DNA of 64,000 bases from an uncultured Candidatus Saccharibacteria bacterium (GTDB lineage: Bacteria > Patescibacteriota > Minisyncoccia > Minisyncoccales > JANBVM01), in contig CAYVDD010000001.1 of assembly GCA_964450805.1 (NCBI GenBank), forward strand, positions 6,595-70,594. The letters are read 5' to 3'. Under the pieces are notes generated by a model. That model was not told the DNA's origin. It saw only the letters and a list, made by a program, of their open reading frames with translations, and ran no database searches. Shown piece after piece: positions 1-64,000 of this stretch. Both the position numbers and the translations under genes were made by a program. How positions within the stretch are numbered: the stretch's first letter is position 1; every line of letters begins with the position of its first letter.

Positions 1-2
1 TA

Positions 3-614
3 ATAAAGATTGAAGTTAAAAATGAAGAGAATTCCAAAAAGAAAAAAGCAAGCGTTTTAGAATACAAGATTAATCCTCAGGCAACAATTTTAGTTAAGCC
101 AGGACAAATGGTAGAAAAAGGCCAGCAACTTTGCGAAGGAAGTTTAGAATTAAAAGAATTATTTAAATTTGTTGGCAAAGAAAAAACTTGGCGATATATA
201 GTGCAAGAGATTCAAAAAATTTATTTCTCTCAAGGCGCTCAAATTCATGACAAGCACTTGGAGGTTATTATCCGTCAGATGTTTTCCCGAGTTAAAATTA
301 AAGATCCAGGAGATAGTATTTTTACTACTGGAGAGATTGTTGAAAGAACAATATTTACGGAAGAGAAGCTTAGATTAAAAGAATTAAAAAAAGCTAAAAA
401 AGATATTCAGACTCCTAAATCTGTACCAGTTTTATTGGGGATCTCAAAAGTAGCTTTAACAACAGATTCGTTTTTGTCTGCTGCATCATTCCAGGAAACT
501 TCCCGTGTTTTAATTAAAGCAGCAGTTGAAGGCAAGGAAGACAGACTTAAAGGCTTAAAAGAAAACGTTATTATTGGGAAGTTAATTCCATCAGGAACAG
601 GTTTTAAAAACTGA
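3..614 (+). CDS. rpoC: RNA polymerase beta-prime subunit, C-terminal end (5' part outside window)
   Basis: Frame 3 is open from base 3 with no stop before the tracked Met at 108. The tail LLGISKVALTTDSFLSAASFQETSRVL...GKLIPSGTGF is the conserved beta-prime C-terminus. Confidence 0.85.
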   Translation: MKIEVKNEENSKKKKASVLEYKINPQATILVKPGQMVEKGQQLCEGSLELKELFKFVGKEKTWRYIVQEIQKIYFSQGAQIHDKHLEVIIRQMFSRVKIKDPGDSIFTTGEIVERTIFTEEKLRLKELKKAKKDIQTPKSVPVLLGISKVALTTDSFLSAASFQETSRVLIKAAVEGKEDRLKGLKENVIIGKLIPSGTGFKN

Positions 615-717
615 GAACTTCTTGCTTTGCTTTAAGATCCTTATTTTTCAAATCAGCTAAAACATATTATAATATTAATAAAAGGATTAAGCTGTAAGTC
701 TTGTTTTTGATTTGAAA

Positions 718-2892
718 ATGGCAAGAAAAAGAAGAAAAAGAAATAAAAAAAACAGATTATTTTCATTAATTGATTCCATCAACTTCTCTTTTTCTTTGCC
801 AGAAGAAACGCAAAAGCATATTTTGGCTATTGTATTTTTTCTTTTGGCGATTATCCTTGTTTTAAGTTATTTTGGAAAAGCAGGAATAGCTGGCCAGTTT
901 CTTTTTACAAGCCTTGATTTTTTAATAGGAAAAACGATTTTTGTTCTCCCTTTGCTTTTTAGTCTTGCTAGTTCGTCGTTTTTTCTGGCTGAATATAAAG
1001 AAGTGTTAAGGCCTTCATTATTAGCTATTTTAATAACAATTTCAGGTGTTTCTGGAATACTGGAAAAACTAAATCCTGGCATGGGTCAGGGCGGATGGCT
1101 GGGTCATATTTTAACCTGGCCGCTTTTAAAGTTTTTTGGTATTTGGGTAACTCAAATTCTGTTTGTTGCGGCTATTATGATTGGAATAGTAATTTTTTGG
1201 CGTTTATTAAAAAAAGAAACTGTTTCTGAAAAAATTGAGGATGAAGAAGGAAAAACTTCTTTTATTAAAAAAATCTTTGCACCTTCTTTTAGAGTTAAAA
1301 CGATTGAACCTGCTATTTCTTCAAAGGATTCAAAAGAGTCTGAAAAGGAGCAGTTTCTAGACTTGAAGTCTAAAAAAACTAAACCTGTGCCAGTTGGGAT
1401 TGGATATGAGTTGCCGCCATTAAGTTTATTGGAGTCAGCAAGAGACAAACCTTCTGCAGGAGATGTTAAGCTTAATTCAACAATAATCAAAAAAACTTTT
1501 GAGAGTTTTGATATACCCGTTGAAATGTCAGAAATAAATATTGGGCCTACTGTAACTCAATATTCTTTTAAACCGGCTGATGGAATAAAGCTTTCAAGAA
1601 TTACTTCTTTGTCAAATGATTTAGCCCTGGCTCTAGCAAGCCATCCAATACGAATTGAAGCTCCAATACCAGGTAAAAGTTTGGTGGGGGTTGAAGTTCC
1701 TAATAAAGCAAGAGCTTTTGTTCGTTTAAAGGAATTGATTTCTGATTCAAAATTCCAAAACAGTTCTGATAATTTAATGGTTTGTTTTGGAAGCGATGTC
1801 TCTGGTCAGGCTATTTATAATCATTTGACAAAAATGCCCCATCTTTTAGTAGCTGGTTCTACAGGAACTGGTAAAACAATTTTTCTTAATAATTTGATTA
1901 TTTCTCTTCTTTATAAAAACTCACCTGAAATTTTAAAACTTGTTTTGATTGACCCTAAAAGGGTTGAATTTATAATTTATAATGATTTACCCCATCTTTT
2001 ATGTCCAGTCATTATTGATTCCCAAAGAGCAACCAATGCTCTGAAATGGTTAACCGAAGAAATGGATAGAAGGTTTAAGAGTTTGGCTCGAGTAAAGTCA
2101 AAAAACATAATGGGCTATAATGAAAAAGCCTTTGAAAATAAAATTGAACCTCTTCCTTACATTGTTGTAGTAATTGATGAGTTAGCTGATTTAATGTCAG
2201 CAAAAGGAAGGGAAGTGGAAAGCGCGATTGTAAGGTTAGCGCAAATGGCAAGAGCGGTTGGAATTCACCTGGTAGTTGCAACTCAAAGGCCTTCAGTTGA
2301 AGTTATTACTGGATTAATTAAGGCAAATATTACTTCAAGGGTGACTTTTCAGGTGGCTTCTCAAATTGATTCAAGAACTGTCTTGGATACAGCAGGAGCA
2401 GAGAAACTTCTTGGTTTAGGAGATATGCTTTTCATTTCAGCTGAAAACATTAAACCAAAAAGAATTCAAGGAGCCTATGTTTCAGAAAATGAAGTTAAAA
2501 AAATAACAAAATGGATAAGTGCAAAAACTGATGAATATTTAAACCAGGAAGCAGGACCGGAGATAGAAGAAGTTCAAGATAGTCTGATAAAAGCTCTTAA
2601 TCAAACTGACGCAGGACCAGTAGAGGACTCATCAGATTCTTCTTTTAAGGATTCTTTATATGAAGAGGCAAAGAGAATAGTAGTTGAAAACCAAAGAGCT
2701 TCTGCTTCTTTGCTTCAGCGAAAATTAAGAGTTGGTTATGCAAGGGCTGCCAGATTAATAGATATGCTGGAAGACAATAAAATAATAGGGCCAAGTAGAG
2801 GAGCTAAGGCAAGAGAAGTTTATCTTACTGAAGAAAAAAAAGATTATGCTGAAGAGTCTGAGTCTGAAGAAGAAGAGTGGCATCAGGTGTAA
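718..2892 (+). CDS. ftsK: DNA translocase FtsK/SpoIIIE
   Basis: N-terminal TM helices, Walker A AGSTGTGKT, Walker B VVVIDELADLM, and a C-terminal gamma-like winged helix (ASASLLQRKLRVGYARAARLIDMLE). The ATG at 718 is preferred over the tracked TTG at 712. Confidence 0.9.
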   Translation: MARKRRKRNKKNRLFSLIDSINFSFSLPEETQKHILAIVFFLLAIILVLSYFGKAGIAGQFLFTSLDFLIGKTIFVLPLLFSLASSSFFLAEYKEVLRPSLLAILITISGVSGILEKLNPGMGQGGWLGHILTWPLLKFFGIWVTQILFVAAIMIGIVIFWRLLKKETVSEKIEDEEGKTSFIKKIFAPSFRVKTIEPAISSKDSKESEKEQFLDLKSKKTKPVPVGIGYELPPLSLLESARDKPSAGDVKLNSTIIKKTFESFDIPVEMSEINIGPTVTQYSFKPADGIKLSRITSLSNDLALALASHPIRIEAPIPGKSLVGVEVPNKARAFVRLKELISDSKFQNSSDNLMVCFGSDVSGQAIYNHLTKMPHLLVAGSTGTGKTIFLNNLIISLLYKNSPEILKLVLIDPKRVEFIIYNDLPHLLCPVIIDSQRATNALKWLTEEMDRRFKSLARVKSKNIMGYNEKAFENKIEPLPYIVVVIDELADLMSAKGREVESAIVRLAQMARAVGIHLVVATQRPSVEVITGLIKANITSRVTFQVASQIDSRTVLDTAGAEKLLGLGDMLFISAENIKPKRIQGAYVSENEVKKITKWISAKTDEYLNQEAGPEIEEVQDSLIKALNQTDAGPVEDSSDSSFKDSLYEEAKRIVVENQRASASLLQRKLRVGYARAARLIDMLEDNKIIGPSRGAKAREVYLTEEKKDYAEESESEEEEWHQV

Positions 2893-2938
2893 TCAAGGAC
2901 TTGAATTAATTCTTTTAAAATTATAATTTAAAACAGGT

Positions 2939-3934
2939 ATGGTAAAAAAGAAAAAAAACAAAAAAGAAAATATTGGATTAAGTGATGCAGTAGCTGAAAT
3001 CCATCAGAAATTCGGAGAAGGTTCAATTATGAAGCTTAAAGAAAGTGTTTTTTCTAATGTTGCTGCGCTTCCAACTGGTTGTTTGTCTTTGGATTTGGCT
3101 CTAGGTATAGGAGGCGTGCCAAGAGGCAGGGTGGTTGAAATCTATGGACCGGAAATGGCTGGTAAAAGTACTTTAGGCCTGCATATTATAGCTGAAGCTC
3201 AAAAACAGGGAGGGGTAGGAGCTTTTATTGATGCTGAACATGCTATGGATCCTGATTATGCCAAGAGAATCGGAGTTAATGTTGATGATTTATTGATTTC
3301 CCAGCCTAATTCTGGAGAACAGGCACTTCAAATTGTTGAGACTTTAGTTAGGTCAGGTGAAGTTGATGTAATTGTTATTGATTCAGTAGCTGCTTTAGTT
3401 CCGCAGGCTGAAATTGCAGGAGAAATGGGAGAATTTCAAATTGGTCTTCAAGCACGATTAATGAGTCAAGCATTGCGAAAGCTTTCTGGAATAATTTCCA
3501 AAACAAAAACAATAGTTATCTTTCTAAACCAAACAAGAATGAAAATAGGGATTATGTTCGGTAACCCTGAAACAACACCCGGTGGTTTGGCTTTAAAGTT
3601 CTATGCTTCAGTTAGGATCAATTTAAGAAGAATCGCCCAGATAAAGCACGGAGACAATATTATTGGAAACAGGATAAAAGCAAAAATCGTTAAAAATAAA
3701 GTTGCAGCCCCGTTTAAAATCGCTGAATTTGATATTTACTATAATGAAGGAATTTCTTATTTAGCAGATATTTTAAATACAGGTATAAAACATGAAATTA
3801 TTAAAAAATCAGGAGCTTGGCTGCAATATAATGATATAAAGATTGGCCGTGGAATTGAGGCTGGTAAAAAGTTTCTAAAAGAAAATCCAAAAATTGTTAA
3901 AGAAATAAGAAAAGCCATTATAGAACAGGCTTAA
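2939..3934 (+). CDS. recA: Recombinase RecA
   Basis: [14 protein letters not shown]-loop, [10 protein letters not shown], and [10 protein letters not shown]-type L2 region. There is a short Lys-rich N-terminal extension. Confidence 0.95.
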
Positions 3935-3960
3935 TTAATATATTTGAAGAAATTAAAAAT

Positions 3961-3985
3961 AGAGCCTTTTCAGGCTCTATTTTTG
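3961..3985. terminator. Hairpin plus T-run between convergent recA and rpsR
   Basis: agagcc-ttttc-aggctct followed by atttttg. It sits between convergent genes. Confidence 0.6.
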
Positions 3986-4000
3986 ATTTATAGATTTAAT

Positions 4001-4198
4001 TTATTTCATTATATAGGGTAATAATCCCAAGGTTCTTGCTCTTTTTATAGCTTGAGCTAATTTTCTTTGATGAGTAGAACAAACACCAGTTCTTTTTTTG
4101 GCTCTGATTTTTGCTAAGCCAGAAATAAATCTGGACAGAAGTTTAGTGTTTTTGTAATCAATTTCTTTAATATTTCTTTGACAAAAATAACAAGGCAT
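4001..4198 (-). CDS. rpsR: 30S ribosomal protein S18
   Basis: CYFC...IDYKN..LLSRFIS...GVCSTHQRKLAQAIKRARTLGLLPY. It is the last gene of an rpsF-ssb-rpsR arrangement. Confidence 0.9.
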   Translation of the reverse strand: MPCYFCQRNIKEIDYKNTKLLSRFISGLAKIRAKKRTGVCSTHQRKLAQAIKRARTLGLLPYIMK

Positions 4199-4234
4199 AA
4201 ATTAATTATGTATTAATGTATTATTGATATGTGT

Positions 4235-4687
4235 TTAAAAAGGGATCTGAGATACATCAATCTCTTCTTCGCCTTCTTCAATAATTGGTATATTTTCTTC
4301 TTTTATTTCTTTTTTCGGCTGTTCTTTTATTTGTTCTTGAGCTGGCATTACTTTTGTTGCATTCCTGGGCCCTAATTGCAAGCGCTGGCCTATAACTTCA
4401 GTTCTATATCTTTTATTGCCAGATGAATCTTCCCAGCTTCTGGTTCTAATCCTTCCTTCTAAAAAAGCCAATGAGCCTTTTGTTAAATATTGGGAGGCGA
4501 TTTCAGCCAGCCTGCCGAATAAAACAATATTATGAAATTCTGGTTGTTGTTGTTTCTGCCCTGATTTATCAGTAAAAAAAGTATCAGTAGCAAATCCAAA
4601 ATTAGCAACTGCTTTTCCCGAAGGAAGTGTTTTTAATTCCGGGTCTCGAGTTAATCTCCCAATTAAAAATACCTTATTTAAATTCAT
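4235..4687 (-). CDS. ssb: Single-stranded DNA-binding protein
   Basis: OB-fold N-terminus MNLNKVFLIGRLTRDPELK...FHNIVLFGRLAE and an acidic tail ending in IPF. Confidence 0.9.
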   Translation of the reverse strand: MNLNKVFLIGRLTRDPELKTLPSGKAVANFGFATDTFFTDKSGQKQQQPEFHNIVLFGRLAEIASQYLTKGSLAFLEGRIRTRSWEDSSGNKRYRTEVIGQRLQLGPRNATKVMPAQEQIKEQPKKEIKEENIPIIEEGEEEIDVSQIPF

Positions 4688-4743
4688 ATTAGACCACGAA
4701 TAACTGCGAATAAAGCACGAATTATTGGTAATTATTCGTAGAA

Positions 4744-5160
4744 TTATTTGCCAAGTATTTCCTCTAATTTTTTCTCAATTTCTTTTAATTCGACCTTTTT
4801 CTTGGGTTTGTCTTTTAGAATTTTAACTTCTTTAGAAGGTTTGATTATTTTTCTTCTTTTCGCTTTGGCTTTGACTAATTTTTTCTTAAACATTAAGTGT
4901 CTTAAGATGTTTTTTTCCGAGCTTAATTCTTTCTCAAGCTCTTTTAATTTTTCTGTTTCTAAATTAAAGATTAAACCAGCTAAAAATGCTTCGTTGAACT
5001 TTTTTATTTTATAAGCAAGCATCTGTTTAATTAAAGGTTCTGTCTTAATAATAGAACCGTTTTCTTTTTCAATTAGAGATTTTATTTTTTCTCCAATACT
5101 TTGAGCCTCTTGTTCTGAAGCTTGAGGAGAAACTAAATAATCAAGTTGATATAATTGCAT
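4744..5160 (-). CDS. rpsF: 30S ribosomal protein S6 with Lys-rich C-terminal extension
   Basis: Position upstream of ssb-rpsR, with an S6-like N-terminal ~95 aa (MQLYQLDYLVSP...ILRHLMF). Confidence 0.75.
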   Translation of the reverse strand: MQLYQLDYLVSPQASEQEAQSIGEKIKSLIEKENGSIIKTEPLIKQMLAYKIKKFNEAFLAGLIFNLETEKLKELEKELSSEKNILRHLMFKKKLVKAKAKRRKIIKPSKEVKILKDKPKKKVELKEIEKKLEEILGK

Positions 5161-5216
5161 GTTTTTCTTAGTAATTTATTTGTGTTTATTGGTTTATGTT
5201 GATAATTATTTGCGTT

Positions 5217-6236
5217 CTAAATTTTGAATTCAATAACATCGCCATCTTTAACCGCATAATCCTTACCCATTGTTTTAACTAATCCTTGTTCCTTGGCTTT
5301 TGACCATGACCCTGTTGAAACTAATTCGTTCCAGTTAATAACTTCAGCCCTTATAAATTTATTCATAAAATCTGAATGAACCACGCCTCCAGCCTCCTTA
5401 ATTCCTAAACCTTTGGTTAGTGTCCAGGCTTTTACTTCCTTGCCTCCAGTTACTGTAAAAAAGGTTATTAAATTTAAAATGTCATAACAAGATAAAATTA
5501 CTTTATCCAGCTGGGATTTTAATCCAAGACTTTTTTTGTCTTCTTCTGAAAGCTCTAAAAAATCTTCTTCATCCTTTAAGTTTATTAATAAATGATCAAA
5601 TAAAGGCTTTGTAAATTCTTGTTTGCCGTTAGTGTTTAATATATACACAATTGGCTTGGTTGTCAAAAGCTGATGCTTTTTAATTTCTGCTTTTTCTTCA
5701 TCTGTCAGCTTAATTTCTGAAATTAATTTACCCTGATTTATCTGGTCCTTTATTTTTTTAAGAATTTCACTTTTTCTTAAGTTTCCTTTTTTTTCTATTT
5801 TTGAAATAGTATTTTTTAATGTTTCCAAATCTTTCATCAACAGCTCAACATTAATTACCTCAATTTCTTTTTCAGGATTAATTTCTCCTAAAACGTTTTC
5901 AATTTCAGGTTTGTCAAAAACTCTTACAATTTGCAAAAGAGCATTGCAGTTTTTAATTTGAGCCAAAAACTGGTTTCCCAATCCTTCTCCTTTATGAGCG
6001 CCTTTAACTAAACCTGCAATATCAATAAACTCAATCGTGGTTGAAGTGGTTTTTTCTGGCCCAATAACTTCACTTAAACCTTTAAGCCTTTCATCTGGCA
6101 CAGACACTTTTCCGATATTTGGATTAATAGTAGTAAAAGGACGAGGAGCTATTTTAACTTCTTTTTTGGTGAGTGTTTTAAAAATAGTGGATTTGCCTAC
6201 ATTTGGCAATCCAATTATTCCTATTGAGAAGCTCAT
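5217..6236 (-). CDS. ychF: Ribosome-binding ATPase YchF
   Basis: GIIGLPNVGKSTIF P-loop and a C-terminal TGS-like VRAWTL.KG...DFIRAEV region. The start is moved to the ATG at 6236 because a TTGACA-17-TATTAT promoter (6271-6243, minus strand) covers the tracked ATG at 6263. Confidence 0.85.
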   Translation of the reverse strand: MSFSIGIIGLPNVGKSTIFKTLTKKEVKIAPRPFTTINPNIGKVSVPDERLKGLSEVIGPEKTTSTTIEFIDIAGLVKGAHKGEGLGNQFLAQIKNCNALLQIVRVFDKPEIENVLGEINPEKEIEVINVELLMKDLETLKNTISKIEKKGNLRKSEILKKIKDQINQGKLISEIKLTDEEKAEIKKHQLLTTKPIVYILNTNGKQEFTKPLFDHLLINLKDEEDFLELSEEDKKSLGLKSQLDKVILSCYDILNLITFFTVTGGKEVKAWTLTKGLGIKEAGGVVHSDFMNKFIRAEVINWNELVSTGSWSKAKEQGLVKTMGKDYAVKDGDVIEFKI

Positions 6237-6337
6237 AAAAGAATAATAACCGCTTAGAGACATTCTGTCAATTTGATTTTATGAATTATTACATGTCATT
6301 GACATTAGAGCTTGCGGTAATGATATAATTAAAATAT

Positions 6338-7717
6338 ATGAAAATTAATCCAGACATATTTAGAAACTATGATATTAGAGGAATAGCAGGAAAAGATTTA
6401 AATCCAGAGATTATTAATTTAATTGGCAAGGCTTTTGGTACTTATCTTCTTGAAAGAGGAACAAAAGAAGTTTTAGTTGGCAGAGATGCCCGGGCGACTT
6501 CAGAGGCCTATCAAAAGGCCATTATTGATGGTTTAACGTCTGTTGGTTGTGATGTTATTGATATTGGTCTTGTTGTTTCCTGCTTTCTTTATTTTGCCCG
6601 CCAGCATTATAAGATTGATGGAGGAGTAATGATAACAGCGAGCCATAATCCAGTAGAGTGGAACGGATTAAAACTTTGCCATGGTTTAAACGCTATTATT
6701 GGAGAAGAAATACAAAAAGTAAAAAACATTTTAATATCGCAGAAATTTAAGCAAGGAAAAGGGAATATAAGGTCTCTTGATATTGCTCCTTTATATTTCA
6801 AGGCTGTCCAGGATAGAGTAAAACTTAATAGAAAATTAAAGATTGTTGTTGACTGCGGAAGCGCAACTCCATCTGTTTTTTTACCTGAATTTCTGGAAAA
6901 GCTTGGCTGTGAGGTTGTTCCAATTTACTGCAAAATTGATTCCAATTTTCCAAGAGGAGCAATTGACCCAGCGAAATTATCTCATTACAAAGACCTGGTT
7001 AAAGCAGTGAAAGACAATCAGGCAGATGTTGGAGTTATATTTGATGGGGATGGAGACAGGGTAGGATTTGTAGATGAGAAGGGTCAGATTTGGTTGGGAG
7101 ACATGATTTTAACTCTTTTAATAAAAGATATAATTCCTCACAATCCTGGACGAAAAGTTATTGTTGAATTAAAAGATTCAGAAATTGTGGCTGAAGAAAC
7201 AGAAAGACTGGGAGGTATTCCTATTTTTTGGAAAACAGGCCATGCTTTACTAGACCATAAGGTTTTTGAGGAAAAAGCTATTTTATGTGGAGAAATGAGT
7301 TGTCATTATTGGGTAGTTGATAATTGGTATGTTTTTGACGATGCATTATATACTTTAGCCAGGGTTTTGAAAATTATTTCAAATTCCAACAAGAACTTGT
7401 CTGAATTAATGGCAGAAATACCAAAATATCCATCAACTCCAGAACTCAGAATTGATTGCCCGGAAGAAAAAAAATTTGAAATAGTTAAAGAATTAGTTGA
7501 ATATTTCAGGCCAAAGTGTAGCAAGGTTATAGATATAGACGGGATAAGGGGATATATTGAGGACGGTTGGTTTTTAATCAGGGCTTCTAATACCCAGCCA
7601 ATGCTTACCATAAGAGCTGAAGCTAAAACAGAAAATGGCTTGGAGAAAATAAAAAAAATCTTGCAAAACAAGATAAATCAGTATCCTTTTTTAAAGCTGG
7701 ATTGGGAAAAATATTAA
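6338..7717 (+). CDS. Phosphoglucomutase/phosphomannomutase family protein
   Basis: Active-site loop TASHNPVEWNGLK, metal loop FDGDGDRVGF, and four-domain length. Confidence 0.85.
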   Translation: MKINPDIFRNYDIRGIAGKDLNPEIINLIGKAFGTYLLERGTKEVLVGRDARATSEAYQKAIIDGLTSVGCDVIDIGLVVSCFLYFARQHYKIDGGVMITASHNPVEWNGLKLCHGLNAIIGEEIQKVKNILISQKFKQGKGNIRSLDIAPLYFKAVQDRVKLNRKLKIVVDCGSATPSVFLPEFLEKLGCEVVPIYCKIDSNFPRGAIDPAKLSHYKDLVKAVKDNQADVGVIFDGDGDRVGFVDEKGQIWLGDMILTLLIKDIIPHNPGRKVIVELKDSEIVAEETERLGGIPIFWKTGHALLDHKVFEEKAILCGEMSCHYWVVDNWYVFDDALYTLARVLKIISNSNKNLSELMAEIPKYPSTPELRIDCPEEKKFEIVKELVEYFRPKCSKVIDIDGIRGYIEDGWFLIRASNTQPMLTIRAEAKTENGLEKIKKILQNKINQYPFLKLDWEKY

Positions 7718-8691
7718 ATCAGCCCCATTCTCTTTTTTATTTCTTGAATATTTGATTGAGCAATGTTTTGGGCTTTTTTTCTTCCCTGCTTTAAAATCTC
7801 TCTAACATAAACTTTTCTTTTAATAAGTTCTTTTCTTTTTTCTCTAAATGGTTTTAATGAATTTACGAGTAAAGTGGCAAGAGATTTTTTCAGTTCTTGA
7901 TAACCTTTATTTTTAAAGTCTTTTTCAATTTTTTTAATTGATTTTCCTGAAAATAAAGAATAGATGGTTAAAAGATTAGAGACACCTGGTTTTTTCTTTG
8001 GGTTATAGATAATTTTTCTTCCTGTGTCTGTTACTGCAGACATTATTTTTTTTCTAATAATTACTGGTTCTTCAAAAAGAGCAATATAAGAGGCTGGCCC
8101 TAAAGATTTTGACATTTTTTTCTTTGGATTATTCAGAGCCATTATTTTTGCACCAAACTTTGGAATATAAGCTTTTGGTATTTTAAAGGTTTTTCCAAAT
8201 CTTGAATTGAATTTTTTAGCTATTGTTTTAGTGAGTTCAACATGCTGTTTTTGGTCTTTTCCAACTGGAACCATATCAGTTTGATAAAGCAAGATGTCAG
8301 CAGCCATAAGTACAGGATAGTTTATAATACCTGCTCCAATTGAGCCTTTGAACTGTTTAGATTTTTCTTTGTATTGAGTCATTCGTTGCAGTTCTCCAAT
8401 AGGAGTTATTGTGTTTAAGAGCCAAGCTAATTCACTGTGTTCTTTGATTTCTGATTGAACAAAGAGGATTGATTTTTCCGGATTAACTCCAGCTGCCAAA
8501 TAACATATTGCAGTATCTAAAATATTTTCCTTAAGGTTTTTGGGCTGAAAGGGAACAGTAATAGCATGAAGGTCAACAATACAGAAAATACATTCAGCTT
8601 TTTTTTGAAGCTCAACCCATTGTTTTAATGCTCCTAAATAATTTCCAATATGCATTGTGCCGCTTGGCTGAATTCCGCTAAAAACCCTCAT
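7714..8691 (-). CDS. trpS: Tryptophan--tRNA ligase
   Basis: SGIQPSG..HIGNYLGA (HIGH-type), KMSKS, and PVGKDQKQHVEL. The ATG at 8691, with an upstream AGG, is preferred over the tracked TTG at 8706. Confidence 0.9.
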   Translation of the reverse strand: MRVFSGIQPSGTMHIGNYLGALKQWVELQKKAECIFCIVDLHAITVPFQPKNLKENILDTAICYLAAGVNPEKSILFVQSEIKEHSELAWLLNTITPIGELQRMTQYKEKSKQFKGSIGAGIINYPVLMAADILLYQTDMVPVGKDQKQHVELTKTIAKKFNSRFGKTFKIPKAYIPKFGAKIMALNNPKKKMSKSLGPASYIALFEEPVIIRKKIMSAVTDTGRKIIYNPKKKPGVSNLLTIYSLFSGKSIKKIEKDFKNKGYQELKKSLATLLVNSLKPFREKRKELIKRKVYVREILKQGRKKAQNIAQSNIQEIKKRMGLI

Positions 8692-8695
8692 AAAT

Positions 8696-10414
8696 TTATA
8701 CCTCAATTATCACGGGCAAGACCATTGGTCTTCTTTTCGTGATTTTAAATAAAAATTGACCTATTTTATTTCTAAGCTCATCTTTAACATAGCTCCAATT
8801 AACTGCTCCTCCAGAGCCTGTAGCTCTATCCACAATGCCAATTACTCTTTGTCTCGTGTCTTTTAGCAGTTTTTTTGATTCTCTCAAATAAACAAACCCT
8901 CTTGATATTATATCAGGAGAACCAATTACCTTTCCAGTTTGTCTGTCAACAATAGCTATAATTACAAACATGCCGTCTGTTGCCAATATTTGCCTGTCTC
9001 TTAAGACTATTTCACCAACATCTCCAACTCCCAGCCCATCAACCATAATATAATTTGAAGCTACCTTTTCCTGTTCAATATTGATTCTATTCTTTGTTAG
9101 GCTGATAACCTGTCCATTTTCAGGCAGAACGATGTTTTTTTCATTAATACCTAATTCTTTTGCAATTTCAGCGTGAGATATTAGCATTGAATGCTGTCCA
9201 TGGATAGGGAAAAAGAATTTTGGTTTAATTATTTTAATCATTTGTTTTAACTCTTCTTTTTTACCGTGGCCTCCTGCATGAATATCCATCATTTTATAAT
9301 GAAAAACTTTAGCTCCCTGTTTTAGAATTTCATCCTTAATATTCTGGACTGTTCTTTCATTACCAGGAATTACTGAGGAAGAGAAAATTACAGAATCGTT
9401 TCTTTTAATTTTAATAAAACGATGCTCTTTACTGGCAATTCTCATCAGGGCTGCTCTTGCTTCTCCTTGCGCTCCAGTACATAAAATTGTTACTTGAGAA
9501 TCAGGATAGTTTTTAATTTGCTTAGAATTAATAAATGTTGTTTTTTTCGCCTTAATATAACCAAGCTGTTTTGCAATTTCAACGTTTGTTTTCATTGAAT
9601 AACCTTCAATACAAACCTTTCTTTTATATTTTTCTGAAATACTTATAATCTGCTGAATTCTGTTTATCAAAGAAGCAAAAGTAGCAGAAATTATTCTTCC
9701 ATGTGCGATTTTGAAAATTTCTTCTAAATTCTCTGAAATTTCTTTTTCTGATAAAGAATGCCCTTGTTCTTCTGCTCCAGTTGAGTCTGAAAGCATTAAA
9801 AGCACTTTTCTTTTTCCAAAATCATCTAATTTTTTAAAATCACTGGGTAGATCATTAATTGGATGAGGGTCGAACTTAAAATCAGAAGTATGCAGTATGT
9901 TTCCAATAGGCGTTTCAATGAACAAGCCTAAGTTGTCGGGAATATTGTGATTTTGCCTGAAAAACTCAATTTGAAACTGACCCAGTTTTACTTTTGAGCC
10001 ATTTTTTACTTCTGTAATTTTTGGTTTTGGATATCCATGGAATTCTTCTTGTCTTTTCAAAATTATTCCTCTGGTCAAAGGACTGGCAAAGACTTTTAGA
10101 TTTTTTTTATAAATATGACTGACAAGATAAGGAAAAGCTCCAATATGGTCATAATGACCATGGGTGAATACGATTCCTAAAACATCCTTTTTTCGATTTT
10201 TAAGATATTCAATATTAGGAATAATATAATCTATACCCGGCATATCTTCTTCTGGAAATCTTAAACCAGCATCAATAATAAGGATGCTTTTTTGATACTC
10301 CAGCAGCATCATATTGCGGCCTACCTCACCCAAACCGCCCAAAGGAATAATTCTTAAGTCATTTTTTGTTCTTCTTGTTGATCTTGTTTTAGCTCTTATA
10401 ATTGTTTTTTTCAT
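8696..10414 (-). CDS. rnj: Ribonuclease J
   Basis: Metallo-beta-lactamase motif THGHYDHIG, a beta-CASP region and an RNase J C-terminal domain. The size is 572 aa. Confidence 0.85.
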   Translation of the reverse strand: MKKTIIRAKTRSTRRTKNDLRIIPLGGLGEVGRNMMLLEYQKSILIIDAGLRFPEEDMPGIDYIIPNIEYLKNRKKDVLGIVFTHGHYDHIGAFPYLVSHIYKKNLKVFASPLTRGIILKRQEEFHGYPKPKITEVKNGSKVKLGQFQIEFFRQNHNIPDNLGLFIETPIGNILHTSDFKFDPHPINDLPSDFKKLDDFGKRKVLLMLSDSTGAEEQGHSLSEKEISENLEEIFKIAHGRIISATFASLINRIQQIISISEKYKRKVCIEGYSMKTNVEIAKQLGYIKAKKTTFINSKQIKNYPDSQVTILCTGAQGEARAALMRIASKEHRFIKIKRNDSVIFSSSVIPGNERTVQNIKDEILKQGAKVFHYKMMDIHAGGHGKKEELKQMIKIIKPKFFFPIHGQHSMLISHAEIAKELGINEKNIVLPENGQVISLTKNRINIEQEKVASNYIMVDGLGVGDVGEIVLRDRQILATDGMFVIIAIVDRQTGKVIGSPDIISRGFVYLRESKKLLKDTRQRVIGIVDRATGSGGAVNWSYVKDELRNKIGQFLFKITKRRPMVLPVIIEV

Positions 10415-10475
10415 AATTTTTTTAAATTAATATCAAAACTCAACGTCAAATTTGTTTCAGTTTAATAGTTATTAG

Positions 10476-10558
10476 TGCCGAGGGTGGGATTTGAACCCAC
10501 AAGCCCAAGGGGCACGCGGCTCTGAACCGCGTATGTTTTCCAGTTTCATCACCCCGGC
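10476..10558 (-). tRNA. tRNA-Leu (anticodon CAG), class II with long variable arm
   Basis: Hand-folded: acceptor GCCGGGG/CCTCGGC, anticodon stem CGCGG/CCGCG with loop TTCAGAG, and T-arm GTGGG-TTCAAAT-CCCAC. No CCA is encoded. Confidence 0.85.
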
Positions 10559-11452
10559 TCATTTATTTAATAAATTCAGCTTTTTAAAATGTTCCTTGAG
10601 TTCTTTGGAGAATTCAGGTCGGCAAAGAGCAAATTCTATTACTGTTTTTAAATATTCAAGTTTATTGCCAGTGTCATAGTACTTTCCATTTTTTATTTCA
10701 CAGGCATAAACAGGAACGCCTTGTTTATTTAATTCATTAATAGCTTCTGGCAGCCAGTATTCATTGTCTTTACCAGGTTTTAAATTTTTAATTACGTTGA
10801 AAATTTTTGGAGGAACAATATATGCTCCGTGAGTGGCTAAATTAGAAGGGGCTTTATCAGGCGTTGGTTTTTCAACAATCTTCTTGATTTTAAAAATACC
10901 ATCATCAACCTTTTCTACATCAGCTATTCCATAGCGGGAAAGCTGGTCTTTTGATTCAATCCTAACAGCTGAAATCATAACTCCTGGATATTTTTTATAA
11001 GCCTTAATCATTTGGGCTAATCTGGGAGGATTGGCATTAATAAATTCATCTCCCCAGACAACTGCAAATGGCTGGTTATCAATCACAGGCTCAGCAGCAA
11101 GAACAGGTATGGCATTTCCATAAAGTTTTCCTTTTTGGCGGATATAAATAAAATTAGCAAGCCCAGCAATTTTTTTAATTTCTTTTAATCTACCTTGTTT
11201 GTTTTGTTTTTCCAAATGATTTTCAAGTTCAAGAGACCTGTCAAAGTGGTCTTCAATAGCTCTTTTGTGCCAGCCAGTTACAATAATAATATCCTCTATT
11301 CCTGATTTAACCACCTCTTCTACAACATACTGGATAATCGGTTTATCAACAATAGGCAGCATTTCTTTTGGTAATGCTTTTGTTGCTGGTAAAAATCTTG
11401 TTCCCCAACCAGCAGCTGGGATAACAACTTTTTTAATAATTTTATTTTCCAT
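10559..11452 (-). CDS. galU: UTP--glucose-1-phosphate uridylyltransferase
   Basis: KKVVIPAAGWGTRFLPATKALPKEMLPIVDKPIIQY N-terminal signature. Confidence 0.9.
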   Translation of the reverse strand: MENKIIKKVVIPAAGWGTRFLPATKALPKEMLPIVDKPIIQYVVEEVVKSGIEDIIIVTGWHKRAIEDHFDRSLELENHLEKQNKQGRLKEIKKIAGLANFIYIRQKGKLYGNAIPVLAAEPVIDNQPFAVVWGDEFINANPPRLAQMIKAYKKYPGVMISAVRIESKDQLSRYGIADVEKVDDGIFKIKKIVEKPTPDKAPSNLATHGAYIVPPKIFNVIKNLKPGKDNEYWLPEAINELNKQGVPVYACEIKNGKYYDTGNKLEYLKTVIEFALCRPEFSKELKEHFKKLNLLNK

Positions 11453-12041
11453 ATAAAAAATCTAAATTTTCAGGCATTGTTTTTTTCGCCTTTTCAAGAC
11501 GCAGTTCAGGCACTTTTTTATAATTATTATTCTTTATCCATCCTGTTTTTGTGTAAAAATAGCAAGCTCCTCCTCTTTTCATAATAAGGCTGTAATCACC
11601 TTTGCATTTTTCTGATGACCAGTCTATTGTTATTAAATTTTTAAATGAATCATTAATCATTATATGTCCATATCCAGGAGGAATCACAACATATTCTCCT
11701 TTTTCAGCTTTAACGTAAAATACATCTTCAATTATTCCATCTTTTTCTTTCTGCGATAAAAACAATCCTTTTCCTTCTAAAACAGCATATATTTCTCCAT
11801 ATTCTTTTTTTGTATGATAATGGCCTTTGGTTTTTATATATTCTTCTCCCAACATTCTTGGAGGAACAACTGTAATATGGTTAACAAGCCCGTTTTCTTC
11901 TTTTACTTTTCTATACATATAATAAAGTTCAGCGTTAGGAGCATTTTTAATCCATTCTTTATCATAAGCCACTTGTTTCATGTCGTTTAAATATCGGATG
12001 TCTGGCTTTCTATTTTTGATTAATTGTTTATAATCTTCCAT
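11442..12041 (-). CDS. Cupin-type (archaeal-type) glucose-6-phosphate isomerase
   Basis: Cupin PGI signatures TKGHYHTKKEYGEIY and IPPGYGHIMIN. The size is ~199 aa. Confidence 0.7.
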   Translation of the reverse strand: MEDYKQLIKNRKPDIRYLNDMKQVAYDKEWIKNAPNAELYYMYRKVKEENGLVNHITVVPPRMLGEEYIKTKGHYHTKKEYGEIYAVLEGKGLFLSQKEKDGIIEDVFYVKAEKGEYVVIPPGYGHIMINDSFKNLITIDWSSEKCKGDYSLIMKRGGACYFYTKTGWIKNNNYKKVPELRLEKAKKTMPENLDFLYGK

Positions 12042-14002
12042 ACTCTTCTTGTTTTAATATACCAAGTTGACATATCAGTCAATCTTTTTGAAGGGTCAGT
12101 GATTATTTTTTCATTAATCCCTTTTATTTTATCAGGAACAAGATAAAGATAGTCTGGAGCATATATAAATACAGCAGGCAAATCTTTTATTAAAATATTT
12201 TGAAATTCTTCTAATTTCTGCTTTCTTTCTGTTTCGTCTAATGATTGCCTGTTGCTTTCTAAGAGTTTGTCAGCTTTATCATTTGTATAATTAGCCAGGT
12301 TTAAACCTAATTCTCCTTTCTGAGAAGAATGCCAGAAAGGGAAAGGGTCTGGGATTAAAGATAAAACTTCTCCAAACAAAAGCGATTCAAACTCTCTTTT
12401 TCTGAGAACATCTCTTTCTAAAGTATTAATATCAAAAGTTTCAACTTTAATTTTAGCTCCTAATTCTTTCCATTGATTTTTAATAATCCTGGTGGTTTTT
12501 ATCATTAGCGGTTGGTCAACTGTATAAAGGGAAAATTCTAAAGACATTTTTTCTCCTGGACTTTCAAAACATATTTCATTTAATTTTTCTCTGGTTTTAC
12601 TTTTAACATCACCTGTGCCTTTTTCAAGTCCAAAAGGCGCTAATATTTCTTCTTTGTATTTTTCCTGAAATCTTATAACAGCAGCTTTTGTCTTGCTTCC
12701 AAAATATCCTGATATATTTGCTTCTGGATAGATTTCTTGGTCTTTTGAAAGGCATTTTTGAAGTTCTTTCACTTCAGTTCCCTGGGAACCGACAACAAGA
12801 GTGCTTTTAAAAACAAAGGACGATTCTTTTTTTACTGTTTTTTCTCTTACGCCCTGGTCGGTCATGAAATAGCCGGCTTCTTCTAAAATACCTTTTGCTT
12901 TTTCAAGGTCAAATTCATATATATTTGTTGGTTTTTCAAAATTATAGATATCAGGAAGAATAGGGGAATGAACCTCTTTTGCATAGTCAGAAAAGAGTGT
13001 TTCAATAATTTCTTTTTTGTTTGTTCCATAATTTAAAGCCATTCTTACTTTTTCATCAGAAAGAACTTTTGAGTTCTTTTGATTGAAGAAAACAGCAAAG
13101 TATCTTGGCAGATATAGAGAATAAAGATTTGCATTATCATGTGAGGAGATATCTTCAAAAAAACTGACAGCCAAGCCTTCAACCACTCCTTGTTCGTAAG
13201 CATCTTTTAATTCACTTTCTGTTTCAAAGAATTTGAAAGAAATTTTTGGGATATATGGCCCTTCGTTGCAATAAAGAACATTTTTAATTAAATCCACTGA
13301 TATTATTCTCCCTTCTTTATCTTGGCATAAATCCTGCAGTTTATAGGGTCCAGAACCAATAGGATTAAGATTATTCGGACTAAAGGAAAAGTTCTTAGCA
13401 GAGATATTTTCCCAGATATGTTTTGGTATTATTTTTAAAGTGGCATTTTCCAAGAAAATTGACGAACTATTTTTTAAAATAAAGCGCACAGCTGAATCAG
13501 ATATTTTTTCTGTTTCCACTCCCAGCCAGATTGAACGCAAAGGGCTTTTAATGTCTGGATTTTGAATAATTTCAACTGTAAAAATTATATCGTCAGCAGT
13601 TAATTTATGCTCATCCTGCCAGACTAAATTATCTTTTAAATAAAATTCATAAACTCTTCCTTCGTCAATAATTTGGTAGTTTTTAGCTAAGTCCAGAGCA
13701 AGCTCGCCATTTTTATCATATCTCATCAGGCCAGAAAAAATAAGTTCTGTTAAATCTTTATCTACATCTGAAAGCGGGGCATAAACTGGATTTATGAATC
13801 TGGGAAAACCCAATGCTCCTTCAATATAAGAACCGCCTAGAGCTGGTGCAATTTTTGTCTGGTCAAGATAAAAACTAGTTGATAGATATAGAAACGAAAA
13901 AAAGAATAAAGAGCCTAAAAAAATAAAAACCTTTCTTTCTCCCTTGCTTAAGATTTTGAAAAATTGACGCCATTGGTTTTTTGATGGCCATTTATAATTC
14001 AT
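12020..14002 (-). CDS. Family-5 (OppA-like) solute-binding protein with embedded peptidoglycan-binding-like domain
   Basis: N-terminal TM/signal anchor and SBP_bac_5-like body. An insert GSQGTEVKELQKCLSKD...GYFGSKTKAAVIRFQEKY resembles PG_binding_1. Confidence 0.65.
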   Translation of the reverse strand: MNYKWPSKNQWRQFFKILSKGERKVFIFLGSLFFFSFLYLSTSFYLDQTKIAPALGGSYIEGALGFPRFINPVYAPLSDVDKDLTELIFSGLMRYDKNGELALDLAKNYQIIDEGRVYEFYLKDNLVWQDEHKLTADDIIFTVEIIQNPDIKSPLRSIWLGVETEKISDSAVRFILKNSSSIFLENATLKIIPKHIWENISAKNFSFSPNNLNPIGSGPYKLQDLCQDKEGRIISVDLIKNVLYCNEGPYIPKISFKFFETESELKDAYEQGVVEGLAVSFFEDISSHDNANLYSLYLPRYFAVFFNQKNSKVLSDEKVRMALNYGTNKKEIIETLFSDYAKEVHSPILPDIYNFEKPTNIYEFDLEKAKGILEEAGYFMTDQGVREKTVKKESSFVFKSTLVVGSQGTEVKELQKCLSKDQEIYPEANISGYFGSKTKAAVIRFQEKYKEEILAPFGLEKGTGDVKSKTREKLNEICFESPGEKMSLEFSLYTVDQPLMIKTTRIIKNQWKELGAKIKVETFDINTLERDVLRKREFESLLFGEVLSLIPDPFPFWHSSQKGELGLNLANYTNDKADKLLESNRQSLDETERKQKLEEFQNILIKDLPAVFIYAPDYLYLVPDKIKGINEKIITDPSKRLTDMSTWYIKTRRVWKIINN

Positions 14003-14038
14003 AGTTAATTAGTTTTTTTATAGCTTTTAAGAAATTAA

Positions 14039-14257
14039 TTAACCTAATGCGAGATTTAATAAAGCTAAGACTATAAAGATTATTGCTAAAACTACCGTTG
14101 CCCAAAATATCTTTTTTTCTGCGCCCCTTCTTGATACGTGAAATTCTCCACTTCCTCCAAAAGTAGAACCCAAAGAACTGCCTCTTTGCTGCAAGAGAAT
14201 GAAAATAATTAAAAGCACAGCTGTTATGCTCTGACCAATGATTAGATATTGTTTCAT
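14039..14257 (-). CDS. secG: Preprotein translocase subunit SecG
   Basis: The internal start MKQYLIIGQSITAVLLIIFILLQQRGSSLGSTFGG... is a typical SecG. The tracked upstream extension is unlikely. Confidence 0.8.
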   Translation of the reverse strand: MKQYLIIGQSITAVLLIIFILLQQRGSSLGSTFGGSGEFHVSRRGAEKKIFWATVVLAIIFIVLALLNLALG

Positions 14258-14652
14258 TTTTTTAATCCTAAGAAAAGACTTGTAGCCCAGACAATTACTG
14301 TTGTAAAAAATAATGGCATAAGACCAGTAATAGTAAGTTCTAAAAATAGAATATCTAGGAACCAAATAATAGCTATATTTAATAATATTGAGAAAAGACC
14401 TAAAGTCAAGAGCTTTAAAGGAATGGTAATTAAATCAAGAATCGGCTTAATGAAGAAATTGATGATTCCTAAAATACCTCCTATTACAACAAGGATGTGC
14501 CAGTATTGAGTAAGAGTTATGCCTAAAAAACTGCTTTCAGGCAAAATTTCTAGAGCTACGCCAGTAATAAATCTGTTTGCTAAAAATAATGACAATATGC
14601 CGGCAACAATGTGACAAAATAGCTTTCCTAACATAATATTTCTATTATACAC
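14254..14652 (-). CDS. DUF360 / phage-holin-4-2 family membrane protein
   Basis: Four TM helices and the motif FIKPILDLITIPLKLLTLGLFSILLNIAIIWFL, typical of this family. Confidence 0.6.
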   Translation of the reverse strand: MYNRNIMLGKLFCHIVAGILSLFLANRFITGVALEILPESSFLGITLTQYWHILVVIGGILGIINFFIKPILDLITIPLKLLTLGLFSILLNIAIIWFLDILFLELTITGLMPLFFTTVIVWATSLFLGLKK

Positions 14653-14697
14653 CTTAATTTTTGCAAAGCAAGGTTATTCTTCACTTATAGAGGTCTC

Positions 14698-14726
14698 TTG
14701 ACAAGAAACAAGCTCTTGATTAAGAT
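14698..14726 (+). promoter_or_regulatory. Sigma-70-type promoter of groES-groEL
   Basis: TTGACA (14698-14703), a 17 nt spacer, then TAAGAT (14721-14726). Confidence 0.55.
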
Positions 14727-14736
14727 TAGAAGGTAA

Positions 14737-14763
14737 TTAGCACTCAAAGGTCTAGCCTGCTAA
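14737..14763 (+). promoter_or_regulatory. CIRCE-like operator (degenerate right arm)
   Basis: TTAGCACTC-N9-GCCTGCTAA compared with the CIRCE consensus TTAGCACTC-N9-GAGTGCTAA. It lies between the promoter and groES. Confidence 0.55.
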
Positions 14764-14789
14764 AAAGTAAAGAATATAATAATATAATT

Positions 14790-15080
14790 ATGAACATAAA
14801 ACCATTATCAGATTATATTTTAATCGAACCAATAAAAGAAGAAGAAAAAACAAAGTCTGGTATTTTACTGCCAGAAACAGCTGATAAAGAAAGGCCTGAG
14901 CAAGGCAAGGTTATTGCTGTTGGCCCAGGTAAAAGAACTTCAGCTGATAAAATAATTCCTATGGATATAAAAGTTGGACAAAAAGTTTTATTTACAAAAT
15001 ACGGTCCAAGCGAAATTAAGGTCGATGAAAAAGAATATCTCATTGCCAAGCAAGAAGATATTTTAGCAGTTATAGAATAA
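14790..15080 (+). CDS. groES: Co-chaperonin GroES
   Basis: MNIKPL.DYILIEP...SGILLP......G.VIAVGPG pattern, immediately upstream of groEL. Confidence 0.95.
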   Translation: MNIKPLSDYILIEPIKEEEKTKSGILLPETADKERPEQGKVIAVGPGKRTSADKIIPMDIKVGQKVLFTKYGPSEIKVDEKEYLIAKQEDILAVIE

Positions 15081-15089
15081 ATTTTTTAA

Positions 15090-16781
<1,692 letters not shown>

Positions 16782-16807
16782 ATGCTAAGAGATTTTGAAC
16801 TTACTGT

Positions 16808-16840
16808 CTTGCCACCAGCAATAAACTGGTGGCAAGCTTT
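16808..16840 (+). terminator. groEL terminator hairpin
   Basis: cttgccaccag-caataaa-ctggtggcaag followed by cttt. Confidence 0.55.
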
Positions 16841-16901
16841 AGTTAAACTTAAAATTAAGCTATAATTAATATTAGTCGAAATAAATTATAAATAAAAAAC
16901 T

Positions 16902-17453
16902 ATGATTCCAAATATTGTATTAGTTGTACCAGCTTTAATTGCTTTATGGATAATTCTTACTTACAACAGTCTGGTTAAGTTTAAAAATAGAGCTGAAGAA
17001 GCATGGGCTGATATAGATGTTCAATTAAAAAGAAGATACAACTTAATTCCTAATTTAATTGAAACAGTTAAAGGATATGCTTCTCATGAAAGGCAGATTT
17101 TTGAAAGAATTGCTGATGCAAGAGCTAAAGCAATGGGAGCTAAGGATGTAAAAGAAAGGGGACAAGCAGAAAACGCTCTTTCTCAAACATTGAAAAGCCT
17201 TTTTGCTGTTTCAGAAAACTATCCAGACTTAAAAGCATCTGCTAATTTCTTGGAACTTCAAAGAGAGCTTCGTGATACTGAAGATAAGATTCAGGCATCC
17301 AGAAGATTCTATAATGGTAATGTAAGAGATTTAAATATTAAACTGGAGAGTTTTCCTGTAAATCTAATTGTTAGTCTTTTAGGATTTAAGAAAATGGATC
17401 TTTTTGAATTAGCAGAGCCAGAAAAAAGAGAAGCTCCACAAGTAAAATTCTAA
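16902..17453 (+). CDS. lemA: LemA family protein
   Basis: N-terminal TM helix, YNSLVKFKNRAEEAWADIDVQLKRRYNLIPNLIETVKGY. Confidence 0.85.
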   Translation: MIPNIVLVVPALIALWIILTYNSLVKFKNRAEEAWADIDVQLKRRYNLIPNLIETVKGYASHERQIFERIADARAKAMGAKDVKERGQAENALSQTLKSLFAVSENYPDLKASANFLELQRELRDTEDKIQASRRFYNGNVRDLNIKLESFPVNLIVSLLGFKKMDLFELAEPEKREAPQVKF

Positions 17454-17460
17454 TTAATGT

Positions 17461-18354
17461 ATGGCTACATTATATACTCAGGCGGATTCTAATATTCGCA
17501 AGACTTGGATTTTATTAACCTTGTTTTTAGTTTTAATCATTGGATTGGGCTGGTTTTTTAGTTATTTATTAGAAAATAATGTTTTTTTAATTATTGCTGT
17601 AATTTTAAGCATTGTTCAGAGTATTGCTAGTTTCTGGTTTTCTGACAAAATTGTTTTAGCAATGACTGGTGCTAAAGAAATTCAAAAAAAAGACAATCCA
17701 GAACTTTACAGAATTGTTGAGAATTTAGCTATTACTGCAGGATTACCAACACCGAAAGTCTTTATAATTAATTCAGCTCAACCCAACGCTTTTGCAACAG
17801 GGAGAGATGAAAAACATGCTGTTGTTGCTGTGACCAAAGGATTACTAAATAAATTAGAAAGAGCTGAACTTGAAGGAGTAATTGCACATGAGCTTTCTCA
17901 TATTGGGAATAAAGACATGCTTTTAGGAACAGTGGTTGTGGTTTTGGTTGGAGTGGTAGCGCTTTTATCAAGAATGTTTTTAAGAATTAGTTTTCATTCA
18001 GGAGGTAGAAGAAAAAAAGATAAGGATGGTTCAGCAGGCATAATAATGGTTTTAGGATTAATTGGGGCAATTTTGGCGCCCATTGTTGCCACTTTAATAC
18101 AATTGGCAATATCAAGAAAAAGAGAATTTTTAGCTGATGCAACAGGAGCACTTTTGACAAGACATCCAGAAGGGCTAGCTAGGGCTTTGGAAAAGATATC
18201 TAGTGACAGAGCACCTCTTAAAACAGCCGACAATTCTATTGCTCATTTATATATATGTAATCCTTTTAAAGAAAAGAATTGGTTAACAGGATTATTTTCA
18301 ACTCATCCTCCAATAAGGGAAAGGTTAAAAGCTTTAAGAGGGATGAAAATTTGA
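17461..18354 (+). CDS. htpX: M48 zinc metalloprotease HtpX
   Basis: HELSHIGNKD (HExxH), TM helices, a downstream REFLAD, and the conserved lemA-htpX pairing. Confidence 0.85.
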   Translation: MATLYTQADSNIRKTWILLTLFLVLIIGLGWFFSYLLENNVFLIIAVILSIVQSIASFWFSDKIVLAMTGAKEIQKKDNPELYRIVENLAITAGLPTPKVFIINSAQPNAFATGRDEKHAVVAVTKGLLNKLERAELEGVIAHELSHIGNKDMLLGTVVVVLVGVVALLSRMFLRISFHSGGRRKKDKDGSAGIIMVLGLIGAILAPIVATLIQLAISRKREFLADATGALLTRHPEGLARALEKISSDRAPLKTADNSIAHLYICNPFKEKNWLTGLFSTHPPIRERLKALRGMKI

Positions 18355-18387
18355 AAATTTAAAATAAAATGATAGGCTTTTAAGTAG

Positions 18388-18472
18388 GGAGAGGTGCGCC
18401 GAATGGCTAAGGCACTTGCTTGGAAAGCAAGGACCCCTTTGGGGTTTGCAGGTTCGAGTCCTGTCCTCTCCG
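18388..18472 (+). tRNA. tRNA-Ser (anticodon GGA)
   Basis: Hand-folded: acceptor GGAGAGG/CCTCTCC, anticodon stem CTTGC/GCAAG with loop TTGGAAA, a long variable arm, and T-loop TTCGAGT. Confidence 0.85.
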
Positions 18473-18515
18473 CTAGTTGAAAAATAATTTGTTAATTTCT
18501 AAAAAACAATAATTT

Positions 18516-20240
18516 ATGCTTTCTTCTCCAATTGAAGAAATAAAATCAAAGCTTGATATAGTTGAAGTTATTGGTAGTTATATTAAGTTAATAAAAGCAG
18601 GTGCGAATTATAAGGCGCTTTGTCCTTTTCATGGTGAAAAAACACCTTCACTTTTTGTTTCTCCTTCAAGGCAGATGTGGCATTGTTTTGGCTGCAGTGA
18701 AGGTCATAGTATTTTTGATTTTGTAATGAAAATAGAAGGTGTAGAATTTGGTGATGCTCTGCGCATTTTAGCACATAAAGCTGGAGTAGAATTAAAACCA
18801 ATTAAACCAGAACTGCGGACAAAAAGGCAAAGATTTTACGAAATCTGTGAATTAGCCACTAAGTTCTACGAAAAACAGCTTGAAAAAAGTTCAAAAGGAA
18901 AAAAAGTCAAAGAATATCTTTTCCAAAGAGGAATAAACGAAGAATCAATTAAGGAATGGAGGTTGGGCTGGGCTCCAGATGCTTGGAGGGGTTTAGCAGG
19001 ATTCTTGAGTTCACAAAACTATTCTCTGGAAGAAATACAGAAAGCAGGGCTATCAATAAAAGGAGAAAAAGGTTCTTATGACAGGTTTAGATCTAGAATT
19101 ATGTTTCCTATTTTTGATTTAAATTCTCAGGTAATTGGTTTTGGAGGAAGGGTGCTTAAAAAAGAAAAAGAACTTGCTAAATACATGAATACACCCAACA
19201 CTCTTTTGTATGATAAAGGCAGGATTCTTTATGGTTTGAATAAATCAAAAATAGAAATAAGGAAAAATGATTTTTGTATATTAGTAGAAGGATATGTTGA
19301 TGTTATTCTGGCTCATCAAGAAGGAAAAGCAAATGTAGTTGCAACTGCTGGTACTGCTTTAACTCCCTTTCAATTAGCTATTTTAAAAAGATATTCCAGT
19401 AATTTAATGCTGGCTTTTGATATGGACTTTGCAGGAGATGCTGCAACAAAAAGAGGAATAGATTTAGCTCGGGCTAGAGGTTTTAACATAAAAGTAATAA
19501 AAATGCCCCAGAACAAAGATCCAGCTGATATAATCTCAGAAGATGCCAAAGAGTTTGAAAAATTAATTAATAATTCTGTTTCTATTTTGGATTTTCATTT
19601 TCAAAATGCTTTTTCTCAATTTGATAAAAAAACTGCTGAAGGCAAGAGAAAGATTTCTGATGCTCTTTTACCTGTGATTAAAGGGGTTCTTAATAAAATT
19701 GAACAGGCCTCCTGGGTTCAAGAACTAGCATCAAGACTCAATGTAAAAGAAAAGGATATAGAAGTAGAATTAAATAAAGTAAAAATTAAAGAGATTTCTG
19801 AGCCAGGTTTTAAAACCAATAATTTTCAGAAGCAAACCAATAAAAAAACAAAAAAACAAGCTATTGAAGAAAGATTGTTAACCTTACTTTTTAAATCTCC
19901 ACAGCATTTAAGTGTTGTGGATAAAGAAGTAATTCCTTACTTTTCTTCTCAAACTCAGGAAATTATAAATAATTTTAAGAATCTTGATAAGATTTCTGCT
20001 GAGCTCTCTGATATTATTAACTCTCTTTCTTTAAAAGCAGAAATAGAGCAGATTGAAGAAGAAGAGGTTTTATCTGAACTTGAATTCTGTTTAAAAGAGA
20101 TAAAATCCCTTGAGCTTAAGAAAAAGCTTGATGATATTTCTCTTCAAATAAGACAAGCTGAACAAGAGCAGGATATTAAAAAAATAGAAAACCTTAGTCA
20201 GAGATTTAATCAGTTAACAAAAAAAATAATGACTAATTAA
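18516..20240 (+). CDS. dnaG: DNA primase
   Basis: Zinc finger [15 protein letters not shown]....WHCFGC and TOPRIM region LVEGYVDVI...[10 protein letters not shown]. Confidence 0.9.
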
Positions 20241-20244
20241 TTTT

Positions 20245-21459
20245 ATGCCAAGAAAAAAAACAAAGAAGAAAAGACAGAAAAAAACAAAGGCAGTAAAGAA
20301 AGCGAAGAGGGTTAAGTCGAAAAAAAGACCTGTTAAATTGAAAAGAAAAAAGAAAACTGCGAAAAAAAGAAAAACCAGAAAGAAAAAAGTTGCCAAAACT
20401 AGTCGTTACAAAAAGATTTTTACTCAAGAAAAAACTGAAGCATTGATTAAAAAAGCCAAAGAAAGAAATTTTATTACAACCTCTGAAATTCTTTACGCTT
20501 TTCCTAATTTTGAAAAAGATATTAGAGGTTTAGAAGCGTTTTATGACCAATTAGAAAGAAATGGGATTGAAATAAAAGAAGTAAAAGAACTTTTGATATC
20601 CAAGGCAACTAAAGCAGGCGTAAAAAGAAGAAAAATAGATCCTGTTCAAATGTATTTGAAAGAAATTGGACGGGTTGATTTTTTGACTGCTGAGCAAGAA
20701 AAAGAACTTGCAAAAAAAATTGAAAAAGGAGATATGGAGGCAAAGAAACATTTAGCAAGAGCTAATTTAAGGTTGGTTGTTTCAATTGCTAAAAGATATA
20801 TCGGCAGGTCTCCCAATCTGACTATTTTAGATTTGATTCAGGAAGGAAATTTAGGACTTTTCAGGGCAGTTGAAAAATTTGATTGGAGAAAAGGTTATAA
20901 GTTTTCAACCTATGCTACTTGGTGGATAAGGCAGGCAATTAGCCGGGCTTTAGCTGACCAGTCAAGAACAATTAGAATTCCAGTTCATATGGTTGAGACT
21001 CTTTCAAAGTATAATAAGGTAAGAAGAAGGCTTTTAAAAAACTTAGGAAGACCTCCTTTAGCTGAGGAGATTTCTGCTGAAATGGGAATTGAAGTTGAAA
21101 AAGTGCATCACTTAATGAAGATTTCTCAGCGCACAGTGTCTTTAGAAACTCCTGTGGGTGATGATGAGGATGATTCAATTTTAGCTGAGTTTATTAAAGA
21201 TGAGAAATCCATTCCTCCTTCTTTGGATGCAGCCAGACTTTTACTGAGAGAAAGATTAGGAGAGATTTTAGTTGATTTGACTGAAAGAGAACAGAGGATT
21301 TTATCAATGAGATTTGGTTTGGAGGATGGTATTACCCATACTTTAGAAGAAGTTGGTAAAGAGTTTGGGGTAACTCGTGAAAGAATACGTCAGATTGAAG
21401 CTAAAGCATTAGAGAAAATTAGAGAACATCAAAATTTAAAGAAATTAAAAGGATATTAA
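20245..21459 (+). CDS. rpoD: RNA polymerase sigma-70 factor RpoD with Lys-rich N-terminal extension
   Basis: Region 2 ([37 protein letters not shown]) and region 4 ([24 protein letters not shown]). Confidence 0.95.
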
Positions 21460-21504
21460 AAAACTTCACAAATTTAAGATTTTAGATTATATTAATATAT
21501 ATCA

Positions 21505-21576
21505 TCCGGCGTAGCTCAATGGTAGAGCAAATGCCTGTTAAGCATTGGGTTGTAGGTTCGAGTCCTACCGCCGGAG
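21505..21576 (+). tRNA. tRNA-Asn (anticodon GTT)
   Basis: Hand-folded: acceptor TCCGGCG/CGCCGGA, anticodon stem AATGC/GCATT with loop CTGTTAA, and T-arm GTAGG-TTCGAGT-CCTAC. Confidence 0.9.
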
Positions 21577-23172
21577 CAACGTTGGACTTTGAGCGTATAA
21601 TTTCCTCAAAGTCCGTTCATTTTCGCCATTTTTAGAGGTTCGAACCTTATTGTGAATGGCATTAACCTCTGGAGTCATCCCCTTTATCCGAAGAAGGGGT
21701 TTTTCTATTAAAATTGAGAGTAATCCGTCTTTTAAGAGGAGGTTCGAACCCAAATCGGCAAGTATCTGTTTTTGTTTCTCTGGCTTGCCAGTTTCAAACT
21801 CTTTTCTGGCGTCTCGAGCAAGAGCAAAGGTCTTTTCCGCTTTTTCAATCTGTTTATTCACCCTGTCATCAGTATCATTTAGCAGTTCTTGAAGGCGAGC
21901 TTTCTCTTTAGCAAGAAAAGTCATTTTTCTTTTATAGTTTTCTTCGTTTAACTCTTTTTTGGCTCTCATGCTGATTACTCCGTCTATCTCCTCTAAACAA
22001 TCGTTATATGCTTTTTGTTGATTAGTTAAGATTTTGTTTCTGTCTTTGCCTTCTTTTTCAATTTCTGATTTAAGTTCTTCTAAAGCCCAGTCGTGAAATT
22101 CGGGTGGAATCTCTATTTTGTTGAGAATTTCCATTATTTGTTTTTCTAATTCTTTTTTTCTGATGTATTTTTGGCTACAGGGACCTTTTCTTCTTGTGCA
22201 GTGATAGTAGGTATAGTGATGAACATTGCCATTTTTCTGTGTTTTGATTCTTTCTTCAGCCGTAATCATTGCCCCGCACTCCCCACAGCGAATCAGCCCT
22301 GTAAAGGCAAATTCGTGCTTTCTGAGGCGGGCTTTTTCTTTTCTGCCAAGTAATGCTTGAATCTTTTCGTATTCTTCTTTAGTGATCATTGGTTCGTGCT
22401 TGCCTTGATACCAATTGCCACTGCCCTTTGGATATTCAAACTCTCCATAATAAAATGGATCATTAAAGATTCGGTAAATAGTCCCTCGAGCTATTTTCCC
22501 GCCTTTTCTGTTTTGCAGACCCCATTTATTTGTTGCTATTTCTAATATCTTTGGTGGTAAGTAGTTCCCTGTCAGCATTAGATCAAACATTTTCCTTGTT
22601 AAGTTAAAGCGTTCTTGGTCTTTGATAATTTCCTTTCTACCTTTCTGTTTTAGGGGATTGTGCATGTAGCCGAGAGTGGCAAAAGTAGGATACCAACCCC
22701 TTTCTGCTTTTTTCCGCAATCCTCTTTTAGTATCTTGGCTTAAATCCCTGATAAACTGATTTGCCATCCCAAACTCTACGCTTATCATTAGCACATTATC
22801 GGTAGGGTAGTAGCTTCTTCCATATGTTTGGATGTGCTTTATGGTTTCTTGCTGAAGCATCCACATAATCTCCCCGCCATCTATTGGATTTCTGGCTAAT
22901 CTATTCAGTTTCCAGCAAATAATTCCTTGTGCTTCTCCTTTATGGATTCTTGCGATCATCTCAGTAAAAATAGGTCTGCCTGGCGCTTTGGCAGATTGAG
23001 ATTCAGAAAGAACATCTAAAATCTTTAAGCCCTCTTTTTTAGCCATCTTGGTTAGTTCATCAATCTGGGACTCAATAGAAGCCACCTGACGATCTTCAGA
23101 TTCAGATGATTTTCTCGCATAAAGGAAGTATTTAATTTTTTCTTTTTGATTCGTGTTCATTTTAATTTTCAT
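21565..23172 (-). CDS. Large serine recombinase (phage-integrase type)
   Basis: N-terminal resolvase domain YARKSSESEDRQVASIESQ...WKLNRLARN, a recombinase domain, a zinc ribbon CGECGAM...YYHCTRRKGPCS, and a coiled-coil tail. Confidence 0.85.
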   Translation of the reverse strand: MKIKMNTNQKEKIKYFLYARKSSESEDRQVASIESQIDELTKMAKKEGLKILDVLSESQSAKAPGRPIFTEMIARIHKGEAQGIICWKLNRLARNPIDGGEIMWMLQQETIKHIQTYGRSYYPTDNVLMISVEFGMANQFIRDLSQDTKRGLRKKAERGWYPTFATLGYMHNPLKQKGRKEIIKDQERFNLTRKMFDLMLTGNYLPPKILEIATNKWGLQNRKGGKIARGTIYRIFNDPFYYGEFEYPKGSGNWYQGKHEPMITKEEYEKIQALLGRKEKARLRKHEFAFTGLIRCGECGAMITAEERIKTQKNGNVHHYTYYHCTRRKGPCSQKYIRKKELEKQIMEILNKIEIPPEFHDWALEELKSEIEKEGKDRNKILTNQQKAYNDCLEEIDGVISMRAKKELNEENYKRKMTFLAKEKARLQELLNDTDDRVNKQIEKAEKTFALARDARKEFETGKPEKQKQILADLGSNLLLKDGLLSILIEKPLLRIKGMTPEVNAIHNKVRTSKNGENERTLRKLYAQSPTLLRR

Positions 23173-23226
23173 CTGTTCTCAACATGAAGTATGTTCAAAC
23201 AAGACAACAAGTCAAGTGAGCAAGCT

Positions 23227-23646
23227 TTACTTTTTAACCCCCTTTCTTAACTCTTTTTTAAGCTCTTTCTCGTATAACCTAATAGTTTTTTCTAAAATTG
23301 GATCGGGCTTTTTGGGCACCTCTTGTTTAATGGGGATCGTTCCCTCTATTCTTGTTCGAGTGTAGGGTCGCCATTTTTTGCTTTTACACATTAAAAAATA
23401 CTTAATTGCCCAACCTTCACCATTGAATATTGCCTCTCGGAGCTTGTCTTCAGCAAAGGCAACGCCAATTTGCTCTATAATGTTATCAGCTTCTTTGGCG
23501 AATTCTTTATCTTTTATTCGGTGGTCATAGTAAGTGGAACGACCAATGCCCACTTTTTCGCAGGCAGCTCCTACTAAGCCAATCATCTTTTCTAATTCTT
23601 TTAAGAATTTATTCCATTTTTCTTTTGATGTTTTTTGCCCTCGCAT
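23227..23646 (-). CDS. Phage-like HTH protein (terminase-small-subunit-like N-terminal HTH)
   Basis: ACEKVGIGRSTYYDHRIKDKEF...AEDKLREAIFNG pattern. No search was possible. Confidence 0.35.
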   Translation of the reverse strand: MRGQKTSKEKWNKFLKELEKMIGLVGAACEKVGIGRSTYYDHRIKDKEFAKEADNIIEQIGVAFAEDKLREAIFNGEGWAIKYFLMCKSKKWRPYTRTRIEGTIPIKQEVPKKPDPILEKTIRLYEKELKKELRKGVKK

Positions 23647-23787
23647 ATATATATTGTCCGAACTGTCCGAATTTTTTATTGGCGGACATCTCGGAGATTT
23701 CTGTTTTTAGGTATCAAATGTCCACTTCTTGCCCCAAAGCCCACACAAGCCAGAACAGGGCGGTTTAAGCGTGAATTACAGGCAGGA

Positions 23788-24384
23788 TCACCGCCATTCT
23801 ATTTCTGTTTCTTTTTCTGCAAATTCAAGCCATTTCCCGTCTTCAATGACCCACCATTTATTCTGAGACCACCTCATTTCGTTTCCCCAGAAGAAGGGCT
23901 TATAGTTCCTTTCTCCTCTCTTATAAGCATCGGCTGATTCTTTAAAAGAGAGACCTCCTTTCTTTTGTGTTACCTTTCTATTGTGTTTCCTTACTATGGA
24001 TGTGTTGTTTTTGTCACCTGTAATATGTTGTTTTTGGCAGGTATGATGTGCCATTTTTGACACATCACCCCATTCTGTCTTGTCTAATAAATAGTATCTG
24101 TTAGTTAATTGTTTTCCCATTCGTTTTCTTCTTATGATGTTGTATTGCTCTAACATATTTAAGGCTCGATATACTCTTCTGGTAGAGATGTTATGTTCTT
24201 CTGCTAGCTTTTTGATAGAAGGATAGCATTTTTGTTTTTTGTCTGCGTGTCGACAAAGAGAAGCATAAACCGCTGTGGCGACAATCCCACATTTTTTGGC
24301 ATAGCCATTCAGGTATTCATCATCAATGAAGAATTTCTCTTTCCGTCTTAAATCTCTAACTATGATTTTTTCTTCTGTTGGCAT
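23788..24384 (-). CDS. Winged-helix (HTH_36-like) replication/regulatory protein
   Basis: VYASLCRHADKKQKCYPSIKKLAEEHNISTRRVYRALNMLEQYNIIRR. Confidence 0.4.
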   Translation of the reverse strand: MPTEEKIIVRDLRRKEKFFIDDEYLNGYAKKCGIVATAVYASLCRHADKKQKCYPSIKKLAEEHNISTRRVYRALNMLEQYNIIRRKRMGKQLTNRYYLLDKTEWGDVSKMAHHTCQKQHITGDKNNTSIVRKHNRKVTQKKGGLSFKESADAYKRGERNYKPFFWGNEMRWSQNKWWVIEDGKWLEFAEKETEIEWR

Positions 24385-24551
24385 AATTCTTTTTTATTGT
24401 CAGGAGTATAAATTGCCCGATAAAGATTCAATAGGGAAATAGCACGTTTTAGTGCCTCTTTATCAGTTAGTTTCTCTTTAAATCTTTGCTCGTATAGTTT
24501 CTTAAATTTTTGGACAGCTTCTTCAGAAAGCATAAATAAAAAATCACGCAC
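24360..24551 (-). CDS. Hypothetical small protein
   Basis: The ORF overlaps both neighbours (operon coupling). No recognisable motif. Confidence 0.35.
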   Translation of the reverse strand: MRDFLFMLSEEAVQKFKKLYEQRFKEKLTDKEALKRAISLLNLYRAIYTPDNKKELCQQKKKS

Positions 24552-24783
24552 CCGAGTAGATGCGGTTTTTAAGATTTTTCTGATTATTGAATAGGGTTTG
24601 GGCTGAGAGTTTAATCTTGTCGTTAAAATAATCGCTCATTACTCCCTCAATGTTTTTCTCACGCTTAAATATAAATCTCACCTTTTTAGGATTAGATCTA
24701 TCTAATTCCAGTAACTCGTAACCCATCGTTACCAACACGGTTGCCAGCCCCAAATCAAATGTTGAAAATTCATTTTGAGTCAT
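24544..24783 (-). CDS. DUF5659-like small protein
   Basis: FDLGLATVLVTMGYELLELDRSNPKKVRFIFK resembles DUF5659-type proteins, recalled from memory rather than searched. Confidence 0.35.
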   Translation of the reverse strand: MTQNEFSTFDLGLATVLVTMGYELLELDRSNPKKVRFIFKREKNIEGVMSDYFNDKIKLSAQTLFNNQKNLKNRIYSGA

Positions 24784-24877
24784 ATAATTTTGGCGAATAA
24801 AAAAACTACGCTTTCAGCGTAGCAGTTACTTGGTTGAATCAATTGAGATTTTGTTGACTCAATTGGTTTAGGTTGTC

Positions 24878-25516
24878 TTATTGTGTTCTTTTAATTGTTT
24901 TTTCTTGCCAGATGAATAACTTTTCAATTCCTAAGGCGTCTTCCACCCTTTTATTTATTGCCACCATAGTATCATACACTTTATGCCAATTCTCTCTTGT
25001 ATCTTTTGATTTGCCAAAGTGGTCTTCATAATAGCCCGTCATTTTTTCATAAATAATTGACCAATCAATTGGTTCATTGATTTGATGTTCGAAAGCGGCT
25101 CGACAGAAAAAGTGTTCGTTTTTATAAGGTGGTAGAGCACATTTCTTATCTCCAAGTTTTAGCACTGATTCATTGTCTAAAAATTCAACCTTACCAGTTG
25201 GTGCTTTTTGTTCTTCGATATGTTCTTTATAGAATTCTTCAAATCGCTTGCGATTGATTCTGATTTTTATTTCTTCGCCTGGAAGCCATTCTTGCATATA
25301 AAGGCTTACAGCATCTTCTAAATGAAAAAGTTTTTCATCTTCTGCTAATTTTCTTAATCCGTTTCTTATATCCGTTTTAGATATTTTGCCGTTATCTGAA
25401 AAGTCCCAGATAGCAATAGAAATTAACTCATCCTTTTCAGAAACAATTTCCAGCTTTTCATGAATAACTTTGATAATATTCAAGACTATTTTTGGTTGGT
25501 TCATAGTAATTTTCAT
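24878..25516 (-). CDS. Hypothetical protein
   Basis: A 212-aa ORF followed on its strand by the hairpin ctacgctgaaagcgtag plus a T-run (24805-24830). Confidence 0.45.
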   Translation of the reverse strand: MKITMNQPKIVLNIIKVIHEKLEIVSEKDELISIAIWDFSDNGKISKTDIRNGLRKLAEDEKLFHLEDAVSLYMQEWLPGEEIKIRINRKRFEEFYKEHIEEQKAPTGKVEFLDNESVLKLGDKKCALPPYKNEHFFCRAAFEHQINEPIDWSIIYEKMTGYYEDHFGKSKDTRENWHKVYDTMVAINKRVEDALGIEKLFIWQEKTIKRTQ

Positions 25517-25546
25517 CTAATTCTATTCTGACAGATTTTGTCACTT

Positions 25547-25575
25547 TTGACAATAAGATTTTGAAGGTTTATAAT
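25547..25575 (+). promoter_or_regulatory. Consensus promoter of the plus-strand island operon
   Basis: TTGACA (25547-25552), a 17 nt spacer, then TATAAT (25570-25575), in the divergent intergenic region. Confidence 0.65.
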
Positions 25576-25587
25576 GGAATCAGAATT

Positions 25588-25767
25588 ATGAAGGATAAAC
25601 TCTTAACTATAAAAGAAGTCGCTAAATATCTAAGAGTAAGCGAACGCTCCGTGCTTCGCTACATTGAGGCTGGACGTTTAAAAGCTACTAAAGTTGGCTA
25701 TTGGCGAGTATCTGAAAAATCTTTGGAGGATTTCCTAAAAGAAAATTCTAATAAGAAGAAAAAATAA
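25588..25767 (+). CDS. Excisionase-family (MerR-like HTH_17) DNA-binding protein
   Basis: LLTIKEVAKYLRVSERSVLRYIEAGRLKATKVG. The start is set at ATG 25588 because the tracked TTG at 25561 lies inside the promoter. Confidence 0.6.
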   Translation: MKDKLLTIKEVAKYLRVSERSVLRYIEAGRLKATKVGYWRVSEKSLEDFLKENSNKKKK

Positions 25768-25776
25768 GTTCAAAAA

Positions 25777-26583
25777 ATGGCAAAGATTAATGATCTAAAT
25801 TTAAATAATTGGAAAGAATACAAAGATATCATTACTGATAGTCTTTGGATTATTGGTGCTAGAGATAACTCAGGCGCTCATACGGGTGAGTATCACGGCA
25901 ATTTCATTCCACAAATCCCACACCAACTTATGAGGCGGTTTACTAAAAAAGGAGATGTGGTTTTAGATGCTTTTTTAGGCAGTGGCACTACGTTGATTGA
26001 ATGCAGAAGATTAGGAAGATATGGCATAGGGATTGAATTGATTCCAAAGATTGCAAAAGCGGCTAAGAATAATGTAGCCAAACAAAAATCTCTTAATGGG
26101 GAAATTAAAGCAGGCATCATTGTTGGTGATAGCACCAAAAAGAAAACGAGAGATTTAACAGTACAAATGTTAGAGAATTATGGGAAGAAGAATGTTCAGC
26201 TTATCATAATGCATCCACCTTATCACGACATTATTAAATTTAGTAACAACCCCGAAGATTTGTGTAACGCTAAAACGGTAGAGGATTTTCTTAAAAAGTT
26301 TGGAGATGTTATAACCAACTTTTCAGATTTATTAGAGAAGAAACATTACTTAGCTATTGTAATTGGAGATAAATATACAAATTCTGAATGGGTTCCTTTG
26401 GGATTTTATATTATGCAAGAGACAATGAAAGATCCTAGTCTAAAACTAAAGAGTATTTTAGTTAAAAATATGGTTGGCAATAGAGCCAAACGAAACCAAG
26501 AGCATTTATGGAGATATAGAGCGTTAGTCGGTGGCTTTTATATCTTTAGGCACGAATATATATTATTATTTCAGAAAAAATAA
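25777..26583 (+). CDS. DNA methyltransferase (N6-adenine or N4-cytosine class)
   Basis: AdoMet motif I VVLDAFLGSGTTLIEC..LGRYGIGIEL lies upstream of the catalytic motif IV IIMHPPY. Confidence 0.75.
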   Translation: MAKINDLNLNNWKEYKDIITDSLWIIGARDNSGAHTGEYHGNFIPQIPHQLMRRFTKKGDVVLDAFLGSGTTLIECRRLGRYGIGIELIPKIAKAAKNNVAKQKSLNGEIKAGIIVGDSTKKKTRDLTVQMLENYGKKNVQLIIMHPPYHDIIKFSNNPEDLCNAKTVEDFLKKFGDVITNFSDLLEKKHYLAIVIGDKYTNSEWVPLGFYIMQETMKDPSLKLKSILVKNMVGNRAKRNQEHLWRYRALVGGFYIFRHEYILLFQKK

Positions 26584-26586
26584 ACT

Positions 26587-27420
26587 ATGCCTCTTTTTAG
26601 TAAAAAACAAGTATTAAATTTAAAATTGAATTCAATTCCACTCCCTTTATTGAGAGAATTAGCCTTAAAATTACGAATAGATACCAAGGGGCGGAGTTCC
26701 GACGTTATTAAAAGAATTCTTTCTTCCGATGCGGAAGAAAGAGTAATGGATCATTTTATCAAAGAAAAGTATTCAGAACAGATTGAAGAAAGGAGGTCTT
26801 TAATTTCTGACGAAGAACTGAAGAAGGAATTAATGAAAGTGGAAAGTTTTTCTTGGGGCGTGGTTCAAGGACAATTAGATCGGAAAATTCAGACTGAATA
26901 TGTAAGAAAGTTTGTTAGATATAAAGAATTAATAAGCGCTGTTGGAGACAGGCTTCATCAAGATGTTACTAATTATGTTATTTGTACATGGTTTAATCAT
27001 TGGACGACTGTGTTGATAGAAGAACACATAAGTCTGCATCCCAACGTGATACCAACGCTTAAAAATATAAAAGGGGTTGATGTATTTTTTGATGGTCAAC
27101 CATTTGATTTAAAAACCAGTCCTTTACCCCGAGATTACGACCCTCAAAAAGCTATTAATAACCCAAAGGATTTATCTGTCTGGATGTATGAAAATCAGGG
27201 AGCACAAAGATTTGGGGCAGACAATAGATTATTTGTAGTGTTATTTGACCAGAATGAACCAGAAAGGAGTTGGGAGCTTAAAAGAGATTTTGGTTTAGTT
27301 TTCCAAAAAATTGATAATTTTTTTGATAAAGAGACGATAACTAATAAAGATGAAATAGCGTTCACCTTTAATAGAAAATCTTATACTACCGTATCTAAAG
27401 TTCTGATTATTACTAAATAA
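26587..27420 (+). CDS. Putative type II restriction endonuclease with SAP-like N-terminus
   Basis: It starts 3 nt after the methyltransferase stop. The N-terminal LLRELALKLRIDTKGRSSDVIKRIL is SAP-like. A possible PD-(D/E)xK element is GVDVFFDGQPFDLK. Confidence 0.3.
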   Translation: MPLFSKKQVLNLKLNSIPLPLLRELALKLRIDTKGRSSDVIKRILSSDAEERVMDHFIKEKYSEQIEERRSLISDEELKKELMKVESFSWGVVQGQLDRKIQTEYVRKFVRYKELISAVGDRLHQDVTNYVICTWFNHWTTVLIEEHISLHPNVIPTLKNIKGVDVFFDGQPFDLKTSPLPRDYDPQKAINNPKDLSVWMYENQGAQRFGADNRLFVVLFDQNEPERSWELKRDFGLVFQKIDNFFDKETITNKDEIAFTFNRKSYTTVSKVLIITK

Positions 27421-27456
27421 TCCTTAGGATATTGTATATTAGCCAAAGAGCTCACT

Positions 27457-28554
27457 ATGGAGCAATTTTTGTTTGAAAGGATCGGCGCTAATTTATTTTG
27501 TGAAAGTAAAATGAAAATCAGTGTAAGGTTAAAAATTGAGAAAGTCGATGGAGGAAAAGAGAGGTTGGTTGAATTTGTGGTGGATAGAAAGAAAACCGTA
27601 ATTAATTTGGAAGAATTTAATAAAAAATATAGTAAATTTTCAGGAGCAACAATTTTTACTGAAGAGAGAATTCCAGAAGACGCTAATATAGCTGAAGAAA
27701 TAGAGGCTACAACTCAGCCTTCATCAATTGCCACCCCCACGATACCTTTTAAAGGATTCATAAAGGATTTATTCAATGAGGCAGTTAATAATAGTGTTAC
27801 AAACGAAGTGGTGATCGAGGCCGAGGAAGATAAGTTTTTACATCTTCCTTGGGAAGAGATATGTGAAGATGGCCAGAGTCCGTCTATACTGAAAAGAGTA
27901 AAGAATAAGAAACATAAAAACGAGAGAAGAAATATAGACATTCCCAAAAGAATTTTAGTTCTGAGCTCGGCGGCTAGAGATCTTATGGGTCAAACCCAAT
28001 CAGAGAACTTATCAGAGGACACTAAATTAGAGATAGACGAGATTATTAAGTTAAAAAACCAATTATATGATAGTAATATCAACAGGAGAATAGAATATAT
28101 TTTTATGGTCAGGAATTTTAGTATTGGGAGTAAGATTAAAGATATTCCTCAGTGCGATATTTTACACCTAATTTGTCATGGAGAGCTTAATGGAACGGTT
28201 TGTATTAGCGATGTAAACAGACCCAATGAGATTCATAGAGTTGATAGCGCTAAATTTATTAAATTATTGGCTGGACGGAAATTTTATATAGGTTATCTTT
28301 CTCTTTGTCACTCGGGGAGCGGTTCAAAAACCAAAAATAGCTTAGCGTATGAACTAGTTAATAATGGTGTATGTAAATACTGTATAGCTTTCCAGAGAAG
28401 TATTAGCTCCACGAAATCAATTGAAATTGCCGAGAGATTTTACGCCTGTTTATTTCAACATGATTTTAATGTCATTGAGGCATATAAAGATCTATGTCGT
28501 GGCAGAAATGATTTTAGCGTGATAAAAGAATTAAGGCCATTATTATATCTTTAA
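27457..28554 (+). CDS. CHAT-domain (caspase-like) cysteine protease
   Basis: CHAT landmarks appear in order: FLHLPWEEI, RILVLSS, catalytic His in DILHLICHG (His241, nt 28177-28179), and catalytic Cys in YLSLCHSGSG (Cys284, nt 28306-28308). Confidence 0.6.
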   Translation: MEQFLFERIGANLFCESKMKISVRLKIEKVDGGKERLVEFVVDRKKTVINLEEFNKKYSKFSGATIFTEERIPEDANIAEEIEATTQPSSIATPTIPFKGFIKDLFNEAVNNSVTNEVVIEAEEDKFLHLPWEEICEDGQSPSILKRVKNKKHKNERRNIDIPKRILVLSSAARDLMGQTQSENLSEDTKLEIDEIIKLKNQLYDSNINRRIEYIFMVRNFSIGSKIKDIPQCDILHLICHGELNGTVCISDVNRPNEIHRVDSAKFIKLLAGRKFYIGYLSLCHSGSGSKTKNSLAYELVNNGVCKYCIAFQRSISSTKSIEIAERFYACLFQHDFNVIEAYKDLCRGRNDFSVIKELRPLLYL

Positions 28555-28558
28555 AACC

Positions 28559-31500
28559 ATGAACAGAGGAAAATACAACATAAGGGGAATTAATTATCAA
28601 CAATGGGCTGCGATAGCTTTATTTTTGCAGTATTTAAGATTCAATGACTTCGAAAGCATCCACTTAGAAGCACCGAAATCTCAAGATTTTGATCTACTGT
28701 TTAAGGATAGAAAAATTATTTGTGAAGCAAAAGATTGGCAAGGACAGTTTTCGACCTCCCATTTATTGAAAATCCTTAAAAATATTCGGAACAGAGTTAC
28801 TTTTGCAGAAAATGATGAGATATTAATTGTTGCCAGCAATGTTAGTGATAGACTGATTAACAATATTGAAAATTATAAATATCTTAGAAGTTTTAGACAG
28901 AAATTGAAGCCGAGATTTAAAAATTATAGCGACGCGGAATTAGAGTTGTTACCACGCATAAGATTTTGGCAAGTAAGCAAGAATATTTTAGAGAATATAG
29001 TTTATGCTTTATTTTCAGAAGCCATTGGATTTTGGCTACCACAAGATGATTTAAGAGAAAAATTAAAAGCTATTTTGATCGATAAATTTTATGAAGGGTC
29101 AGCAGTAGAGAAGGTTTATACAAAAGCTGAATTTTTAACTAATATTCAATCTATTTCCAAGAAAACAGTTGGAAAAACTACATTATTCAATGACGAATTT
29201 AGAAGTTTAGATCAACAATTTTCTAATCTTATTCAAGATATAAAAGGAAATAAAAAACCTCAGTGGGGCGATTATGATATGTCGTCTTTGTCTGCCCAAC
29301 CGAATAAAATGTTTTTCGTATTAGAACGAGTAAAAAAAGAAAAGTTTGATTTAAAGGAGTGGGAGAGACTGTGGAACGTAATATCCCTTAAGCCATATTA
29401 TTATAGTTTATTTCAAATTTTTGAAAACAATTTAGATAATGCGAGAAATAAAGAATATATCTTTCAGTTTATTAAAGCTAATATAGGAGAAATAAAAAGA
29501 TTTTATCATACAGATTTCTTCGATGTTGATGTGGTCAAGATCGCAAAAAAGATTTTAGAAGGCGATAAAAGCAACAAATTTATTAAGAATGCCTTTGAGG
29601 TTGTGAAGAAACTGATTAGCGAGAGACGAGATGACATCTTTTATTTAAAGACACAACGTGATAGTTCTTGGGAGCGAGGGGAGATAGCTAAGCTGCTGAA
29701 AGAAGTTTATGAGAAGGCTGACCCTGAATTAAAGGATAAAATATACAAGTTAATAGTTGATACTTTTAACCTTGTTAAAGATGAGGGTGAATTTAGTCAT
29801 TACACGCCTCGAGAAATTTTCGGAATTTTAAAAGCTTGGCTGGAGAATGACTTCGAGAAAAGATTGCCAATTTTAACGGGGGTTTTATCTGATCAATATG
29901 ATAGTTCCTATAAAAAATTCGGTAAGAGATTAGAATTTAAAGGATGGGAATATATGGGTGGCGTAACTTCTTTTTGGGGACATCGTTATAGTGTTTCAGA
30001 TAGGCATTTTATCGGCTATACTTTAGAGCCTGTCTTAAGAGAGTATTACGATAAAAACAAAAGTAAAAACAGAGCTTGGAAGTTTATAATTAAGCACTGC
30101 ATCAGCAAAACAGAAGAAGTTAGTAAGAAACGACCTGATTTTCTGAATCGGGCAGTTATACCGATTGTTTTAAAAAGATATGAGAGTGGTGGCCGAGAGA
30201 CATCGAGAGAAGCTTTTGGGATCTTGAAAGAGTTTATATTGTCTCGTAAAGGCATACCTCATAAGTCAGATTTAATCTATCAAGAACTTAGGGGGAAAGG
30301 TTCATTTCCTAAGGAAAAGAAGTGGAAATTAGTCAAAGTGAGTATCAAAAAATACGATATTCCAGTGAATGTATTTGTTGAAGAGATAGTTTCACAGTTG
30401 GCGAAAGAGGGACATCAAGATGCTAAAAAGACAATGAAAGAGTGGTTAAAGAACCCAAAATACTACGAAAGGTTTAGAAGCGAGATAAATATCTTACAAA
30501 ACATTCGTGCAGTGTTGGAAAGCGATTTTGCCTATGCTATTGGAATGTTCGAAGAATTCATTAGTAGTAAGCAGTTTATTCATAACTATGACAGCTTTGA
30601 AACTTATGAATTCGCTATTTTACTTTACGATATTTTGAAGACGGAGAAGGGTTTTGCAAGAGGATTGAAAATCCTAAAAAGATTGTCACGAGAAAAAGAA
30701 CTAAGTAAAAATCAACAGATTATATTGTGTTTCAGTTTATTTAATTACCGAGGAAACGATGAATCAGATGACTTGAGGTTGTTGGAGAAAGTATATAAAG
30801 AGTTTGTCGATTCATTACTTGGCGATTGTAACAATGATATCAAAAGAATTTGTGAAAAATTAAGTTTTAGCCAAGCTCGGGAGGCGCTAGTACAATTTGC
30901 TGGAAGGTTAGCCCACCATAAAAAAATAAAAGAAGCTTTGAGAATAGTAGAAGTCTTCATTGATGACCCAGATCCTTATTTACCGAATAAAGACCCAGAA
31001 GATCCAAAAAATGAATATAACGAGCATAAAAGAATTGAAGAGGGTAAAGAACCTGGTACGATTACTTCAACTCGCGGCTGGTGTGCTTGGGTTTTAATGA
31101 AGTGTTCCGTTCTAAGCGGTCGTGATTATATTCCGAAGATTATCGCTCTCACAGCCAAACTTACAAAAGATAAAAATTGGTATGTTAAGCATATGGCTTG
31201 TTTTGCCTTATCTCAATTGGCACAGAATCGTTTAACTGTTTTACCAGATAATAGAGATGTTTTATTCTTTGGTGATAACAAAAAAACAGCACTGAAAAGG
31301 GCAAAAAGGGTTGAGAAGGTAGCTTTTGATTTATTAGAAGAAATAGCTAAATCATCTAATAATGTTCAGAAAGCTTTAGCAAAAAGCATATTACATGTTT
31401 TTGATCACCTCCGTGCTTTAAATAAGAAAGATGCTTTGAAATTCGTGAAGATACTTGCAAAGTTTCCAGATGAAGCAAATGCCGAAGCAGCTCCTCTATT

Positions 31501-32191
31501 CATATTTTTTGCTGAGTTTCGTAAAAATGCTTTCAAGAAATGGAAATGGGCAATGACAAATTTATATAATGATCTATCGCCAGAGAAATTCGATGATAAA
31601 AAATTTAAGAAAATACTGTTAGAAGTTATGGATAACTTACCACCAGATAAGAGATTTCCATTCGTAGTTCAGTTCGAACATTTGATAAGAAATTTAAATT
31701 ATAGTTTAAAAGATGCAGAAAGATTGTTTAAGATTGCTTATAAATACCTTAATCATCTTTCAAATAAATATAGCCACGAAGTTTTTCGAGTGATTTATAT
31801 GTCTATAAAAGAAGGAATGGAGAAAAAACGACATTTCTGTAAATGGTATGACCTGTATATTAAATGCTTAAAGAAAGAAAAGGAATTTTATGATAAGAAT
31901 TTTACAAAGAATAAAGCGACGGAGATGTCTTGGTGGCCATCTTACTATAACGAGGATATTTTATTGCTTGTATATCAGCAAGGCAGTAAGAAAGAGTTTT
32001 TAGATGCTTTTGATATTATTACCTCATTTCCTAAGGAATTGGAGATTCATGATTCTCCTAATATTGTTTCCTTACTGGGAAATTTCTCCAAGAAGAATAA
32101 ACGCGTCAAATCAATAGTTGAACGACTCTTCCAGAGAAATCAGATTAAATACTATGACTTGAGGAATGAATGGTTCGCTGACGACAAATAA
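28559..32191 (+). CDS. 1210-aa protein: Cap4/DUF4297-like PD-(D/E)xK nuclease N-terminus plus long alpha-helical (HEAT/ARM-like) repeat region
   Basis: N-terminus RGINYQQWAAIALFLQYL..IHLEAPKSQDFDLLF..KIICEAKD matches the G-x-x-YQ / E..D-x-D / E-x-K order of Cap4-type nucleases. The rest is helical with HEAT-like segments such as WYVKHMACFALSQLAQNR. It starts 4 nt after the CHAT stop. Confidence 0.5.
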   Translation: MNRGKYNIRGINYQQWAAIALFLQYLRFNDFESIHLEAPKSQDFDLLFKDRKIICEAKDWQGQFSTSHLLKILKNIRNRVTFAENDEILIVASNVSDRLINNIENYKYLRSFRQKLKPRFKNYSDAELELLPRIRFWQVSKNILENIVYALFSEAIGFWLPQDDLREKLKAILIDKFYEGSAVEKVYTKAEFLTNIQSISKKTVGKTTLFNDEFRSLDQQFSNLIQDIKGNKKPQWGDYDMSSLSAQPNKMFFVLERVKKEKFDLKEWERLWNVISLKPYYYSLFQIFENNLDNARNKEYIFQFIKANIGEIKRFYHTDFFDVDVVKIAKKILEGDKSNKFIKNAFEVVKKLISERRDDIFYLKTQRDSSWERGEIAKLLKEVYEKADPELKDKIYKLIVDTFNLVKDEGEFSHYTPREIFGILKAWLENDFEKRLPILTGVLSDQYDSSYKKFGKRLEFKGWEYMGGVTSFWGHRYSVSDRHFIGYTLEPVLREYYDKNKSKNRAWKFIIKHCISKTEEVSKKRPDFLNRAVIPIVLKRYESGGRETSREAFGILKEFILSRKGIPHKSDLIYQELRGKGSFPKEKKWKLVKVSIKKYDIPVNVFVEEIVSQLAKEGHQDAKKTMKEWLKNPKYYERFRSEINILQNIRAVLESDFAYAIGMFEEFISSKQFIHNYDSFETYEFAILLYDILKTEKGFARGLKILKRLSREKELSKNQQIILCFSLFNYRGNDESDDLRLLEKVYKEFVDSLLGDCNNDIKRICEKLSFSQAREALVQFAGRLAHHKKIKEALRIVEVFIDDPDPYLPNKDPEDPKNEYNEHKRIEEGKEPGTITSTRGWCAWVLMKCSVLSGRDYIPKIIALTAKLTKDKNWYVKHMACFALSQLAQNRLTVLPDNRDVLFFGDNKKTALKRAKRVEKVAFDLLEEIAKSSNNVQKALAKSILHVFDHLRALNKKDALKFVKILAKFPDEANAEAAPLFIFFAEFRKNAFKKWKWAMTNLYNDLSPEKFDDKKFKKILLEVMDNLPPDKRFPFVVQFEHLIRNLNYSLKDAERLFKIAYKYLNHLSNKYSHEVFRVIYMSIKEGMEKKRHFCKWYDLYIKCLKKEKEFYDKNFTKNKATEMSWWPSYYNEDILLLVYQQGSKKEFLDAFDIITSFPKELEIHDSPNIVSLLGNFSKKNKRVKSIVERLFQRNQIKYYDLRNEWFADDK

Positions 32192-32197
32192 TTTAAG

Positions 32198-32401
32198 ATG
32201 AAAAAGAAAGTAATCAAAAAATCTAAAAAATGGAAACCTAAAAGAAAGTGGATTGAGTCGATAACCATTAACATGAAAACTGGGAAGTCAAAATATAAAT
32301 ATTTTACCCCAAAAACTCAAAAGGAGGAGGAAAAATTAGAAGCTGAATTTGATGAAAAAATGAAACAGGTTTTCAAAATCCTTTTCCCTCACGGAATTTA
32401 A
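32198..32401 (+). CDS. Small basic hypothetical protein
   Basis: 67 aa and Lys-rich. It lies 6 nt after the 1210-aa gene and 1 nt before the next gene. Confidence 0.4.
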   Translation: MKKKVIKKSKKWKPKRKWIESITINMKTGKSKYKYFTPKTQKEEEKLEAEFDEKMKQVFKILFPHGI

Positions 32402-32402
32402 T

Positions 32403-32882
32403 ATGGTAAAAGAAATTAAAAAACTGAAAATAGATTTTTTATACTTAGATTTATCAACTTGCGATAGATGTCGGGTAACCGACGAAGTGCTTGACGATGC
32501 TTTAGGTGAGTTGAGAGAAGAAATAAGAGACGTAAAAGAGATAACGATAAATAAAATTAAGATAACCAGTGATGAGGAAGCGAAAAGATGCGATTTTGTT
32601 AGGTCGCCTACAATAAGGATAAACGGCGTTGATATTGAAAAGATTTTATCTGGGAGATTGGAAATAAAAGACAATTACTGTAAGTCATGTGCAAGCGTTT
32701 GCGACGAAACCTGTTCAGAATCTACTGGTGGCGGGACTCAGTGCAGGACTGTTGAATATAAAGGCAAGACATACGAGGCAGTTCCCAAAGAAATGATAAA
32801 AGATGCGATAAAGAAAGTGCTGGGAATAAAAATAAAAAAAGAACCCAAAAGGAATAGGGTAGAAAGTTCATGTTGTGGGTAG
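32403..32882 (+). CDS. DUF2703-like thioredoxin-fold protein with Cys-rich tail
   Basis: LYLDLSTCDRCRVTDEVLDDAL...VRSPTIRINGVDIE. Confidence 0.45.
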   Translation: MVKEIKKLKIDFLYLDLSTCDRCRVTDEVLDDALGELREEIRDVKEITINKIKITSDEEAKRCDFVRSPTIRINGVDIEKILSGRLEIKDNYCKSCASVCDETCSESTGGGTQCRTVEYKGKTYEAVPKEMIKDAIKKVLGIKIKKEPKRNRVESSCCG

Positions 32883-32902
32883 ATTTAAGCTAAACACTCA
32901 TT

Positions 32903-32965
32903 AAACAGGTTCGGATGGCGTTTAGTTGGGGGAGCTGCTATCCCGAGCCAAGAGCTCGGGTTTTT
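32903..32965 (+). repeat. Junction element copy 1 (F)
   Basis: aaacaGGTTCGgatggcg..ggGGAGCT, then the hairpin cccgagccaagagctcggg (32942-32960) and ttttt. It is followed by TTGACA (32981-32986), 17 nt, then CATAAT (33004-33009). Confidence 0.7.
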
Positions 32966-33030
32966 GGTATAAACCATTACTTGACATTCCCAAAATCCTA
33001 ATTCATAATATATAACAGGTGGTTTAAAAA

Positions 33031-33261
33031 ATGAATGGAAAAGAAACCGTAAAACTTCGCTTAAAGAAAAAAAAGACTCTTATTAATTTTGAACCAGAGG
33101 GCGAGGAGAGATCTATTGTTTGGGAGATTGAAGAAGAATTAATCCCGTTTTCAGAAGGAGAAAGGTTATGGTGGCCCAATGGTCCTTTTAAAATTAAAGA
33201 AAGATACTGGAGTCTCAGAAGTGGGGTTTTGACATTAGTTTGCAACGTAAAAAGAGCCTAA
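33031..33261 (+). CDS. Hypothetical small protein
   Basis: An AGGTGG Shine-Dalgarno lies 10 nt upstream. The terminator hairpin actgacta-ttaa-tagtcagt lies at 33352-33380. Confidence 0.5.
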   Translation: MNGKETVKLRLKKKKTLINFEPEGEERSIVWEIEEELIPFSEGERLWWPNGPFKIKERYWSLRSGVLTLVCNVKRA

Positions 33262-33467
33262 TTAAATCTTATTTCCTTTCTTTTTTTAAGTCCTTTAAGA
33301 ATTAGAGGATTTAAATAAAGAAGATATTCTTAAGGAAATAGAAAAAATGAGACTGACTATTAATAGTCAGTTTTCGTTTTACATAAAAGAACTTTGAAAG
33401 TTATATAGGTATAAGTGCTGACAAAGTATATTTTAAAAAATTTACAATATTGCTATACTTTTAATAT

Positions 33468-33914
33468 ATGAGACTATGTAGTGCTTGTTTATTAGGAATA
33501 AAATGTGCTTGGGATGGAAAAGATAGGTATAAAAACGAAAAGGTAATAAATCTTTCTAAAAAAGAAATTATTATTCCCGTGTGTCCTGAGCAGCTGGGTG
33601 GATTACCGACACCAAGAAACCCCCAAGAAATTCAAGGTTATTCAGGGGAAAAGGTTTTAGATAAAAAGTGCAAGGTAGTAAATAAAGAGGGCGGGGATGT
33701 TACAAAGCAGTTTATCCAGGGAGCTCAAGAAGCATTGAGAATTGCAAAGATGCTCAATATTAAAGAGTTCATCGCAAAACAGAAAAGTCCTTCCTGTGGT
33801 TGTGGTAAGACATATGATGGGACTTTTTCTGGCGCATTAATTGAAGGAGACGGCGTGACAGCCGCTTTATTAAAAAGAAATGGAATAGAAGTCATTAGTG
33901 AAGAAAGTTTATGA
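33468..33914 (+). CDS. DUF523 family protein (TudS-like Fe-S desulfidase family)
   Basis: CSACLLGIKCAWDG, PVCPEQLGGLPTPRNP and KSPSCGCG. The extended -10 TGcTATACT (33451-33459) lies 8 nt before the ATG, suggesting a leaderless mRNA. Confidence 0.65.
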   Translation: MRLCSACLLGIKCAWDGKDRYKNEKVINLSKKEIIIPVCPEQLGGLPTPRNPQEIQGYSGEKVLDKKCKVVNKEGGDVTKQFIQGAQEALRIAKMLNIKEFIAKQKSPSCGCGKTYDGTFSGALIEGDGVTAALLKRNGIEVISEESL

Positions 33915-33968
33915 TTTGATTTTTTTATGGTTGATAAAAAAAAGCACAATAAAGCGCTTAGATTGATC

Positions 33969-34448
33969 TCAGTCCAGTCTGATTCTGTGAGGGACACCCG
34001 CGACCCAGATTTCAAGTTCATCGCTGCAAGAGTTTTGTATGTGATTTGATTCTTTGCATTTACTGCAATCTCTTTTGTGTTCACCGAGCTGGACCATACC
34101 GTGGCGTCCTATCCACGGATTAGCTGTAATATCTTTTCCCGTGTGTATTAATTCAGTTATGACTTTATCTGGAATTATTTTTTTACTCATTTGGCTGCAT
34201 ACCTGTTGGCATTTGTCGCATTCGTTCACAATAGAACAATAACCAAAGTTATGTTTTCCTATTAGCAGTAGACCATCTAGAGTTTTAAAAAAAGAAAGTA
34301 TTTTCTCTATGGTCGTTTCTTTTCTATGTATAAAGTCATAAGGATTTCTTTCTAAACCTTCTAATGATTCCATTTCTTTCATATTATCCACCTCAATTTT
34401 TATTTTAGCTATCTTAGGCATATCACCTTTTGGTTTTTTTGTCAACAA
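33969..34448 (-). CDS. Cys/His-rich hypothetical protein (only antisense gene in the array)
   Basis: 159-aa ORF with CDKCQQVC and CSKCKESNH clusters. The tracked start is a TTG, so the true start may be an internal Met. Confidence 0.4.
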   Translation of the reverse strand: MLTKKPKGDMPKIAKIKIEVDNMKEMESLEGLERNPYDFIHRKETTIEKILSFFKTLDGLLLIGKHNFGYCSIVNECDKCQQVCSQMSKKIIPDKVITELIHTGKDITANPWIGRHGMVQLGEHKRDCSKCKESNHIQNSCSDELEIWVAGVPHRIRLD

Positions 34449-34473
34449 ACAAATAGAGTCAACTCTTCAAATT

Positions 34474-34558
34474 TTTCTCTAATTTTCGTCCAATCTATAG
34501 TTCTGAACGCGTCCAACAGGGGGAGTTAGCTTAGCCCGAGCCAAGAGCTCGGGTTTTT
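34474..34558 (+). repeat. Junction element copy 2 (A)
   Basis: tttctctaattttcgtccaatctatAGTTCTgaacgCGTCCaacaggGGGAGTT, then the hairpin cccgagccaagagctcggg (34535-34553) and ttttt. It is followed by TTGACA (34569-34574), 16 nt, then CATAAT (34591-34596). Confidence 0.75.
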
Positions 34559-34602
34559 AGTTGTAGGCTTGACAAAATTTTCATAGTGTGCATAATTAGA
34601 AT

Positions 34603-34700
34603 AGATGATACTAGAACCCACCATAATAGAGGTGGAGCGCTGGTGAACAAAAGCCTGGGGGCACAACAAAAAAACAATGACCTCCCGGGCTCTTTTTTTT
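34603..34700 (+). ncRNA. Candidate small RNA (promoter-to-terminator unit without convincing ORF)
   Basis: It begins just after the 34569-34596 promoter. It has an internal hairpin ccacc-ataataga-ggtgg and a terminal stem gcctggggg/ctcccgggc followed by tctttttttt. The only ORF is 13 codons. Confidence 0.3.
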
Positions 34701-34827
34701 CAAATTCATAATTTCATATTGTGAGCTTGAAAAAGCCCGAAACTCCGCTAAGCGGGGTTTTTGTTTTGACTTTTTAATTAAAGCTAGTAATGTAAAAATA
34801 GTTAAGAAAATGAGGTGGTTCTTTTAA

Positions 34828-35220
34828 GTGAAGAAAACAGCAAAAACAAAAGACTTTTTAAGAGGATATTCCAAAAGAGATATTACTATTCGTTTTGATC
34901 CTGACAATTTAGAATTACTCCCGTGTCATTGTAAATATGATCCTGATCTTTCAACGAAAGAAAGAAATAAAGAAATAAATAAAGTAATGCTTCTGAAAGA
35001 GGTAGAGATACAGAATAAAGATGGTTCTTGGAGCCCTTACCCCAGTATTACTTGGTTGATGGAGGTAGAAGATGAAGACCAATTTTTAACAAAAGCATTA
35101 GTGAGGTTGACTGGAGAAAAAGAAATTACTGTTGTTTCTTCTTCTAACTGGGGACCAGATTCAGTACTTATGGATGCAGCCAGAGAGGTAGGTATATATA
35201 CAGAGACTATAGAAGCTTAG
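34828..35220 (+). CDS. Hypothetical protein
   Basis: GTG start with a GAGGTGG Shine-Dalgarno upstream. 130 aa, with its own terminator at 35244-35273. Confidence 0.5.
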   Translation: MKKTAKTKDFLRGYSKRDITIRFDPDNLELLPCHCKYDPDLSTKERNKEINKVMLLKEVEIQNKDGSWSPYPSITWLMEVEDEDQFLTKALVRLTGEKEITVVSSSNWGPDSVLMDAAREVGIYTETIEA

Positions 35221-35266
35221 AAGATAATATAGAGTTCTTTATTAGTGGTTTGAAATATAAGCCACT

Positions 35267-35402
35267 TTTTTTATTCTAAAGCCTCAATTAAATAGGTTCT
35301 AACATCGTCCGTCCCTCGGAACTAATTGTATAAAATTGCATATAATTGGATGTAATTGTATAGGGAAATTTATCAAGGCTCGAGTGGCAGCTCGGGTTTT
35401 TG
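35267..35402 (+). repeat. Junction element copy 3 (G, with internal insertion)
   Basis: ttattctaaagcctcaattaaataGGTTCTaacatCGTCCgtccctCGGA, then a ~55 nt AT-rich insert with aattgta repeats, then the hairpin ctcgag-tggcag-ctcggg (35379-35396) and a T-run. TTGACA follows at 35405-35410. Confidence 0.7.
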
Positions 35403-35472
35403 ATTTGACAAAAAAAAGAGTTGAAGTAAGATTAGCTATTAACAATAACAAAATAATGGAGAGTGTAGTTAT

Positions 35473-35784
35473 TTGCCTGTAAGAGTAAATAAAAGAGATA
35501 TAAATTGGGCTATTGTGATTATTGACCCTGAAGACGAAGATTCTAAGTTTGTTTTGGATAAACTAAAGGAGATAGGTATTAAATTTTCAATAGTAAGACT
35601 TGGACCTAAGCAGCATGGCTATAATGTAGAGCTTAGTCTTTTTGCCGAAGTTGGGGACTTTACGGAATTCTCAACTCACCTAAGGCCTCCTATCTTCGTA
35701 GTAGAACATTCATATTTCCCAGGCAAGGCTCCAAAAATCAGAATTTTCCAAGGGAAGATTCCTATAAGCCACGCTTTTGTTTAA
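35473..35784 (+). CDS. Hypothetical protein
   Basis: TTG start 9 nt after GGAGAG. 103 aa, with a terminator-like hairpin at 35817-35850. Confidence 0.4.
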   Translation: MPVRVNKRDINWAIVIIDPEDEDSKFVLDKLKEIGIKFSIVRLGPKQHGYNVELSLFAEVGDFTEFSTHLRPPIFVVEHSYFPGKAPKIRIFQGKIPISHAFV

Positions 35785-35866
35785 AAGAATTCAGATATTA
35801 AAATCATTATCCAATAAGCTGAGAGGACTATTCATCTCGGCTATTTTTTATTCCAGAGTTCTCACT

Positions 35867-35929
35867 AAACAGGTTCTAACATCGTCCGTCCCTCGGAGCC
35901 GCCAGCCCCGAGCCAAGAGCTCGGGTTTT
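35867..35929 (+). repeat. Junction element copy 4 (H)
   Basis: aaacaGGTTCTaacatCGTCCgtccctCGGAGCc, then the hairpin cccgagccaagagctcggg (35907-35925) and tttt. Promoters follow: TTGCTA-16-TATAAT (35951-35978) and TTGCCA-17-TATAAT (36017-36045). Confidence 0.75.
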
Positions 35930-36048
35930 GATTATAAACTAACATTTTCTTTGCTAGCACTAAGCTCCTGCCTATAATACTGTTTACGAAGCGGAAAAAA
36001 AATAAGGTTGTGGAATTTGCCAAGAGGCTAATTTTTTAGTATAATTCA

Positions 36049-36462
36049 TTGGTGAAACATAAGAAACAAAAAGAAATTCTCTCCTATATTTTGTCCCTTA
36101 AAGAAAGGGCAGAGAATTTACGTGAAGAACTTGATAGTTGGGAAGTGAAGCCTAAGATAAATAAGCGAATAAAGAGCGTAGACGGTAATTCAAAAGCTCT
36201 ACGAATAATAACCAAAATAGGTTCAAAGATAGAATTGACGGAAAGAGAAAAAAAACGATTAACAAGATTGATCAAGCGTAGACTAAGTTCACTTAAGAGA
36301 CATTTTCTATCTGTTTACAAATTAGTTCAAAAGAACCCTACTAAGATATGGAATAAAAGAATTAGAATTACTGAAAGAGAATTAGAAGAACGCATAGCTA
36401 TTTATGAAAATATTCTTCCATTAATATTTAGAAAAAAGTCTAAGACTTCAAAGAAGAAATAA
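36049..36462 (+). CDS. Lys/Arg-rich coiled-coil hypothetical protein
   Basis: 137-aa ORF starting at TTG/GTG. No recognisable domain. Confidence 0.4.
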   Translation: MVKHKKQKEILSYILSLKERAENLREELDSWEVKPKINKRIKSVDGNSKALRIITKIGSKIELTEREKKRLTRLIKRRLSSLKRHFLSVYKLVQKNPTKIWNKRIRITERELEERIAIYENILPLIFRKKSKTSKKK

Positions 36463-36480
36463 ATTTTTTAGCTTGGAAAG

Positions 36481-36583
36481 GCCCAAGACTTTCTCTAATT
36501 TCACCCCAATCAATGGTTCTGAAAGCGTCCAATAAAGGGAGCTCAGAAAAAAAATCGCCAGTATGGCGGTTTTTTGTTAGAAT
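36481..36583 (+). repeat. Junction element copy 5 (B)
   Basis: agactttctctaatttcaccccaatcaatGGTTCTgaaagCGTCCaataaaGGGAGCTc, then the hairpin aaaatcgcca-gta-tggcggtttt and the extended -10 TGtTAGAAT (36575-36583). Confidence 0.75.
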
Positions 36584-36589
36584 AGCAAT

Positions 36590-37231
36590 ATGAATAAGTT
36601 TAAATTAGTTTGTTTTGACGTAGACGGAACCTTGGTTGAGGGAATCTCTTGGGTTTGGTTAACTAAGGGCTTAGGTTGTTCGTCAGAGAAACATATTGAT
36701 ATTTTTAATCGTGCCACAAGAGGAGAAATTTCTTTTACTAAAGGTGAAAGAATGTTGACTAAAATGTACAAAGAGAGCGGTAACGCTACAATGAAATTTA
36801 TAAGAAAACTCTTTTCTGAAATTAAATTAAGGCCTGAAGCCAAAGAAATAATTTCATATCTGAAGAAGAAAAATTATAAGGTCTATCTTATTTCAGGAGC
36901 GATTGATATTTATATAGAAGAAATGGCTAAAAAGTTAAAAGTAGACGGGTTTTATGCTAACTCATCTTTGGAGTTTACCGAAGACGGCGTTCTTGAAAAA
37001 ATTTACTATAGAGATAACCAAGGAGAAGTAAAATTAGAACAGCTAACAAGCTTAATAAGAAAAATTGGAATAAAAATGAATGAAGTTGTCTTTATTGGGG
37101 ATAGCGATAACGATATAGAAGTTTTTAAAGAAACAGGGCATGGAGTTGCTGTTGAGCCTTCAAGTAAGAAGTTAAAAAGCATAGCTTGGAAAATAATAGA
37201 TTCATTAGAACAAATTAAAGAAATTTTATAA
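36590..37231 (+). CDS. HAD-superfamily hydrolase, subfamily IB (phosphoserine-phosphatase-like)
   Basis: Motif I CFDVDGTL, motif II LISGA, and motif IV GDSDNDIEVF. The ATG lies 6 nt after the -10, suggesting a leaderless mRNA. Confidence 0.7.
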   Translation: MNKFKLVCFDVDGTLVEGISWVWLTKGLGCSSEKHIDIFNRATRGEISFTKGERMLTKMYKESGNATMKFIRKLFSEIKLRPEAKEIISYLKKKNYKVYLISGAIDIYIEEMAKKLKVDGFYANSSLEFTEDGVLEKIYYRDNQGEVKLEQLTSLIRKIGIKMNEVVFIGDSDNDIEVFKETGHGVAVEPSSKKLKSIAWKIIDSLEQIKEIL

Positions 37232-37277
37232 AAACAATCAGATTCTTAATAAAATTGCCCTCTGGGTCTAATCTTTA

Positions 37278-37421
37278 GGTTCTATAAATCCTCTTAATCT
37301 CCACTAATTTCTCCGTCATCATCCCCATATACTCCCTATTTTCAAGCACCTCTATAACTTTTCTAATAATTGTTGAACTGGGGAGTTCTTGAAGTCTGAG
37401 ATTATTTCTCGGATTTTGACT
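37278..37421 (+). repeat. Junction element copy 6 (E, divergent long form)
   Basis: aGGTTCTataaatcc...ctGGGGAGTTCttgaag, then the hairpin tctgaga-ttattt-tctcgga and tttTGACT (37416-37421). Confidence 0.55.
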
Positions 37422-37451
37422 TTTTAATTATTTTAGATAATATAAAAAATT

Positions 37452-38012
37452 ATGATTAAAGTAGGAATAATAGGTCCGACAAATCTCCCAAAGTTGAGTA
37501 AATTAACGAATAAATCTAAAGATTTTCTACTAAAAAAAGCTCAAACCATCGGAAAGATTCTTGTTGAGAAAGATTGTGAACTCTGGATTAACAGTGATAA
37601 AGGAATGCTTGTAGCTGTTGGTAGGGCATATAAGAAATTTGGCGGAAAGAAACTTATTGTTTTGTATCCAGATAAGGGAGAACCTTGGCCAAAGAAGCAC
37701 GCACTGCCATATATAAAGTATGCCGATGAACTTAGAAAAGAAAAGGATTGGTTTTGGTCTAATTATAATGTTACAGCATTACCTGATTTATGTGTCTGTG
37801 TTGGCCTTAGTGCAGGTACTTTAAGTGAATTAGCCTATATTAAATGGAATTACACATTGAATCGTGGCAAGCTAAAGAAATTAATTGGAATCAAAGAACT
37901 TCTTAGAGATGGTAAATTTCCACCAGAGGTAGAGGTTGATATAAAGGAAATTATCCAGTATATGGAGAGAACAGAGGATTTAGGAGATTTTCTAGAGAAA
38001 TTTAAAGAGTAA
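37452..38012 (+). CDS. SLOG/LOG-like (TIGR00725-type) Rossmann-fold protein
   Basis: VGIIGPTN, GMLVAVGRAYKKFGGKKLIVLYP and CVGLSAGTLSELAYI resemble the GGxGTxxE-type SLOG pattern. Confidence 0.4.
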   Translation: MIKVGIIGPTNLPKLSKLTNKSKDFLLKKAQTIGKILVEKDCELWINSDKGMLVAVGRAYKKFGGKKLIVLYPDKGEPWPKKHALPYIKYADELRKEKDWFWSNYNVTALPDLCVCVGLSAGTLSELAYIKWNYTLNRGKLKKLIGIKELLRDGKFPPEVEVDIKEIIQYMERTEDLGDFLEKFKE

Positions 38013-38028
38013 TTCTATTTAAATAAAC

Positions 38029-38135
38029 ATTTTATTCATTTGAGTCTTTCAAGGAATTGAAAGACTCAAATGAGGAAGTAAGAAAAATACATCAAAAAAT
38101 GTCTATTAATCTATATAGGCAGTTTTTTGTTAGCA
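38029..38135 (+). repeat. ~105 bp direct repeat R1, copy 1
   Basis: It contains the perfect hairpin tttgagtctttcaa-ggaa-ttgaaagactcaaa, then tgaggaagtaagaaaaatacatcaaaaaatgtct...ataggcagttttttgtta. It is near-identical to 40490-40592. Confidence 0.85.
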
Positions 38136-38240
38136 TTAAAAACCCGACGAAATTGGGTTTTTAATTTTTACCTTGACTTTTCTGGAAAACTTTATAAGCT
38201 AATTTCAGAAAACATTTAAAATTAAGAGTGAGAGAATGAA

Positions 38241-38747
38241 ATGAAATTAAAAGAAAGAATTAATGAGACTATCAAAATAATCTCTGCGAAAAAAAATATT
38301 GGTTCTAAAATGGATAAAATCAGTAAATTATTCCTGGAAGCAGAAAATAAATCATTAATAGATTTTAAAGAAGCAGTGAAAAAAAAGGGGAGAGAATGGG
38401 ACGGTGAGGTTCTAGTTACCCATTCTTATAATGAACAAGACGGTTTAGGCTGGATAGATCTTGAAAAAGTAACTGTTAACGAAAAAGAAATTGAGATCTC
38501 AATAGAATATTCAAAATTTACGGAGATGTTGAGCGAATTGGAAAATATAAAAATAATTTTTTCTAAGGATGAAATCTTAGAAAAGATTATTTATGAATTG
38601 AGTCAGACATTTGACTTCGAAGAGAAGAAAATTATATTACTGAAAGCAGAAATAATTTTTTCAAACGGTGTTATAATTAATGTAGAAACAGAACAAGAGT
38701 TAAGTGCGGAGAATATTATAATTGTCTACCACAAGAAGTTAAGTTAA
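38241..38747 (+). CDS. Hypothetical protein
   Basis: 168-aa ORF with the terminator gccttg...caaggc plus a T-run at 38779-38811. Confidence 0.45.
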   Translation: MKLKERINETIKIISAKKNIGSKMDKISKLFLEAENKSLIDFKEAVKKKGREWDGEVLVTHSYNEQDGLGWIDLEKVTVNEKEIEISIEYSKFTEMLSELENIKIIFSKDEILEKIIYELSQTFDFEEKKIILLKAEIIFSNGVIINVETEQELSAENIIIVYHKKLS

Positions 38748-38811
38748 AATCGTATATATACACATGTATATAACTACAGCCTTGATCTAATTAAAAACAA
38801 GGCATTTTTTT

Positions 38812-38940
38812 ATTCAAAATCCAGCTAAAATAGAGCCTAAATCTCTAAGACTTTCCCTAATTTCTCTCCAATCAACGGTTCTGACGCGTCCAATAGGGGA
38901 GCTCGTAAAAATCGCCAAGAAGGCGGTTTTTTGGCATAAT
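38812..38940 (+). repeat. Junction element copy 7 (C, full-length form)
   Basis: tattcaaaatccagctaaaatagagcctaaatctctaagactttccctaatttctctccaatcaacGGTTCTgacgCGTCCaatagGGGAGCTcgtaaaaatcgccaagaaggcggtttttt, then the extended -10 TGgCATAAT. Confidence 0.8.
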
Positions 38941-38984
38941 AAAGTAAAGGTAAAAATATTTTATAAATAGTAGAAAATAAAACT

Positions 38985-39284
38985 ATGTCAGGGTTTATTG
39001 ACTTTATAAGAAAACAAGGAGTAATAGGTTTGGCTATTGGTTTTATATTAGGTGCTGCTGTTTCAAAAGTAGCAGCGGCTTTGGTTGAAGATATTATTTA
39101 TCCAATTCTCGGTGTAGCACTTGGTAAGGCAGGAGGCCTTGCGGCTGCCAGTCTTACTATAGGAAGTGTTGAGATACTTTGGGGTCATTTCATAGGGATC
39201 ATTATTGACTTTCTTGTTATTGCCTTAGTTGTGTATTACGTTGTTAAAGGGTTTAAATTAGACCAATTAGACAAGAAAGATTAA
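38985..39284 (+). CDS. mscL: Large-conductance mechanosensitive channel (short form)
   Basis: GVIGLAIGFILGAAVSKVAAALVEDIIYPILG matches the MscL TM1 signature. The 99-aa length is shorter than typical. Confidence 0.75.
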   Translation: MSGFIDFIRKQGVIGLAIGFILGAAVSKVAAALVEDIIYPILGVALGKAGGLAAASLTIGSVEILWGHFIGIIIDFLVIALVVYYVVKGFKLDQLDKKD

Positions 39285-39340
39285 TAGAAATTCTAATATA
39301 ACTATAAAGTCGGCACTTTTACCGTTGCATTTTTAATAAG

Positions 39341-39408
39341 ACAGGTTCTAACCTCGCCCAGTCCCTGTAGTTTTTGAAGCCTTGTCAAGGTGGGGTTCTT
39401 GGTTGACG
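39341..39408 (+). repeat. Junction element copy 8 (I, degenerate)
   Basis: acaGGTTCTaacctCGCCCagtccctgtag..tttgaagccttgtcaaggtggggttcttggTTGACG. Confidence 0.55.
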
Positions 39409-39467
39409 AGAAAGGGTAAATAGATTAGAAATAAGTTAGTAAAATAACTTAAAATTTAAAAACATAA

Positions 39468-39809
39468 TTGGTGATTAGATTGTCTGATGCAGAAAAGAAT
39501 TATTTTCTGGATTTTAAAGATTGGTCAAGCGATAAAATTGATTGGAATGTAAAGGATATTTTTGAAAAATCATTAAATACAATAGGAACCGACAAATTTA
39601 ATGATTACATAGAAAATTATGGTAATATTATGAGGAAAGCAAACAAGGCTTTTAGGAATCTTGTGAATGAGACTAGAGATCTTTTCATATCTCTATTTAA
39701 TTTGATCAATAAAAAGACTTCTTTGAGAGATAAAAAGATACTCATTACGATAGATACATTGTTTTATGAGTGGAAGAGAGGTTTAGATTCACGGATTAAA
39801 TATAAATAA
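39468..39809 (+). CDS. Hypothetical protein
   Basis: 113-aa ORF starting at TTG/GTG, with the terminator gagagg...cctctc plus a T-run at 39832-39864. Confidence 0.4.
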   Translation: MVIRLSDAEKNYFLDFKDWSSDKIDWNVKDIFEKSLNTIGTDKFNDYIENYGNIMRKANKAFRNLVNETRDLFISLFNLINKKTSLRDKKILITIDTLFYEWKRGLDSRIKYK

Positions 39810-39864
39810 TTTTTTTAAAATTGAATTATTTGAGAGGTAAAAAGACTTTTCCTCTCATTTTTTT

Positions 39865-39996
39865 ATTCAAAATCCAGCTAAAATAAGCCTAATTTTATAA
39901 GATTTTCCCTAATTTCACCCCAATTAATGGTTCTGAACGCGTCCAATAGGGGGAGCTTTGAAGCCCGAGATTGTTTCTCGGGTTTTTGGTTTGACA
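39865..39996 (+). repeat. Junction element copy 9 (D, full-length form)
   Basis: tattcaaaatccagctaaaataagcctaattttataagattttccctaatttcaccccaattaatGGTTCTgaacgCGTCCaatagGGGGAGCTttgaag, then the hairpin cccgaga-ttgtt-tctcggg, ttttt, and TTGACA (39991-39996). Confidence 0.8.
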
Positions 39997-40053
39997 AACT
40001 TATTCAAATGTTAGATAAAAAACATAGTTATTTAAAAGGTCAAGAGGTCTATC

Positions 40054-40458
40054 ATGACTATTAAGAGATTTTATATATATGTAAGAGTTGAAGGAATAAA
40101 TAACATTTATGTTCTTAGAGAGATAATCATGAACACGCCAGTTTGTCCTAAACTTAGAAATAAATCTGAAAATTTGAATACTGAGTCAGAATTAGATGAT
40201 TTAATAGAATCAATTAAAAGAATATGTTTTGATCTTAGATGGAATGGTATGCTACTAATTTTCGGCATTCCATATAAAGATTATAGAGGAGGATTCACTT
40301 GGGTTAGCTCTATCAGTGAAGCCTTAGGAGAAAAGACAGAAAACATAGAGCTTGGAATTAGAAATCTATCTCAGGAAGAAAAAAATGTTGTTATAGAAGA
40401 CGTTTTTTCGTATGCTCAGGAGCAAGGACTCTTCTTATGTATATCTGAGCAAAAGTAG
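40054..40458 (+). CDS. Hypothetical protein
   Basis: 134-aa ORF. The true start could be the internal MNTPVCPKL. Confidence 0.4.
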   Translation: MTIKRFYIYVRVEGINNIYVLREIIMNTPVCPKLRNKSENLNTESELDDLIESIKRICFDLRWNGMLLIFGIPYKDYRGGFTWVSSISEALGEKTENIELGIRNLSQEEKNVVIEDVFSYAQEQGLFLCISEQK

Positions 40459-40489
40459 TTTATTCAAAAATTTAATTTTTTTTATTTCC

Positions 40490-40592
40490 TTTTATTCATT
40501 TGAGTCTTTCAAGGAATTGAAAGATTCAAATGAGGAAGTAAGAAAAATACATCAAAAAATGTCTTTAATATATATAGGCAGTTTTTTGTTAT
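40490..40592 (+). repeat. ~105 bp direct repeat R1, copy 2
   Basis: Same sequence as 38029-38135, with a few substitutions by eye (for example gactc to gattc in the hairpin). Confidence 0.85.
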
Positions 40593-40675
40593 TTTAAGTA
40601 TTAAAAAGCTTTTAACATCACTCCTATTTTTACCACCATTTCTTCAGGATTTTCAATAAAACCAAGCCCTTCAAA

Positions 40676-40707
40676 GGTTCGAAAATTGTGCGATAGAGGC
40701 GGTTTTT
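40676..40707 (+). repeat. Junction element copy 10 (M, highly degenerate)
   Basis: aaaGGTTCGaaaattgtgcgatagaggcggttttt. Only the GGTTC core and the ggcggttttt end are retained. Confidence 0.35.
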
Positions 40708-40720
40708 AATTTATTCACAA

Positions 40721-40748
40721 TTGACAATGTTTATTGTTGAAATATAAT
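40721..40748 (+). promoter_or_regulatory. Consensus promoter P1 of twin module 1
   Basis: TTGACA (40721-40726), 16 nt, then TATAAT (40743-40748). Confidence 0.6.
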
Positions 40749-40958
40749 TTCTGTAAGAGTAATTTTGTCGGGGCTGGTCTCTCGTCAATTACTTATCAAC
40801 CAACAGGATTCAATTGGCACAGGACAGGAAAAACTTATTTTCCTTAAAGCGTCAATGAGTCTTGACTGAAATGGCCAAGAAGAAAAAAAAGAAGAAGTAA
40901 ATTTACTTATTCTAAGAGGCGCCAAAAGGTGCCTCTTATTGATTTAATTTATTTACTA

Positions 40959-40986
40959 TTGACAGCATTATTGGATGAAATATAAT
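40959..40986 (+). promoter_or_regulatory. Consensus promoter P2 of twin module 2
   Basis: TTGACA (40959-40964), 16 nt, then TATAAT (40981-40986). The context gaaatataatt is the same as at P1. Confidence 0.6.
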
Positions 40987-40992
40987 TTTCTT

Positions 40993-41133
40993 ATGCAAAA
41001 GATTCTGCGAGTTGGTCGCGCAAGATCTTTTGTGAATAAAGATTTTTTACTAATAAGTCTTAAAAGAATGATTTTAGAATTCAAACTTATCCAAGAGGAA
41101 GAATGGGAAGAAGACGAGGAAGAAGAAGAGTAA
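40993..41133 (+). CDS. 46-aa micro-protein with basic N-half and poly-acidic tail (not in ORF track)
   Basis: The ATG lies 6 nt after the P2 -10 (leaderless geometry). Translation is MQKILRVGRARSFVNKDFLLISLKRMILEFKLIQEEEWEEDEEEEE. The terminator caaaagacagc-taatt-gctgtcttttg lies at 41152-41178. Confidence 0.35.
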   Translation: MQKILRVGRARSFVNKDFLLISLKRMILEFKLIQEEEWEEDEEEEE

Positions 41134-41214
41134 TGTTGATTAAATAAAGACCAAAAGACAGCTAATTGCTGTCTTTTGTCTTCAGGAGAAACACTGCCAG
41201 AGATTGAACTTATA

Positions 41215-41320
41215 AAACAGGTTTTAACATCGTCCGTGCCTCGGAGCAGACCAAGACGCTTTAGGCGTTAGTGCGACCGACAAACATAAAATCGCCATAA
41301 TGGTGGTTTTTTGATATAAT
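41215..41320 (+). repeat. Junction element copy 11 (J)
   Basis: aaaacaGGTTTTaacatCGTCCgtgcctCGGAGCa...aaaatcgccataatggtggtttttt, then the extended -10 TGaTATAAT (41312-41320). Confidence 0.7.
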
Positions 41321-41366
41321 TAAGAAATAAAGGTTTTCTAATTATTAACGAATTTAATATTATAAA

Positions 41367-42356
41367 ATGAATACATATTTTAGTAATAGTTCTATAAGAA
41401 GAGCTAGTTCCGTAAAAAACACTAATTCAGTTCAGATTTTTGTTAGATTATTTGTCTGGATAATTTCTTTTGTAATTTTAGGAATTATTTCGATGATGGC
41501 TAGAGGAGAGTCGGTTCAAGGCATAGAAAGCTTTCTATCATTAGGAATTCTTTATATTTTACTTAATGCTTGGCTAGCTAGTGTTATATCAGGCATGTTT
41601 CACATTCTTCCTGAATGGCAGAATATGGTTCTTTTGAAATTGGGAAAATTTGATAGTGTAAGAAAGGCTGGATTTTTCATAATTCCTCCTTTTGTTTATT
41701 CAATAGCATCTATCGTTGATATCAGAATTGAAACTCGTCAGGTTGAAGCAACTAATACCCTTACTAAAGATAATGTTCCAACAAAAGTAACAGCAGCTGT
41801 TGAATTTAGAATAGAAGACTCAAGAAAAGCTGTGATTGATGTTCAAAACTATAGACAATCAGTCATTTGGTTAGCTACCGAAGCTTTAAAGAATACAATC
41901 GGTAGCATGACTTTAAAAGAACTTCTTAGTGAGCGAGAGCAAATCGCTATTTCTTTAAAAGAACACATTGATAAAGGAGCGGTTGTTTACGGAATAGATG
42001 TTAGAGCGGTAAGAATTACTGATATTGATACGCCTCAGTCACTTATTGAAGAATTGGCCGTTATAGCTAGGGCTAGGAGAGCAGCTGAGGCTAAGAAAAT
42101 ACAAGCTGATGCTGAAGTTCAGGTTGCCAATAAGATTTTTCAGGCAAGCGAGATTCTAAAAAGAAGCTCTGGAGGCATGAGATTAAGAGAGCTTCAGGTT
42201 CTGAATGAGATGAGCAAAGAAGAAAGCTCAATGGTTATTGTGTATCCTTATGGTGATAGAGCAGGCCAAGGAATAGCTAATGCAGCAGCTGGAACGGAAA
42301 AAAGGGATGTAAAAGAAAAAAGTAAAGAGAATCAAGAACTTTTAAAACAAGATTAA
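41367..42356 (+). CDS. SPFH/band-7 (stomatin/prohibitin-like) membrane protein
   Basis: N-terminal TM helices, then VLLKLGKFDSVRKAGFFIIPPF...VDIRIETRQVEA..TKDNVPTKVTAAVEFRI and an A/E-rich coiled coil. Confidence 0.8.
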   Translation: MNTYFSNSSIRRASSVKNTNSVQIFVRLFVWIISFVILGIISMMARGESVQGIESFLSLGILYILLNAWLASVISGMFHILPEWQNMVLLKLGKFDSVRKAGFFIIPPFVYSIASIVDIRIETRQVEATNTLTKDNVPTKVTAAVEFRIEDSRKAVIDVQNYRQSVIWLATEALKNTIGSMTLKELLSEREQIAISLKEHIDKGAVVYGIDVRAVRITDIDTPQSLIEELAVIARARRAAEAKKIQADAEVQVANKIFQASEILKRSSGGMRLRELQVLNEMSKEESSMVIVYPYGDRAGQGIANAAAGTEKRDVKEKSKENQELLKQD

Positions 42357-42366
42357 TTTATCTATC

Positions 42367-42420
42367 AAACAGGTTCTAACATCGTCCTTTCCCCGGAGCT
42401 CGTAAAATCGTTTATTTTTT
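42367..42420 (+). repeat. Junction element copy 12 (K)
   Basis: aaacaGGTTCTaacatCGTCCtttcccCGGAGCTcgtaaaatcgtttatttttt. TTGACG-17-TATACT follows at 42454-42482. Confidence 0.7.
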
Positions 42421-42546
42421 AAAAGTAGCTTTTAAGTTAAGGACAAATAGTACTTGACGAGGTATAGTTATGGGTGTATACTCATAATAGATAATTATTA
42501 AAAAGGTCGGACTATTATTAAGTATTAAATTATTAAAGATAAAAAT

Positions 42547-42816
42547 ATGCCAAGATTTGACGGAACTGGTCCTTTAGGCTATGGCCCTGGTACTGGTTGG
42601 GGTTTAGGCCCTTGTGGCGGAGGTATGGCGTATGGGCGCAGAGGAAGAGGCAGAAGACGAGGATTTGGTTGGGGAAGGTTTTGGGGGGGATATTCTCCTA
42701 CTTATAGTCCTTCTAAAAAAGAAGAAACAGAAACACTTTTAGAAGAAGCAGAACTTCTAGAAGAGGAACTTAAAGCTATTAAATCTCGTTTATCTAAACT
42801 TAAAGGCCAAAAATAA
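42547..42816 (+). CDS. DUF5320 family protein
   Basis: MPRFDGTGPLGYGPGTGWGLGPCGGG, then a G/R-rich stretch and a C-terminal coiled coil. Confidence 0.7.
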   Translation: MPRFDGTGPLGYGPGTGWGLGPCGGGMAYGRRGRGRRRGFGWGRFWGGYSPTYSPSKKEETETLLEEAELLEEELKAIKSRLSKLKGQK

Positions 42817-42885
42817 AGAACTAATCTCGCCTTATATTAAATAAGGCGCTTTAGTTTAAAATTAAATAAAAAATCAAAAGAGATT

Positions 42886-43224
42886 ATGAAAATAGCAGTA
42901 AGCTCAACAAGCAAAAATATTGAAACTAATATTTCTGATGTCTTTGGAAGATGTCCTTATTTCATAATTGTTGAAATTGAAAATAAGAAAATAGAAAAAA
43001 CAGAAGCAATAAAGAACGAGGGCATTAATCAGACAAGCGGGGCTGGTATTTCCACTGCTCAATTAATGGCAGAAAAAGACGTTAAAGCTGTAATTACGGG
43101 AAATATAGGACCAAGAGCTTTGGATGTTTTGAACCAATTTGACATTGATATTTACTTTGGGAAAGGCGTGATAAAAAAACTTCTACAGAAGTTTATAGAC
43201 GGGAAGCTCAAAAAGATAAATTGA
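42886..43224 (+). CDS. NifB/NifX-family (dinitrogenase FeMo-cofactor-binding domain) protein
   Basis: MKIAVSS....SDVFGRCPYFIIVE...AVITGNIGPRALDVL. Confidence 0.7.
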   Translation: MKIAVSSTSKNIETNISDVFGRCPYFIIVEIENKKIEKTEAIKNEGINQTSGAGISTAQLMAEKDVKAVITGNIGPRALDVLNQFDIDIYFGKGVIKKLLQKFIDGKLKKIN

Positions 43225-43225
43225 T

Positions 43226-43585
43226 ATGAAAATTGTTGTCCCGACAAATTCTAGAAAGGGCTTAAATGATAAAGTAGCCGAGCATTTTGGTCGTTGTTTA
43301 ACTTATACTTTTCTTAATGAACAAGGGGAAGTAATAGAAATTATAGATAATACCAGCGAGCACATGGGTGGCGCGGGACTTCCACCAGAATTAATGAAAA
43401 AGCATGGTGCGGACACTTTATTATGTAAAGATATTGGTCCAAGAGCGATTGGTTTGTGTAAAGAGTTGGGAATTGATGTGTATGTACATCAGGCAGAAAC
43501 AGTGAAGGATATTTTTGAACTGTGGCAGAATAAAAAACTTAAGAAAGCAGGCGTAGAAGATGCCTGTAAAGAGCATAAAATATGA
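43226..43585 (+). CDS. NifB/NifX-family protein (second paralog)
   Basis: MKIVVPT...VAEHFGRCLTYTF...LLCKDIGPRAIGLC. Confidence 0.7.
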   Translation: MKIVVPTNSRKGLNDKVAEHFGRCLTYTFLNEQGEVIEIIDNTSEHMGGAGLPPELMKKHGADTLLCKDIGPRAIGLCKELGIDVYVHQAETVKDIFELWQNKKLKKAGVEDACKEHKI

Positions 43586-44454
43586 AAATAGCAGTAACAG
43601 GCGGAAAAGGAGGCACAGGTAAATCATTAGTTGCCACCTCCTTGGCCGTTGAATTTGCTAAAAATAACAAAACTGCTCTTTTGGATGTTGATGTTGAATG
43701 TCCAAATGATCATCTTCTTCTTTCTGTTAAAAGAAAGAAGTTTACTAAAATATACCAGCCCATACCAAAATGGGATTTTGATAAATGTACAAAGTGTGGT
43801 AAATGTGCCTCTGTTTGTAAGCAGAATGCAATTGTTTTTGTTAAAAATAAATACCCGGCATTTGTAAAAGATGTTTGTATTGGTTGTAAGGCTTGTATTG
43901 TTGCTTGTCCTCAAAATGCTATTTCTGAAGCCAAAAAAGAAATTGGCACAATTTATACAGGAAAAAACTATAATTTGATTTTAATTTCGGGAGAGCTTAA
44001 ATTAGGTGAACTGTCCTCTGGTGAAGTAGTAGCTGAAGTTAGAAAGCATTCTGAAAAAATCAACAAAAAATTAAAAAGCAAAATCATTTTAATAGATTCT
44101 GCAGCTGGAATTGGTTGTCCCGTCATTGCTTCATTGGTTGGCACTGATTATATTGTGGCGGTAACTGAACCAACACCCTCTGCCTTACATGATTTAAAAC
44201 GAGTTTTATACCTCGCCAACCATTTTCAAATTAAGCACGGAATTGTTATTAATAAATATGATTTAGCAAAGAATTTTTGTTTAGAGATAGAGAAGTTTGC
44301 TAAAATTAATAATATAGCAATTATTGGAAAGATTCCCTACAGGAAGGATTTTGTTGATGCGACTATAAAGATGAAACCAGTAACCAAGATAAATCCAGAT
44401 TATCAAGAGCTATTTCAGAAAATTATTAAACAAATAAAATTATCAATAAAATGA
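43582..44454 (+). CDS. MinD/Mrp-like P-loop ATPase with 2x[4Fe-4S] ferredoxin insert
   Basis: Deviant Walker A GGKGGTGKS, plus CTKCGKCASVCKQNAI and CIGCKACIVACPQNAI. An ATGA overlap links it to the upstream gene. Confidence 0.75.
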   Translation: MKIAVTGGKGGTGKSLVATSLAVEFAKNNKTALLDVDVECPNDHLLLSVKRKKFTKIYQPIPKWDFDKCTKCGKCASVCKQNAIVFVKNKYPAFVKDVCIGCKACIVACPQNAISEAKKEIGTIYTGKNYNLILISGELKLGELSSGEVVAEVRKHSEKINKKLKSKIILIDSAAGIGCPVIASLVGTDYIVAVTEPTPSALHDLKRVLYLANHFQIKHGIVINKYDLAKNFCLEIEKFAKINNIAIIGKIPYRKDFVDATIKMKPVTKINPDYQELFQKIIKQIKLSIK

Positions 44455-45500
44455 AGCAAAAGGTTGCAGCAATTTCAATACTGGCTAATATGATTTTAGC
44501 TGTGGGTAAATTAATAGCTGGTTTTATATCGGGCTCTGGCGCTATTTTTGCTGAAGGCCTGCATTCGGGAATGGATATATTGTCTTCTGCAATAAGTTTT
44601 ATTGGTATCAAAATTTCCAAAAAACCCGTAGATAAAAAGCATCCATATGGCCACTATAAGTTTGAGGTTATGGCTGGTTTTATTATAACTATCATTTTAT
44701 TTCTGACAGGGTTATTCATTGTAGTAGAATCAATCCGCGAGTTTAGAAATCCTTCTCCCGTAACTATTGGCCATTTAGCATTAGGAGTAATGCTGGCATC
44801 AGCCGTGATTAACGAAACAATGGCAAGATTAAAAATTAAATACGGTAAAAAAGAAAGTTCAGTTTCTTTGCTATCTGACGGGATTCATTCCAGAGTTGAT
44901 GTTTATACCTCACTGGTGGTTTTCGCAGGATTATTTCTAACAAAATACTGGATTTACAGCGATTCAGTTTTGGCTTTATTAATTGGTTTATATATTATCA
45001 AAGAATCTTTTTCATTAGGTAAAGAAGCAGTTGATTCCCTGCTTGATGTTTCAGCTGGCGGAGAAATAGAAGAAGAAATAAGCTCAATCGCTAAAGCACA
45101 AAATGTTCAACTTGATTCTTTGAAAACACAGAAAAAAGGTTCTGCTATAACTGCTAATTTGGAAATAAATCTGCCCAGTAATTTGAGTGTAGAAGAAGCA
45201 ACCAAAATTTCCAATAATTTAAGGGAGAAACTTATAAAAGAAATAGAGAAGCTTGAATATGTCGCTATTCAAATCACAAGCCACGAACTGGAAACTGGAT
45301 TTTATAAGCTTGGTTTTGGTCGTGGTTTTGGTTGGCAAAGGAGGGGTAGATTTAGAAGTAAAGTAAAAGAAGCAGCGGGCAAAGGGCCCGGCGGTTATTG
45401 TGTTTGCGAGAAATGTAATTATAAAACACCTCATCAAAGAGGGATTCCTTGTTTAAGCTTAAAATGTCCAACTTGTAATATAAACCTAAAAAGAGAATAA
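44451..45500 (+). CDS. Cation diffusion facilitator transporter fused to a G/R-rich plus zinc-ribbon tail
   Basis: CDF TM core (ANMILAVGKLIAGFISGSGAIFAEGLHSGMDIL, HSRVD) and a cytoplasmic domain. The tail is GFGRGFGWQRRGRF...GGYCVCEKCNYKTPHQRGIPCLSLKCPTCN. Confidence 0.75.
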   Translation: MKQKVAAISILANMILAVGKLIAGFISGSGAIFAEGLHSGMDILSSAISFIGIKISKKPVDKKHPYGHYKFEVMAGFIITIILFLTGLFIVVESIREFRNPSPVTIGHLALGVMLASAVINETMARLKIKYGKKESSVSLLSDGIHSRVDVYTSLVVFAGLFLTKYWIYSDSVLALLIGLYIIKESFSLGKEAVDSLLDVSAGGEIEEEISSIAKAQNVQLDSLKTQKKGSAITANLEINLPSNLSVEEATKISNNLREKLIKEIEKLEYVAIQITSHELETGFYKLGFGRGFGWQRRGRFRSKVKEAAGKGPGGYCVCEKCNYKTPHQRGIPCLSLKCPTCNINLKRE

Positions 45501-45501
45501 T

Positions 45502-45783
45502 ATGGCCAGACCAAGATTATTCCGAAGAATTCGGTTCAATCCAAACATAACTTATTTCAAACCTCAAGGTGTACCAATGAGATTTTTAGATATTGTTGAA
45601 TTAACTACTGAAGAGGTGGAAGCTTTAAGATTAAAAAACAGAAAAGACCTGAAACAAGTTGAATGTGCCAAACGAATGAAAACTTCCCAAAGCACTTTTC
45701 AGAGAATTTTATCATCGGCCTATGAAAAGGTTACAGATGCTTTAGTAGAGGGCAAGGCAATAAAGATAATAAAGACAGATTAA
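45502..45783 (+). CDS. DUF134 (UPF0251) HTH protein
   Basis: MARPRLFRRIRF.P....FKPQGVP......VELTTEEVEALRLKN...L.Q.ECAKRM.TSQSTFQRIL.SAYEKVTDALVEGKAIKI. Confidence 0.8.
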   Translation: MARPRLFRRIRFNPNITYFKPQGVPMRFLDIVELTTEEVEALRLKNRKDLKQVECAKRMKTSQSTFQRILSSAYEKVTDALVEGKAIKIIKTD

Positions 45784-45830
45784 TTGGAAAGGTATTTTAA
45801 TTATTCAAATACTGGAAGATTTTTCCAAAA

Positions 45831-45902
45831 TCAGGTTTTAATATTGTATCATTTCTAAAGCTGAGCTCAAAAATCGCCAAGAAGGCAATTCTTTGATATA
45901 AT
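45831..45902 (+). repeat. Junction element copy 13 (L, degenerate, last in array)
   Basis: tcaGGTTTTaatattgtatcatttctaaagctGAGCTCaaaaatcgccaagaaggcaattcttTGaTATAAT. Confidence 0.55.
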
Positions 45903-45910
45903 AAAACAAT

Positions 45911-46171
45911 ATGGTTTCAAAATGGAGAAAATTAGAAGTAATGTTTGAATTTCTGATTTTTGGAATTTTAATTGGAATAACTGAAGATATTATTGCTATT
46001 AAATTAACAACAGGAGCTTCAATCACACCAAGAGTGATTGGAATAATAGTGGCAATTGCAATTCCTTTTGCAATAATAGGGGAGATGGTTGCTGATAGAG
46101 TGAATTTAGCAAAGCCGTTAAAAAAAATCTCTGATGGGATAAATCACAGGAATAGGAAAAATAAAATATAA
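45911..46171 (+). CDS. Small membrane protein (2 TM), hypothetical
   Basis: 86-aa ORF 8 nt after the extended -10 of element L, with hydrophobic helices. Confidence 0.45.
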   Translation: MVSKWRKLEVMFEFLIFGILIGITEDIIAIKLTTGASITPRVIGIIVAIAIPFAIIGEMVADRVNLAKPLKKISDGINHRNRKNKI

Positions 46172-46228
46172 CAAGAACAAATAAAAGACAAATTCTTTTA
46201 TTTGCTGTGATAATTTTCCTGATTTAAA

Positions 46229-46258
46229 GAAAAACCGCCGTATTTTCGGCGGTTTTTT
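46229..46258. terminator. Bidirectional terminator
   Basis: aaaaaccgccg-tatttt-cggcggtttttt between convergent genes. Confidence 0.7.
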
Positions 46259-46264
46259 AAAACC

Positions 46265-47410
46265 TTATTTACAAACAGGTTTTCCGTAAGAATAAACGTC
46301 TATAACCAGGCCATTCTGATCCTTTAGATAAAAGGTGTCATAGCAATCATTGGCAACAATATCTTTGCCATCAAGATAAATGTGCCAGGCATTGCCTAAA
46401 AAATCTTTATCTTGTGAATGATTCATAAAACAGGCCCGATTGTTTAGATTTTCATTCATATATTCTATGCATTCTTTATCGCCTCTGACATTAACATTCT
46501 CAGAATAATCAGGGATTTCACATCTTCTAAATCCAAGGATAAATTGCTGGCAACATGGTTCTAAATGAGAAACATCTTGTTTTGTTGGTCTGGGACAGCT
46601 TTTAGAAACAGTGATAGGGAAATCAAATGAGCTTGTTAAATATCCCATACATTTATTGAAACGGAAGTTTTTTTCTTTTCCTAAAGGATTATATCCAGCT
46701 GATAAATATATTTTATCTCCTTTTTTAATAAATATATCTTCATTAGTGTAAGAATTATAATAATGGTAGTATTTTTCCACTCCTTGAGGAATAATAATCT
46801 TTCCTCGACTTCCTTCAATAGACCAATTGGTGATATTAATAGTTTCATTATCTTTAATATTAGCTTTTAAAGTTATCAAAGACGGTCTAGAAGAAGATTC
46901 AATTCTAGCGCTTGAGATATTCACTTTATTAAAATAAGGAGAAATATTTAAACTAAAACTTCTTTGAGCTGGAGTTAAATCAACTGTTTTATTAATTTTT
47001 GCCCTTACTAAAAAAATATATTGATTAGAGCCAGAAGGAAGAGTAATTGTTCTTTTTTTAGCTTTGGTTGTTTTCCAGTCATTATCAAGTCCTAGAACCT
47101 TTGTTTCAAAATATAATTTTCCTTTTAAACTATCTGATAAAATATTTGCATCAAATTCAAAGACAACACTATTAGTGTCTTTTAAAATTTCACCCTGTTC
47201 TGGTCCTGATACTATATATGTATCAATTAGATTTATTGTTGGTTGCTGAATTACTGGTTGAGATTGGATTGTTTGATTTGGCTGAACTAAAGATGCTGTA
47301 TAAACAACATCTTGAACAGCAGGTTCTTTATTTACAGGTTTTTTAGCCGGAGAGCCAGAAAGGGAAAAAAGCAGGGCAATTACAATCATAAAGGTTAAAA
47401 ATATTTCCAT
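46265..47410 (-). CDS. Secreted hypothetical protein with Cys-rich C-terminal domain
   Basis: N-terminal signal/TM MEIFLTFMIVIALLFSLSG, a beta-rich middle part (possibly lamin-tail-like), and ten Cys residues in the last ~130 aa. Confidence 0.5.
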   Translation of the reverse strand: MEIFLTFMIVIALLFSLSGSPAKKPVNKEPAVQDVVYTASLVQPNQTIQSQPVIQQPTINLIDTYIVSGPEQGEILKDTNSVVFEFDANILSDSLKGKLYFETKVLGLDNDWKTTKAKKRTITLPSGSNQYIFLVRAKINKTVDLTPAQRSFSLNISPYFNKVNISSARIESSSRPSLITLKANIKDNETINITNWSIEGSRGKIIIPQGVEKYYHYYNSYTNEDIFIKKGDKIYLSAGYNPLGKEKNFRFNKCMGYLTSSFDFPITVSKSCPRPTKQDVSHLEPCCQQFILGFRRCEIPDYSENVNVRGDKECIEYMNENLNNRACFMNHSQDKDFLGNAWHIYLDGKDIVANDCYDTFYLKDQNGLVIDVYSYGKPVCK

Positions 47411-47502
47411 GATTTATATATTATGTAATATTTTATCTAAAAGTCAAATTTTACCTGATTTCTGGTTTTTGATATTATGAAATAATTAAAACTAAAAAAA
47501 AC

Positions 47503-47958
47503 ATGAATAAAATCATTATAATTGCGACTTTAATAATTATAGTTTCAATATTTTATTTTTCTTTACAAGATAAACCTCAGGAACAAGATATTGCAAATAC
47601 AGATTCAGAATCAAATGTTTTTGAAATACAAGGAATGAAAGTAGAAGTTTTAAAGGAAGGTTCAGGAGAAGGAATTAAAAATAATGATATAGCAACAGTT
47701 CATTATACTGGCTGGCTAGAAAATGGAATAAAGTTTGATTCAAGTATAGATAAAAGTATGCCTTTTAGTTTTGCTGTGGGCACTGGCTACGTAATAAAAG
47801 GTTGGGATTTAGGAATTTTGGGAATGAAAGTGGGTGAGAAAAGAAAATTAACGATCCCTTCGGAATTAGGTTATGGTGAAGGTGGAGCAGGCAGCGTAAT
47901 ACCAGCAGGTGCTGCATTAATATTTGAAGTTGAGCTCTTAAATATTATGTCACATTAG
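47503..47958 (+). CDS. FKBP-type peptidyl-prolyl cis-trans isomerase (membrane-anchored)
   Basis: VHYTGWLENG.KFDSS......F..G.G.VIKGWD.G..GMKVGEKRKL.IP..LGYG. Confidence 0.9.
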   Translation: MNKIIIIATLIIIVSIFYFSLQDKPQEQDIANTDSESNVFEIQGMKVEVLKEGSGEGIKNNDIATVHYTGWLENGIKFDSSIDKSMPFSFAVGTGYVIKGWDLGILGMKVGEKRKLTIPSELGYGEGGAGSVIPAGAALIFEVELLNIMSH

Positions 47959-48040
47959 GGAAGATATTGGCTGAGGAATTTTCAAAAATTAAGATATAAT
48001 AAAGGATTTTATATTATAGTTAATAATTTTCACTTAACTT

Positions 48041-48913
48041 ATGGAAAAAATTGGTATTGTTGTTGAAGAAGCAATTGATTTGCCCCAGGAAATAATTGAG
48101 AAATATAAGATAGGTTTGGTTCCTGTGAAGCTGGACTGGCCTGATTTGGACAATATGCCTGGAACTAATACTTTTGAAAAAATGAGAGAGCTTGAAAAAA
48201 GAAAAATTAAGAGTTTTGGCAAAACTTCACAGCCCTCTCCCAAAGATTTTTTAAATGTTTATAAAAAACAACTTGAGGATTTTGAAGAGGTTCTTTCTAT
48301 TACCATAACTTCAAAACTTTCAGGTTCCCATAACTCAGCGCTTCAGGCAATTAAGTTTTTACCAGCTGAGCAGCAAAAAAAAGTTGTGGTTGTTAATTCT
48401 TTAAATGCCAGTATTGGACAGGGGATATTAGTTTTAAAAGCAATTGAATTTATTAAACAAGGAATGCCGATACAAGATATTGCAAAGAAAGTTGAGGAAT
48501 TAGTGCCTCAAGTTCATGCCTTTTTAATGTTTAAAGACCCAAAATATATAGAAGCAAGTGGCAGGATATCAGGAATTGGGGCTAAATTAATTAGAAATGC
48601 AGCTAAACTTGGTATTCGTCCAGTATTAACTTTTAAAAATGGGTTGCTGGTTCCAGCTGGTCTAAAGACTGGATCAAAAGATATTCCTACTGGTATTTTT
48701 AAAGTATTTGAGCAATACGTTAAAAAGAATAAGCCCAAAAATGAATTAATAGTATTGATTTCTCATGGAGATGATCTAAAAGGAGCTAACAGATTAAAAG
48801 AAATGATTGAAAAGAACTTTAATGCTAAAGTTTTCTCAATCACTATTATTGATGATATATTAGGAGCTTTGTGCGGTCCTGAGACAATGATTTTAGCCTG
48901 GTCTGAAAAATAG
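48041..48913 (+). CDS. DegV family fatty-acid-binding protein
   Basis: IGIVVEEAIDLPQEIIEKYKIGLVPVKL...TSQPSP..F...Y, typical DegV length. Confidence 0.8.
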   Translation: MEKIGIVVEEAIDLPQEIIEKYKIGLVPVKLDWPDLDNMPGTNTFEKMRELEKRKIKSFGKTSQPSPKDFLNVYKKQLEDFEEVLSITITSKLSGSHNSALQAIKFLPAEQQKKVVVVNSLNASIGQGILVLKAIEFIKQGMPIQDIAKKVEELVPQVHAFLMFKDPKYIEASGRISGIGAKLIRNAAKLGIRPVLTFKNGLLVPAGLKTGSKDIPTGIFKVFEQYVKKNKPKNELIVLISHGDDLKGANRLKEMIEKNFNAKVFSITIIDDILGALCGPETMILAWSEK

Positions 48914-48998
48914 TTGCTGTTAAATATAAAATCCGAAAAAAAATATTTCGGATTTTTATTTAAATCCAACAAGCTTAAATTATATAGATAACTAAAAT

Positions 48999-49562
48999 TT
49001 ATCTCTTAATTGTTTCAATGATGTCTTTAGCGCCTTCAATACTGGTGCTAAGAGCATCTTTGACAGCAGTTAATGCCTCATCACTAACATCTCGGGCAGC
49101 TTCTATAGCAGCAATAACAGCTTGTCTTGTTGCCTGAGCTGCATCTCCTCCAACTTTTTTAACTGCTTCAACTGAACCACTTACCGCTTCAACAGCAGTT
49201 TTACCAATATCAAGGCCTAGTTCTTTGCCGCTATATATTGCCTGGGATACTGCTCCTTGAACTGCCTGTTCTTGTTTTCCACCAGCTTCCATAACACCAT
49301 TAATTGCTCCCATAACAATTCCTTTTATTGTGCCAATTACTGAAGCGCCAATATCAGCTACTCCAAATATTGCACCCTTTACTATTGAACCAGCTACTGC
49401 AATACCTCTAGAAACCACATCTCCGGTTCCCTTTACAAGAGTAACAGTTGTATTTTTAACAACATTAACAACAGCACTGCCAGTGTCACTGACTCCTTCC
49501 AGTCCTGCTCTTACTCCTTGTTTTACACCATTAACTATTCGAGAAATAATTGAAAAAACCAT
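48999..49562 (-). CDS. Gly/Ala/Val-rich repetitive hypothetical protein
   Basis: 187 aa of low-complexity amphipathic repeats (GxxVxxGAxxGVxxxG). No signal peptide. Confidence 0.4.
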   Translation of the reverse strand: MVFSIISRIVNGVKQGVRAGLEGVSDTGSAVVNVVKNTTVTLVKGTGDVVSRGIAVAGSIVKGAIFGVADIGASVIGTIKGIVMGAINGVMEAGGKQEQAVQGAVSQAIYSGKELGLDIGKTAVEAVSGSVEAVKKVGGDAAQATRQAVIAAIEAARDVSDEALTAVKDALSTSIEGAKDIIETIKR

Positions 49563-49698
49563 ATTATTGATTTAATTTATATCATAACGACCTTTTCTCT
49601 TTTAATTTTAACAAATTTAGGTAAAATTAAAATACATTTACTTTTTTAGTTTTGACAAGATATATCAGTAAACGTATAATTTAATTTACTAATTATAT

Positions 49699-50865
49699 AT
49701 GAGAAAACTTATTTTTGCAATCTTTGTTTTATTTTTTATTCTTGCTGGTGCTAATTTTTCTTTAGCTCAAGACAAGATAAGTCTTAAGTTTTTCTTTAGT
49801 CCAATTTGTCCTCATTGTGCCAAGGTAAAGCCGTTTCTCGATGATTTAGAGGAAAAATATTCCAATATTGAGTTTGAAAGTTACGATATTTTCCAAAAAC
49901 AAAACGCAGAATTTCTTAAACAAAACTATACAAATTATAGCGTTCCTGTTGGTGAACAGGGTTTTGTTCCTATTATTTTTATTGGAGAACGTTATTTTTT
50001 AGGATTTGATGAAACTATAAGTGCTGATATAGAAAACTATATCCTAGAGTTGTTAGAAAAGAACCCAGATCCAGGATCTTCAGAGCAAGAAAAAAAAATT
50101 ACTCTTCCAATTATTGGTGAAATATCTCTTGCAGATCTTTCTCCTGGTGCTTTAGCAGTAACTCTAGGAGCTTTAGATGGTTTTAATGCCTGCGCTATGC
50201 TAGCTTTAGGGTTTTTACTTACTGTTTTAGTTTCAACAGGAATAAGGGAAAGAGTATTTTTAATTGGTGGTACATTCATTTTAATATCAGGTATAGTGTA
50301 TTTCATTTTTATCTCAGCCTGGCTCAATCTATTTTTAGTTTTAGAACAGATTAATCATATTACTGTTATAATTGGCATCATCATAATTATGTTTTCTTTG
50401 TTTATGTTAAAAGATTATTCTCATGATATTATTTGCAGGGTTTGTGAGGCTGGTCCTTCTAAAAAAGACAATCTGTTTGTTAGATTTGAAAAAAGATTAT
50501 TTGAAAAAATGCAGGAAATATCCCAGGCCAAGACTTCTTTACCATTAATGCTTTTAGGAGTAGCTGTTGTTGCAGCTGGAGTGAATTTAGTGGAATTGGT
50601 TTGCTCTTTAGGATTTCCTTTAGCTTTTACAAAAATGCTTACTACCTATAACTTAAGCACATCTTCTTATTACTTTTACCTTTTGCTATACATTTTATTC
50701 TATATGATTGACGATTTAATAATTTTTGCTTTAGCTGTTTGGACGCTTAGAATCACCCAGGTTTCAGAAAAATATCTCAAAGCTATAAAACTGATTTCAG
50801 GAATTGTGCTTTTGATTTTAGGATTAATAATTATTTTTAAACCAGAAATTCTAATTCTTATTTAA
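49699..50865 (+). CDS. Thioredoxin-fold domain fused to polytopic DsbD/CcdA-like membrane domain
   Basis: Signal peptide, a CPHC active site in FFFSPICPHCAKVKPFL, then a membrane domain with GALDGFNACAM. Confidence 0.55.
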   Translation: MRKLIFAIFVLFFILAGANFSLAQDKISLKFFFSPICPHCAKVKPFLDDLEEKYSNIEFESYDIFQKQNAEFLKQNYTNYSVPVGEQGFVPIIFIGERYFLGFDETISADIENYILELLEKNPDPGSSEQEKKITLPIIGEISLADLSPGALAVTLGALDGFNACAMLALGFLLTVLVSTGIRERVFLIGGTFILISGIVYFIFISAWLNLFLVLEQINHITVIIGIIIIMFSLFMLKDYSHDIICRVCEAGPSKKDNLFVRFEKRLFEKMQEISQAKTSLPLMLLGVAVVAAGVNLVELVCSLGFPLAFTKMLTTYNLSTSSYYFYLLLYILFYMIDDLIIFALAVWTLRITQVSEKYLKAIKLISGIVLLILGLIIIFKPEILILI

Positions 50866-50867
50866 AA

Positions 50868-51617
50868 ATGACAGTCTTTCTAAATATAATTATTGCTACT
50901 TTTTTAATCAGCCTGATTGCTTTTATTGGGGCTTTAATTTTGTTTTTGAAAGAAAAGTTATTAGACAAAATCCTTTTGGCTTTAGTAGCTTTTTCAGCAG
51001 GGGCTTTGATTGGGGGAGCGTTTTTTCACTTGATACCAGAAGCGCTTGAAATAGTTGGACTAAAAAATAGTTTAAACGTATTTCTGTATGTTATTTCAGG
51101 ATTTTGCAGTTTTTTTATTTTGGAAAATTTTATTAAATGGCATCATCATCATGTAAGAGAGCATCCGAAAGTAATGCCATTTTCATATTTAATTTTGGTT
51201 TCTGATGCTATTCATAATTTTATTGATGGTTTGATCATTGCTGCTTCTTTTGTCAACTCCTTTTCTATTGGAATCATTACAACTTTAGCTATAGCTTTTC
51301 ATGAAATTCCTCAGGAAATAGGTGATTTTGGAATTCTAATTTATGGAGGGATTAAAAAAATAAAAGCACTGTTTTTAAATTTTTTATCAGCTATTAGTGT
51401 TGTTTTCGGCGGGATTGTTGGATTTTTTATTTCAGAGAAAATAGAGAGTTCAATTTTTTTTCTTCTTGCTTTTGCTGCTGGAAGCTTTATTTACATTGCT
51501 TCATCAGATTTAATTCCTGAAATTAAAACTTCTACGGTTTTAAAGAAAACAAGCAGTTATTTTTTTGTGTTCCTGCTTGGTTTGGGCTTGATGTTTTTAT
51601 TGACACTAAGTGGTTAA
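50868..51617 (+). CDS. ZIP family metal (zinc) transporter
   Basis: HNFIDGLIIAASF and AFHEIPQEIGDFGILI signatures, plus a His-rich loop WHHHHVREH. Confidence 0.85.
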   Translation: MTVFLNIIIATFLISLIAFIGALILFLKEKLLDKILLALVAFSAGALIGGAFFHLIPEALEIVGLKNSLNVFLYVISGFCSFFILENFIKWHHHHVREHPKVMPFSYLILVSDAIHNFIDGLIIAASFVNSFSIGIITTLAIAFHEIPQEIGDFGILIYGGIKKIKALFLNFLSAISVVFGGIVGFFISEKIESSIFFLLAFAAGSFIYIASSDLIPEIKTSTVLKKTSSYFFVFLLGLGLMFLLTLSG

Positions 51618-51680
51618 AATCTGACGCAGGAACTTAGAAACAAAAAAGGTCATTATAATTAAGAATTAATAATTAAAATT

Positions 51681-51962
51681 ATGTTGTCGCAACTACCAAT
51701 CAATCTCAAAGATGTAAAAAAAGAAGACATAGATAAAGAAATATTAAGGGCTGGAATGATTGCTGAACTTGATGCAGTAAGTTTCTATGAGCAAATGGCT
51801 GCTATGACTGATAATGAAAATATTAGAAAGGTTCTTTTAGATATTGCTAAAGAAGAAAAAACTCATGTTGGTGAGTTTGAAGCTTTACTGGTTAAACTTG
51901 ATAAGGAGTACGCAGAAGAACTGGAAGAGGGAAGAAAAGAAGTAGAAGAATTAACTCAATAA
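51681..51962 (+). CDS. Small ferritin-like protein (EncFtn / rubrerythrin-like family)
   Basis: MIAELDAVSFYEQMA......IRKVLLDIAKEEKTHVGEFEALL fits the E..A..Y.Q....EEK.H two-helix di-iron half-site pattern. Confidence 0.55.
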   Translation: MLSQLPINLKDVKKEDIDKEILRAGMIAELDAVSFYEQMAAMTDNENIRKVLLDIAKEEKTHVGEFEALLVKLDKEYAEELEEGRKEVEELTQ

Positions 51963-52003
51963 TTAAAGATAATTATAGAGCTAGTTTTTACGGAATCTTT
52001 TTA

Positions 52004-52933
52004 TTATTTTTTTGAGAAAAGTTTTGTTAAAAGAGGTATGATTTGCTTTTTTCTTGACATTACTTCTTTTAAATAAATAGTATTGTTTTTAGATTCTTTA
52101 GAGAAAGCTTTTTCAATATAGTTTTCTTTTTCCCAGAACAATAACTCCGTTCCTTGGCGGATTATATCGGTGACCGCTAGGGCAACAAGGTCATAATTTT
52201 TATCCTTTGCTATCTTTTCAAGCTCCTTTATGAATTCTTGCTTTCTCCGGTTGACTTTTTGGACATCCACGATTTCAATTTGCCCTATTCCCACTTTCTT
52301 TCCGTCGAGGTTAAAATTTTTGAAGTCGGAAAATATTGCTTCCCGAGCCGTTAAGCCTTTCATACTCGCTTTTGCCTTTTTAATCTGCATTCCGAATTCT
52401 TCAATGTTTTTGATTCCGGCAGTTTCAGCCAATCGCCTGGCTATTTTCCTGTCTTCGCTGGTGGAAGTTGCGGATTTGAAAATCACGGTGTCGGACAGGA
52501 TTGCGGAAAGGAGCAGTCCAGCAATCGGTTTCGTCAATCCGACGTCCTTGTCGTTCAAGAACTTTTTGGCGATTATGCTTGAGGTTGATCCTATAGGTTC
52601 GGTGTGGAAATATATCGGACCGAGGCATGAAAAATTGATTTTGTGATGGTCTATCACCTCCGTAATTTCGGCTCGCTCAATGTTGTCCGGGCTTTCAATC
52701 TTCTCGTTGTGGTCCAGGAGGACCATTCTTTTTCCCGCTGCATCGGTCATGGTTTCGGGAACCTCAGCCTTAAAATGTTTCAGAACATATTTTGTTTCAG
52801 GGTTGATTTCTCCAGCTTTGACTGCAACGGCATTTTTGCCTTTCTGTCTTAGGTAGTCCGCATAAGCTATTGAAGCACAGATTGTGTCGGTATCTGGGTT
52901 TTTGTGCCCTGTAACGTATATTTTGTCTTGCAT
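52004..52933 (-). CDS. ppaC: Family II (Mn-dependent, DHH) inorganic pyrophosphatase
   Basis: YVTGHKNPDTDTICASIAYA, VIDHHK, and a DHHA2 C-terminal domain. Confidence 0.9.
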   Translation of the reverse strand: MQDKIYVTGHKNPDTDTICASIAYADYLRQKGKNAVAVKAGEINPETKYVLKHFKAEVPETMTDAAGKRMVLLDHNEKIESPDNIERAEITEVIDHHKINFSCLGPIYFHTEPIGSTSSIIAKKFLNDKDVGLTKPIAGLLLSAILSDTVIFKSATSTSEDRKIARRLAETAGIKNIEEFGMQIKKAKASMKGLTAREAIFSDFKNFNLDGKKVGIGQIEIVDVQKVNRRKQEFIKELEKIAKDKNYDLVALAVTDIIRQGTELLFWEKENYIEKAFSKESKNNTIYLKEVMSRKKQIIPLLTKLFSKK

Positions 52934-53001
52934 GGATGTTGTTGGTTAGTAGTAACTGTTTATGTTATATTAAATAAAATTAGTATAATATTCAATATAT
53001 T

Positions 53002-53556
53002 ATGACAAGAAACAAAACATTTAATTTACTTAAAGAAAATCTAAAAAATAAAAACTTAATTAAACACTGCTTAGCAGTAGAAGCTTCTATGACAGGCTTG
53101 GCTGAGAAATTTAATGAAGATGTTGAAAAATGGGGGATTTGCGGATTAATTCATGATATTGATTACGAAAAAACTGGCGGTAATCCTAATTTACATTCAA
53201 AGCAGGGCGCAGAAATGTTAAAAGGTTTGGGTTTTGATGAAGAAACTTATAAGGCAGTTTTAGCTCACAATGAGATTCATGGTATTAAGCCAGAAAGCTT
53301 AATGGCAAAAGCTCTGTATTGTGTTGATCCTTTAACAGGATTGATTGTAGCTGCTACTTTGGTTTTACCTTCAAAAAAGATTAATAAACTAGAAATTGAC
53401 AGTGTTTTAAAGCGTTTTAAAGAAAAAGCCTTTGCTAAAGGTGCGGATAGAGAAATTATTAAAAAATGCGAAGAATATCTTAATTTATCCTTAAAAGAGT
53501 TTATTAGAATTACCTTGTCTTCTATGCAGAAAATATCAAATGAACTTGGATTATAG
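53002..53556 (+). CDS. HD-domain phosphohydrolase
   Basis: H...HDIDY and LAHNE motifs. 184 aa. Confidence 0.7.
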   Translation: MTRNKTFNLLKENLKNKNLIKHCLAVEASMTGLAEKFNEDVEKWGICGLIHDIDYEKTGGNPNLHSKQGAEMLKGLGFDEETYKAVLAHNEIHGIKPESLMAKALYCVDPLTGLIVAATLVLPSKKINKLEIDSVLKRFKEKAFAKGADREIIKKCEEYLNLSLKEFIRITLSSMQKISNELGL

Positions 53557-53706
53557 GGTAAATTTTTAACTTGACTAATATTTTTGCTTAATTTAAGGTA
53601 AAGTAAAGCTGTGAATAAGTTCATTTACGAATAAACATTTTAAAAGGTCGATTTTTTTTCGATGCTTTATATTTAAAGCTTAATTTAAATTTAATTTATT
53701 TGTTAT

Positions 53707-53868
53707 ATGGCAACAGAAGGTTACTGCGTTAAGTGTAAAAAAAAGCAAATTATGCAAAATGAGAAAGAAGTTGAGATGAAGGGAAAAGGCGGGGCTAAAA
53801 GAAAAGCTATGACCGGAACCTGTCCAAAATGTGGAACAAAAATGTTTAGAATTTTAGGCAAGGCCTAA
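53707..53868 (+). CDS. DUF5679-like zinc-ribbon small protein (not in ORF track)
   Basis: MATEGYCVKCKKKQIMQNEKEVEMKGKGGAKRKAMTGTCPKCGTKMFRILGKA, with two CxxC pairs. The terminator cgccagtcc-attt-gggctggcg lies at ~53914-53945. Confidence 0.6.
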   Translation: MATEGYCVKCKKKQIMQNEKEVEMKGKGGAKRKAMTGTCPKCGTKMFRILGKA

Positions 53869-54046
53869 ATTTTGCTCTAATCTTGTATTGAAAGACTTCC
53901 GGAGGTCTTTAGAGACGCCAGTCCATTTGGGCTGGCGTTTTGCTGTTTTTGATCCTTTGGATTTTTTTGCACTCTTAATAATTAACTCACTAAAAGGGCT
54001 AGCTAGTTGAGAATAAAATTCTCAATTCTTGTGATATAATTTAAAA

Positions 54047-54907
54047 ATGATAAAGTTGCAGAGAAAATCTGTTTTTTTGGTTTTGGGCACTTTAGTATTT
54101 TCTAATACTTTTGCTTGGACAGTAGTCTACAATTTAAACAAGCCTCAATCATTAGAGGTTAATTTTTTTAATGTAGGACAAGGTGATGCTATTTTTATTG
54201 AAACACCTCAAAATTATCAAATATTAATTGATGGAGGACCCAGCAGTATTATTTTGGAAAAATTAGGAAACGAAATGAATTTTTGGGATAGAACAATTGA
54301 TATGATTATTCTTACGCATCCAGAGCATGACCATATTGCAGGCCTAATTGAAGTTTTAAAAAGATATAATGTAGAAAATATTGTATGGACAGGAGTGCTA
54401 AGAGATACTGCAGATTATAATGAATGGATAAAATTAATTGAAAGTGAAAAGACTAATATAAAAATAGTTAAAGCAGACCAGAAAATAATTACACCTAATC
54501 TGTTTTTTGAAATACTTTATCCCTTCGAAGATTTAGAAGGACAGATGATTGAAAATACAAACAATACTTCAATTGTTGTTCGTTTAGTTTTTAATAATAA
54601 CTCTTTTCTTTTTACAGGTGATGTTTATAAATCAATAGAGAAAAAGCTTGTGGAGCAGTCGGATTATATTGATTCTGATGTGTTAAAAATAGGGCACCAT
54701 GGAAGTAAAACCTCTACTTCAAGAGAATTACTGGAAGCAGTAGTTCCTGAAATAGCTGTTATATCAGTTGGAAAAGATAACCGTTATGGTCATCCACACA
54801 ATGAAGTTTTGGATATTTTAAATGATTATGGTATAAGAGTTTTAAGAACAGACCAGCTTAGTGATATTAAAATCATTTCTAATGGTCAGAGTATAAATAT
54901 TAAATAA
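54047..54907 (+). CDS. ComEC/Rec2-related metallo-beta-lactamase domain protein
   Basis: N-terminal TM helix, NVGQGDAIFIETP...ILIDGG, THPEHDHIAG and GHHGSKTSTS. Confidence 0.8.
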   Translation: MIKLQRKSVFLVLGTLVFSNTFAWTVVYNLNKPQSLEVNFFNVGQGDAIFIETPQNYQILIDGGPSSIILEKLGNEMNFWDRTIDMIILTHPEHDHIAGLIEVLKRYNVENIVWTGVLRDTADYNEWIKLIESEKTNIKIVKADQKIITPNLFFEILYPFEDLEGQMIENTNNTSIVVRLVFNNNSFLFTGDVYKSIEKKLVEQSDYIDSDVLKIGHHGSKTSTSRELLEAVVPEIAVISVGKDNRYGHPHNEVLDILNDYGIRVLRTDQLSDIKIISNGQSINIK

Positions 54908-54916
54908 TATATAAAT

Positions 54917-55981
54917 ATGAAGTTTCCGATTATTAAAACTAAAATACAGGGACTAGATAGAAAATTTAATTTAGTAGATTTAGAAGAACAAAAAAAATAC
55001 TTTAAAGCCAAAGCAGGAGAAGATATAGAAAAGTTAAAAGAATTTTTAAGTAAAAATACTTTTATCGCTTATTTTCTGGGAAAGAAAAATTCTGGCAAAG
55101 GAACTTATTCAAAGATATTTAGCCGTCTTGTTGGAACTGAGAAGATAATTCATCTTTCTATTGGCGACATGGTGAGGGAAGTTGATAAAGAACTGGCTGA
55201 CAGCCAGAAGAAAAAAGAATTAATTTCTTTTTTAGAAAAAAATTACAGAGGATTCAAAGATTTAAAAGAAATTATTCATGTATTGGAAAATAGAAGTACA
55301 AAAACCCTTTTGCCAACAGAACTGGTTTTAACTTTAATTAAAAGAGAAATTGAGAAAATAGGTAAAAAGACTCTTTTTATTGATGGTTTTCCAAGAGGGT
55401 TGGATCAAATAGATTTTTCTTTATTTTTCAGAGACTTGGTTGGTTACAGAAACGACCCTGATATTTTTGTTTTAATTGATATTCCTGAAAGCATTATTGA
55501 TGAAAGGATTAAATATAGAAGAGTTTGTCCTGTTTGCAAGACTTCAAGAAATTTAAAGCTTTTAATAACGCCAGAAATTGGTTATGACAAAGGAAAAAAA
55601 GAATTTTATTTAATTTGCGATAATCCAGATTGTAAAAACGTTAAAATGGTTTCAAAAGAAGGAGATGAGTCTGGAATCGCACCAATCAAAGCAAGACTTA
55701 AAAAAGATGAAGAACTGATTCAAAGAGCATTGTCTCTTTACGGAATTCCAAAGGTTTTAATAAGGAATTCAGTGCCAGTCAGTGATGCCAAAGAATATGT
55801 TGATGATTATGAAATTACTCCTGAATATGTTTTGGAATGGGATAAGAATTTAAAAAAAGTACAAATCAAAGAAAAACCCTGGATTGTAAAAGACGATGAA
55901 GGTGTTGAATCTTATAGTCTATTAGCCCAGCCAGCAACAGTTTCTTTTATTAAACAGCTTGTTGAGATTTTTAATCTTTGA
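54917..55981 (+). CDS. Adenylate-kinase-family protein, unusually long (354 aa)
   Basis: P-loop GKKNSGKGT, DGFPR, and a zinc LID RRVCPVCKTS...CDNPDC. It carries extra N-terminal and C-terminal segments. Confidence 0.6.
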   Translation: MKFPIIKTKIQGLDRKFNLVDLEEQKKYFKAKAGEDIEKLKEFLSKNTFIAYFLGKKNSGKGTYSKIFSRLVGTEKIIHLSIGDMVREVDKELADSQKKKELISFLEKNYRGFKDLKEIIHVLENRSTKTLLPTELVLTLIKREIEKIGKKTLFIDGFPRGLDQIDFSLFFRDLVGYRNDPDIFVLIDIPESIIDERIKYRRVCPVCKTSRNLKLLITPEIGYDKGKKEFYLICDNPDCKNVKMVSKEGDESGIAPIKARLKKDEELIQRALSLYGIPKVLIRNSVPVSDAKEYVDDYEITPEYVLEWDKNLKKVQIKEKPWIVKDDEGVESYSLLAQPATVSFIKQLVEIFNL

Positions 55982-56201
55982 CAAGACTTTATTATAAAAG
56001 ATAAAATAAAGAATGCTCTGCTTTTTCTAGTCGAATCTGGGAATAAGTTCGAAAAGGGAGCCTGAAATGAGTATATTCCTTGGAATATACCTTTGGCACC
56101 CACCTGGAGTTTTCTCCAGAAGTTCCTAGAAAAGCAGGGCACCAAAAAACGCCTTAATTAAGACGTTTTTTGATTACCTGCGGGAATCGAACTATCTTAT
56201 G

Positions 56202-56273
56202 TCGGAGCAGCGGGAGTCGAACCCGCCGTCACGCCCACCCCAAGGGCGCATGTTGCCGCTACACCATGCTCCG
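56202..56273 (-). tRNA. tRNA-Pro (anticodon GGG)
   Basis: Hand-folded: acceptor CGGAGCA/TGCTCCG, anticodon stem CGCCC/GGGCG with loop TTGGGGT, and T-arm GCGGG-TTCGACT-CCCGC. Confidence 0.85.
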
Positions 56274-56284
56274 CTTTTAGAGTA

Positions 56285-56506
56285 TTACTTGATTTTAGAA
56301 AGAGATTTAATACATTTTGTACAGGCTTTTATTTTTTTACCTGCAAAATTCTTAAATTTTTTCCTTTTTATTCCAGCAGGAATAAAGACCCATTGTAAAT
56401 TAGGATATTTTCTTTTTTTAGAAGTTGGATTGTATTTTCCACGAAGCTTTACCAATTTTCTAATCATTCTTGATTTTTTAGCGCAGATTGCGCATTCTTT
56501 TGCCAT
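56285..56506 (-). CDS. rpmB: 50S ribosomal protein L28
   Basis: MAKECAICAKK...RGKYNPTSKKRKYPNLQWV...ACTKCIK. Confidence 0.75.
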   Translation of the reverse strand: MAKECAICAKKSRMIRKLVKLRGKYNPTSKKRKYPNLQWVFIPAGIKRKKFKNFAGKKIKACTKCIKSLSKIK

Positions 56507-56574
56507 GATAGGTAATGCTATAATTTTTTTAAAGTCTTTTCAAGTTATTATATAATGTGTAAAATAAAACACAT

Positions 56575-57198
56575 ATGGAAGGTTTGATTATTTTATTTAC
56601 ATTAATAGTTCTTCTTTTTTCAATTATAATTCATGAAATTTCTCATGGTTGTGTTGCTTATTATCTTGGAGACCCAACTGCAAAATATTCTGGACGTTTG
56701 ACCTTTAATCCTTTAAAACACTTAGACCCATTTGGTTCTGTTCTTTTGCCTTTGTTGTTGTTTTTGGTAAGTGCTGGAAAAGGACCTATTTTTGGATGGA
56801 CAAAACCAGTGCCAGTTAATCCATATAATTTCCGTGACCAGAAATGGGGGATACTTAAAGTTTCAGTAGCAGGTCCTTTATCTAATTTTTTAATTGCTGT
56901 GATTTTCAGCTTGGCTATAAGATTTATCCCTTTGAATACTTCGCTTCTTACTCTTTTTAGTATTATTGCTTTTTACAACTTTGCCTGGGGAATATTTAAT
57001 TTAATTCCTATTCCGCCTTTAGATGGCTATCGTATTCTTTTTTCATTGTTGCCTGAAAGATTTTCAAAATTTAAGAATTTTTTACAGCAATACAGTCTTG
57101 TTTTTATTTTAATGTTTATACTTTTCGGTTTGAGGCTAATATTTTTAGGAGCAATAATTCTTTATACTTTGATTTCTGGCCAGTTATTCGTTTTCTAA
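56575..57198 (+). CDS. M50 site-2 protease family membrane metalloprotease
   Basis: IIHEISHG (HExxH) in TM1, NPLKHLDPFGS, and NLIPIPPLDG. Confidence 0.8.
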   Translation: MEGLIILFTLIVLLFSIIIHEISHGCVAYYLGDPTAKYSGRLTFNPLKHLDPFGSVLLPLLLFLVSAGKGPIFGWTKPVPVNPYNFRDQKWGILKVSVAGPLSNFLIAVIFSLAIRFIPLNTSLLTLFSIIAFYNFAWGIFNLIPIPPLDGYRILFSLLPERFSKFKNFLQQYSLVFILMFILFGLRLIFLGAIILYTLISGQLFVF

Positions 57199-57303
57199 AG
57201 AACAGCTTTTAAGTAAAAAAAGGTAAATCAGAGGATTGACTTTAATCTCTTTCCTTGTTAAATTTATCACACAAGTGCTAAAGCACTTAATTGTTTTTAA
57301 ACT

Positions 57304-57714
57304 ATGCCAACAATTCATCAATTAGTTAGAAAATCAAGGAAGAAACCAAAAAAGCGGAAAAAAGCTTCTGTTTTTAAATTTAGTTTTAATGTTTTAAAAA
57401 ACAGACCAGTAAAATATAATTCACCATTTAAAAGAGGAGTATGTTTGAAAGTCTTTACAATGACTCCCAAAAAACCGCATTCAGCATTAAGAAAAGTTGC
57501 CAGGGTTCGTTTAACTAATGGACAGGAAGTAACTGCCTATATTCCTGGAGAAGGTCATAACTTACAAGAGCACTCTATTGTTATGATAAGAGGAGCAAGA
57601 ATAAAAGATTTGCCAGGCGTGAGTTATAAAGTAGTAAGAGGAGTTTTGGATGCTAGCGGCGTAGAAGGAAGAAAACAAGTAAGATCAAAGTACGGGACCA
57701 AAAGAGCTAAATAA
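57304..57714 (+). CDS. rpsL: 30S ribosomal protein S12
   Basis: [10 protein letters not shown]...[54 protein letters not shown]. Confidence 0.97.
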
Positions 57715-57727
57715 TAGATATCAATAT

Positions 57728-58198
57728 ATGGCTAGACAGAAAAAAATTAAAAAAAGAGAACTTTTGCCTGACTCTGTGTATGATGATGTAATTGTTTCTA
57801 AATTTATCAACTATATAATGAGGAAAGGTAAAAAAACTATAGCCAGAAAAATTGTTTATGGCGCTTTTGATATTATAAAAGAAAAAACAAAAAAAGAACC
57901 TATAGAAGTTTTTAAACAAGCTTTAAAAAATACCAGTCCTGTTTTAGAGGTAAGACCAAAAAGGGTAGGAGGAGCAACTTATCAGATTCCAATAGAAGTA
58001 AAAGGAAACAGGAAGTTGGCTCTAGCTATGCGCTGGATGATTAAGGCAGCTAAAGCAAAGAAAGGAAGGCCAATGGAAGAAAAATTAGCTGAAGAACTAA
58101 TGAACGCTGCCAGTAATACTGGCTGGGCAGTAAAGAAAAAAGAAGATACTCATAAAATGGCTGAGGCTAACCGCGCTTTTGCCCATTTCTCCTGGTAA
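57728..58198 (+). CDS. rpsG: 30S ribosomal protein S7
   Basis: The canonical position after rpsL, plus [19 protein letters not shown] and ANRAFAHF.W. Confidence 0.95.
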
Positions 58199-58209
58199 AA
58201 CAATTAACT

Positions 58210-60315
58210 ATGGCTAGAAAGTATTCTTTAGAAAAATACAGAAATATTGGAATTATTGCGCATATTGACGCCGGTAAAACAACAACCACTGAGCGTATTT
58301 TGTTTTATACGGGTATTACTCATAAAATTGGGAGCGTTGATAAAGGAACAACAATTACTGACTGGATGGAGCAGGAAAGAGAAAGAGGTATTACAATAAC
58401 CTCAGCTGCTACTACCTGTTTTTGGAATCCTAAAAACTTGGCTGAAAAAGGTGAAAAAGAATTTAAAATTAATATTATTGATACCCCTGGTCATATTGAT
58501 TTTACAGCTGAAGTGCAGAGATCTTTAAGGGTTTTAGATGGCGGACTAGTTGTTTTTGATGGGGTGGCTGGTGTAGAGCCGCAATCAGAAACAGTTTGGA
58601 GACAGGCTGATAAGTTTAAGGTTCCAAGGATCTGTTTTATTAATAAAATGGACAGAATGGGTGCTAATTTTGAAAAAAGCTTAAAGTCAATTTGGAAGAA
58701 ACTAAGTCCTAATGCTGTTACACTTCAGTTGCCAATTGGCGCAGAAGAGAATTTCAAAGGAGTAATTGACCTTTTGGAAATGAAAGCCATTAAGTTTGAG
58801 GGAGAATCTGGTGAAAATGTAAAAGAGGAAGATATTCCTTCTGATTTACTGGAAAAAGCTAAGGAGTGGCGGGAAAAAATGGTTGAGAAAATAGCAGGAG
58901 AGGACGCGGAACTCTTGGAAAAATATTTATCAAAAAAAGAAATCTCTGTTGATGAACTAAGAACCTCATTAAGAAAGTCCACCATTAACTACAAATTAAT
59001 ACCAGTGTTTTGCGGTTCATCCTTGAAGAATAAAGGAGTGCAGCCAGTTTTAGACGCAGTAGTTTATTATTTACCAAGCCCGATTGATTTGCCGCCAGTT
59101 AAGGGCACTGATCCAAAAACAAACGAGATTATTGAAAGGAAAACAGATGACAATGAGCCGTTTTCTGCTTTAGCTTTTAAAATTGCCACTGATCCTTATG
59201 TTGGTTCTTTGACTTATTTTAGAATCTACTCAGGGACTTTGAAAAAAGGTTCTTACCTTTTAAATACAAGTTCTGGTGAAAAAGAAAGAATCAGCAGAAT
59301 TTTAAGAATGCATGCTGATTCCCGTGAAGACATTGATGAAATATATGCAGGAGATATTGCTGCAACAGTAGGATTGAAAAATACTTCTACAGGTCATACT
59401 CTTTGTGATGAAGAGCATCCTGTTGTATTAGAACAAATTAGTTTTCCTGAACCAGTTATTTCTATTCGCGTTGAGCCCAAGAATAAAACCGATGAAGAAA
59501 AAATGGGTGTTGCGCTTAAAAGATTGTCTGAAGAAGACCCTACTTTTACAGTAAAAACAGATTCTGAGACTAATGAAACAATTATTTCTGGAATGGGAGA
59601 GCTTCATCTTGAGATTCTTGTTGATAGAATGAAAAGAGAATTTAAGGTAGAGGCTAATGTTGGCAGACCTCAGGTTGCTTACAAAGAAACAATAAGATCT
59701 GTTGCTGAAGGAGAAGGCAAATATGTCAGGCAGTCAGGAGGAAGAGGCCAATACGGACATGTTCTATTAAGATTAGACCCAAAACAAAAAGGAAAAGGAT
59801 TTGAATTTATTGACAAGATTAAAGGAGGAGCCATACCAAAGGAATTTATTCCAGCAGTTGAAAAAGGAGTGAAAGAAGCAATGGAAAAAGGAACAGTGGC
59901 AGGTTATCCAATGGTTGATATTTCTGTTACTCTTTATGATGGTTCTTTTCACGAAGTTGATTCTTCTGAGTTTTCTTTTAAAGTTGCTTCTTCTATGGCA
60001 TTTCAAGATGCAGTTAAAAAAGCAAACCCAGTGCTTTTAGAGCCAATAATGAAGCTGGAGGTAGTTATTCCAACAGATTTCTTTGGAGATGTAATAGGCG
60101 ATTTATCAGCAAGAAGAGGCAAGATTAAGGAAACAATAGACAGGCTGAATCTTAAAGTTATTAATGCCAATGTGCCTTTATCTGAAATGTTTGGCTATGC
60201 TACAACCATAAGAAGCTTGACTGAAGGAAGAGGAACATTTACAATGGAATTTGATAGTTACGAAGAAATACCGAAAAATATAACCCAGGCCATTATTGAA
60301 GGAAAGAAGAAATAA
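58210..60315 (+). CDS. fusA: Elongation factor G
   Basis: [33 protein letters not shown], and all five domains by length. Confidence 0.97.
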
Positions 60316-60468
60316 CCTTGTTTTATCTCAAGGTATTGCTAAATTTTAAAAAAACTGGTATAAAACAATAATTAATTAATAGCTTAAAAGTATAAGATTT
60401 TAAGGGTTAGTGTTTAGGAAATTGATTGATTAACGAACTAAACACTTAGTCTTGAATCTTAAAAAACA

Positions 60469-61668
60469 ATGGCTGAAAAAGAAAAATTTATAAGATCAAA
60501 ACCCCATGTCAATATAGGCACTATTGGTCATGTTGCTCATGGTAAAACTACTACTACTGCTGCTATCTTAAAGATTAGCCAGTTAAAAGGATTAAGCGCC
60601 TCTAAAGCAGGAGTGGATGATTTAAATGCTGCTCCAGAAGAAAAAGCCAGAGGCTTGACTATTTCTGTTTCTCACGTTGAGTTTGAAAGCGATAAAAGGC
60701 ATTATGCTTTAATTGATTGTCCAGGACACGCTGATTACATTAAAAACATGATTACAGGAGCTGCTCAGATGGATGGAGGAATTTTAGTTGTTTCAGCTGT
60801 TGATGGACCAATGCCTCAGACAAGAGAACATATTCTGTTGTCAAGACAAGTAGGCTTACCCTCTTTGGTTGTGTTTATTAATAAATGCGACCAGGTTGAT
60901 GATCCTGAAATTATTGATTTAGTTGAATCAGAATTAAGGGATCTTTTAAAAAAGTATGAATATCCAGGAGATAAAACTCCAATTATCAGAGGTTCATCTT
61001 TAAAAGCTCTTGATAGTAAATCAGTTGACGATGAAACTGCAAAACCAATTGTAGAGCTGATTAAAGCTGTTGATGAATTTATTAAGGAGCCTTTAAGAGA
61101 AACAGACAAGCCATTTTTAATGGCAATTGAAGATGTATTTACAATTGAAGGTCGTGGAACAGTAGCAACAGGAAGAGTTGAAAGAGGGATTGTTAAATCT
61201 AATGAAGAAGTTGAACTTATTGGTATAAAACCAACTGTTAAAACTACTGCTGTTTCTATTGAGATGTTTAATAAGATTTTAGATGAAGGAAGAGCAGGTG
61301 ATAATGTTGGAGTGCTTTTAAGGGGAATTAAAAAAGAAGACACAGAAAGAGGTCAGGTTTTGGCTAAGCCAGGAAGTATTACTCCGCACAGCGAGTTTGA
61401 GGGTCAGGTTTATGTTTTAACAAAAGAAGAAGGAGGAAGACATACTCCATTTTTCAGCGGCTATAAGCCCCAGTTCTATTTCAGAACCACTGATGTTACT
61501 GGAGATGTTATTTTACCTGAAGGTACTGAAATGGTGATGCCTGGTGATACTGTTAATCTGAAAATTAAACTAATCGCTCCTATTGCAATGGAAGATGGAC
61601 AAAGATTTGCTATCAGAGAAGGAGGAAAAACCGTTGGGGCAGGAGTTGTTACAAAAATATTGAAGTAA
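60469..61668 (+). CDS. tuf: Elongation factor Tu
   Basis: [26 protein letters not shown], and [15 protein letters not shown]. Confidence 0.97.
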
Positions 61669-61746
61669 GCAAAATAATTCTTAAATTGTCAAATTGTAAA
61701 ATCAATTTGGCAATTTAATTTAATAACAATATATTAGTTCGTTAAG

Positions 61747-62088
61747 ATGCCAAAGAAAAAAACAGACACTGTAGAAACTGAGATTAAAGGCAGACTGAGG
61801 ATTAAGCTCAAAGCTTATGACCATAAAGTCATTGATACTTCTGCCAAACAGATTATTGAAATGGCTGAGCGTTATGGAGCTAAGGTCTTGGGCCCTGTTC
61901 CTTTGCCAACAGAAATTAATAAATATACTGTTAACAGATCCGCTTTTATTCATAAAAAAAGCAGGGAACAATACGAAATTAGAATTCATAAAAGATTAAT
62001 TGATGTTTTAGGCACTAATGCCAAAGTGATTGACGCCTTAAGAAGTTTGAACTTGCCAGCAGGTGTTGATATTGAAATAAGAATGTAA
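61747..62088 (+). CDS. rpsJ: 30S ribosomal protein S10 (short basic N-terminal extension)
   Basis: [21 protein letters not shown]...GAKV.GP.PLPT....YTV.RS....K.SREQYE.R.HKRLID. Confidence 0.95.
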
Positions 62089-62299
62089 AGAAGGATTGTT
62101 TTTCAGTAGATTAATTTTATATAATAATTCTTCATTTGAGCGGAACAGGAATAAATATTTTCGTTAAAAAAGAGATTTTTGATATAATAAAAATGATAAA
62201 ATTAAATTTTAAAAAGTTATAAACAATTTAGAATAGCCAGTGGTTGAAGACCGGGCTATGCCCGGTTTTCAATTATGAAATAAATAAATAATAAATAAT

Positions 62300-62890
62300 A
62301 TGAAATTTATATTAGGTTTAAAAATAGGGATGTCAAAGGTTTTTGATAAAGACGGAAAGCCAGTTCCAGTGACTTTGATTGAGGCTGGTCCTTGTGAGGT
62401 TTTACAAATTAAGACCAAAGAAAAAGACGGTTATGAAGCTGTTCAGATTGGATTTTTAAGTTTAAAAAAAAATAAGACAAAAAAAAGCCAGAAAAATAAA
62501 CCCTTTAAACATCTGAAAGAATTTAAGGGCGACATTTCAGAGTATAAGATAGGACAAAAAATTGATGTTTCTGCATTTAAAGATGTTAAATCAGTGAAAA
62601 TATCAGGTTTTTCAAAAGGAAAGGGTTTTGCTGGTGGAGTTAAAAGATGGGGTTTCAGAGGACAGCCAGCAAGCAGAGGAGCAAAGGGTTCTATCAGAAC
62701 AATAGGTTCAATTGGCGGTTCAACTCCTTCAAAGGTTATTAAGGGTAAAAAAATGCCGGGCAGAATGGGTTTTGATAGAACAACAGTTAAAGGCTTAAAA
62801 ATAATTCAAATAGACGAAAAAAATAATGTTTTAATGATAAAAGGAGCTGTGCCTGGAAGAAGAGGAACTTTATTGGAAATCAGAGCTTAG
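62300..62890 (+). CDS. rplC: 50S ribosomal protein L3
   Basis: GLKIGMSKVFD..G...PVTLIEAGPC and SKGKGFAGGVKRWGF.G. Confidence 0.95.
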   Translation: MKFILGLKIGMSKVFDKDGKPVPVTLIEAGPCEVLQIKTKEKDGYEAVQIGFLSLKKNKTKKSQKNKPFKHLKEFKGDISEYKIGQKIDVSAFKDVKSVKISGFSKGKGFAGGVKRWGFRGQPASRGAKGSIRTIGSIGGSTPSKVIKGKKMPGRMGFDRTTVKGLKIIQIDEKNNVLMIKGAVPGRRGTLLEIRA

Positions 62891-62901
62891 AGATAAAAAC
62901 T

Positions 62902-63570
62902 ATGAAAATTACAATACACAATCAACAGGGTAAAAAACTTAAAGAAACTTTGCTGCCAAAGGAAGTTTTTGAAGTTGAACCAAATAATGATTTAATTTAC
63001 CAGGTTATTGTTTCGCAAATGGCAAACAGAAGAAAATCTATAGCTCACAGTAAGAACAGGAGTGAGGTAAGAGGTGGAGGAAGAAAGCCCTGGCGGCAAA
63101 AAGGCTTGGGCAGAGCAAGGCATGGTTCAATAAGATCTCCAATCTGGATAGGTGGAGGGGTAACTTTTGGGCCAAGAAAAGAAAAGATTTTCAAAAAAAT
63201 AATTCCCAATAAAATGAGAAAGCTGGCGCTGTTTATGGCATTATCATCTAAGGTAAAAAATAATTTATTAATTGTTTTGGATGATTTGAAAATTAGCGAA
63301 CCAAAGACAAAATTAATTGTTGAAATTTTAAACAAGATTCCATCTAAAAAAGAAAGTTCATTAATTGTTTTGCCAGAGTTAAATAAAAACGTAATTCTGG
63401 CGGCAAAAAATATTCCTTATATTGAAACAATGCAGGCAAGAGATTTAAATTGTTTGGACATTATGTCTTTTAAATATTTGATTATGCCAAAAGCAAGTAT
63501 TGAAATAATAGAAAGAACATTTTTAAAACAAAAGAAAAAAAACAAGAAAAAAGAAGTTAAGAGTAAATAA
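62902..63570 (+). CDS. rplD: 50S ribosomal protein L4 (Lys-rich C-terminal tail)
   Basis: KNRSEVRGGGRKPWRQKGLGRARHGSIRSPIWIGGGVTFGP. Confidence 0.95.
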   Translation: MKITIHNQQGKKLKETLLPKEVFEVEPNNDLIYQVIVSQMANRRKSIAHSKNRSEVRGGGRKPWRQKGLGRARHGSIRSPIWIGGGVTFGPRKEKIFKKIIPNKMRKLALFMALSSKVKNNLLIVLDDLKISEPKTKLIVEILNKIPSKKESSLIVLPELNKNVILAAKNIPYIETMQARDLNCLDIMSFKYLIMPKASIEIIERTFLKQKKKNKKKEVKSK

Positions 63571-63572
63571 CT

Positions 63573-63983
63573 ATGGCATTCAAAGATTTTTTTAAAAGAA
63601 AAAAAGAACCAGAAAAAAAGAAGAAAGACAAATCCTCTGAAGTTTTGGTGGAAGAGAAGAAAAAAAAGCCCGTGAAAAAAACAAGAAAAAAAACTGATGA
63701 AGGGTTTGCTTACCGTATTTTAAAATCTCCCCATATTACAGAAAAAGCAACAGATTTAGCTAAAGATAACAGATATATTTTTAAAGTTTATGAAAAAGCC
63801 AATAAGCCTGAAATTAAAAAATCAGTAGAAAAATTATATGATGTTGATGTTTTAAGTGTTAAGATTATTAAAGTAGCTCCAAAGAAAAGGATTTTTAAAG
63901 GAATAAGAGGTGAAAGAAAGGGCTATAAAAAGGCGGTTGTTGAGATTAAAAAAGGTCAGAAAATTGAAATTTTTTCCAGATAA
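63573..63983 (+). CDS. rplW: 50S ribosomal protein L23 with ~45-aa Lys-rich N-terminal extension
   Basis: ILKSPHITEKAT.....N.Y.FKV...ANK.EIKK.VEKLYDV.V..V, in the canonical position after rplD. Confidence 0.9.
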   Translation: MAFKDFFKRKKEPEKKKKDKSSEVLVEEKKKKPVKKTRKKTDEGFAYRILKSPHITEKATDLAKDNRYIFKVYEKANKPEIKKSVEKLYDVDVLSVKIIKVAPKKRIFKGIRGERKGYKKAVVEIKKGQKIEIFSR

Positions 63984-64000
63984 TTTAAGTTTAAAAGATG

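What the first reader, a model, noticed from the sequence alone, without database searches (positions are those of the whole stretch)
32903..45902. Cassette-like array: 13 copies of a conserved junction module separating single genes or operons
Seen directly: between almost every gene from 32.9 to 45.9 kb the same module recurs in one orientation. It consists of a core GGTTCT(G)AAC-NN-CGTCC-N6-7-GGAGCT(C), a GC-rich hairpin plus T-run, and an outward promoter. The GGTTCT-like cores start at 32908, 34499, 35295, 35872, 36515, 37278, 38877, 39344, 39929, 40676, 41220, 42372 and 45834. Three hairpins are identical (cccgagccaagagctcggg at 32942, 34535 and 35907). The others are the cgcca..ggcgg and cccgagattgtttctcggg variants. 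The promoter is either TTGACA-16/17-TATAAT-like or an extended -10 TGnTATAAT. Each interval carries one unrelated small gene or one operon: DUF523, HAD, SLOG-like, mscL, SPFH, several hypothetical proteins, and the 6-gene DUF5320-DUF134 operon. Nearly all genes are on the plus strand. The layout resembles an integron or pdif-module array, with mobile cassettes bounded by a common site. However, each cassette has its own terminator and promoter, and no tyrosine recombinase is present. The only recombinase nearby is the serine recombinase at 21565-23172. This may be an undescribed cassette-accretion system or a lineage-specific insulator element.
Basis: partly seen in the sequence, partly recalled or inferred. 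Interest (0 to 1): 0.75.

Follow-up and report, generated by a model that had tools for sequence, protein, structure and literature searches.

The report
Serine-recombinase cassette array beside tRNA-Asn
The repeated junction between these small genes is one arm of the attachment site of the neighbouring large serine recombinase, so the region is a hotspot next to a tRNA-Asn gene where recombinase-borne elements have stacked up single-gene cassettes, much as an integron does but with different chemistry.

Summary
Ten solid copies, two decayed copies and one split copy of AAACAGGTTCT-N5-CGTCC-N7-GGAGC lie between 32.9 and 45.9 kb, all on the + strand. None occurs elsewhere in the 64 kb.

The core is not an integron attC, a dif site or a structured RNA. 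It is the attP-type left arm of the attachment site of the large serine recombinase (LSR) at 21565-23172. Four results support this:
- The LSR island (21578-32935) sits at the 3' end of tRNA-Asn, and joining its two ends restores the recombinase's normal C-terminal tail.
- A profile built only from database LSR tails finds exactly the junction cores in the window.
- GGTTC to GGAGC spans 28 nt in the junction core and 23 nt in tRNA-Asn. This matches the 5-bp attP/attB shift described for serine integrases.
- Other Patescibacteria genomes carry the same arrays after rpoD-tRNA-Asn, with LSR elements inside or in tandem. A relative with about 85% identical flanking proteins has entirely different cassettes.

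I therefore read the region as an LSR-driven accretion array of attR-like junctions. It resembles the Dehalococcoides ssrA islands and SCC composite islands, but shrunk to single-gene, self-expressed cassettes. Active cassette shuffling is inferred, not shown.

The parts
21505..21577 (+). tRNA-Asn(GTT). Its 3' end, GGTTCGAGTCCTACCGCCGGAGC (21555-21577), is the attB-type left arm. Together with the island's left end it now forms attL.
   Evidence: ARAGORN and sequence. The rpoD-tRNA-Asn-array arrangement recurs in L098, L055, L058, L102, L034, L087, L069 and L206. GGTTC to GGAGC spans 23 nt in 37 of 40 tRNA-Asn genes.
21565..23172 (-). Large serine recombinase, 535 aa. Its last four codons (LLRR*) are read from the tRNA-Asn acceptor and T stem.
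   Evidence: Pfam Resolvase, Recombinase and Zn_ribbon_recom. About 7000 homologs exist, mostly unnamed metagenomic proteins; the few named ones are mostly Patescibacteria. The conserved ...YSQSPxLL is followed by context-dependent tails.
21578..32935 (.). Integrated LSR island of 11.36 kb. It holds the recombinase, HTH genes, an N6/N4 methylase, a CHAT-like protein, a 1210-aa protein and DUF2703.
   Evidence: Boundaries come from the tail reconstruction. Read on the minus strand, 21578... joined to ...32935 gives ...YAQSPTLLPQLNAIRTCLMSV*, matching LSR tails such as ...QPIWLRLLDDVRTCLV* (L097) and ...SPMLLRLLDDVRTCLM (P0021). The island is absent in the relative L206, where tRNA-Asn is followed directly by a promoter.
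32908..32935 (+). Junction 1, the attR of the resident island (P arm GGTTCGGATGGCGTTTAGTTGGGGGAGC). It is followed by hairpin 32942-32960 and the promoter at 32981.
   Evidence: nhmmer E 2.8e-5. LSR-tail profile hit E 4e-4 on the minus strand..
34499..34526 (+). Junction 2, type B core. Conserved extension 34469-34498, hairpin 34535-34553, promoter at 34569.
   Evidence: (E 7e-5).
35295..35322 (+). Junction 3, type A core.
35872..35899 (+). Junction 4, type A core. Hairpin 35907-35925.
36515..36542 (+). Junction 5, type B core with extension 36485-36514. Hairpin 36555-36569 and extended -10 TGTTAGAAT.
   Evidence: (best hit, E 5e-5).
37278..37420 (+). Junction 6, atypical. The GGTTCT half (37278) and the GGGGAGTT-plus-hairpin half (37380-37413) are about 95 nt apart.
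   Evidence: Sequence and minus-strand frame. Not found by the profile.
38877..38902 (+). Junction 7, type B core with two 1-nt deletions. Extension 38847-38876, hairpin 38912-38926.
39344..39371 (+). Junction 8, decaying type A core.
39929..39956 (+). Junction 9, type B core with extension 39899-39928. Hairpin 39964-39982.
   Evidence: E 1.3e-4.
40676..40703 (+). Junction 10, decayed type B core.
   Evidence: nhmmer E 0.067. Member of repeat family D1 at 61%.
41220..41247 (+). Junction 11, type A core. Hairpin 41292-41306.
42372..42399 (+). Junction 12, type A core, upstream of the DUF5320...DUF134 operon.
   Evidence: (best hit). The operon's promoter and 5' UTR are homologous to L061, but the hairpin segment is not.
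45834..45861 (+). Junction 13, decayed type A core. Hairpin-like 45874-45888.
   Evidence: nhmmer E 0.013..
45911..46171 (+). Gene for an 86-aa membrane protein that closes the array. It is conserved in relatives (84-89% identity) but sits in a different position relative to the DUF5320 operon.

Best explanation
**What it is.** The array is an accretion hotspot of a Patescibacteria-wide family of large serine recombinase (LSR) integrative elements that target the 3' end of tRNA-Asn. The repeated junction core (AAACA)GGTTCT-N5-CGTCC-N7-GGAGC is the attP-type left half-site, the P arm, of these elements. On the opposite strand it also encodes the last 12 to 25 residues of the recombinase.

**Shown:**
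1. The 11.4-kb island at 21578-32935 is such an element. Its attL is at tRNA-Asn and its attR is junction 1. The crossover lies in or next to GGAGC.
2. Every junction in the array has the layout P arm, then crossover, then host-type right arm. The right arm is a hairpin or terminator followed by a promoter. This is the same layout seen directly after tRNA-Asn in genomes that lack an island.
3. The same LSR family is found beside tRNA-Asn, inside such arrays, and in tandem.
4. Cassette content between conserved flanks differs completely between related genomes.

**Inferred mechanism:**
- An LSR element integrates at tRNA-Asn or at a junction.
- All junctions are attR-like and point the same way, so excision can use a nearer or a farther junction than the element's own.
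- The element therefore either leaves behind or picks up units of the form [terminator-promoter-gene(s)-P arm].
- Repeated cycles stack small, self-transcribed, recombinase-less cassettes downstream of the tRNA.
- Some junctions are then frozen by decay.
For: **The core is conserved, arrayed sequence and not a structured RNA**
- The core is confined to 32.9-45.9 kb and to one strand.
- A scan of genome contigs found more than 114 loci against about 9 expected by my own estimate. Nearly all are Patescibacteria.
- These loci hold 244 copies in one-directional arrays. Only about 35 nt are conserved.
- No RNA structure or covariation was found in the core and there is no Rfam match.

**The array is anchored at tRNA-Asn**
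- dnaG-rpoD-tRNA-Asn precedes arrays in at least 8 other genomes.
- The ...GGAGC of tRNA-Asn is followed by the same hairpin, T-run and promoter layout as the ...GGAGC of the motif.

**The core belongs to the LSR**
- The window's LSR ends ...SPTLL|RR* inside the tRNA. Joined to junction 1 it reads ...SPTLLPQLNAIRTCLMSV*, matching L097 (...WLRLLDDVRTCLV*).
- Of the 120 best LSR homologs, about 88 have tails that are reverse translations of tRNA T-arms (..RGQDSNLQP, or a stop). About 26 have motif-type tails (LLRLLDDVRTCLM; LLPVLDAFRMVNWKKIKEE), which correspond to window types A and B.
- A profile built only from those database tails gives the junction cores as its 10 best hits in the six-frame translation of the window, with E from 5e-5 to 0.4.

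**The spacing fits serine-integrase site architecture**
- GGTTC to GGAGC spans 28 nt in 176 of 178 cores and 23 nt in 37 of 40 tRNA-Asn genes.
- This equals the 5-bp inward shift of the zinc-ribbon-domain motif in attB relative to attP described for serine integrases (PMC3783163).

**LSR elements occur inside arrays and in tandem**
- An LSR element sits inside an array in L201.
- Two LSR islands lie in tandem after tRNA-Asn in L203.
- Remnants of LSR 3' ends occur at some junctions elsewhere.

**Cassettes turn over**
- L206 has rpoD 85% and DegV 86% identical to the window. It has no island and 6 junctions, and none of the window's cassettes except the terminal 86-aa gene.
- DUF523 and DUF5320-DUF134 occur as motif-bounded cassettes in other arrays with other neighbours.
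- One cassette protein is an ORFan among 5.8 billion proteins.
Against: - The right-hand side of the junctions shows almost no sequence conservation. I could not identify a second half-site, although a serine recombinase dimer normally reads both halves.
- Canonical serine integrases do not recombine attP with attR or attL. The in-array and tandem arrangements (L201, L203) therefore need either non-canonical pairings or a directionality factor that I did not identify.
- Homology breakpoints between shared cassettes in different genomes are not sharp. Some begin before the upstream core, and others begin only at the T-run or promoter. The exact exchange point for LSR-less cassettes is therefore not demonstrated.
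- No closely related strains or reads were available, so no excision or integration event of a small cassette was observed.
- Arrays are absent downstream of rpoD-tRNA-Asn in most Patescibacteria loci sampled from metagenomes.
Confidence: 0.75

Rival explanations
1. Graveyard of scars. Each junction is the attR left by a separate full-length LSR island. Each island later lost its recombinase and most of its cargo through ordinary deletions. The small cassettes are leftovers and are no longer moved by any site-specific reaction.
For: - Several junctions in the window are decayed (40676, 45834, 39344, 37278).
- In other loci, about 15 codons of the LSR 3' end survive next to some cores (L049, L057, L096, L112). 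This shows that recombinase genes are lost by internal deletion.
- Homology breakpoints between shared cassettes are ragged.
Against: - Random deletion would not leave a terminator hairpin and a promoter directly after most P arms. The T-run peaks at +25 to +34.
- It would not produce the same two hairpin families at many junctions and in another genome.
- The window array has intact, densely packed small ORFs and no recombinase fragments.
- The conserved blocks of the core stay invariant while N5 and N7 vary. This is not what uniform decay would give.
Confidence: 0.15
2. Host element first. The core plus hairpin plus promoter is a host-encoded intergenic module, such as a 3'-end or terminator-promoter 'insulator' or a protein-binding site used for gene expression. 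The LSR elements have merely evolved to target and mimic it.
For: - The module always sits between a gene's end and the next promoter, in one orientation.
- Terminators are enriched.
- The core's three blocks are about one helical turn apart.
- A solitary copy occurs outside the tRNA-Asn locus in L208.
Against: - The core is absent from the other 51 kb of the window, including many ordinary intergenic regions.
- Only about 35 nt are conserved, with no RNA structure.
- The distance from core to promoter varies from about 35 to 130 nt.
- The core mirrors the tRNA-Asn end with the exact 5-nt attP/attB offset and carries the recombinase's reading frame. A recombination-site origin explains both; an expression signal explains neither.
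Confidence: 0.07
3. An integron-like or pdif-like array run by a tyrosine recombinase (IntI or Xer) encoded elsewhere in the genome.
For: - Cassette size, single orientation, unrelated cargo and ORFan content resemble chromosomal integrons.
- From memory, the left part of the core resembles the R''-L'' boxes of an attC.
Against: - No Phage_integrase domain was found in any of the 70 window ORFs scanned against Pfam.
- No recurrent recombinase other than the LSR was found among 714 ORFs in the 114 motif loci plus the window.
- There is no R'/L' partner or imperfect palindrome around the core.
- All sites share one orientation, unlike the alternating pdif sites.
- The cassettes have their own promoters.
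Confidence: 0.02

Closest known systems
Dehalococcoides ssrA-specific genomic islands (ssrA-GIs) with the CcrB-like serine recombinase DsiB (McMurdie et al. 2011, PMC3146451)
   Same: - A large serine recombinase of about 540 aa lies on the reverse strand next to attL.
- Integration is at the 3' region (T-loop side) of a tRNA-like gene.
- Many islands lie in tandem downstream, each closed by a repeat related to the target's 3' end.
- A further conserved motif sits next to the repeat and does not match the target gene.
- Islands without an integration module are interpreted as cis-mobilisable by accretion.
   Different: - The target here is tRNA-Asn, not tmRNA, and the host is Patescibacteria.
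- The units are mostly single genes of 0.2-1.6 kb with their own promoter and terminator, rather than multi-gene islands. There are up to 8 junctions per 8 kb.
- The repeat is not a copy of the target. It is an attP-type arm 5 nt longer than the target arm.
- No second small recombinase (a DsiA/CcrA equivalent) is seen.
SCC / SCCmec composite islands and pseudo-SCC elements at rlmH (orfX) in staphylococci (CcrAB/CcrC large serine recombinases). From general knowledge, and as summarised in PMC3146451.
   Same: - Serine-recombinase elements stack in tandem at one conserved chromosomal site.
- Recombinase-less units bounded by the site repeats persist and can be moved in trans.
   Different: - The SCC target is a protein-gene 3' end.
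- SCC units are kilobases to tens of kilobases long.
- The SCC repeats are short, identical integration-site sequences.
- SCC does not have integron-like single-gene density.
Serine-integrase attP/attB architecture (Rutherford et al. 2013, PMC3783163)
   Same: [quoted passage not shown] Here AGGTTC lies 28 nt from the end of GGAGC in the core and 23 nt from it in tRNA-Asn, while the proximal GTCC-N7-GGAGC segment is shared.
   Different: - The right half-sites (P' and B') were not resolved here.
- The attP left arm lies inside the recombinase's own coding sequence.
Integrons (IntI, attI, attC cassettes)
   Same: - A one-directional array of small, unrelated, often ORFan cassettes next to a fixed entry point.
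- Content differs between relatives.
   Different: - The enzyme is a serine, not a tyrosine, recombinase, and it travels on the mobile element rather than sitting fixed beside the array.
- The sites are not folded attC hairpins.
- The anchor is a tRNA gene.
- Each cassette has its own promoter and terminator.
Tycheposons of Prochlorococcus (Hackl et al., bioRxiv 10.1101/2020.12.28.424599)
   Same: - Cargo elements integrate at tRNA genes.
- Newer elements push older ones into an island.
- Partial-tRNA repeats and degenerate remnants accumulate.
   Different: - Most tycheposons use tyrosine recombinases (910 of 937).
- Their repeats are partial tRNA copies.
- Their elements are larger and often carry replication genes.

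Membership tests
Large-serine-recombinase integrative elements with tandem accretion (ssrA-GI / SCC type) | A large serine recombinase (Resolvase + Recombinase + zinc-ribbon domains) encoded at one end of the element, next to attL | tested here: met
   Pfam hits on 21565-23172(-). The gene abuts and overlaps the tRNA-Asn 3' end.
Large-serine-recombinase integrative elements with tandem accretion (ssrA-GI / SCC type) | Site-specific integration at one conserved chromosomal target | tested here: met
   - The same family sits at the tRNA-Asn 3' end in the window, L197, L199 and L203.
- About 88 of 120 homologs have tRNA-derived C-terminal tails.
Large-serine-recombinase integrative elements with tandem accretion (ssrA-GI / SCC type) | Element bounded by related att sequences. 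The far boundary, joined to the near one, reconstitutes attP. | tested here: met
   The joined ends restore the family's C-terminal tail in frame. An independent tail profile hits junction 1 at E 4e-4.
Large-serine-recombinase integrative elements with tandem accretion (ssrA-GI / SCC type) | Several units in tandem at the target, including units without a recombinase | tested here: met
   - The window has 12-13 junctions.
- L203 has two LSR islands in tandem.
- L201 has an LSR element followed by six LSR-less units.
Large-serine-recombinase integrative elements with tandem accretion (ssrA-GI / SCC type) | Demonstrated excision or integration (circular intermediate, empty site) | not testable with these tools
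   No reads or strains were available. The only indirect evidence is L206, which has an unoccupied tRNA-Asn site and a different array.
Serine-integrase att sites (attP/attB half-site rule) | [quoted passage not shown] | tested here: met
   28 nt in 176 of 178 cores against 23 nt in 37 of 40 tRNA-Asn genes. The rule is as stated in PMC3783163.
Serine-integrase att sites (attP/attB half-site rule) | Two half-sites in inverted orientation around a central dinucleotide | tested here: inconclusive
   - The P' arms of three LSR elements share nAnnT-GG at +5 to +8, and the window's has GGAC mirroring CGTCC about a centre inside GGAGC.
- The B' arms show almost no conservation.
Integron | An IntI tyrosine recombinase adjacent to the array | tested here: not met
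   No Phage_integrase hit in any of the 70 window ORFs scanned against Pfam. None among the recurrent protein clusters of the 114 motif loci plus the window.
Integron | attC sites: R''-L''...L'-R' imperfect inverted repeats that fold as a hairpin | tested here: not met
   - The core has no inverted partner.
- RNAalifold finds only 3 invariant pairs at -0.94 kcal/mol.
- The nearby hairpins are perfect GC stems followed by a T-run, that is, terminators.
- No attC covariance model was available to run.
pdif / Xer modules | 28-nt XerC-spacer-XerD sites with dyad symmetry, alternating in orientation around modules | tested here: not met
   All cores share one orientation, and there is no dyad symmetry in the core.
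Genome-wide intergenic repeats (REP/BIME, MITE, generic terminator-promoter repeat) | Dispersed over ordinary intergenic regions, usually in both orientations | tested here: not met
   - There are no copies in the other 51 kb of the window.

The most novel reading that the evidence does not exclude
Patescibacteria may possess a working, serine-recombinase-based functional analogue of the integron. In this reading a mobile LSR 'shuttle' element integrates at tRNA-Asn or at any junction. By choosing among the many same-direction attR-like junctions when it leaves, it captures, delivers and reorders self-expressed single-gene cassettes of the form [terminator-promoter-gene-P arm]. This would make the tRNA-Asn locus the main gene-exchange platform of these tiny genomes.
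Probability: 0.35. Interest if true: 0.8.

Novelty: new variant of a known kind. Interest (0 to 1): 0.6.

Why it matters
- **Gene flow in Patescibacteria.** Patescibacteria (CPR) have tiny genomes and few recognised mobile elements. A recombinase family with thousands of members that builds integron-like arrays of ORFan, often membrane or secreted, proteins beside tRNA-Asn would be a major route of gene flux and of surface or defence variation in this phylum.
- **A computed att-site pair.** The tRNA-Asn 3' end is the attB arm, and the junction core plus the LSR 3' end is the attP. This pair shows the 5-bp half-site rule across hundreds of natural sites, which is useful to people who mine serine integrases as genome-engineering tools.
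- **Annotation.** The C-termini of these recombinases depend on where the element sits. The short conserved 'ORFs' and repeats between the cassettes are att arms, not genes or small RNAs.

Tried and rejected
- **Integron attC.** I looked for an R'/L' partner of the core downstream and upstream and found none.
- **tRNA-like or structured RNA.** No T-arm pairing, no Rfam hit and no covariation.
- **Independent minus-strand gene fragment.** The synonymous-looking differences between type B copies first suggested an independent gene. They are explained by the core being the LSR tail.
- **Recurrent proteins near arrays.** The largest cluster is a family of Cys-rich secreted or membrane proteins, which are cargo and not an enzyme.
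- **Exact look-up of the window's rpoD.** It is not on record.
- **Scan of 80 metagenomic rpoD loci.** rpoD-tRNA-Asn is common but arrays are rare, and no close relative turned up.
- **Precise cassette breakpoints from cross-genome homology.** The sequences are too diverged and the breakpoints are ragged.
- **L208 insertion near the DUF5679 gene.** The flanks could not be aligned, so the boundaries are unresolved.
- **Right half-site (B') motif search.** No conserved positions.
- **Homolog search of cassette 35473-35784.** It matches only itself.
- **Viral-contig scan with the LSR.** Only two 38-40% relatives, neither with the motif.
- **Literature.** I found no paper describing this system in Patescibacteria.

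Full report
**1. Observation**

The region between 32.9 and 45.9 kb contains a repeated junction.
- A degenerate 16-mer, GGTTCTRAMMKCGTCC, occurs 11 times with up to 3 mismatches, against 1.7 expected.
- An nhmmer profile gives ten hits with E below 1e-4 and two weak ones, all on the + strand. Nothing credible is found in the remaining 51 kb.
- The repeat finder separates two subtypes. Type A is AAACAGGTTCTAACATCGTCCGTCCCTCGGAGC. Type B is GGTTCTGAACGCGTCCAATAGGGGGAGC preceded by about 30 conserved nt.
- The copy at 37278 is split, and 40676 and 45834 are decayed.
- The identical hairpins are confirmed, terminator-like sites are enriched (22 against 7.1 +/- 2.8), and the five best promoter matches lie in junction regions downstream of a junction hairpin, three of them directly after it.
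- The gene calls are right.

**2. Distribution**

I scanned one genome per species with an exact pattern, GGTTCTRAMMKCGTCC-N7-GGAGC.
Nearly all are Patescibacteria MAGs (Parcubacteria, Nealsonbacteria and Paceibacteria labels).
- The profile finds 244 copies in these loci, up to 8 per 8 kb, always in one orientation within a locus.
- Only about 35 nt are conserved across all copies.
- The core has no conserved RNA fold: three invariant pairs, -0.94 kcal/mol and no covariation. There is no Rfam match.

**3. Anchor**

Protein synteny shows that the window's dnaG (18516-20240), rpoD (20245-21459) and tRNA-Asn (21505-21577) precede arrays in the same orientation in L098/L028, L055, L058, L102, L034, L087 and L069. 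DegV (48041-48913) lies at the far side of the region in L056 and in the window.

In genomes without an island, the tRNA-Asn end ...GGTTCGA(A/G)TCCTACCnnCGGAGC is followed directly by a hairpin, a T-run and a promoter. This is exactly what follows ...GGAGC of the junction core. The core and the tRNA end therefore occupy equivalent positions.

**4. The recombinase link**

The large serine recombinase (LSR) at 21565-23172(-) ends ...YAQSPTLL-RR*. Its last four codons are read from the tRNA's acceptor and T stem.
- If the island's left end (21578...) is joined to junction 1 (...32935), the minus-strand frame continues as ...SPTLLPQLNAIRTCLMSV*.
- This matches the C-terminus of an LSR that abuts a core in L097 (...QPIWLRLLDDVRTCLV*) and one in L047.
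- A database search found about 7000 homologs. All share ...Y(S/A)QSPxLL and then diverge into two kinds of tail.
- About 88 of the best 120 have tails that are reverse translations of a tRNA T-arm (RGQDSNLQP, RGSDSNRRP, or an early stop from CTA).
- About 26 have tails of the form LLRLLDDVRTCLM or LLPVLDAFRMVNWKKIKEE. These correspond to the minus-strand translations of window types A and B, including type B's upstream extension.
- A profile built from those database tails alone returns, as its ten best hits in the six-frame translation of the whole window, exactly the junction cores (E from 5e-5 to 0.4).

So the junction core is the element-side left arm (P arm) of the LSR attachment site, and it overlaps the 3' end of the recombinase gene. 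Three points argue that selection acts on the DNA site rather than on the peptide. The conserved blocks are invariant DNA, including third codon positions. The variable N5 and N7 segments change amino acids freely. And the blocks are shared with the tRNA.

**5. Site architecture**

GGTTC to the end of GGAGC spans 28 nt in 176 of 178 cores and 23 nt in 37 of 40 tRNA-Asn genes. The proximal GTCC-N7-GGAGC part is common to both.

Rutherford et al. (PMC3783163) showed that the zinc-ribbon-domain motif of serine integrases lies 5 bp closer to the crossover in attB than in attP, while the recombinase-domain region is shared. The core therefore behaves as an attP-type half-site and the tRNA end as an attB-type half-site of the same enzyme.

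The tRNA remains intact, and the shared sequence between the two arms near the joint is GGAGC. The crossover therefore lies in or immediately next to GGAGC. A mirror GGAC in the window's P' arm places the centre inside GGAGC, but this is tentative.

**6. What the junctions are**

Every junction has the layout P arm, then crossover, then a host-type right arm (hairpin or terminator followed by a promoter). That is the structure of an attR.
- LSR elements of this family occur at the tRNA in the window and in L197 (88% identical recombinase, different cargo).
- One sits inside an array in L201. There a core forms the LSR's tail, and six LSR-less cassettes follow.
- Two sit in tandem in L203, after a tRNA-Asn that carries an insert.
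- In some other loci, about 15 codons of an LSR 3' end survive beside a core.

**7. Turnover**

L206 has rpoD 85% and DegV 86% identical to the window.
- It has no island, and its tRNA-Asn is followed directly by a promoter.
- It has six junctions and seven cassettes in 6 kb.
- None of its cassettes is shared with the window except the closing 86-aa gene.

Other comparisons point the same way.
- In L207 and L208 the 86-aa gene lies before the DUF5320 operon, whereas in the window it lies after.
- DUF523 is a single-gene, core-bounded cassette in CP179887.1. DUF5320-DUF134 is a two-gene cassette in L061.
- Cassette 35473-35784 has no homolog among 5.8 billion proteins.
- The same hairpin families occur at junctions of both genomes although the cassettes differ.

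**8. Mechanism (inferred)**

An LSR element integrates at tRNA-Asn or at a junction. All junctions are attR-like and point the same way, so excision can pair attL with a nearer or a farther junction than the element's own. The element then leaves behind or carries off units of the form [right arm-promoter-gene(s)-P arm].

This account explains several features:
- LSR-less cassettes each end in a P arm.
- The tRNA is followed by a junction-type right arm.
- Cassettes captured from the tRNA-proximal slot share the tRNA's terminator hairpin, which accounts for the three identical copies.
- Most arrays lack a recombinase.

Four weaknesses remain.
- The right arms show almost no conserved sequence.
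- Canonical serine integrases do not pair attP with attR or attL.
- No directionality factor was identified.
- Cross-genome homology breakpoints are ragged: left ends at -21 to -5 or +36 to +64 relative to the core, and right ends never beyond +17.

A pure 'scar graveyard' reading therefore remains possible for many junctions.

**9. Comparison with known systems**

The closest described system is the Dehalococcoides ssrA islands. They have a CcrB-like 540-aa serine recombinase on the reverse strand next to attL. Tandem islands downstream of a tRNA-like gene are each closed by a repeat with an adjacent conserved motif. Integrase-less units there are interpreted as cis-mobilisable by accretion. 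SCC composite islands and tycheposons are further parallels.

Integron and pdif membership fails on the enzyme and on site structure (see the membership table).

Three things are new here:
- the host phylum and the target;
- the shrinking of units to self-expressed single-gene cassettes at integron-like density;
- a P arm that lies inside the recombinase's own coding sequence and shows the 5-bp attP/attB rule across hundreds of natural copies.

I found no paper describing this in Patescibacteria.

**10. Verdict**

I classify the feature as a new variant of a known kind, with interest 0.6. Confidence is 0.75 that the cores are LSR attP-type arms and that the array is an LSR-driven accretion locus. 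I put the probability that the small cassettes are actively shuffled as an integron-like system at about 0.35.

Noticed in passing
window 38030-38104 and 40490-40564 (continuing about 40 nt further): A 75-nt repeat, 99% identical, with a long AT-rich hairpin. It lies downstream of two unrelated cassette genes (37452-38012 and 40054-40458). It is unrelated to the junction core. There is a weak, sub-threshold Rfam STnc370 match at 38098-38169.
   Followed up: no
window 40721-40900 and 40959-41133: A duplicated module with a perfect TTGACA-16-TATAAT promoter. Each copy is followed by a tiny ORF (a poly-Lys peptide; a 52-aa peptide with a poly-Glu tail) and a strong terminator at 40913-40938.
   Followed up: no
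window 37278-37420: A split junction. The two halves of the core are separated by about 95 nt that keep the minus-strand frame open (ELP...33 aa...IYRT*). This may be a variant recombinase tail or an insertion into a core.
   Followed up: partly
L203 about 18100-18480 (reverse strand): The tRNA-Asn gene next to the second LSR is interrupted in its anticodon loop by an insert of about 270 nt (a possible intron). ARAGORN does not call it.
   Followed up: no
window 25777-32882: The cargo of the LSR island looks defence-like: an N6/N4 DNA methylase, a 277-aa unknown, a CHAT-like protein, a 1210-aa protein and DUF2703. Related LSR islands carry MmeI-like, type I R-M, OLD-nuclease or MvaI/BcnI systems.
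   Followed up: partly
window 32942, 34535, 35907; L206 about 6745: The hairpin CCCGAGCCAAGAGCTCGGG is identical three times in the window and differs by 1 nt in a relative whose cassettes are all different. The right-arm hairpins therefore fall into a few families that are conserved independently of the cargo.
   Followed up: partly
L208 15950-16460 (orthologous to window 53870-54050): A solitary junction core lies inside an insert of about 400 nt between the DUF5679-family gene and a metallo-beta-lactamase-fold gene, far from tRNA-Asn. The window and L207 lack this insert.
   Followed up: partly
window 34600-34790: A non-coding stretch after the promoter at 34569, with its own terminator (34739-34761) and a GC-rich segment. 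It has no Rfam match and could be a small RNA or a decayed cassette.
   Followed up: no
window 35473-35784: The cassette protein (103 aa) matches only itself among 5.8 billion database proteins.
   Followed up: yes

What the first reader, a model, noticed from the sequence alone, without database searches (positions are those of the whole stretch)
34449..39960. The junction motif reads as a decayed protein C-terminus on the minus strand, with a synonymous-type substitution pattern
Reverse-complementing the junction copies gives short open frames ending in stops. Copy A gives LPLLDAFRTIDWTKIREKFEELTLFVC*. Copy B gives ELPLLDAFRTIDWGEIRESLGPFQAKKFISSLKS*. Copy D gives PLLDAFRTINWGEIRENLIKLGLF*. 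Copy C gives the same with a 1-nt deletion (..RTVDWREIRESLRDLGSILAGF*). Copy F gives LPQLNAIRTCLMSV*, copy H gives LRGTDDVRTCLVRTLE*, and copy K gives ..VRTCLIDKLILF*. Differences among A, B, C and D fall largely on third codon positions of this frame (cta/tta/ctg Leu, gcg/gct Ala, act/acc Thr, aga/agg Arg). On the plus-strand frame the same changes would be non-synonymous or create stops. In A and F an in-frame stop lies immediately upstream of the LP, so these are fragments and not genes. One reading is that the junctions are relics of repeated site-specific insertion into the 3' end of a minus-strand gene, with each incoming unit bringing a replacement 3' end. No intact parent gene is visible in the window.
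Basis: inference. Interest (0 to 1): 0.6.

Follow-up and report, generated by a model that had tools for sequence, protein, structure and literature searches.

The report
Severed recombinase tails marking cassette junctions
The repeated junction motif is the cut-off 3' end of a large serine recombinase gene, left as a recombination scar each time DNA was inserted next to the tRNA-Asn gene. Eleven such scars bound an array of tiny gene cassettes, an arrangement widespread in ultra-small (CPR) bacteria.

Summary
About eleven same-strand junction copies lie at 32.9-42.4 kb. Their minus strand reads L(P/R)xxD(D/A)(V/F)RT plus a short tail, and copies A, B and D differ mostly by synonymous changes.

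A parent gene exists. The peptide is the native C-terminus of a clade of large serine recombinases (LSRs) whose attP site spans their own last 10-35 codons. These LSRs integrate at the 3' end of tRNA genes, mostly tRNA-Asn(GTT). Integration fuses the LSR to antisense tRNA sequence. The severed tail is left at the far junction (attR), next to the tRNA's former terminator hairpin.

The window shows this directly. An intact LSR (21565-23172, minus) reads into tRNA-Asn (21505-21577). Its 11.4-kb element ends at the first scar (32908), and ten more scars follow.

The conserved DNA core, GGTTC-N18-GGAGC, matches the tRNA-Asn end, GGTTC-N13-GGAGC, with 5 extra bp. That is the published attP-versus-attB half-site difference for LSRs.

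Cassettes of 0.6-2.4 kb change order between genomes. This suggests SCC-like mobilisation in trans, which is inferred and not shown.

The parts
21505..21577 (+). tRNA-Asn(GTT). Its 3' end (AGGTTC-N13-GGAGC) is the attB-type left arm of the integration site.
   Evidence: ARAGORN and Rfam; sequence. tRNA-Asn lies upstream of and on the same strand as the cores in 17 of 17 tRNA-Asn-bearing loci from other genomes.
21565..23172 (-). Intact large serine recombinase, 535 aa, in the integrated (attL) state. Its last codons (..YAQSPTLL RR*) read antisense into the tRNA-Asn 3' end. The attP right arm (AACGTTGGACT..) lies in its 3' coding region.
   Evidence: Pfam Resolvase + Recombinase + Zn_ribbon_recom; tblastn; 13-nt overlap with the tRNA. 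Of 68 relatives whose C-terminus could be read, 42 end on an antisense tRNA. The right arm is the same in attP-type relatives.
23227..32882 (.). Cargo of the resident 11.4-kb integrated element: HTH genes, HTH_36, DUF5659, DNA methylase, CHAT-like protein, 1210-aa HEAT-repeat protein, DUF2703.
   Evidence: Pfam scans. The block is bounded by the recombinase/tRNA junction on the left and the first scar on the right. That the whole block is one element is inferred.
32890..32967 (+). Minus-strand relic QLPQLNAIRTCLMSV*, core GGTTC-N18-GGAGC (32908-32935), hairpin CCCGAGCCAAGAGCTCGGG plus T-run. Probable attR of the resident element, i.e. its recombinase's severed tail.
   Evidence: Similar RTC(I/L)MS tails occur in L004 and L043, and one is contiguous with a related recombinase C-terminus in L109.
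34442..34560 (+). Junction A. Minus-strand relic LPLLDAFRTIDWTKIREKFEELTLFVC*, core 34499-34526, hairpin 34533-34555 plus T-run.
35271..35401 (+). Junction at 35295. Relic FRGTDDVRTYLIEALE*, core 35295-35322, a 56-nt spacer, hairpin 35379-35396 plus T-run.
35848..35931 (+). Junction H. Relic LRGTDDVRTCLVRTLE*, core 35872-35899, hairpin 35906-35926 plus T-run.
36440..36578 (+). Junction B. Relic ELPLLDAFRTIDWGEIRESLGPFQAKKFISSLKS*, core 36515-36542, hairpin 36552-36572 plus T-run, then an extended -10 element for the next gene.
   Evidence: The left arm is near-identical to that of the attP-type site in L139.
38814..38933 (+). Junction C. Relic with a 1-nt deletion in the core (..RTVDWREIRESLRDLGSILAGF*), core 38877-38902, hairpin 38911-38927 plus T-run.
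39302..39371 (+). Decayed junction at 39344. Relic ..GEVRTCLIKNATVKVPTL*, no clean terminator hairpin.
   Evidence: (E = 1.7e-4).
39878..39990 (+). Junction D. Relic LPLLDAFRTINWGEIRENLIKLGLF*, core 39929-39956, hairpin 39961-39985 plus T-run, then TTGACA.
40601..40705 (+). Strongly decayed junction at 40676 (GGTTCGAAAATTGTGCGATAGAGGCGG).
   Evidence: (family D1, 61% identity). It is not significant in the profile scan, so membership is tentative.
41212..41312 (+). Junction at 41220. Relic LLRGTDDVKTCF.., core 41220-41247, a 45-nt spacer, hairpin about 41293-41305 plus T-run.
42342..42399 (+). Junction K, the rightmost copy. Relic ELRGKDDVRTCLIDKLILF*, core 42372-42399, hairpin arm eroded.

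Best explanation
What each junction is. Each junction is an attR-type hybrid recombination site left by a large serine recombinase (LSR) that integrates DNA at the 3' end of tRNA-Asn(GTT).

How the scar forms. In this LSR clade the attP site lies across the recombinase gene's own 3' end.
- The right arm of attP encodes ..SP(T/N)(W/L)L.
- The left arm encodes L(P/R)xxD(D/A/E)(V/F)RT plus a 5-35-residue tail. It carries a tRNA-like core, GGTTC-N18-GGAGC.
- Recombination with attB occurs within the shared GGAGC. attB is the tRNA-Asn end (GGTTC-N13-GGAGC) plus its downstream terminator hairpin.
- After integration the LSR gene reads into the antisense tRNA (attL). Its native tail, now an orphan, sits at the other end of the insert, joined to the terminator hairpin (attR).

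The window. The window holds one complete integrated element: tRNA-Asn, LSR, cargo and the scar at 32908. Behind it lies an array of ten more attR-type scars, each closing a 0.6-2.4 kb cassette that has its own promoter-like site. In situ the scars are decaying relics with frameshifts and eroded hairpins. The hairpin arm probably also serves as the transcription terminator between cassettes.

Shown here: the origin of the peptide, the four site types, the tRNA-Asn anchoring, and the independence of cassettes.

Inferred: catalysis by the LSR, and how cassettes without a recombinase accumulate. My preferred route has an LSR element excising with an alternative downstream attR, so that it carries or deposits neighbouring cassettes. 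Alternatively, cassettes are mobilised in trans as in staphylococcal SCC arrays.
For: Parent gene.
- Tail-only protein searches returned only orphans of 74 aa or less.
- Longer fragments in L094 and L015 joined the tail to a recombinase C-terminus.
- That fragment hit 413 proteins, one named site-specific DNA recombinase.
- The profile search gave 2826 proteins, including full-length 485-548 aa members. P0222 and P0302 carry Resolvase, Recombinase and Zn_ribbon_recom domains.

Two states of the gene end. Family members end either in WL(R/P)GxDSN(L/P/Q)RP, which is the antisense tRNA T-arm, or in the FRT/VRT tails.

Relatives of the window LSR (45-87% identity). Of 68 whose C-terminus could be read, 25 overlap an antisense tRNA-Asn, 17 overlap another tRNA, and 14 carry contiguous tails of all three families. 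L139 reads PLRDAFRTIDWSKIKEEL.

DNA alignment of the four site types.
- attP (L139): ..GGTTCTGAACGCGTCCCGTAGGGGGAGC|AACGTCGGACT
- attL (L130): ..GGTTCGAGTCCTGCCCGCGGAGC|AACGTCGGACT
- attR (window D): ..GGTTCTGAACGCGTCCAATAGGGGGAGC|hairpin
- attB (L110): tRNA-Asn ..GGAGC|hairpin

Half-site geometry. The 5-bp difference between N18 and N13 matches the published attP/attB half-site geometry (PMC3783163).

The window's own LSR and tRNA overlap.

tRNA-Asn anchoring. 17 of the 23 tRNAs found in the motif-bearing loci are tRNA-Asn, and all 17 lie upstream on the same strand.

Occupied versus empty site. rpoD and tRNA-Asn are syntenic with L110, L011, L046 and L073. L110 is an empty site and the window is an occupied one. 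L046 and L110 are 95% identical up to the tRNA 3' end and unrelated beyond it.

Cassette independence. Cassette order differs between L014 and L100, and between L061 and L116.

Terminator-like hairpins are enriched: 18 found against 5.3 expected.
Against: - There is no experimental or read-level evidence of recombination.
- An exact search for the predicted attP of the resident element found nothing.
- The right-hand arms (P' and hairpin B') show no clear inverted copy of the GGTTC motif, so the half-site assignment rests on the left arms only.
- Canonical LSRs recombine only attP with attB, and attL with attR. Arrays of attR-type sites without matching attL sites therefore need either block excision and deposit or relaxed site pairing. 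Neither was tested.
- LSR genes are rare within 8 kb of the arrays in other genomes.
- The genome-wide codon test is weakened by saturation.
- The loci were collected with a pattern that fixes the core, so core conservation itself is partly circular.
- The link between copy '0' and the resident LSR rests on position and on tail similarity to other loci.
Confidence: 0.8

Rival explanations
1. Same scar identity, but the cassettes are not mobile units. The array is the eroded remains of many full-size LSR elements that integrated one after another at tRNA-Asn and later lost their recombinase genes by ordinary deletion.
For: The copies are visibly decaying: a frameshift in C and eroded hairpins in K and at 39344. 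Orphan recombinase gene fragments are common in databases. Canonical LSR directionality gives no simple route for recombinase-less cassettes (PMC3783163).
Against: No recombinase remnants lie between the eleven junctions in the window. The left boundary of each cassette is a precise hairpin arm homologous to the one that follows tRNA-Asn. The same 0.6-1.1 kb cassettes occur in swapped order in different genomes, with blocks ending at the cores. A first integration destroys attB, so repeated integration at the same tRNA also needs explaining.
Confidence: 0.3
2. The junctions are relics of insertions into the 3' end of a host minus-strand gene, with each incoming unit supplying a replacement 3' end, as SCC elements do at rlmH.
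For: The minus-strand coding signature is real. The array architecture resembles SCC composite islands (PMC11470126).
Against: No recurrent gene family reads into the cores in 116 loci. The peptide is the recombinase's own C-terminus. The fixed chromosomal anchor is the + strand tRNA-Asn. The sequence upstream of LP in the junctions is a terminator hairpin, not coding sequence.
Confidence: 0.04
3. Integron-type attC sites recombined by a tyrosine integron integrase.
For: There is an array of small, unrelated, same-strand genes separated by a repeated element. From memory only, there is a loose resemblance between TCTAACATCGTCCAA and the 5' half of the aadA attC.
Against: The Pfam scans of about 27 of the larger ORFs between 18.5 and 47.4 kb returned no tyrosine recombinase family; small ORFs and the window outside that range were not scanned. 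There is no inverted second half of the site, and no folding of tail plus core. Cassettes have their own promoter-like sites. The element is demonstrably the end of a serine recombinase gene.
Confidence: 0.02
4. A structured RNA (3' UTR element or small RNA ending at the hairpin terminator), or a translated micro-protein.
For: The motif is followed by an intrinsic-terminator-like hairpin. Short ORFs covering it are called as genes in some metagenomes.
Against: No Rfam match. Consensus fold energies are -2.4 and -1.1 kcal/mol with zero covariation. There is no conserved start codon: the residue before L is W, L, K, E, M or a stop. Frames are broken in situ.
Confidence: 0.03

Closest known systems
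Staphylococcal cassette chromosome (SCC/SCCmec) composite islands made by the large serine recombinases CcrAB/CcrC
   Same: Large serine recombinases act at one fixed chromosomal site. Tandem arrays of cassettes in direct orientation are bounded by repeated att sequences. Cassettes without a recombinase (ACME, COMER, defence cassettes) are mobilised by a resident recombinase (PMC11470126).
   Different: The target here is the 3' end of tRNA-Asn, not rlmH. The repeated coding relic comes from the recombinase gene, not from the target gene. Cassettes are 0.6-2.4 kb with one or two genes, against 24-68 kb for typical SCCmec cassettes. The hosts are CPR and a few other phyla. Relatedness of the recombinase to Ccr was not tested, and trans mobilisation is inferred only.
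Archaeal SSV1-type 'suicidal' tyrosine integrases
   Same: The att site lies inside the recombinase gene and the target is a tRNA gene. Integration therefore partitions the recombinase gene and leaves a fragment at the far end of the element (PMC8371274).
   Different: Those are tyrosine recombinases and are described as exclusive to archaea. Here the enzyme is a serine recombinase in bacteria. Only the last 10-35 codons are severed, so the integrated enzyme keeps all recognised domains.
Phage large serine integrases (A118/LI, Bxb1, phiC31) and their attP/attB/attL/attR sites
   Same: The domain set is the same (Resolvase, Recombinase, zinc ribbon). Hybrid sites form after integration. The outer half-site motif lies 5 bp closer to the centre in attB than in attP (PMC3783163).
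   Different: The Islander paper (2014) states that serine-family integrases were not known to target tRNA genes (PMC4383910). In this clade most relatives sit on tRNA genes. In addition, attP overlaps the enzyme's own stop-proximal codons.
Integrons (IntI, attI, attC cassette arrays)
   Same: Functionally analogous: one anchored site followed by a variable array of small, unrelated gene cassettes, each ending in a recombination site. Arrays often lack a nearby recombinase, like integrase-less attC clusters.
   Different: The recombinase family differs. There is no folded single-stranded attC. Cassettes carry their own promoters and terminators. The anchor is a tRNA gene.

Membership tests
Large serine recombinase integration system (attP x attB giving attL + attR) | Recombinase with an N-terminal resolvase catalytic domain, a recombinase domain and a zinc-ribbon domain | tested here: met
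   Window ORF 21565-23172 hits PF00239, PF07508 and PF13408. Family members P0222 and P0302 carry the same domains.
Large serine recombinase integration system (attP x attB giving attL + attR) | All four site types can be recognised, with arm exchange at one short common core | tested here: met
   attP (L139, L094, L015), attL (window, L130 and others), attR (window junctions) and attB (L110, L100: tRNA-Asn plus hairpin) align, with exchange within GGAGC.
Large serine recombinase integration system (attP x attB giving attL + attR) | The outer (zinc-ribbon) motif lies 5 bp closer to the centre in attB half-sites than in attP half-sites | tested here: met
   GGTTC-N13-GGAGC in tRNA-Asn against GGTTC-N18-GGAGC in junction cores and contiguous attP forms. 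The rule comes from PMC3783163. That GGTTC is the zinc-ribbon motif is inferred.
Large serine recombinase integration system (attP x attB giving attL + attR) | Imperfect dyad symmetry of each att site | tested here: inconclusive
   The right arms (AACGTCGGACT.. or the hairpin arms) show no clear inverted GGTTC motif.
Large serine recombinase integration system (attP x attB giving attL + attR) | Catalysed strand exchange at a central dinucleotide | not testable with these tools
   This needs in vitro or in vivo recombination assays.
SCC-like tandem cassette arrays | Direct-orientation cassettes bounded by att repeats downstream of one conserved chromosomal target | tested here: met
   Eleven junctions lie downstream of tRNA-Asn in the window. 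The same layout occurs in L110, L100, L073 and other loci.
SCC-like tandem cassette arrays | The target is the 3' end of rlmH, and the repeat carries the rlmH end | tested here: not met
   The target is tRNA-Asn, and the coding relic is the recombinase's own end.
SCC-like tandem cassette arrays | Cassettes without a recombinase are moved in trans by a resident recombinase | not testable with these tools
   Indirect evidence only: cassettes too small to encode an LSR occur in different order in different genomes.
Integron | Tyrosine integron integrase next to attI | tested here: not met
   The Pfam scans of about 27 of the larger ORFs between 18.5 and 47.4 kb returned no tyrosine recombinase family; small ORFs and the rest of the window were not scanned.
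Integron | attC is an imperfect palindrome that folds as a single strand | tested here: not met
   No consensus pairing of tail plus core on either strand. The only hairpin is a G+C stem with a T-run.
tRNA-targeting genomic islands of the tyrosine-integrase type (Islander signature) | The island is bounded by the tRNA gene and a displaced identical tRNA 3' fragment, with a tyrosine integrase on board | tested here: not met
   The distal repeat is tRNA-like but 5 bp longer and continues as recombinase coding sequence. The integrase is of the serine type.
Archaeal suicidal (SSV-type) integrases | The att site lies inside the integrase ORF, so integration splits the gene | tested here: met
   Contiguous and split forms of the same gene end are both found.
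Archaeal suicidal (SSV-type) integrases | Tyrosine recombinase of archaeal viruses or plasmids | tested here: not met
   The enzyme has serine recombinase domains, and the hosts are bacterial MAGs.

The most novel reading that the evidence does not exclude
A serine-recombinase counterpart of the integron. The 3' end of tRNA-Asn would act as a fixed acceptor site. Promoter-bearing micro-cassettes of 0.6-2.4 kb, each ending in a half-attP scar plus a terminator arm, would be captured, shuffled and exported by tRNA-targeting LSRs acting in trans. This would give genome-reduced CPR bacteria, and some Actinomycetota and others, a shared cross-phylum pool of cassettes. A further possibility is that swapping the recombinase's C-terminal tail on integration acts as a built-in directionality or activity switch.
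Probability: 0.35. Interest if true: 0.85.

Novelty: new variant of a known kind. Interest (0 to 1): 0.66.

Why it matters
- It explains a conspicuous repeat in CPR genomes as a recombination scar with a readable history.
- It identifies a large clade of serine integrases that target tRNA genes. The 2014 Islander paper said this was not known for the family. The natural attB is a conserved tRNA-Asn end, and the attP can be read directly from the gene's own 3' end. That makes att-site prediction for hundreds of uncharacterised integrases almost automatic, which is useful for integrase tool discovery.
- It shows a gene-splitting att arrangement previously described only for archaeal tyrosine integrases.
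- If the cassettes are mobilised in trans, these arrays would be an integron-like or SCC-like gene-exchange platform in organisms whose routes of horizontal transfer are poorly understood.

Tried and rejected
- Integron attC hypothesis. Rejected: no tyrosine integrase family among the ORFs scanned and no palindromic second half.
- tRNA or tmRNA fragment as such. ARAGORN and Rfam find nothing at the junctions. The core is tRNA-like but has a different length.
- Tail-only protein searches with two alignments. They found only orphan ORFs of 74 aa or less and, taken alone, would have wrongly suggested that there is no parent.
- Search for a conserved gene reading into the cores in 116 loci. None was found.
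- Pfam and NCBIfam on the 130-aa C-terminal fragment. No family covers it.
- Exact search for the predicted attP of the resident element in metagenomes. No hit.
- Literature searches for integrons or serine recombinase islands in CPR/Patescibacteria. Nothing relevant was found.
- Genome-wide pN/pS. It points the right way but is weak because synonymous sites are saturated.

Full report
1. THE OBSERVATION

Between 32.9 and 42.4 kb the window carries small, unrelated + strand genes: DUF523, a HAD hydrolase, a SLOG-like protein, MscL, an SPFH protein and several hypotheticals. They are separated by a repeated junction element.

A 16-nt degenerate core occurs 8 times against 0.39 expected, always on the + strand. 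A profile scan gives nine significant copies. Two divergent ones at 32908 and 40676 bring the total to eleven.

In codons 1-12 of copies A, B and D, six of seven variable sites are synonymous.

Each junction has three parts. First comes a variable stretch that is the reverse complement of the peptide tail. Next comes the core GGTTC-N18-GGAGC. Last comes a G+C hairpin with a T-run, usually followed by a promoter-like site for the next gene.

2. THE MOTIF IS WIDESPREAD AND CODING-LIKE

A 28-nt pattern for the core found more than 116 loci in the species-level genome collection. Most are Patescibacteria/CPR (Saccharibacteria, Parcubacteria, Nealson-, Uhr- and Moranbacteria). Some are MAGs labelled Actinomycetota, Gammaproteobacteria or Ignavibacteriales. 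Several loci hold arrays of 3-8 copies spaced 0.6-2 kb apart.

I translated the minus strand of 146 copies. The part that my pattern did not constrain falls into three peptide families:
- ..FRT(I/V/L)(D/N)WxxIxxEL(Q/E)FSGI(L/F)E(M/L)F....LQN*
- ..VRTxIxxxxxYIYIPDL..*
- a short ..VRTC(L/F/W)..*

The DNA diverges while W, hydrophobic and acidic positions persist. pN/pS is lowest in this frame (0.61 against 0.78 and 0.99), and codon position 2 is the most conserved. Saturation limits the power of this test.

No RNA structure is conserved on either strand, and covariation is zero. The coding signal is therefore real.

3. FINDING THE PARENT

Searches with the tails alone returned only orphan ORFs of 74 aa or less, whose conservation starts abruptly at (W/L)L(P/R). 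No recurrent gene reads into the cores.

Clustering all ORFs in the loci exposed two cases, L094 and L015. In these the tail is contiguous with about 100 further conserved residues..YDKKHQEY..YQTTV..SVARRA..KRAFL..LQNP..SPFNLVLELADSPNWL.

That fragment hit 413 proteins, one of them named site-specific DNA recombinase. A profile search of 1.84 billion cluster representatives gave 2826 hits. These include full-length proteins of 485-548 aa that begin with a resolvase catalytic domain. Pfam domains are confirmed for P0222 and P0302.

After the conserved ..WL these proteins end in one of two ways:
- WL(R/P)GxDSN(L/P/Q)RP, which is the antisense reading of a tRNA T-arm (GGTTCGAATC).
- The FRT/VRT tails seen in the window.

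4. THE WINDOW CONTAINS SUCH A RECOMBINASE

tblastn with these proteins hit ORF 21565-23172 on the minus strand. It is 535 aa with Resolvase, Recombinase and Zn_ribbon_recom domains. Its last codons..YAQSPTLL-RR-stop, overlap the 3' end of tRNA-Asn(GTT) (21505-21577, + strand) by 13 nt in antisense.

A metagenome scan found 426 relatives, of which 80 loci were kept. The C-terminus could be read in 68:
- 25 overlap an antisense tRNA-Asn(GTT).
- 17 overlap another tRNA (Gln, Ser, His, Trp, Ala or Lys).
- 14 run on into tails of all three families.

Examples of the third group are L139 (78% identical to the window enzyme), ..SPTLL-PLRDAFRTIDWSKIKEELEGL..; L189, ..IVDDVRTIFERQSEYVYIPDL..; and L131, ..LDDVRTCFILL*.

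The peptide in the window junctions is thus the native C-terminus of recombinases of the same clade as the resident one.

5. THE FOUR SITE TYPES

Shown in tRNA orientation:
- attP (L139): CCAATCAATGGTTCTGAACGCGTCCCGTAGGGGGAGC|AACGTCGGACT
- attL (L130; the window has ..GGTTCGAGTCCTACCGCCGGAGC|AACGTTGGACT): tRNA-Asn end, then the same right arm
- attR (window copy D): CCAATTAATGGTTCTGAACGCGTCCAATAGGGGGAGC|TTTGAAGCCCGAG..hairpin
- attB (L110): tRNA-Asn ..GGTTCGAATCCTACCCGCGGAGC|TAAGATTTCAAGCC..hairpin

The arms exchange within the shared GGAGC, at the discriminator end of the tRNA.

In L110, L100, L103, L034 and L077, the hairpin that follows tRNA-Asn is homologous to the hairpins that follow the cores. 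The hairpin arm is therefore the tRNA's own downstream terminator, that is, the right arm of attB.

The two left arms share the outer motif GGTTC and the inner GGAGC. The spacing is 13 nt in the tRNA and 18 nt in the attP-type arm. Rutherford et al. showed that the zinc-ribbon-domain motif lies 5 bp closer to the centre in attB than in attP half-sites (PMC3783163). The match is exact. That GGTTC is the zinc-ribbon motif is my inference. The right arms show no clear symmetry, which I record as inconclusive.

6. ANCHORING AND TURNOVER

In the 116 genome loci, 17 of the 23 tRNA genes are tRNA-Asn(GTT). All 17 lie upstream of the cores on the same strand.

The window shares rpoD and tRNA-Asn synteny with L110, L011, L046 and L073. 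L110 shows the unoccupied site: tRNA, then hairpin, then cassettes. The window shows the occupied one: tRNA, then LSR.

L046 and L110 are 95% identical through rpoD and tRNA-Asn, and become unrelated exactly at the tRNA 3' end.

The resident element runs from the tRNA to the first scar at 32908. That scar's tail (LPQLNAIRTCLMSV*) resembles the RTC(I/L)MS tails of L004 and L043. A similar tail is contiguous with a related LSR end in L109. Assigning this scar to the resident LSR is plausible but not proven, and an exact search for the predicted attP found nothing.

7. THE ARRAY

Ten further attR-type scars follow within 9.5 kb, and no recombinase remnants lie between them. The cassettes are too small to encode an LSR.

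The same cassettes appear in opposite order in L014 (c2, then c1) and L100 (tRNA, c1, c2). The homology blocks end at the cores. Two blocks are likewise swapped between L061 and L116, and one cassette recurs in two arrays of a single genome (L056 and L078). A DUF523 cassette also recurs in L116, directly followed by a core.

Cassettes therefore behave as independent units.

Canonical LSRs pair only attP with attB and attL with attR (PMC3783163). The simplest route consistent with that rule has an LSR element excising with an alternative downstream attR. It would thereby carry neighbouring cassettes away and later leave them behind. Relaxed pairing, or mobilisation in trans as for the recombinase-less cassettes of SCC islands (PMC11470126), is the alternative. 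Both are inference.

A more conservative rival is that the array is only the eroded remains of full elements. I give it about 0.3.

8. COMPARISON WITH KNOWN SYSTEMS

The enzyme is a large serine recombinase, and the sites behave like LSR att sites. Two features depart from what the literature I could read describes:
- The targets are tRNA genes. [quoted passage not shown]
- attP lies inside the recombinase's own coding end. That arrangement has been described as exclusive to archaeal 'suicidal' tyrosine integrases (PMC8371274).

The array resembles SCC composite islands in logic and integrons in scale, but it is a member of neither family (see the membership tests). Literature searches found no description of this system in CPR. 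The held library is incomplete, so prior description cannot be excluded.

9. VERDICT

However, the gene is the mobile element's recombinase, the target is tRNA-Asn, and a parent-type gene is present in the window.

Novelty: a new variant of a known kind. Interest is about 0.66. It would be higher if cassette-level mobility or a tail-dependent switch is demonstrated.

Noticed in passing
window 38030-38104 and 40490-40564 (junctions 38013-38240 and 40459-40620): A 75-nt repeat, 99% identical, containing a long perfect hairpin (TTTGAGTCTTTCAAGGAATTGAAAGACTCAAA) and followed by ..ATATAGGCAGTTTTTTGTTA. It occupies two cassette junctions that lack the LSR core, so it may be a second kind of junction or mobile-element end.
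   Followed up: no
protein hits P0099, P0110, P0116, P0128, P0151, P0186, P0191; loci L119 about 10066, L120 about 10087, L094: Many orphan recombinase fragments of 105-150 aa all begin at the same residue, (S)ITKDIYDKKHQEY. There is a sharp DNA breakpoint just before ATTACTAAGGA, and the upstream sequence is unrelated in each case. In L094 the fragment is fused in frame to an unrelated ORF. This suggests a second, unexplained recombination or truncation hotspot inside the LSR gene, about 105 codons upstream of the att centre.
   Followed up: partly
window 21600-21680 (inside the 3' end of the LSR gene): The resident LSR carries an internal core-like stretch, AGGTTCGAACC..GGAGTC, encoding ..TPEVNAIHNKVRT... 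It lies about 22 codons before the real junction with the tRNA and resembles the LPQLNAIRT relic at 32908. It may be the trace of an older tail captured into the gene.
   Followed up: no
window 56120-56273 (minus strand): tRNA-Pro(GGG) is followed 8 nt downstream by a partial copy of its own T-arm (AGTTCGATTCCCGC) and a terminator hairpin. This looks like a displaced tRNA fragment, possibly the scar of another integration event.
   Followed up: no
loci L014, L018, L023, L029, L034, L077, L100, L103 (MAGs labelled Actinomycetota); L004, L043 (Ignavibacteriales); L008, L020, L041, L071 (Gammaproteobacteria): The same att core and tRNA-Asn-anchored arrays occur in MAGs assigned to phyla far from CPR. 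The Actinomycetota set has its own conserved arm (..PRLVCWLPVVDEVRT) and hairpin. This is either cross-phylum spread of the system or mis-binning.
   Followed up: partly
loci L140-L142, L145-L146, L149-L151, L153, L159-L161, L164-L166, L180, L203: Relatives of the window LSR sit on other tRNA genes (Gln, Ser, His, Trp, Ala, Lys), always antisense at the 3' end. Target specificity has therefore switched repeatedly among tRNAs within one recombinase clade.
   Followed up: no
window 33969-34448 (minus strand): This is the only reversed gene in the array: a 159-aa Cys-rich ORF with no Pfam match. Its start abuts junction A.
   Followed up: no
locus L121 (contig NODE_13879, 22.8 kb): A full-length family member with a contiguous native tail (P0302) lies next to ParB, two TrwB/VirD4-type coupling proteins and a DNA methylase, beside cytochrome c and DsbD genes. 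This is a conjugative-element context in what is probably a non-CPR host.
   Followed up: no
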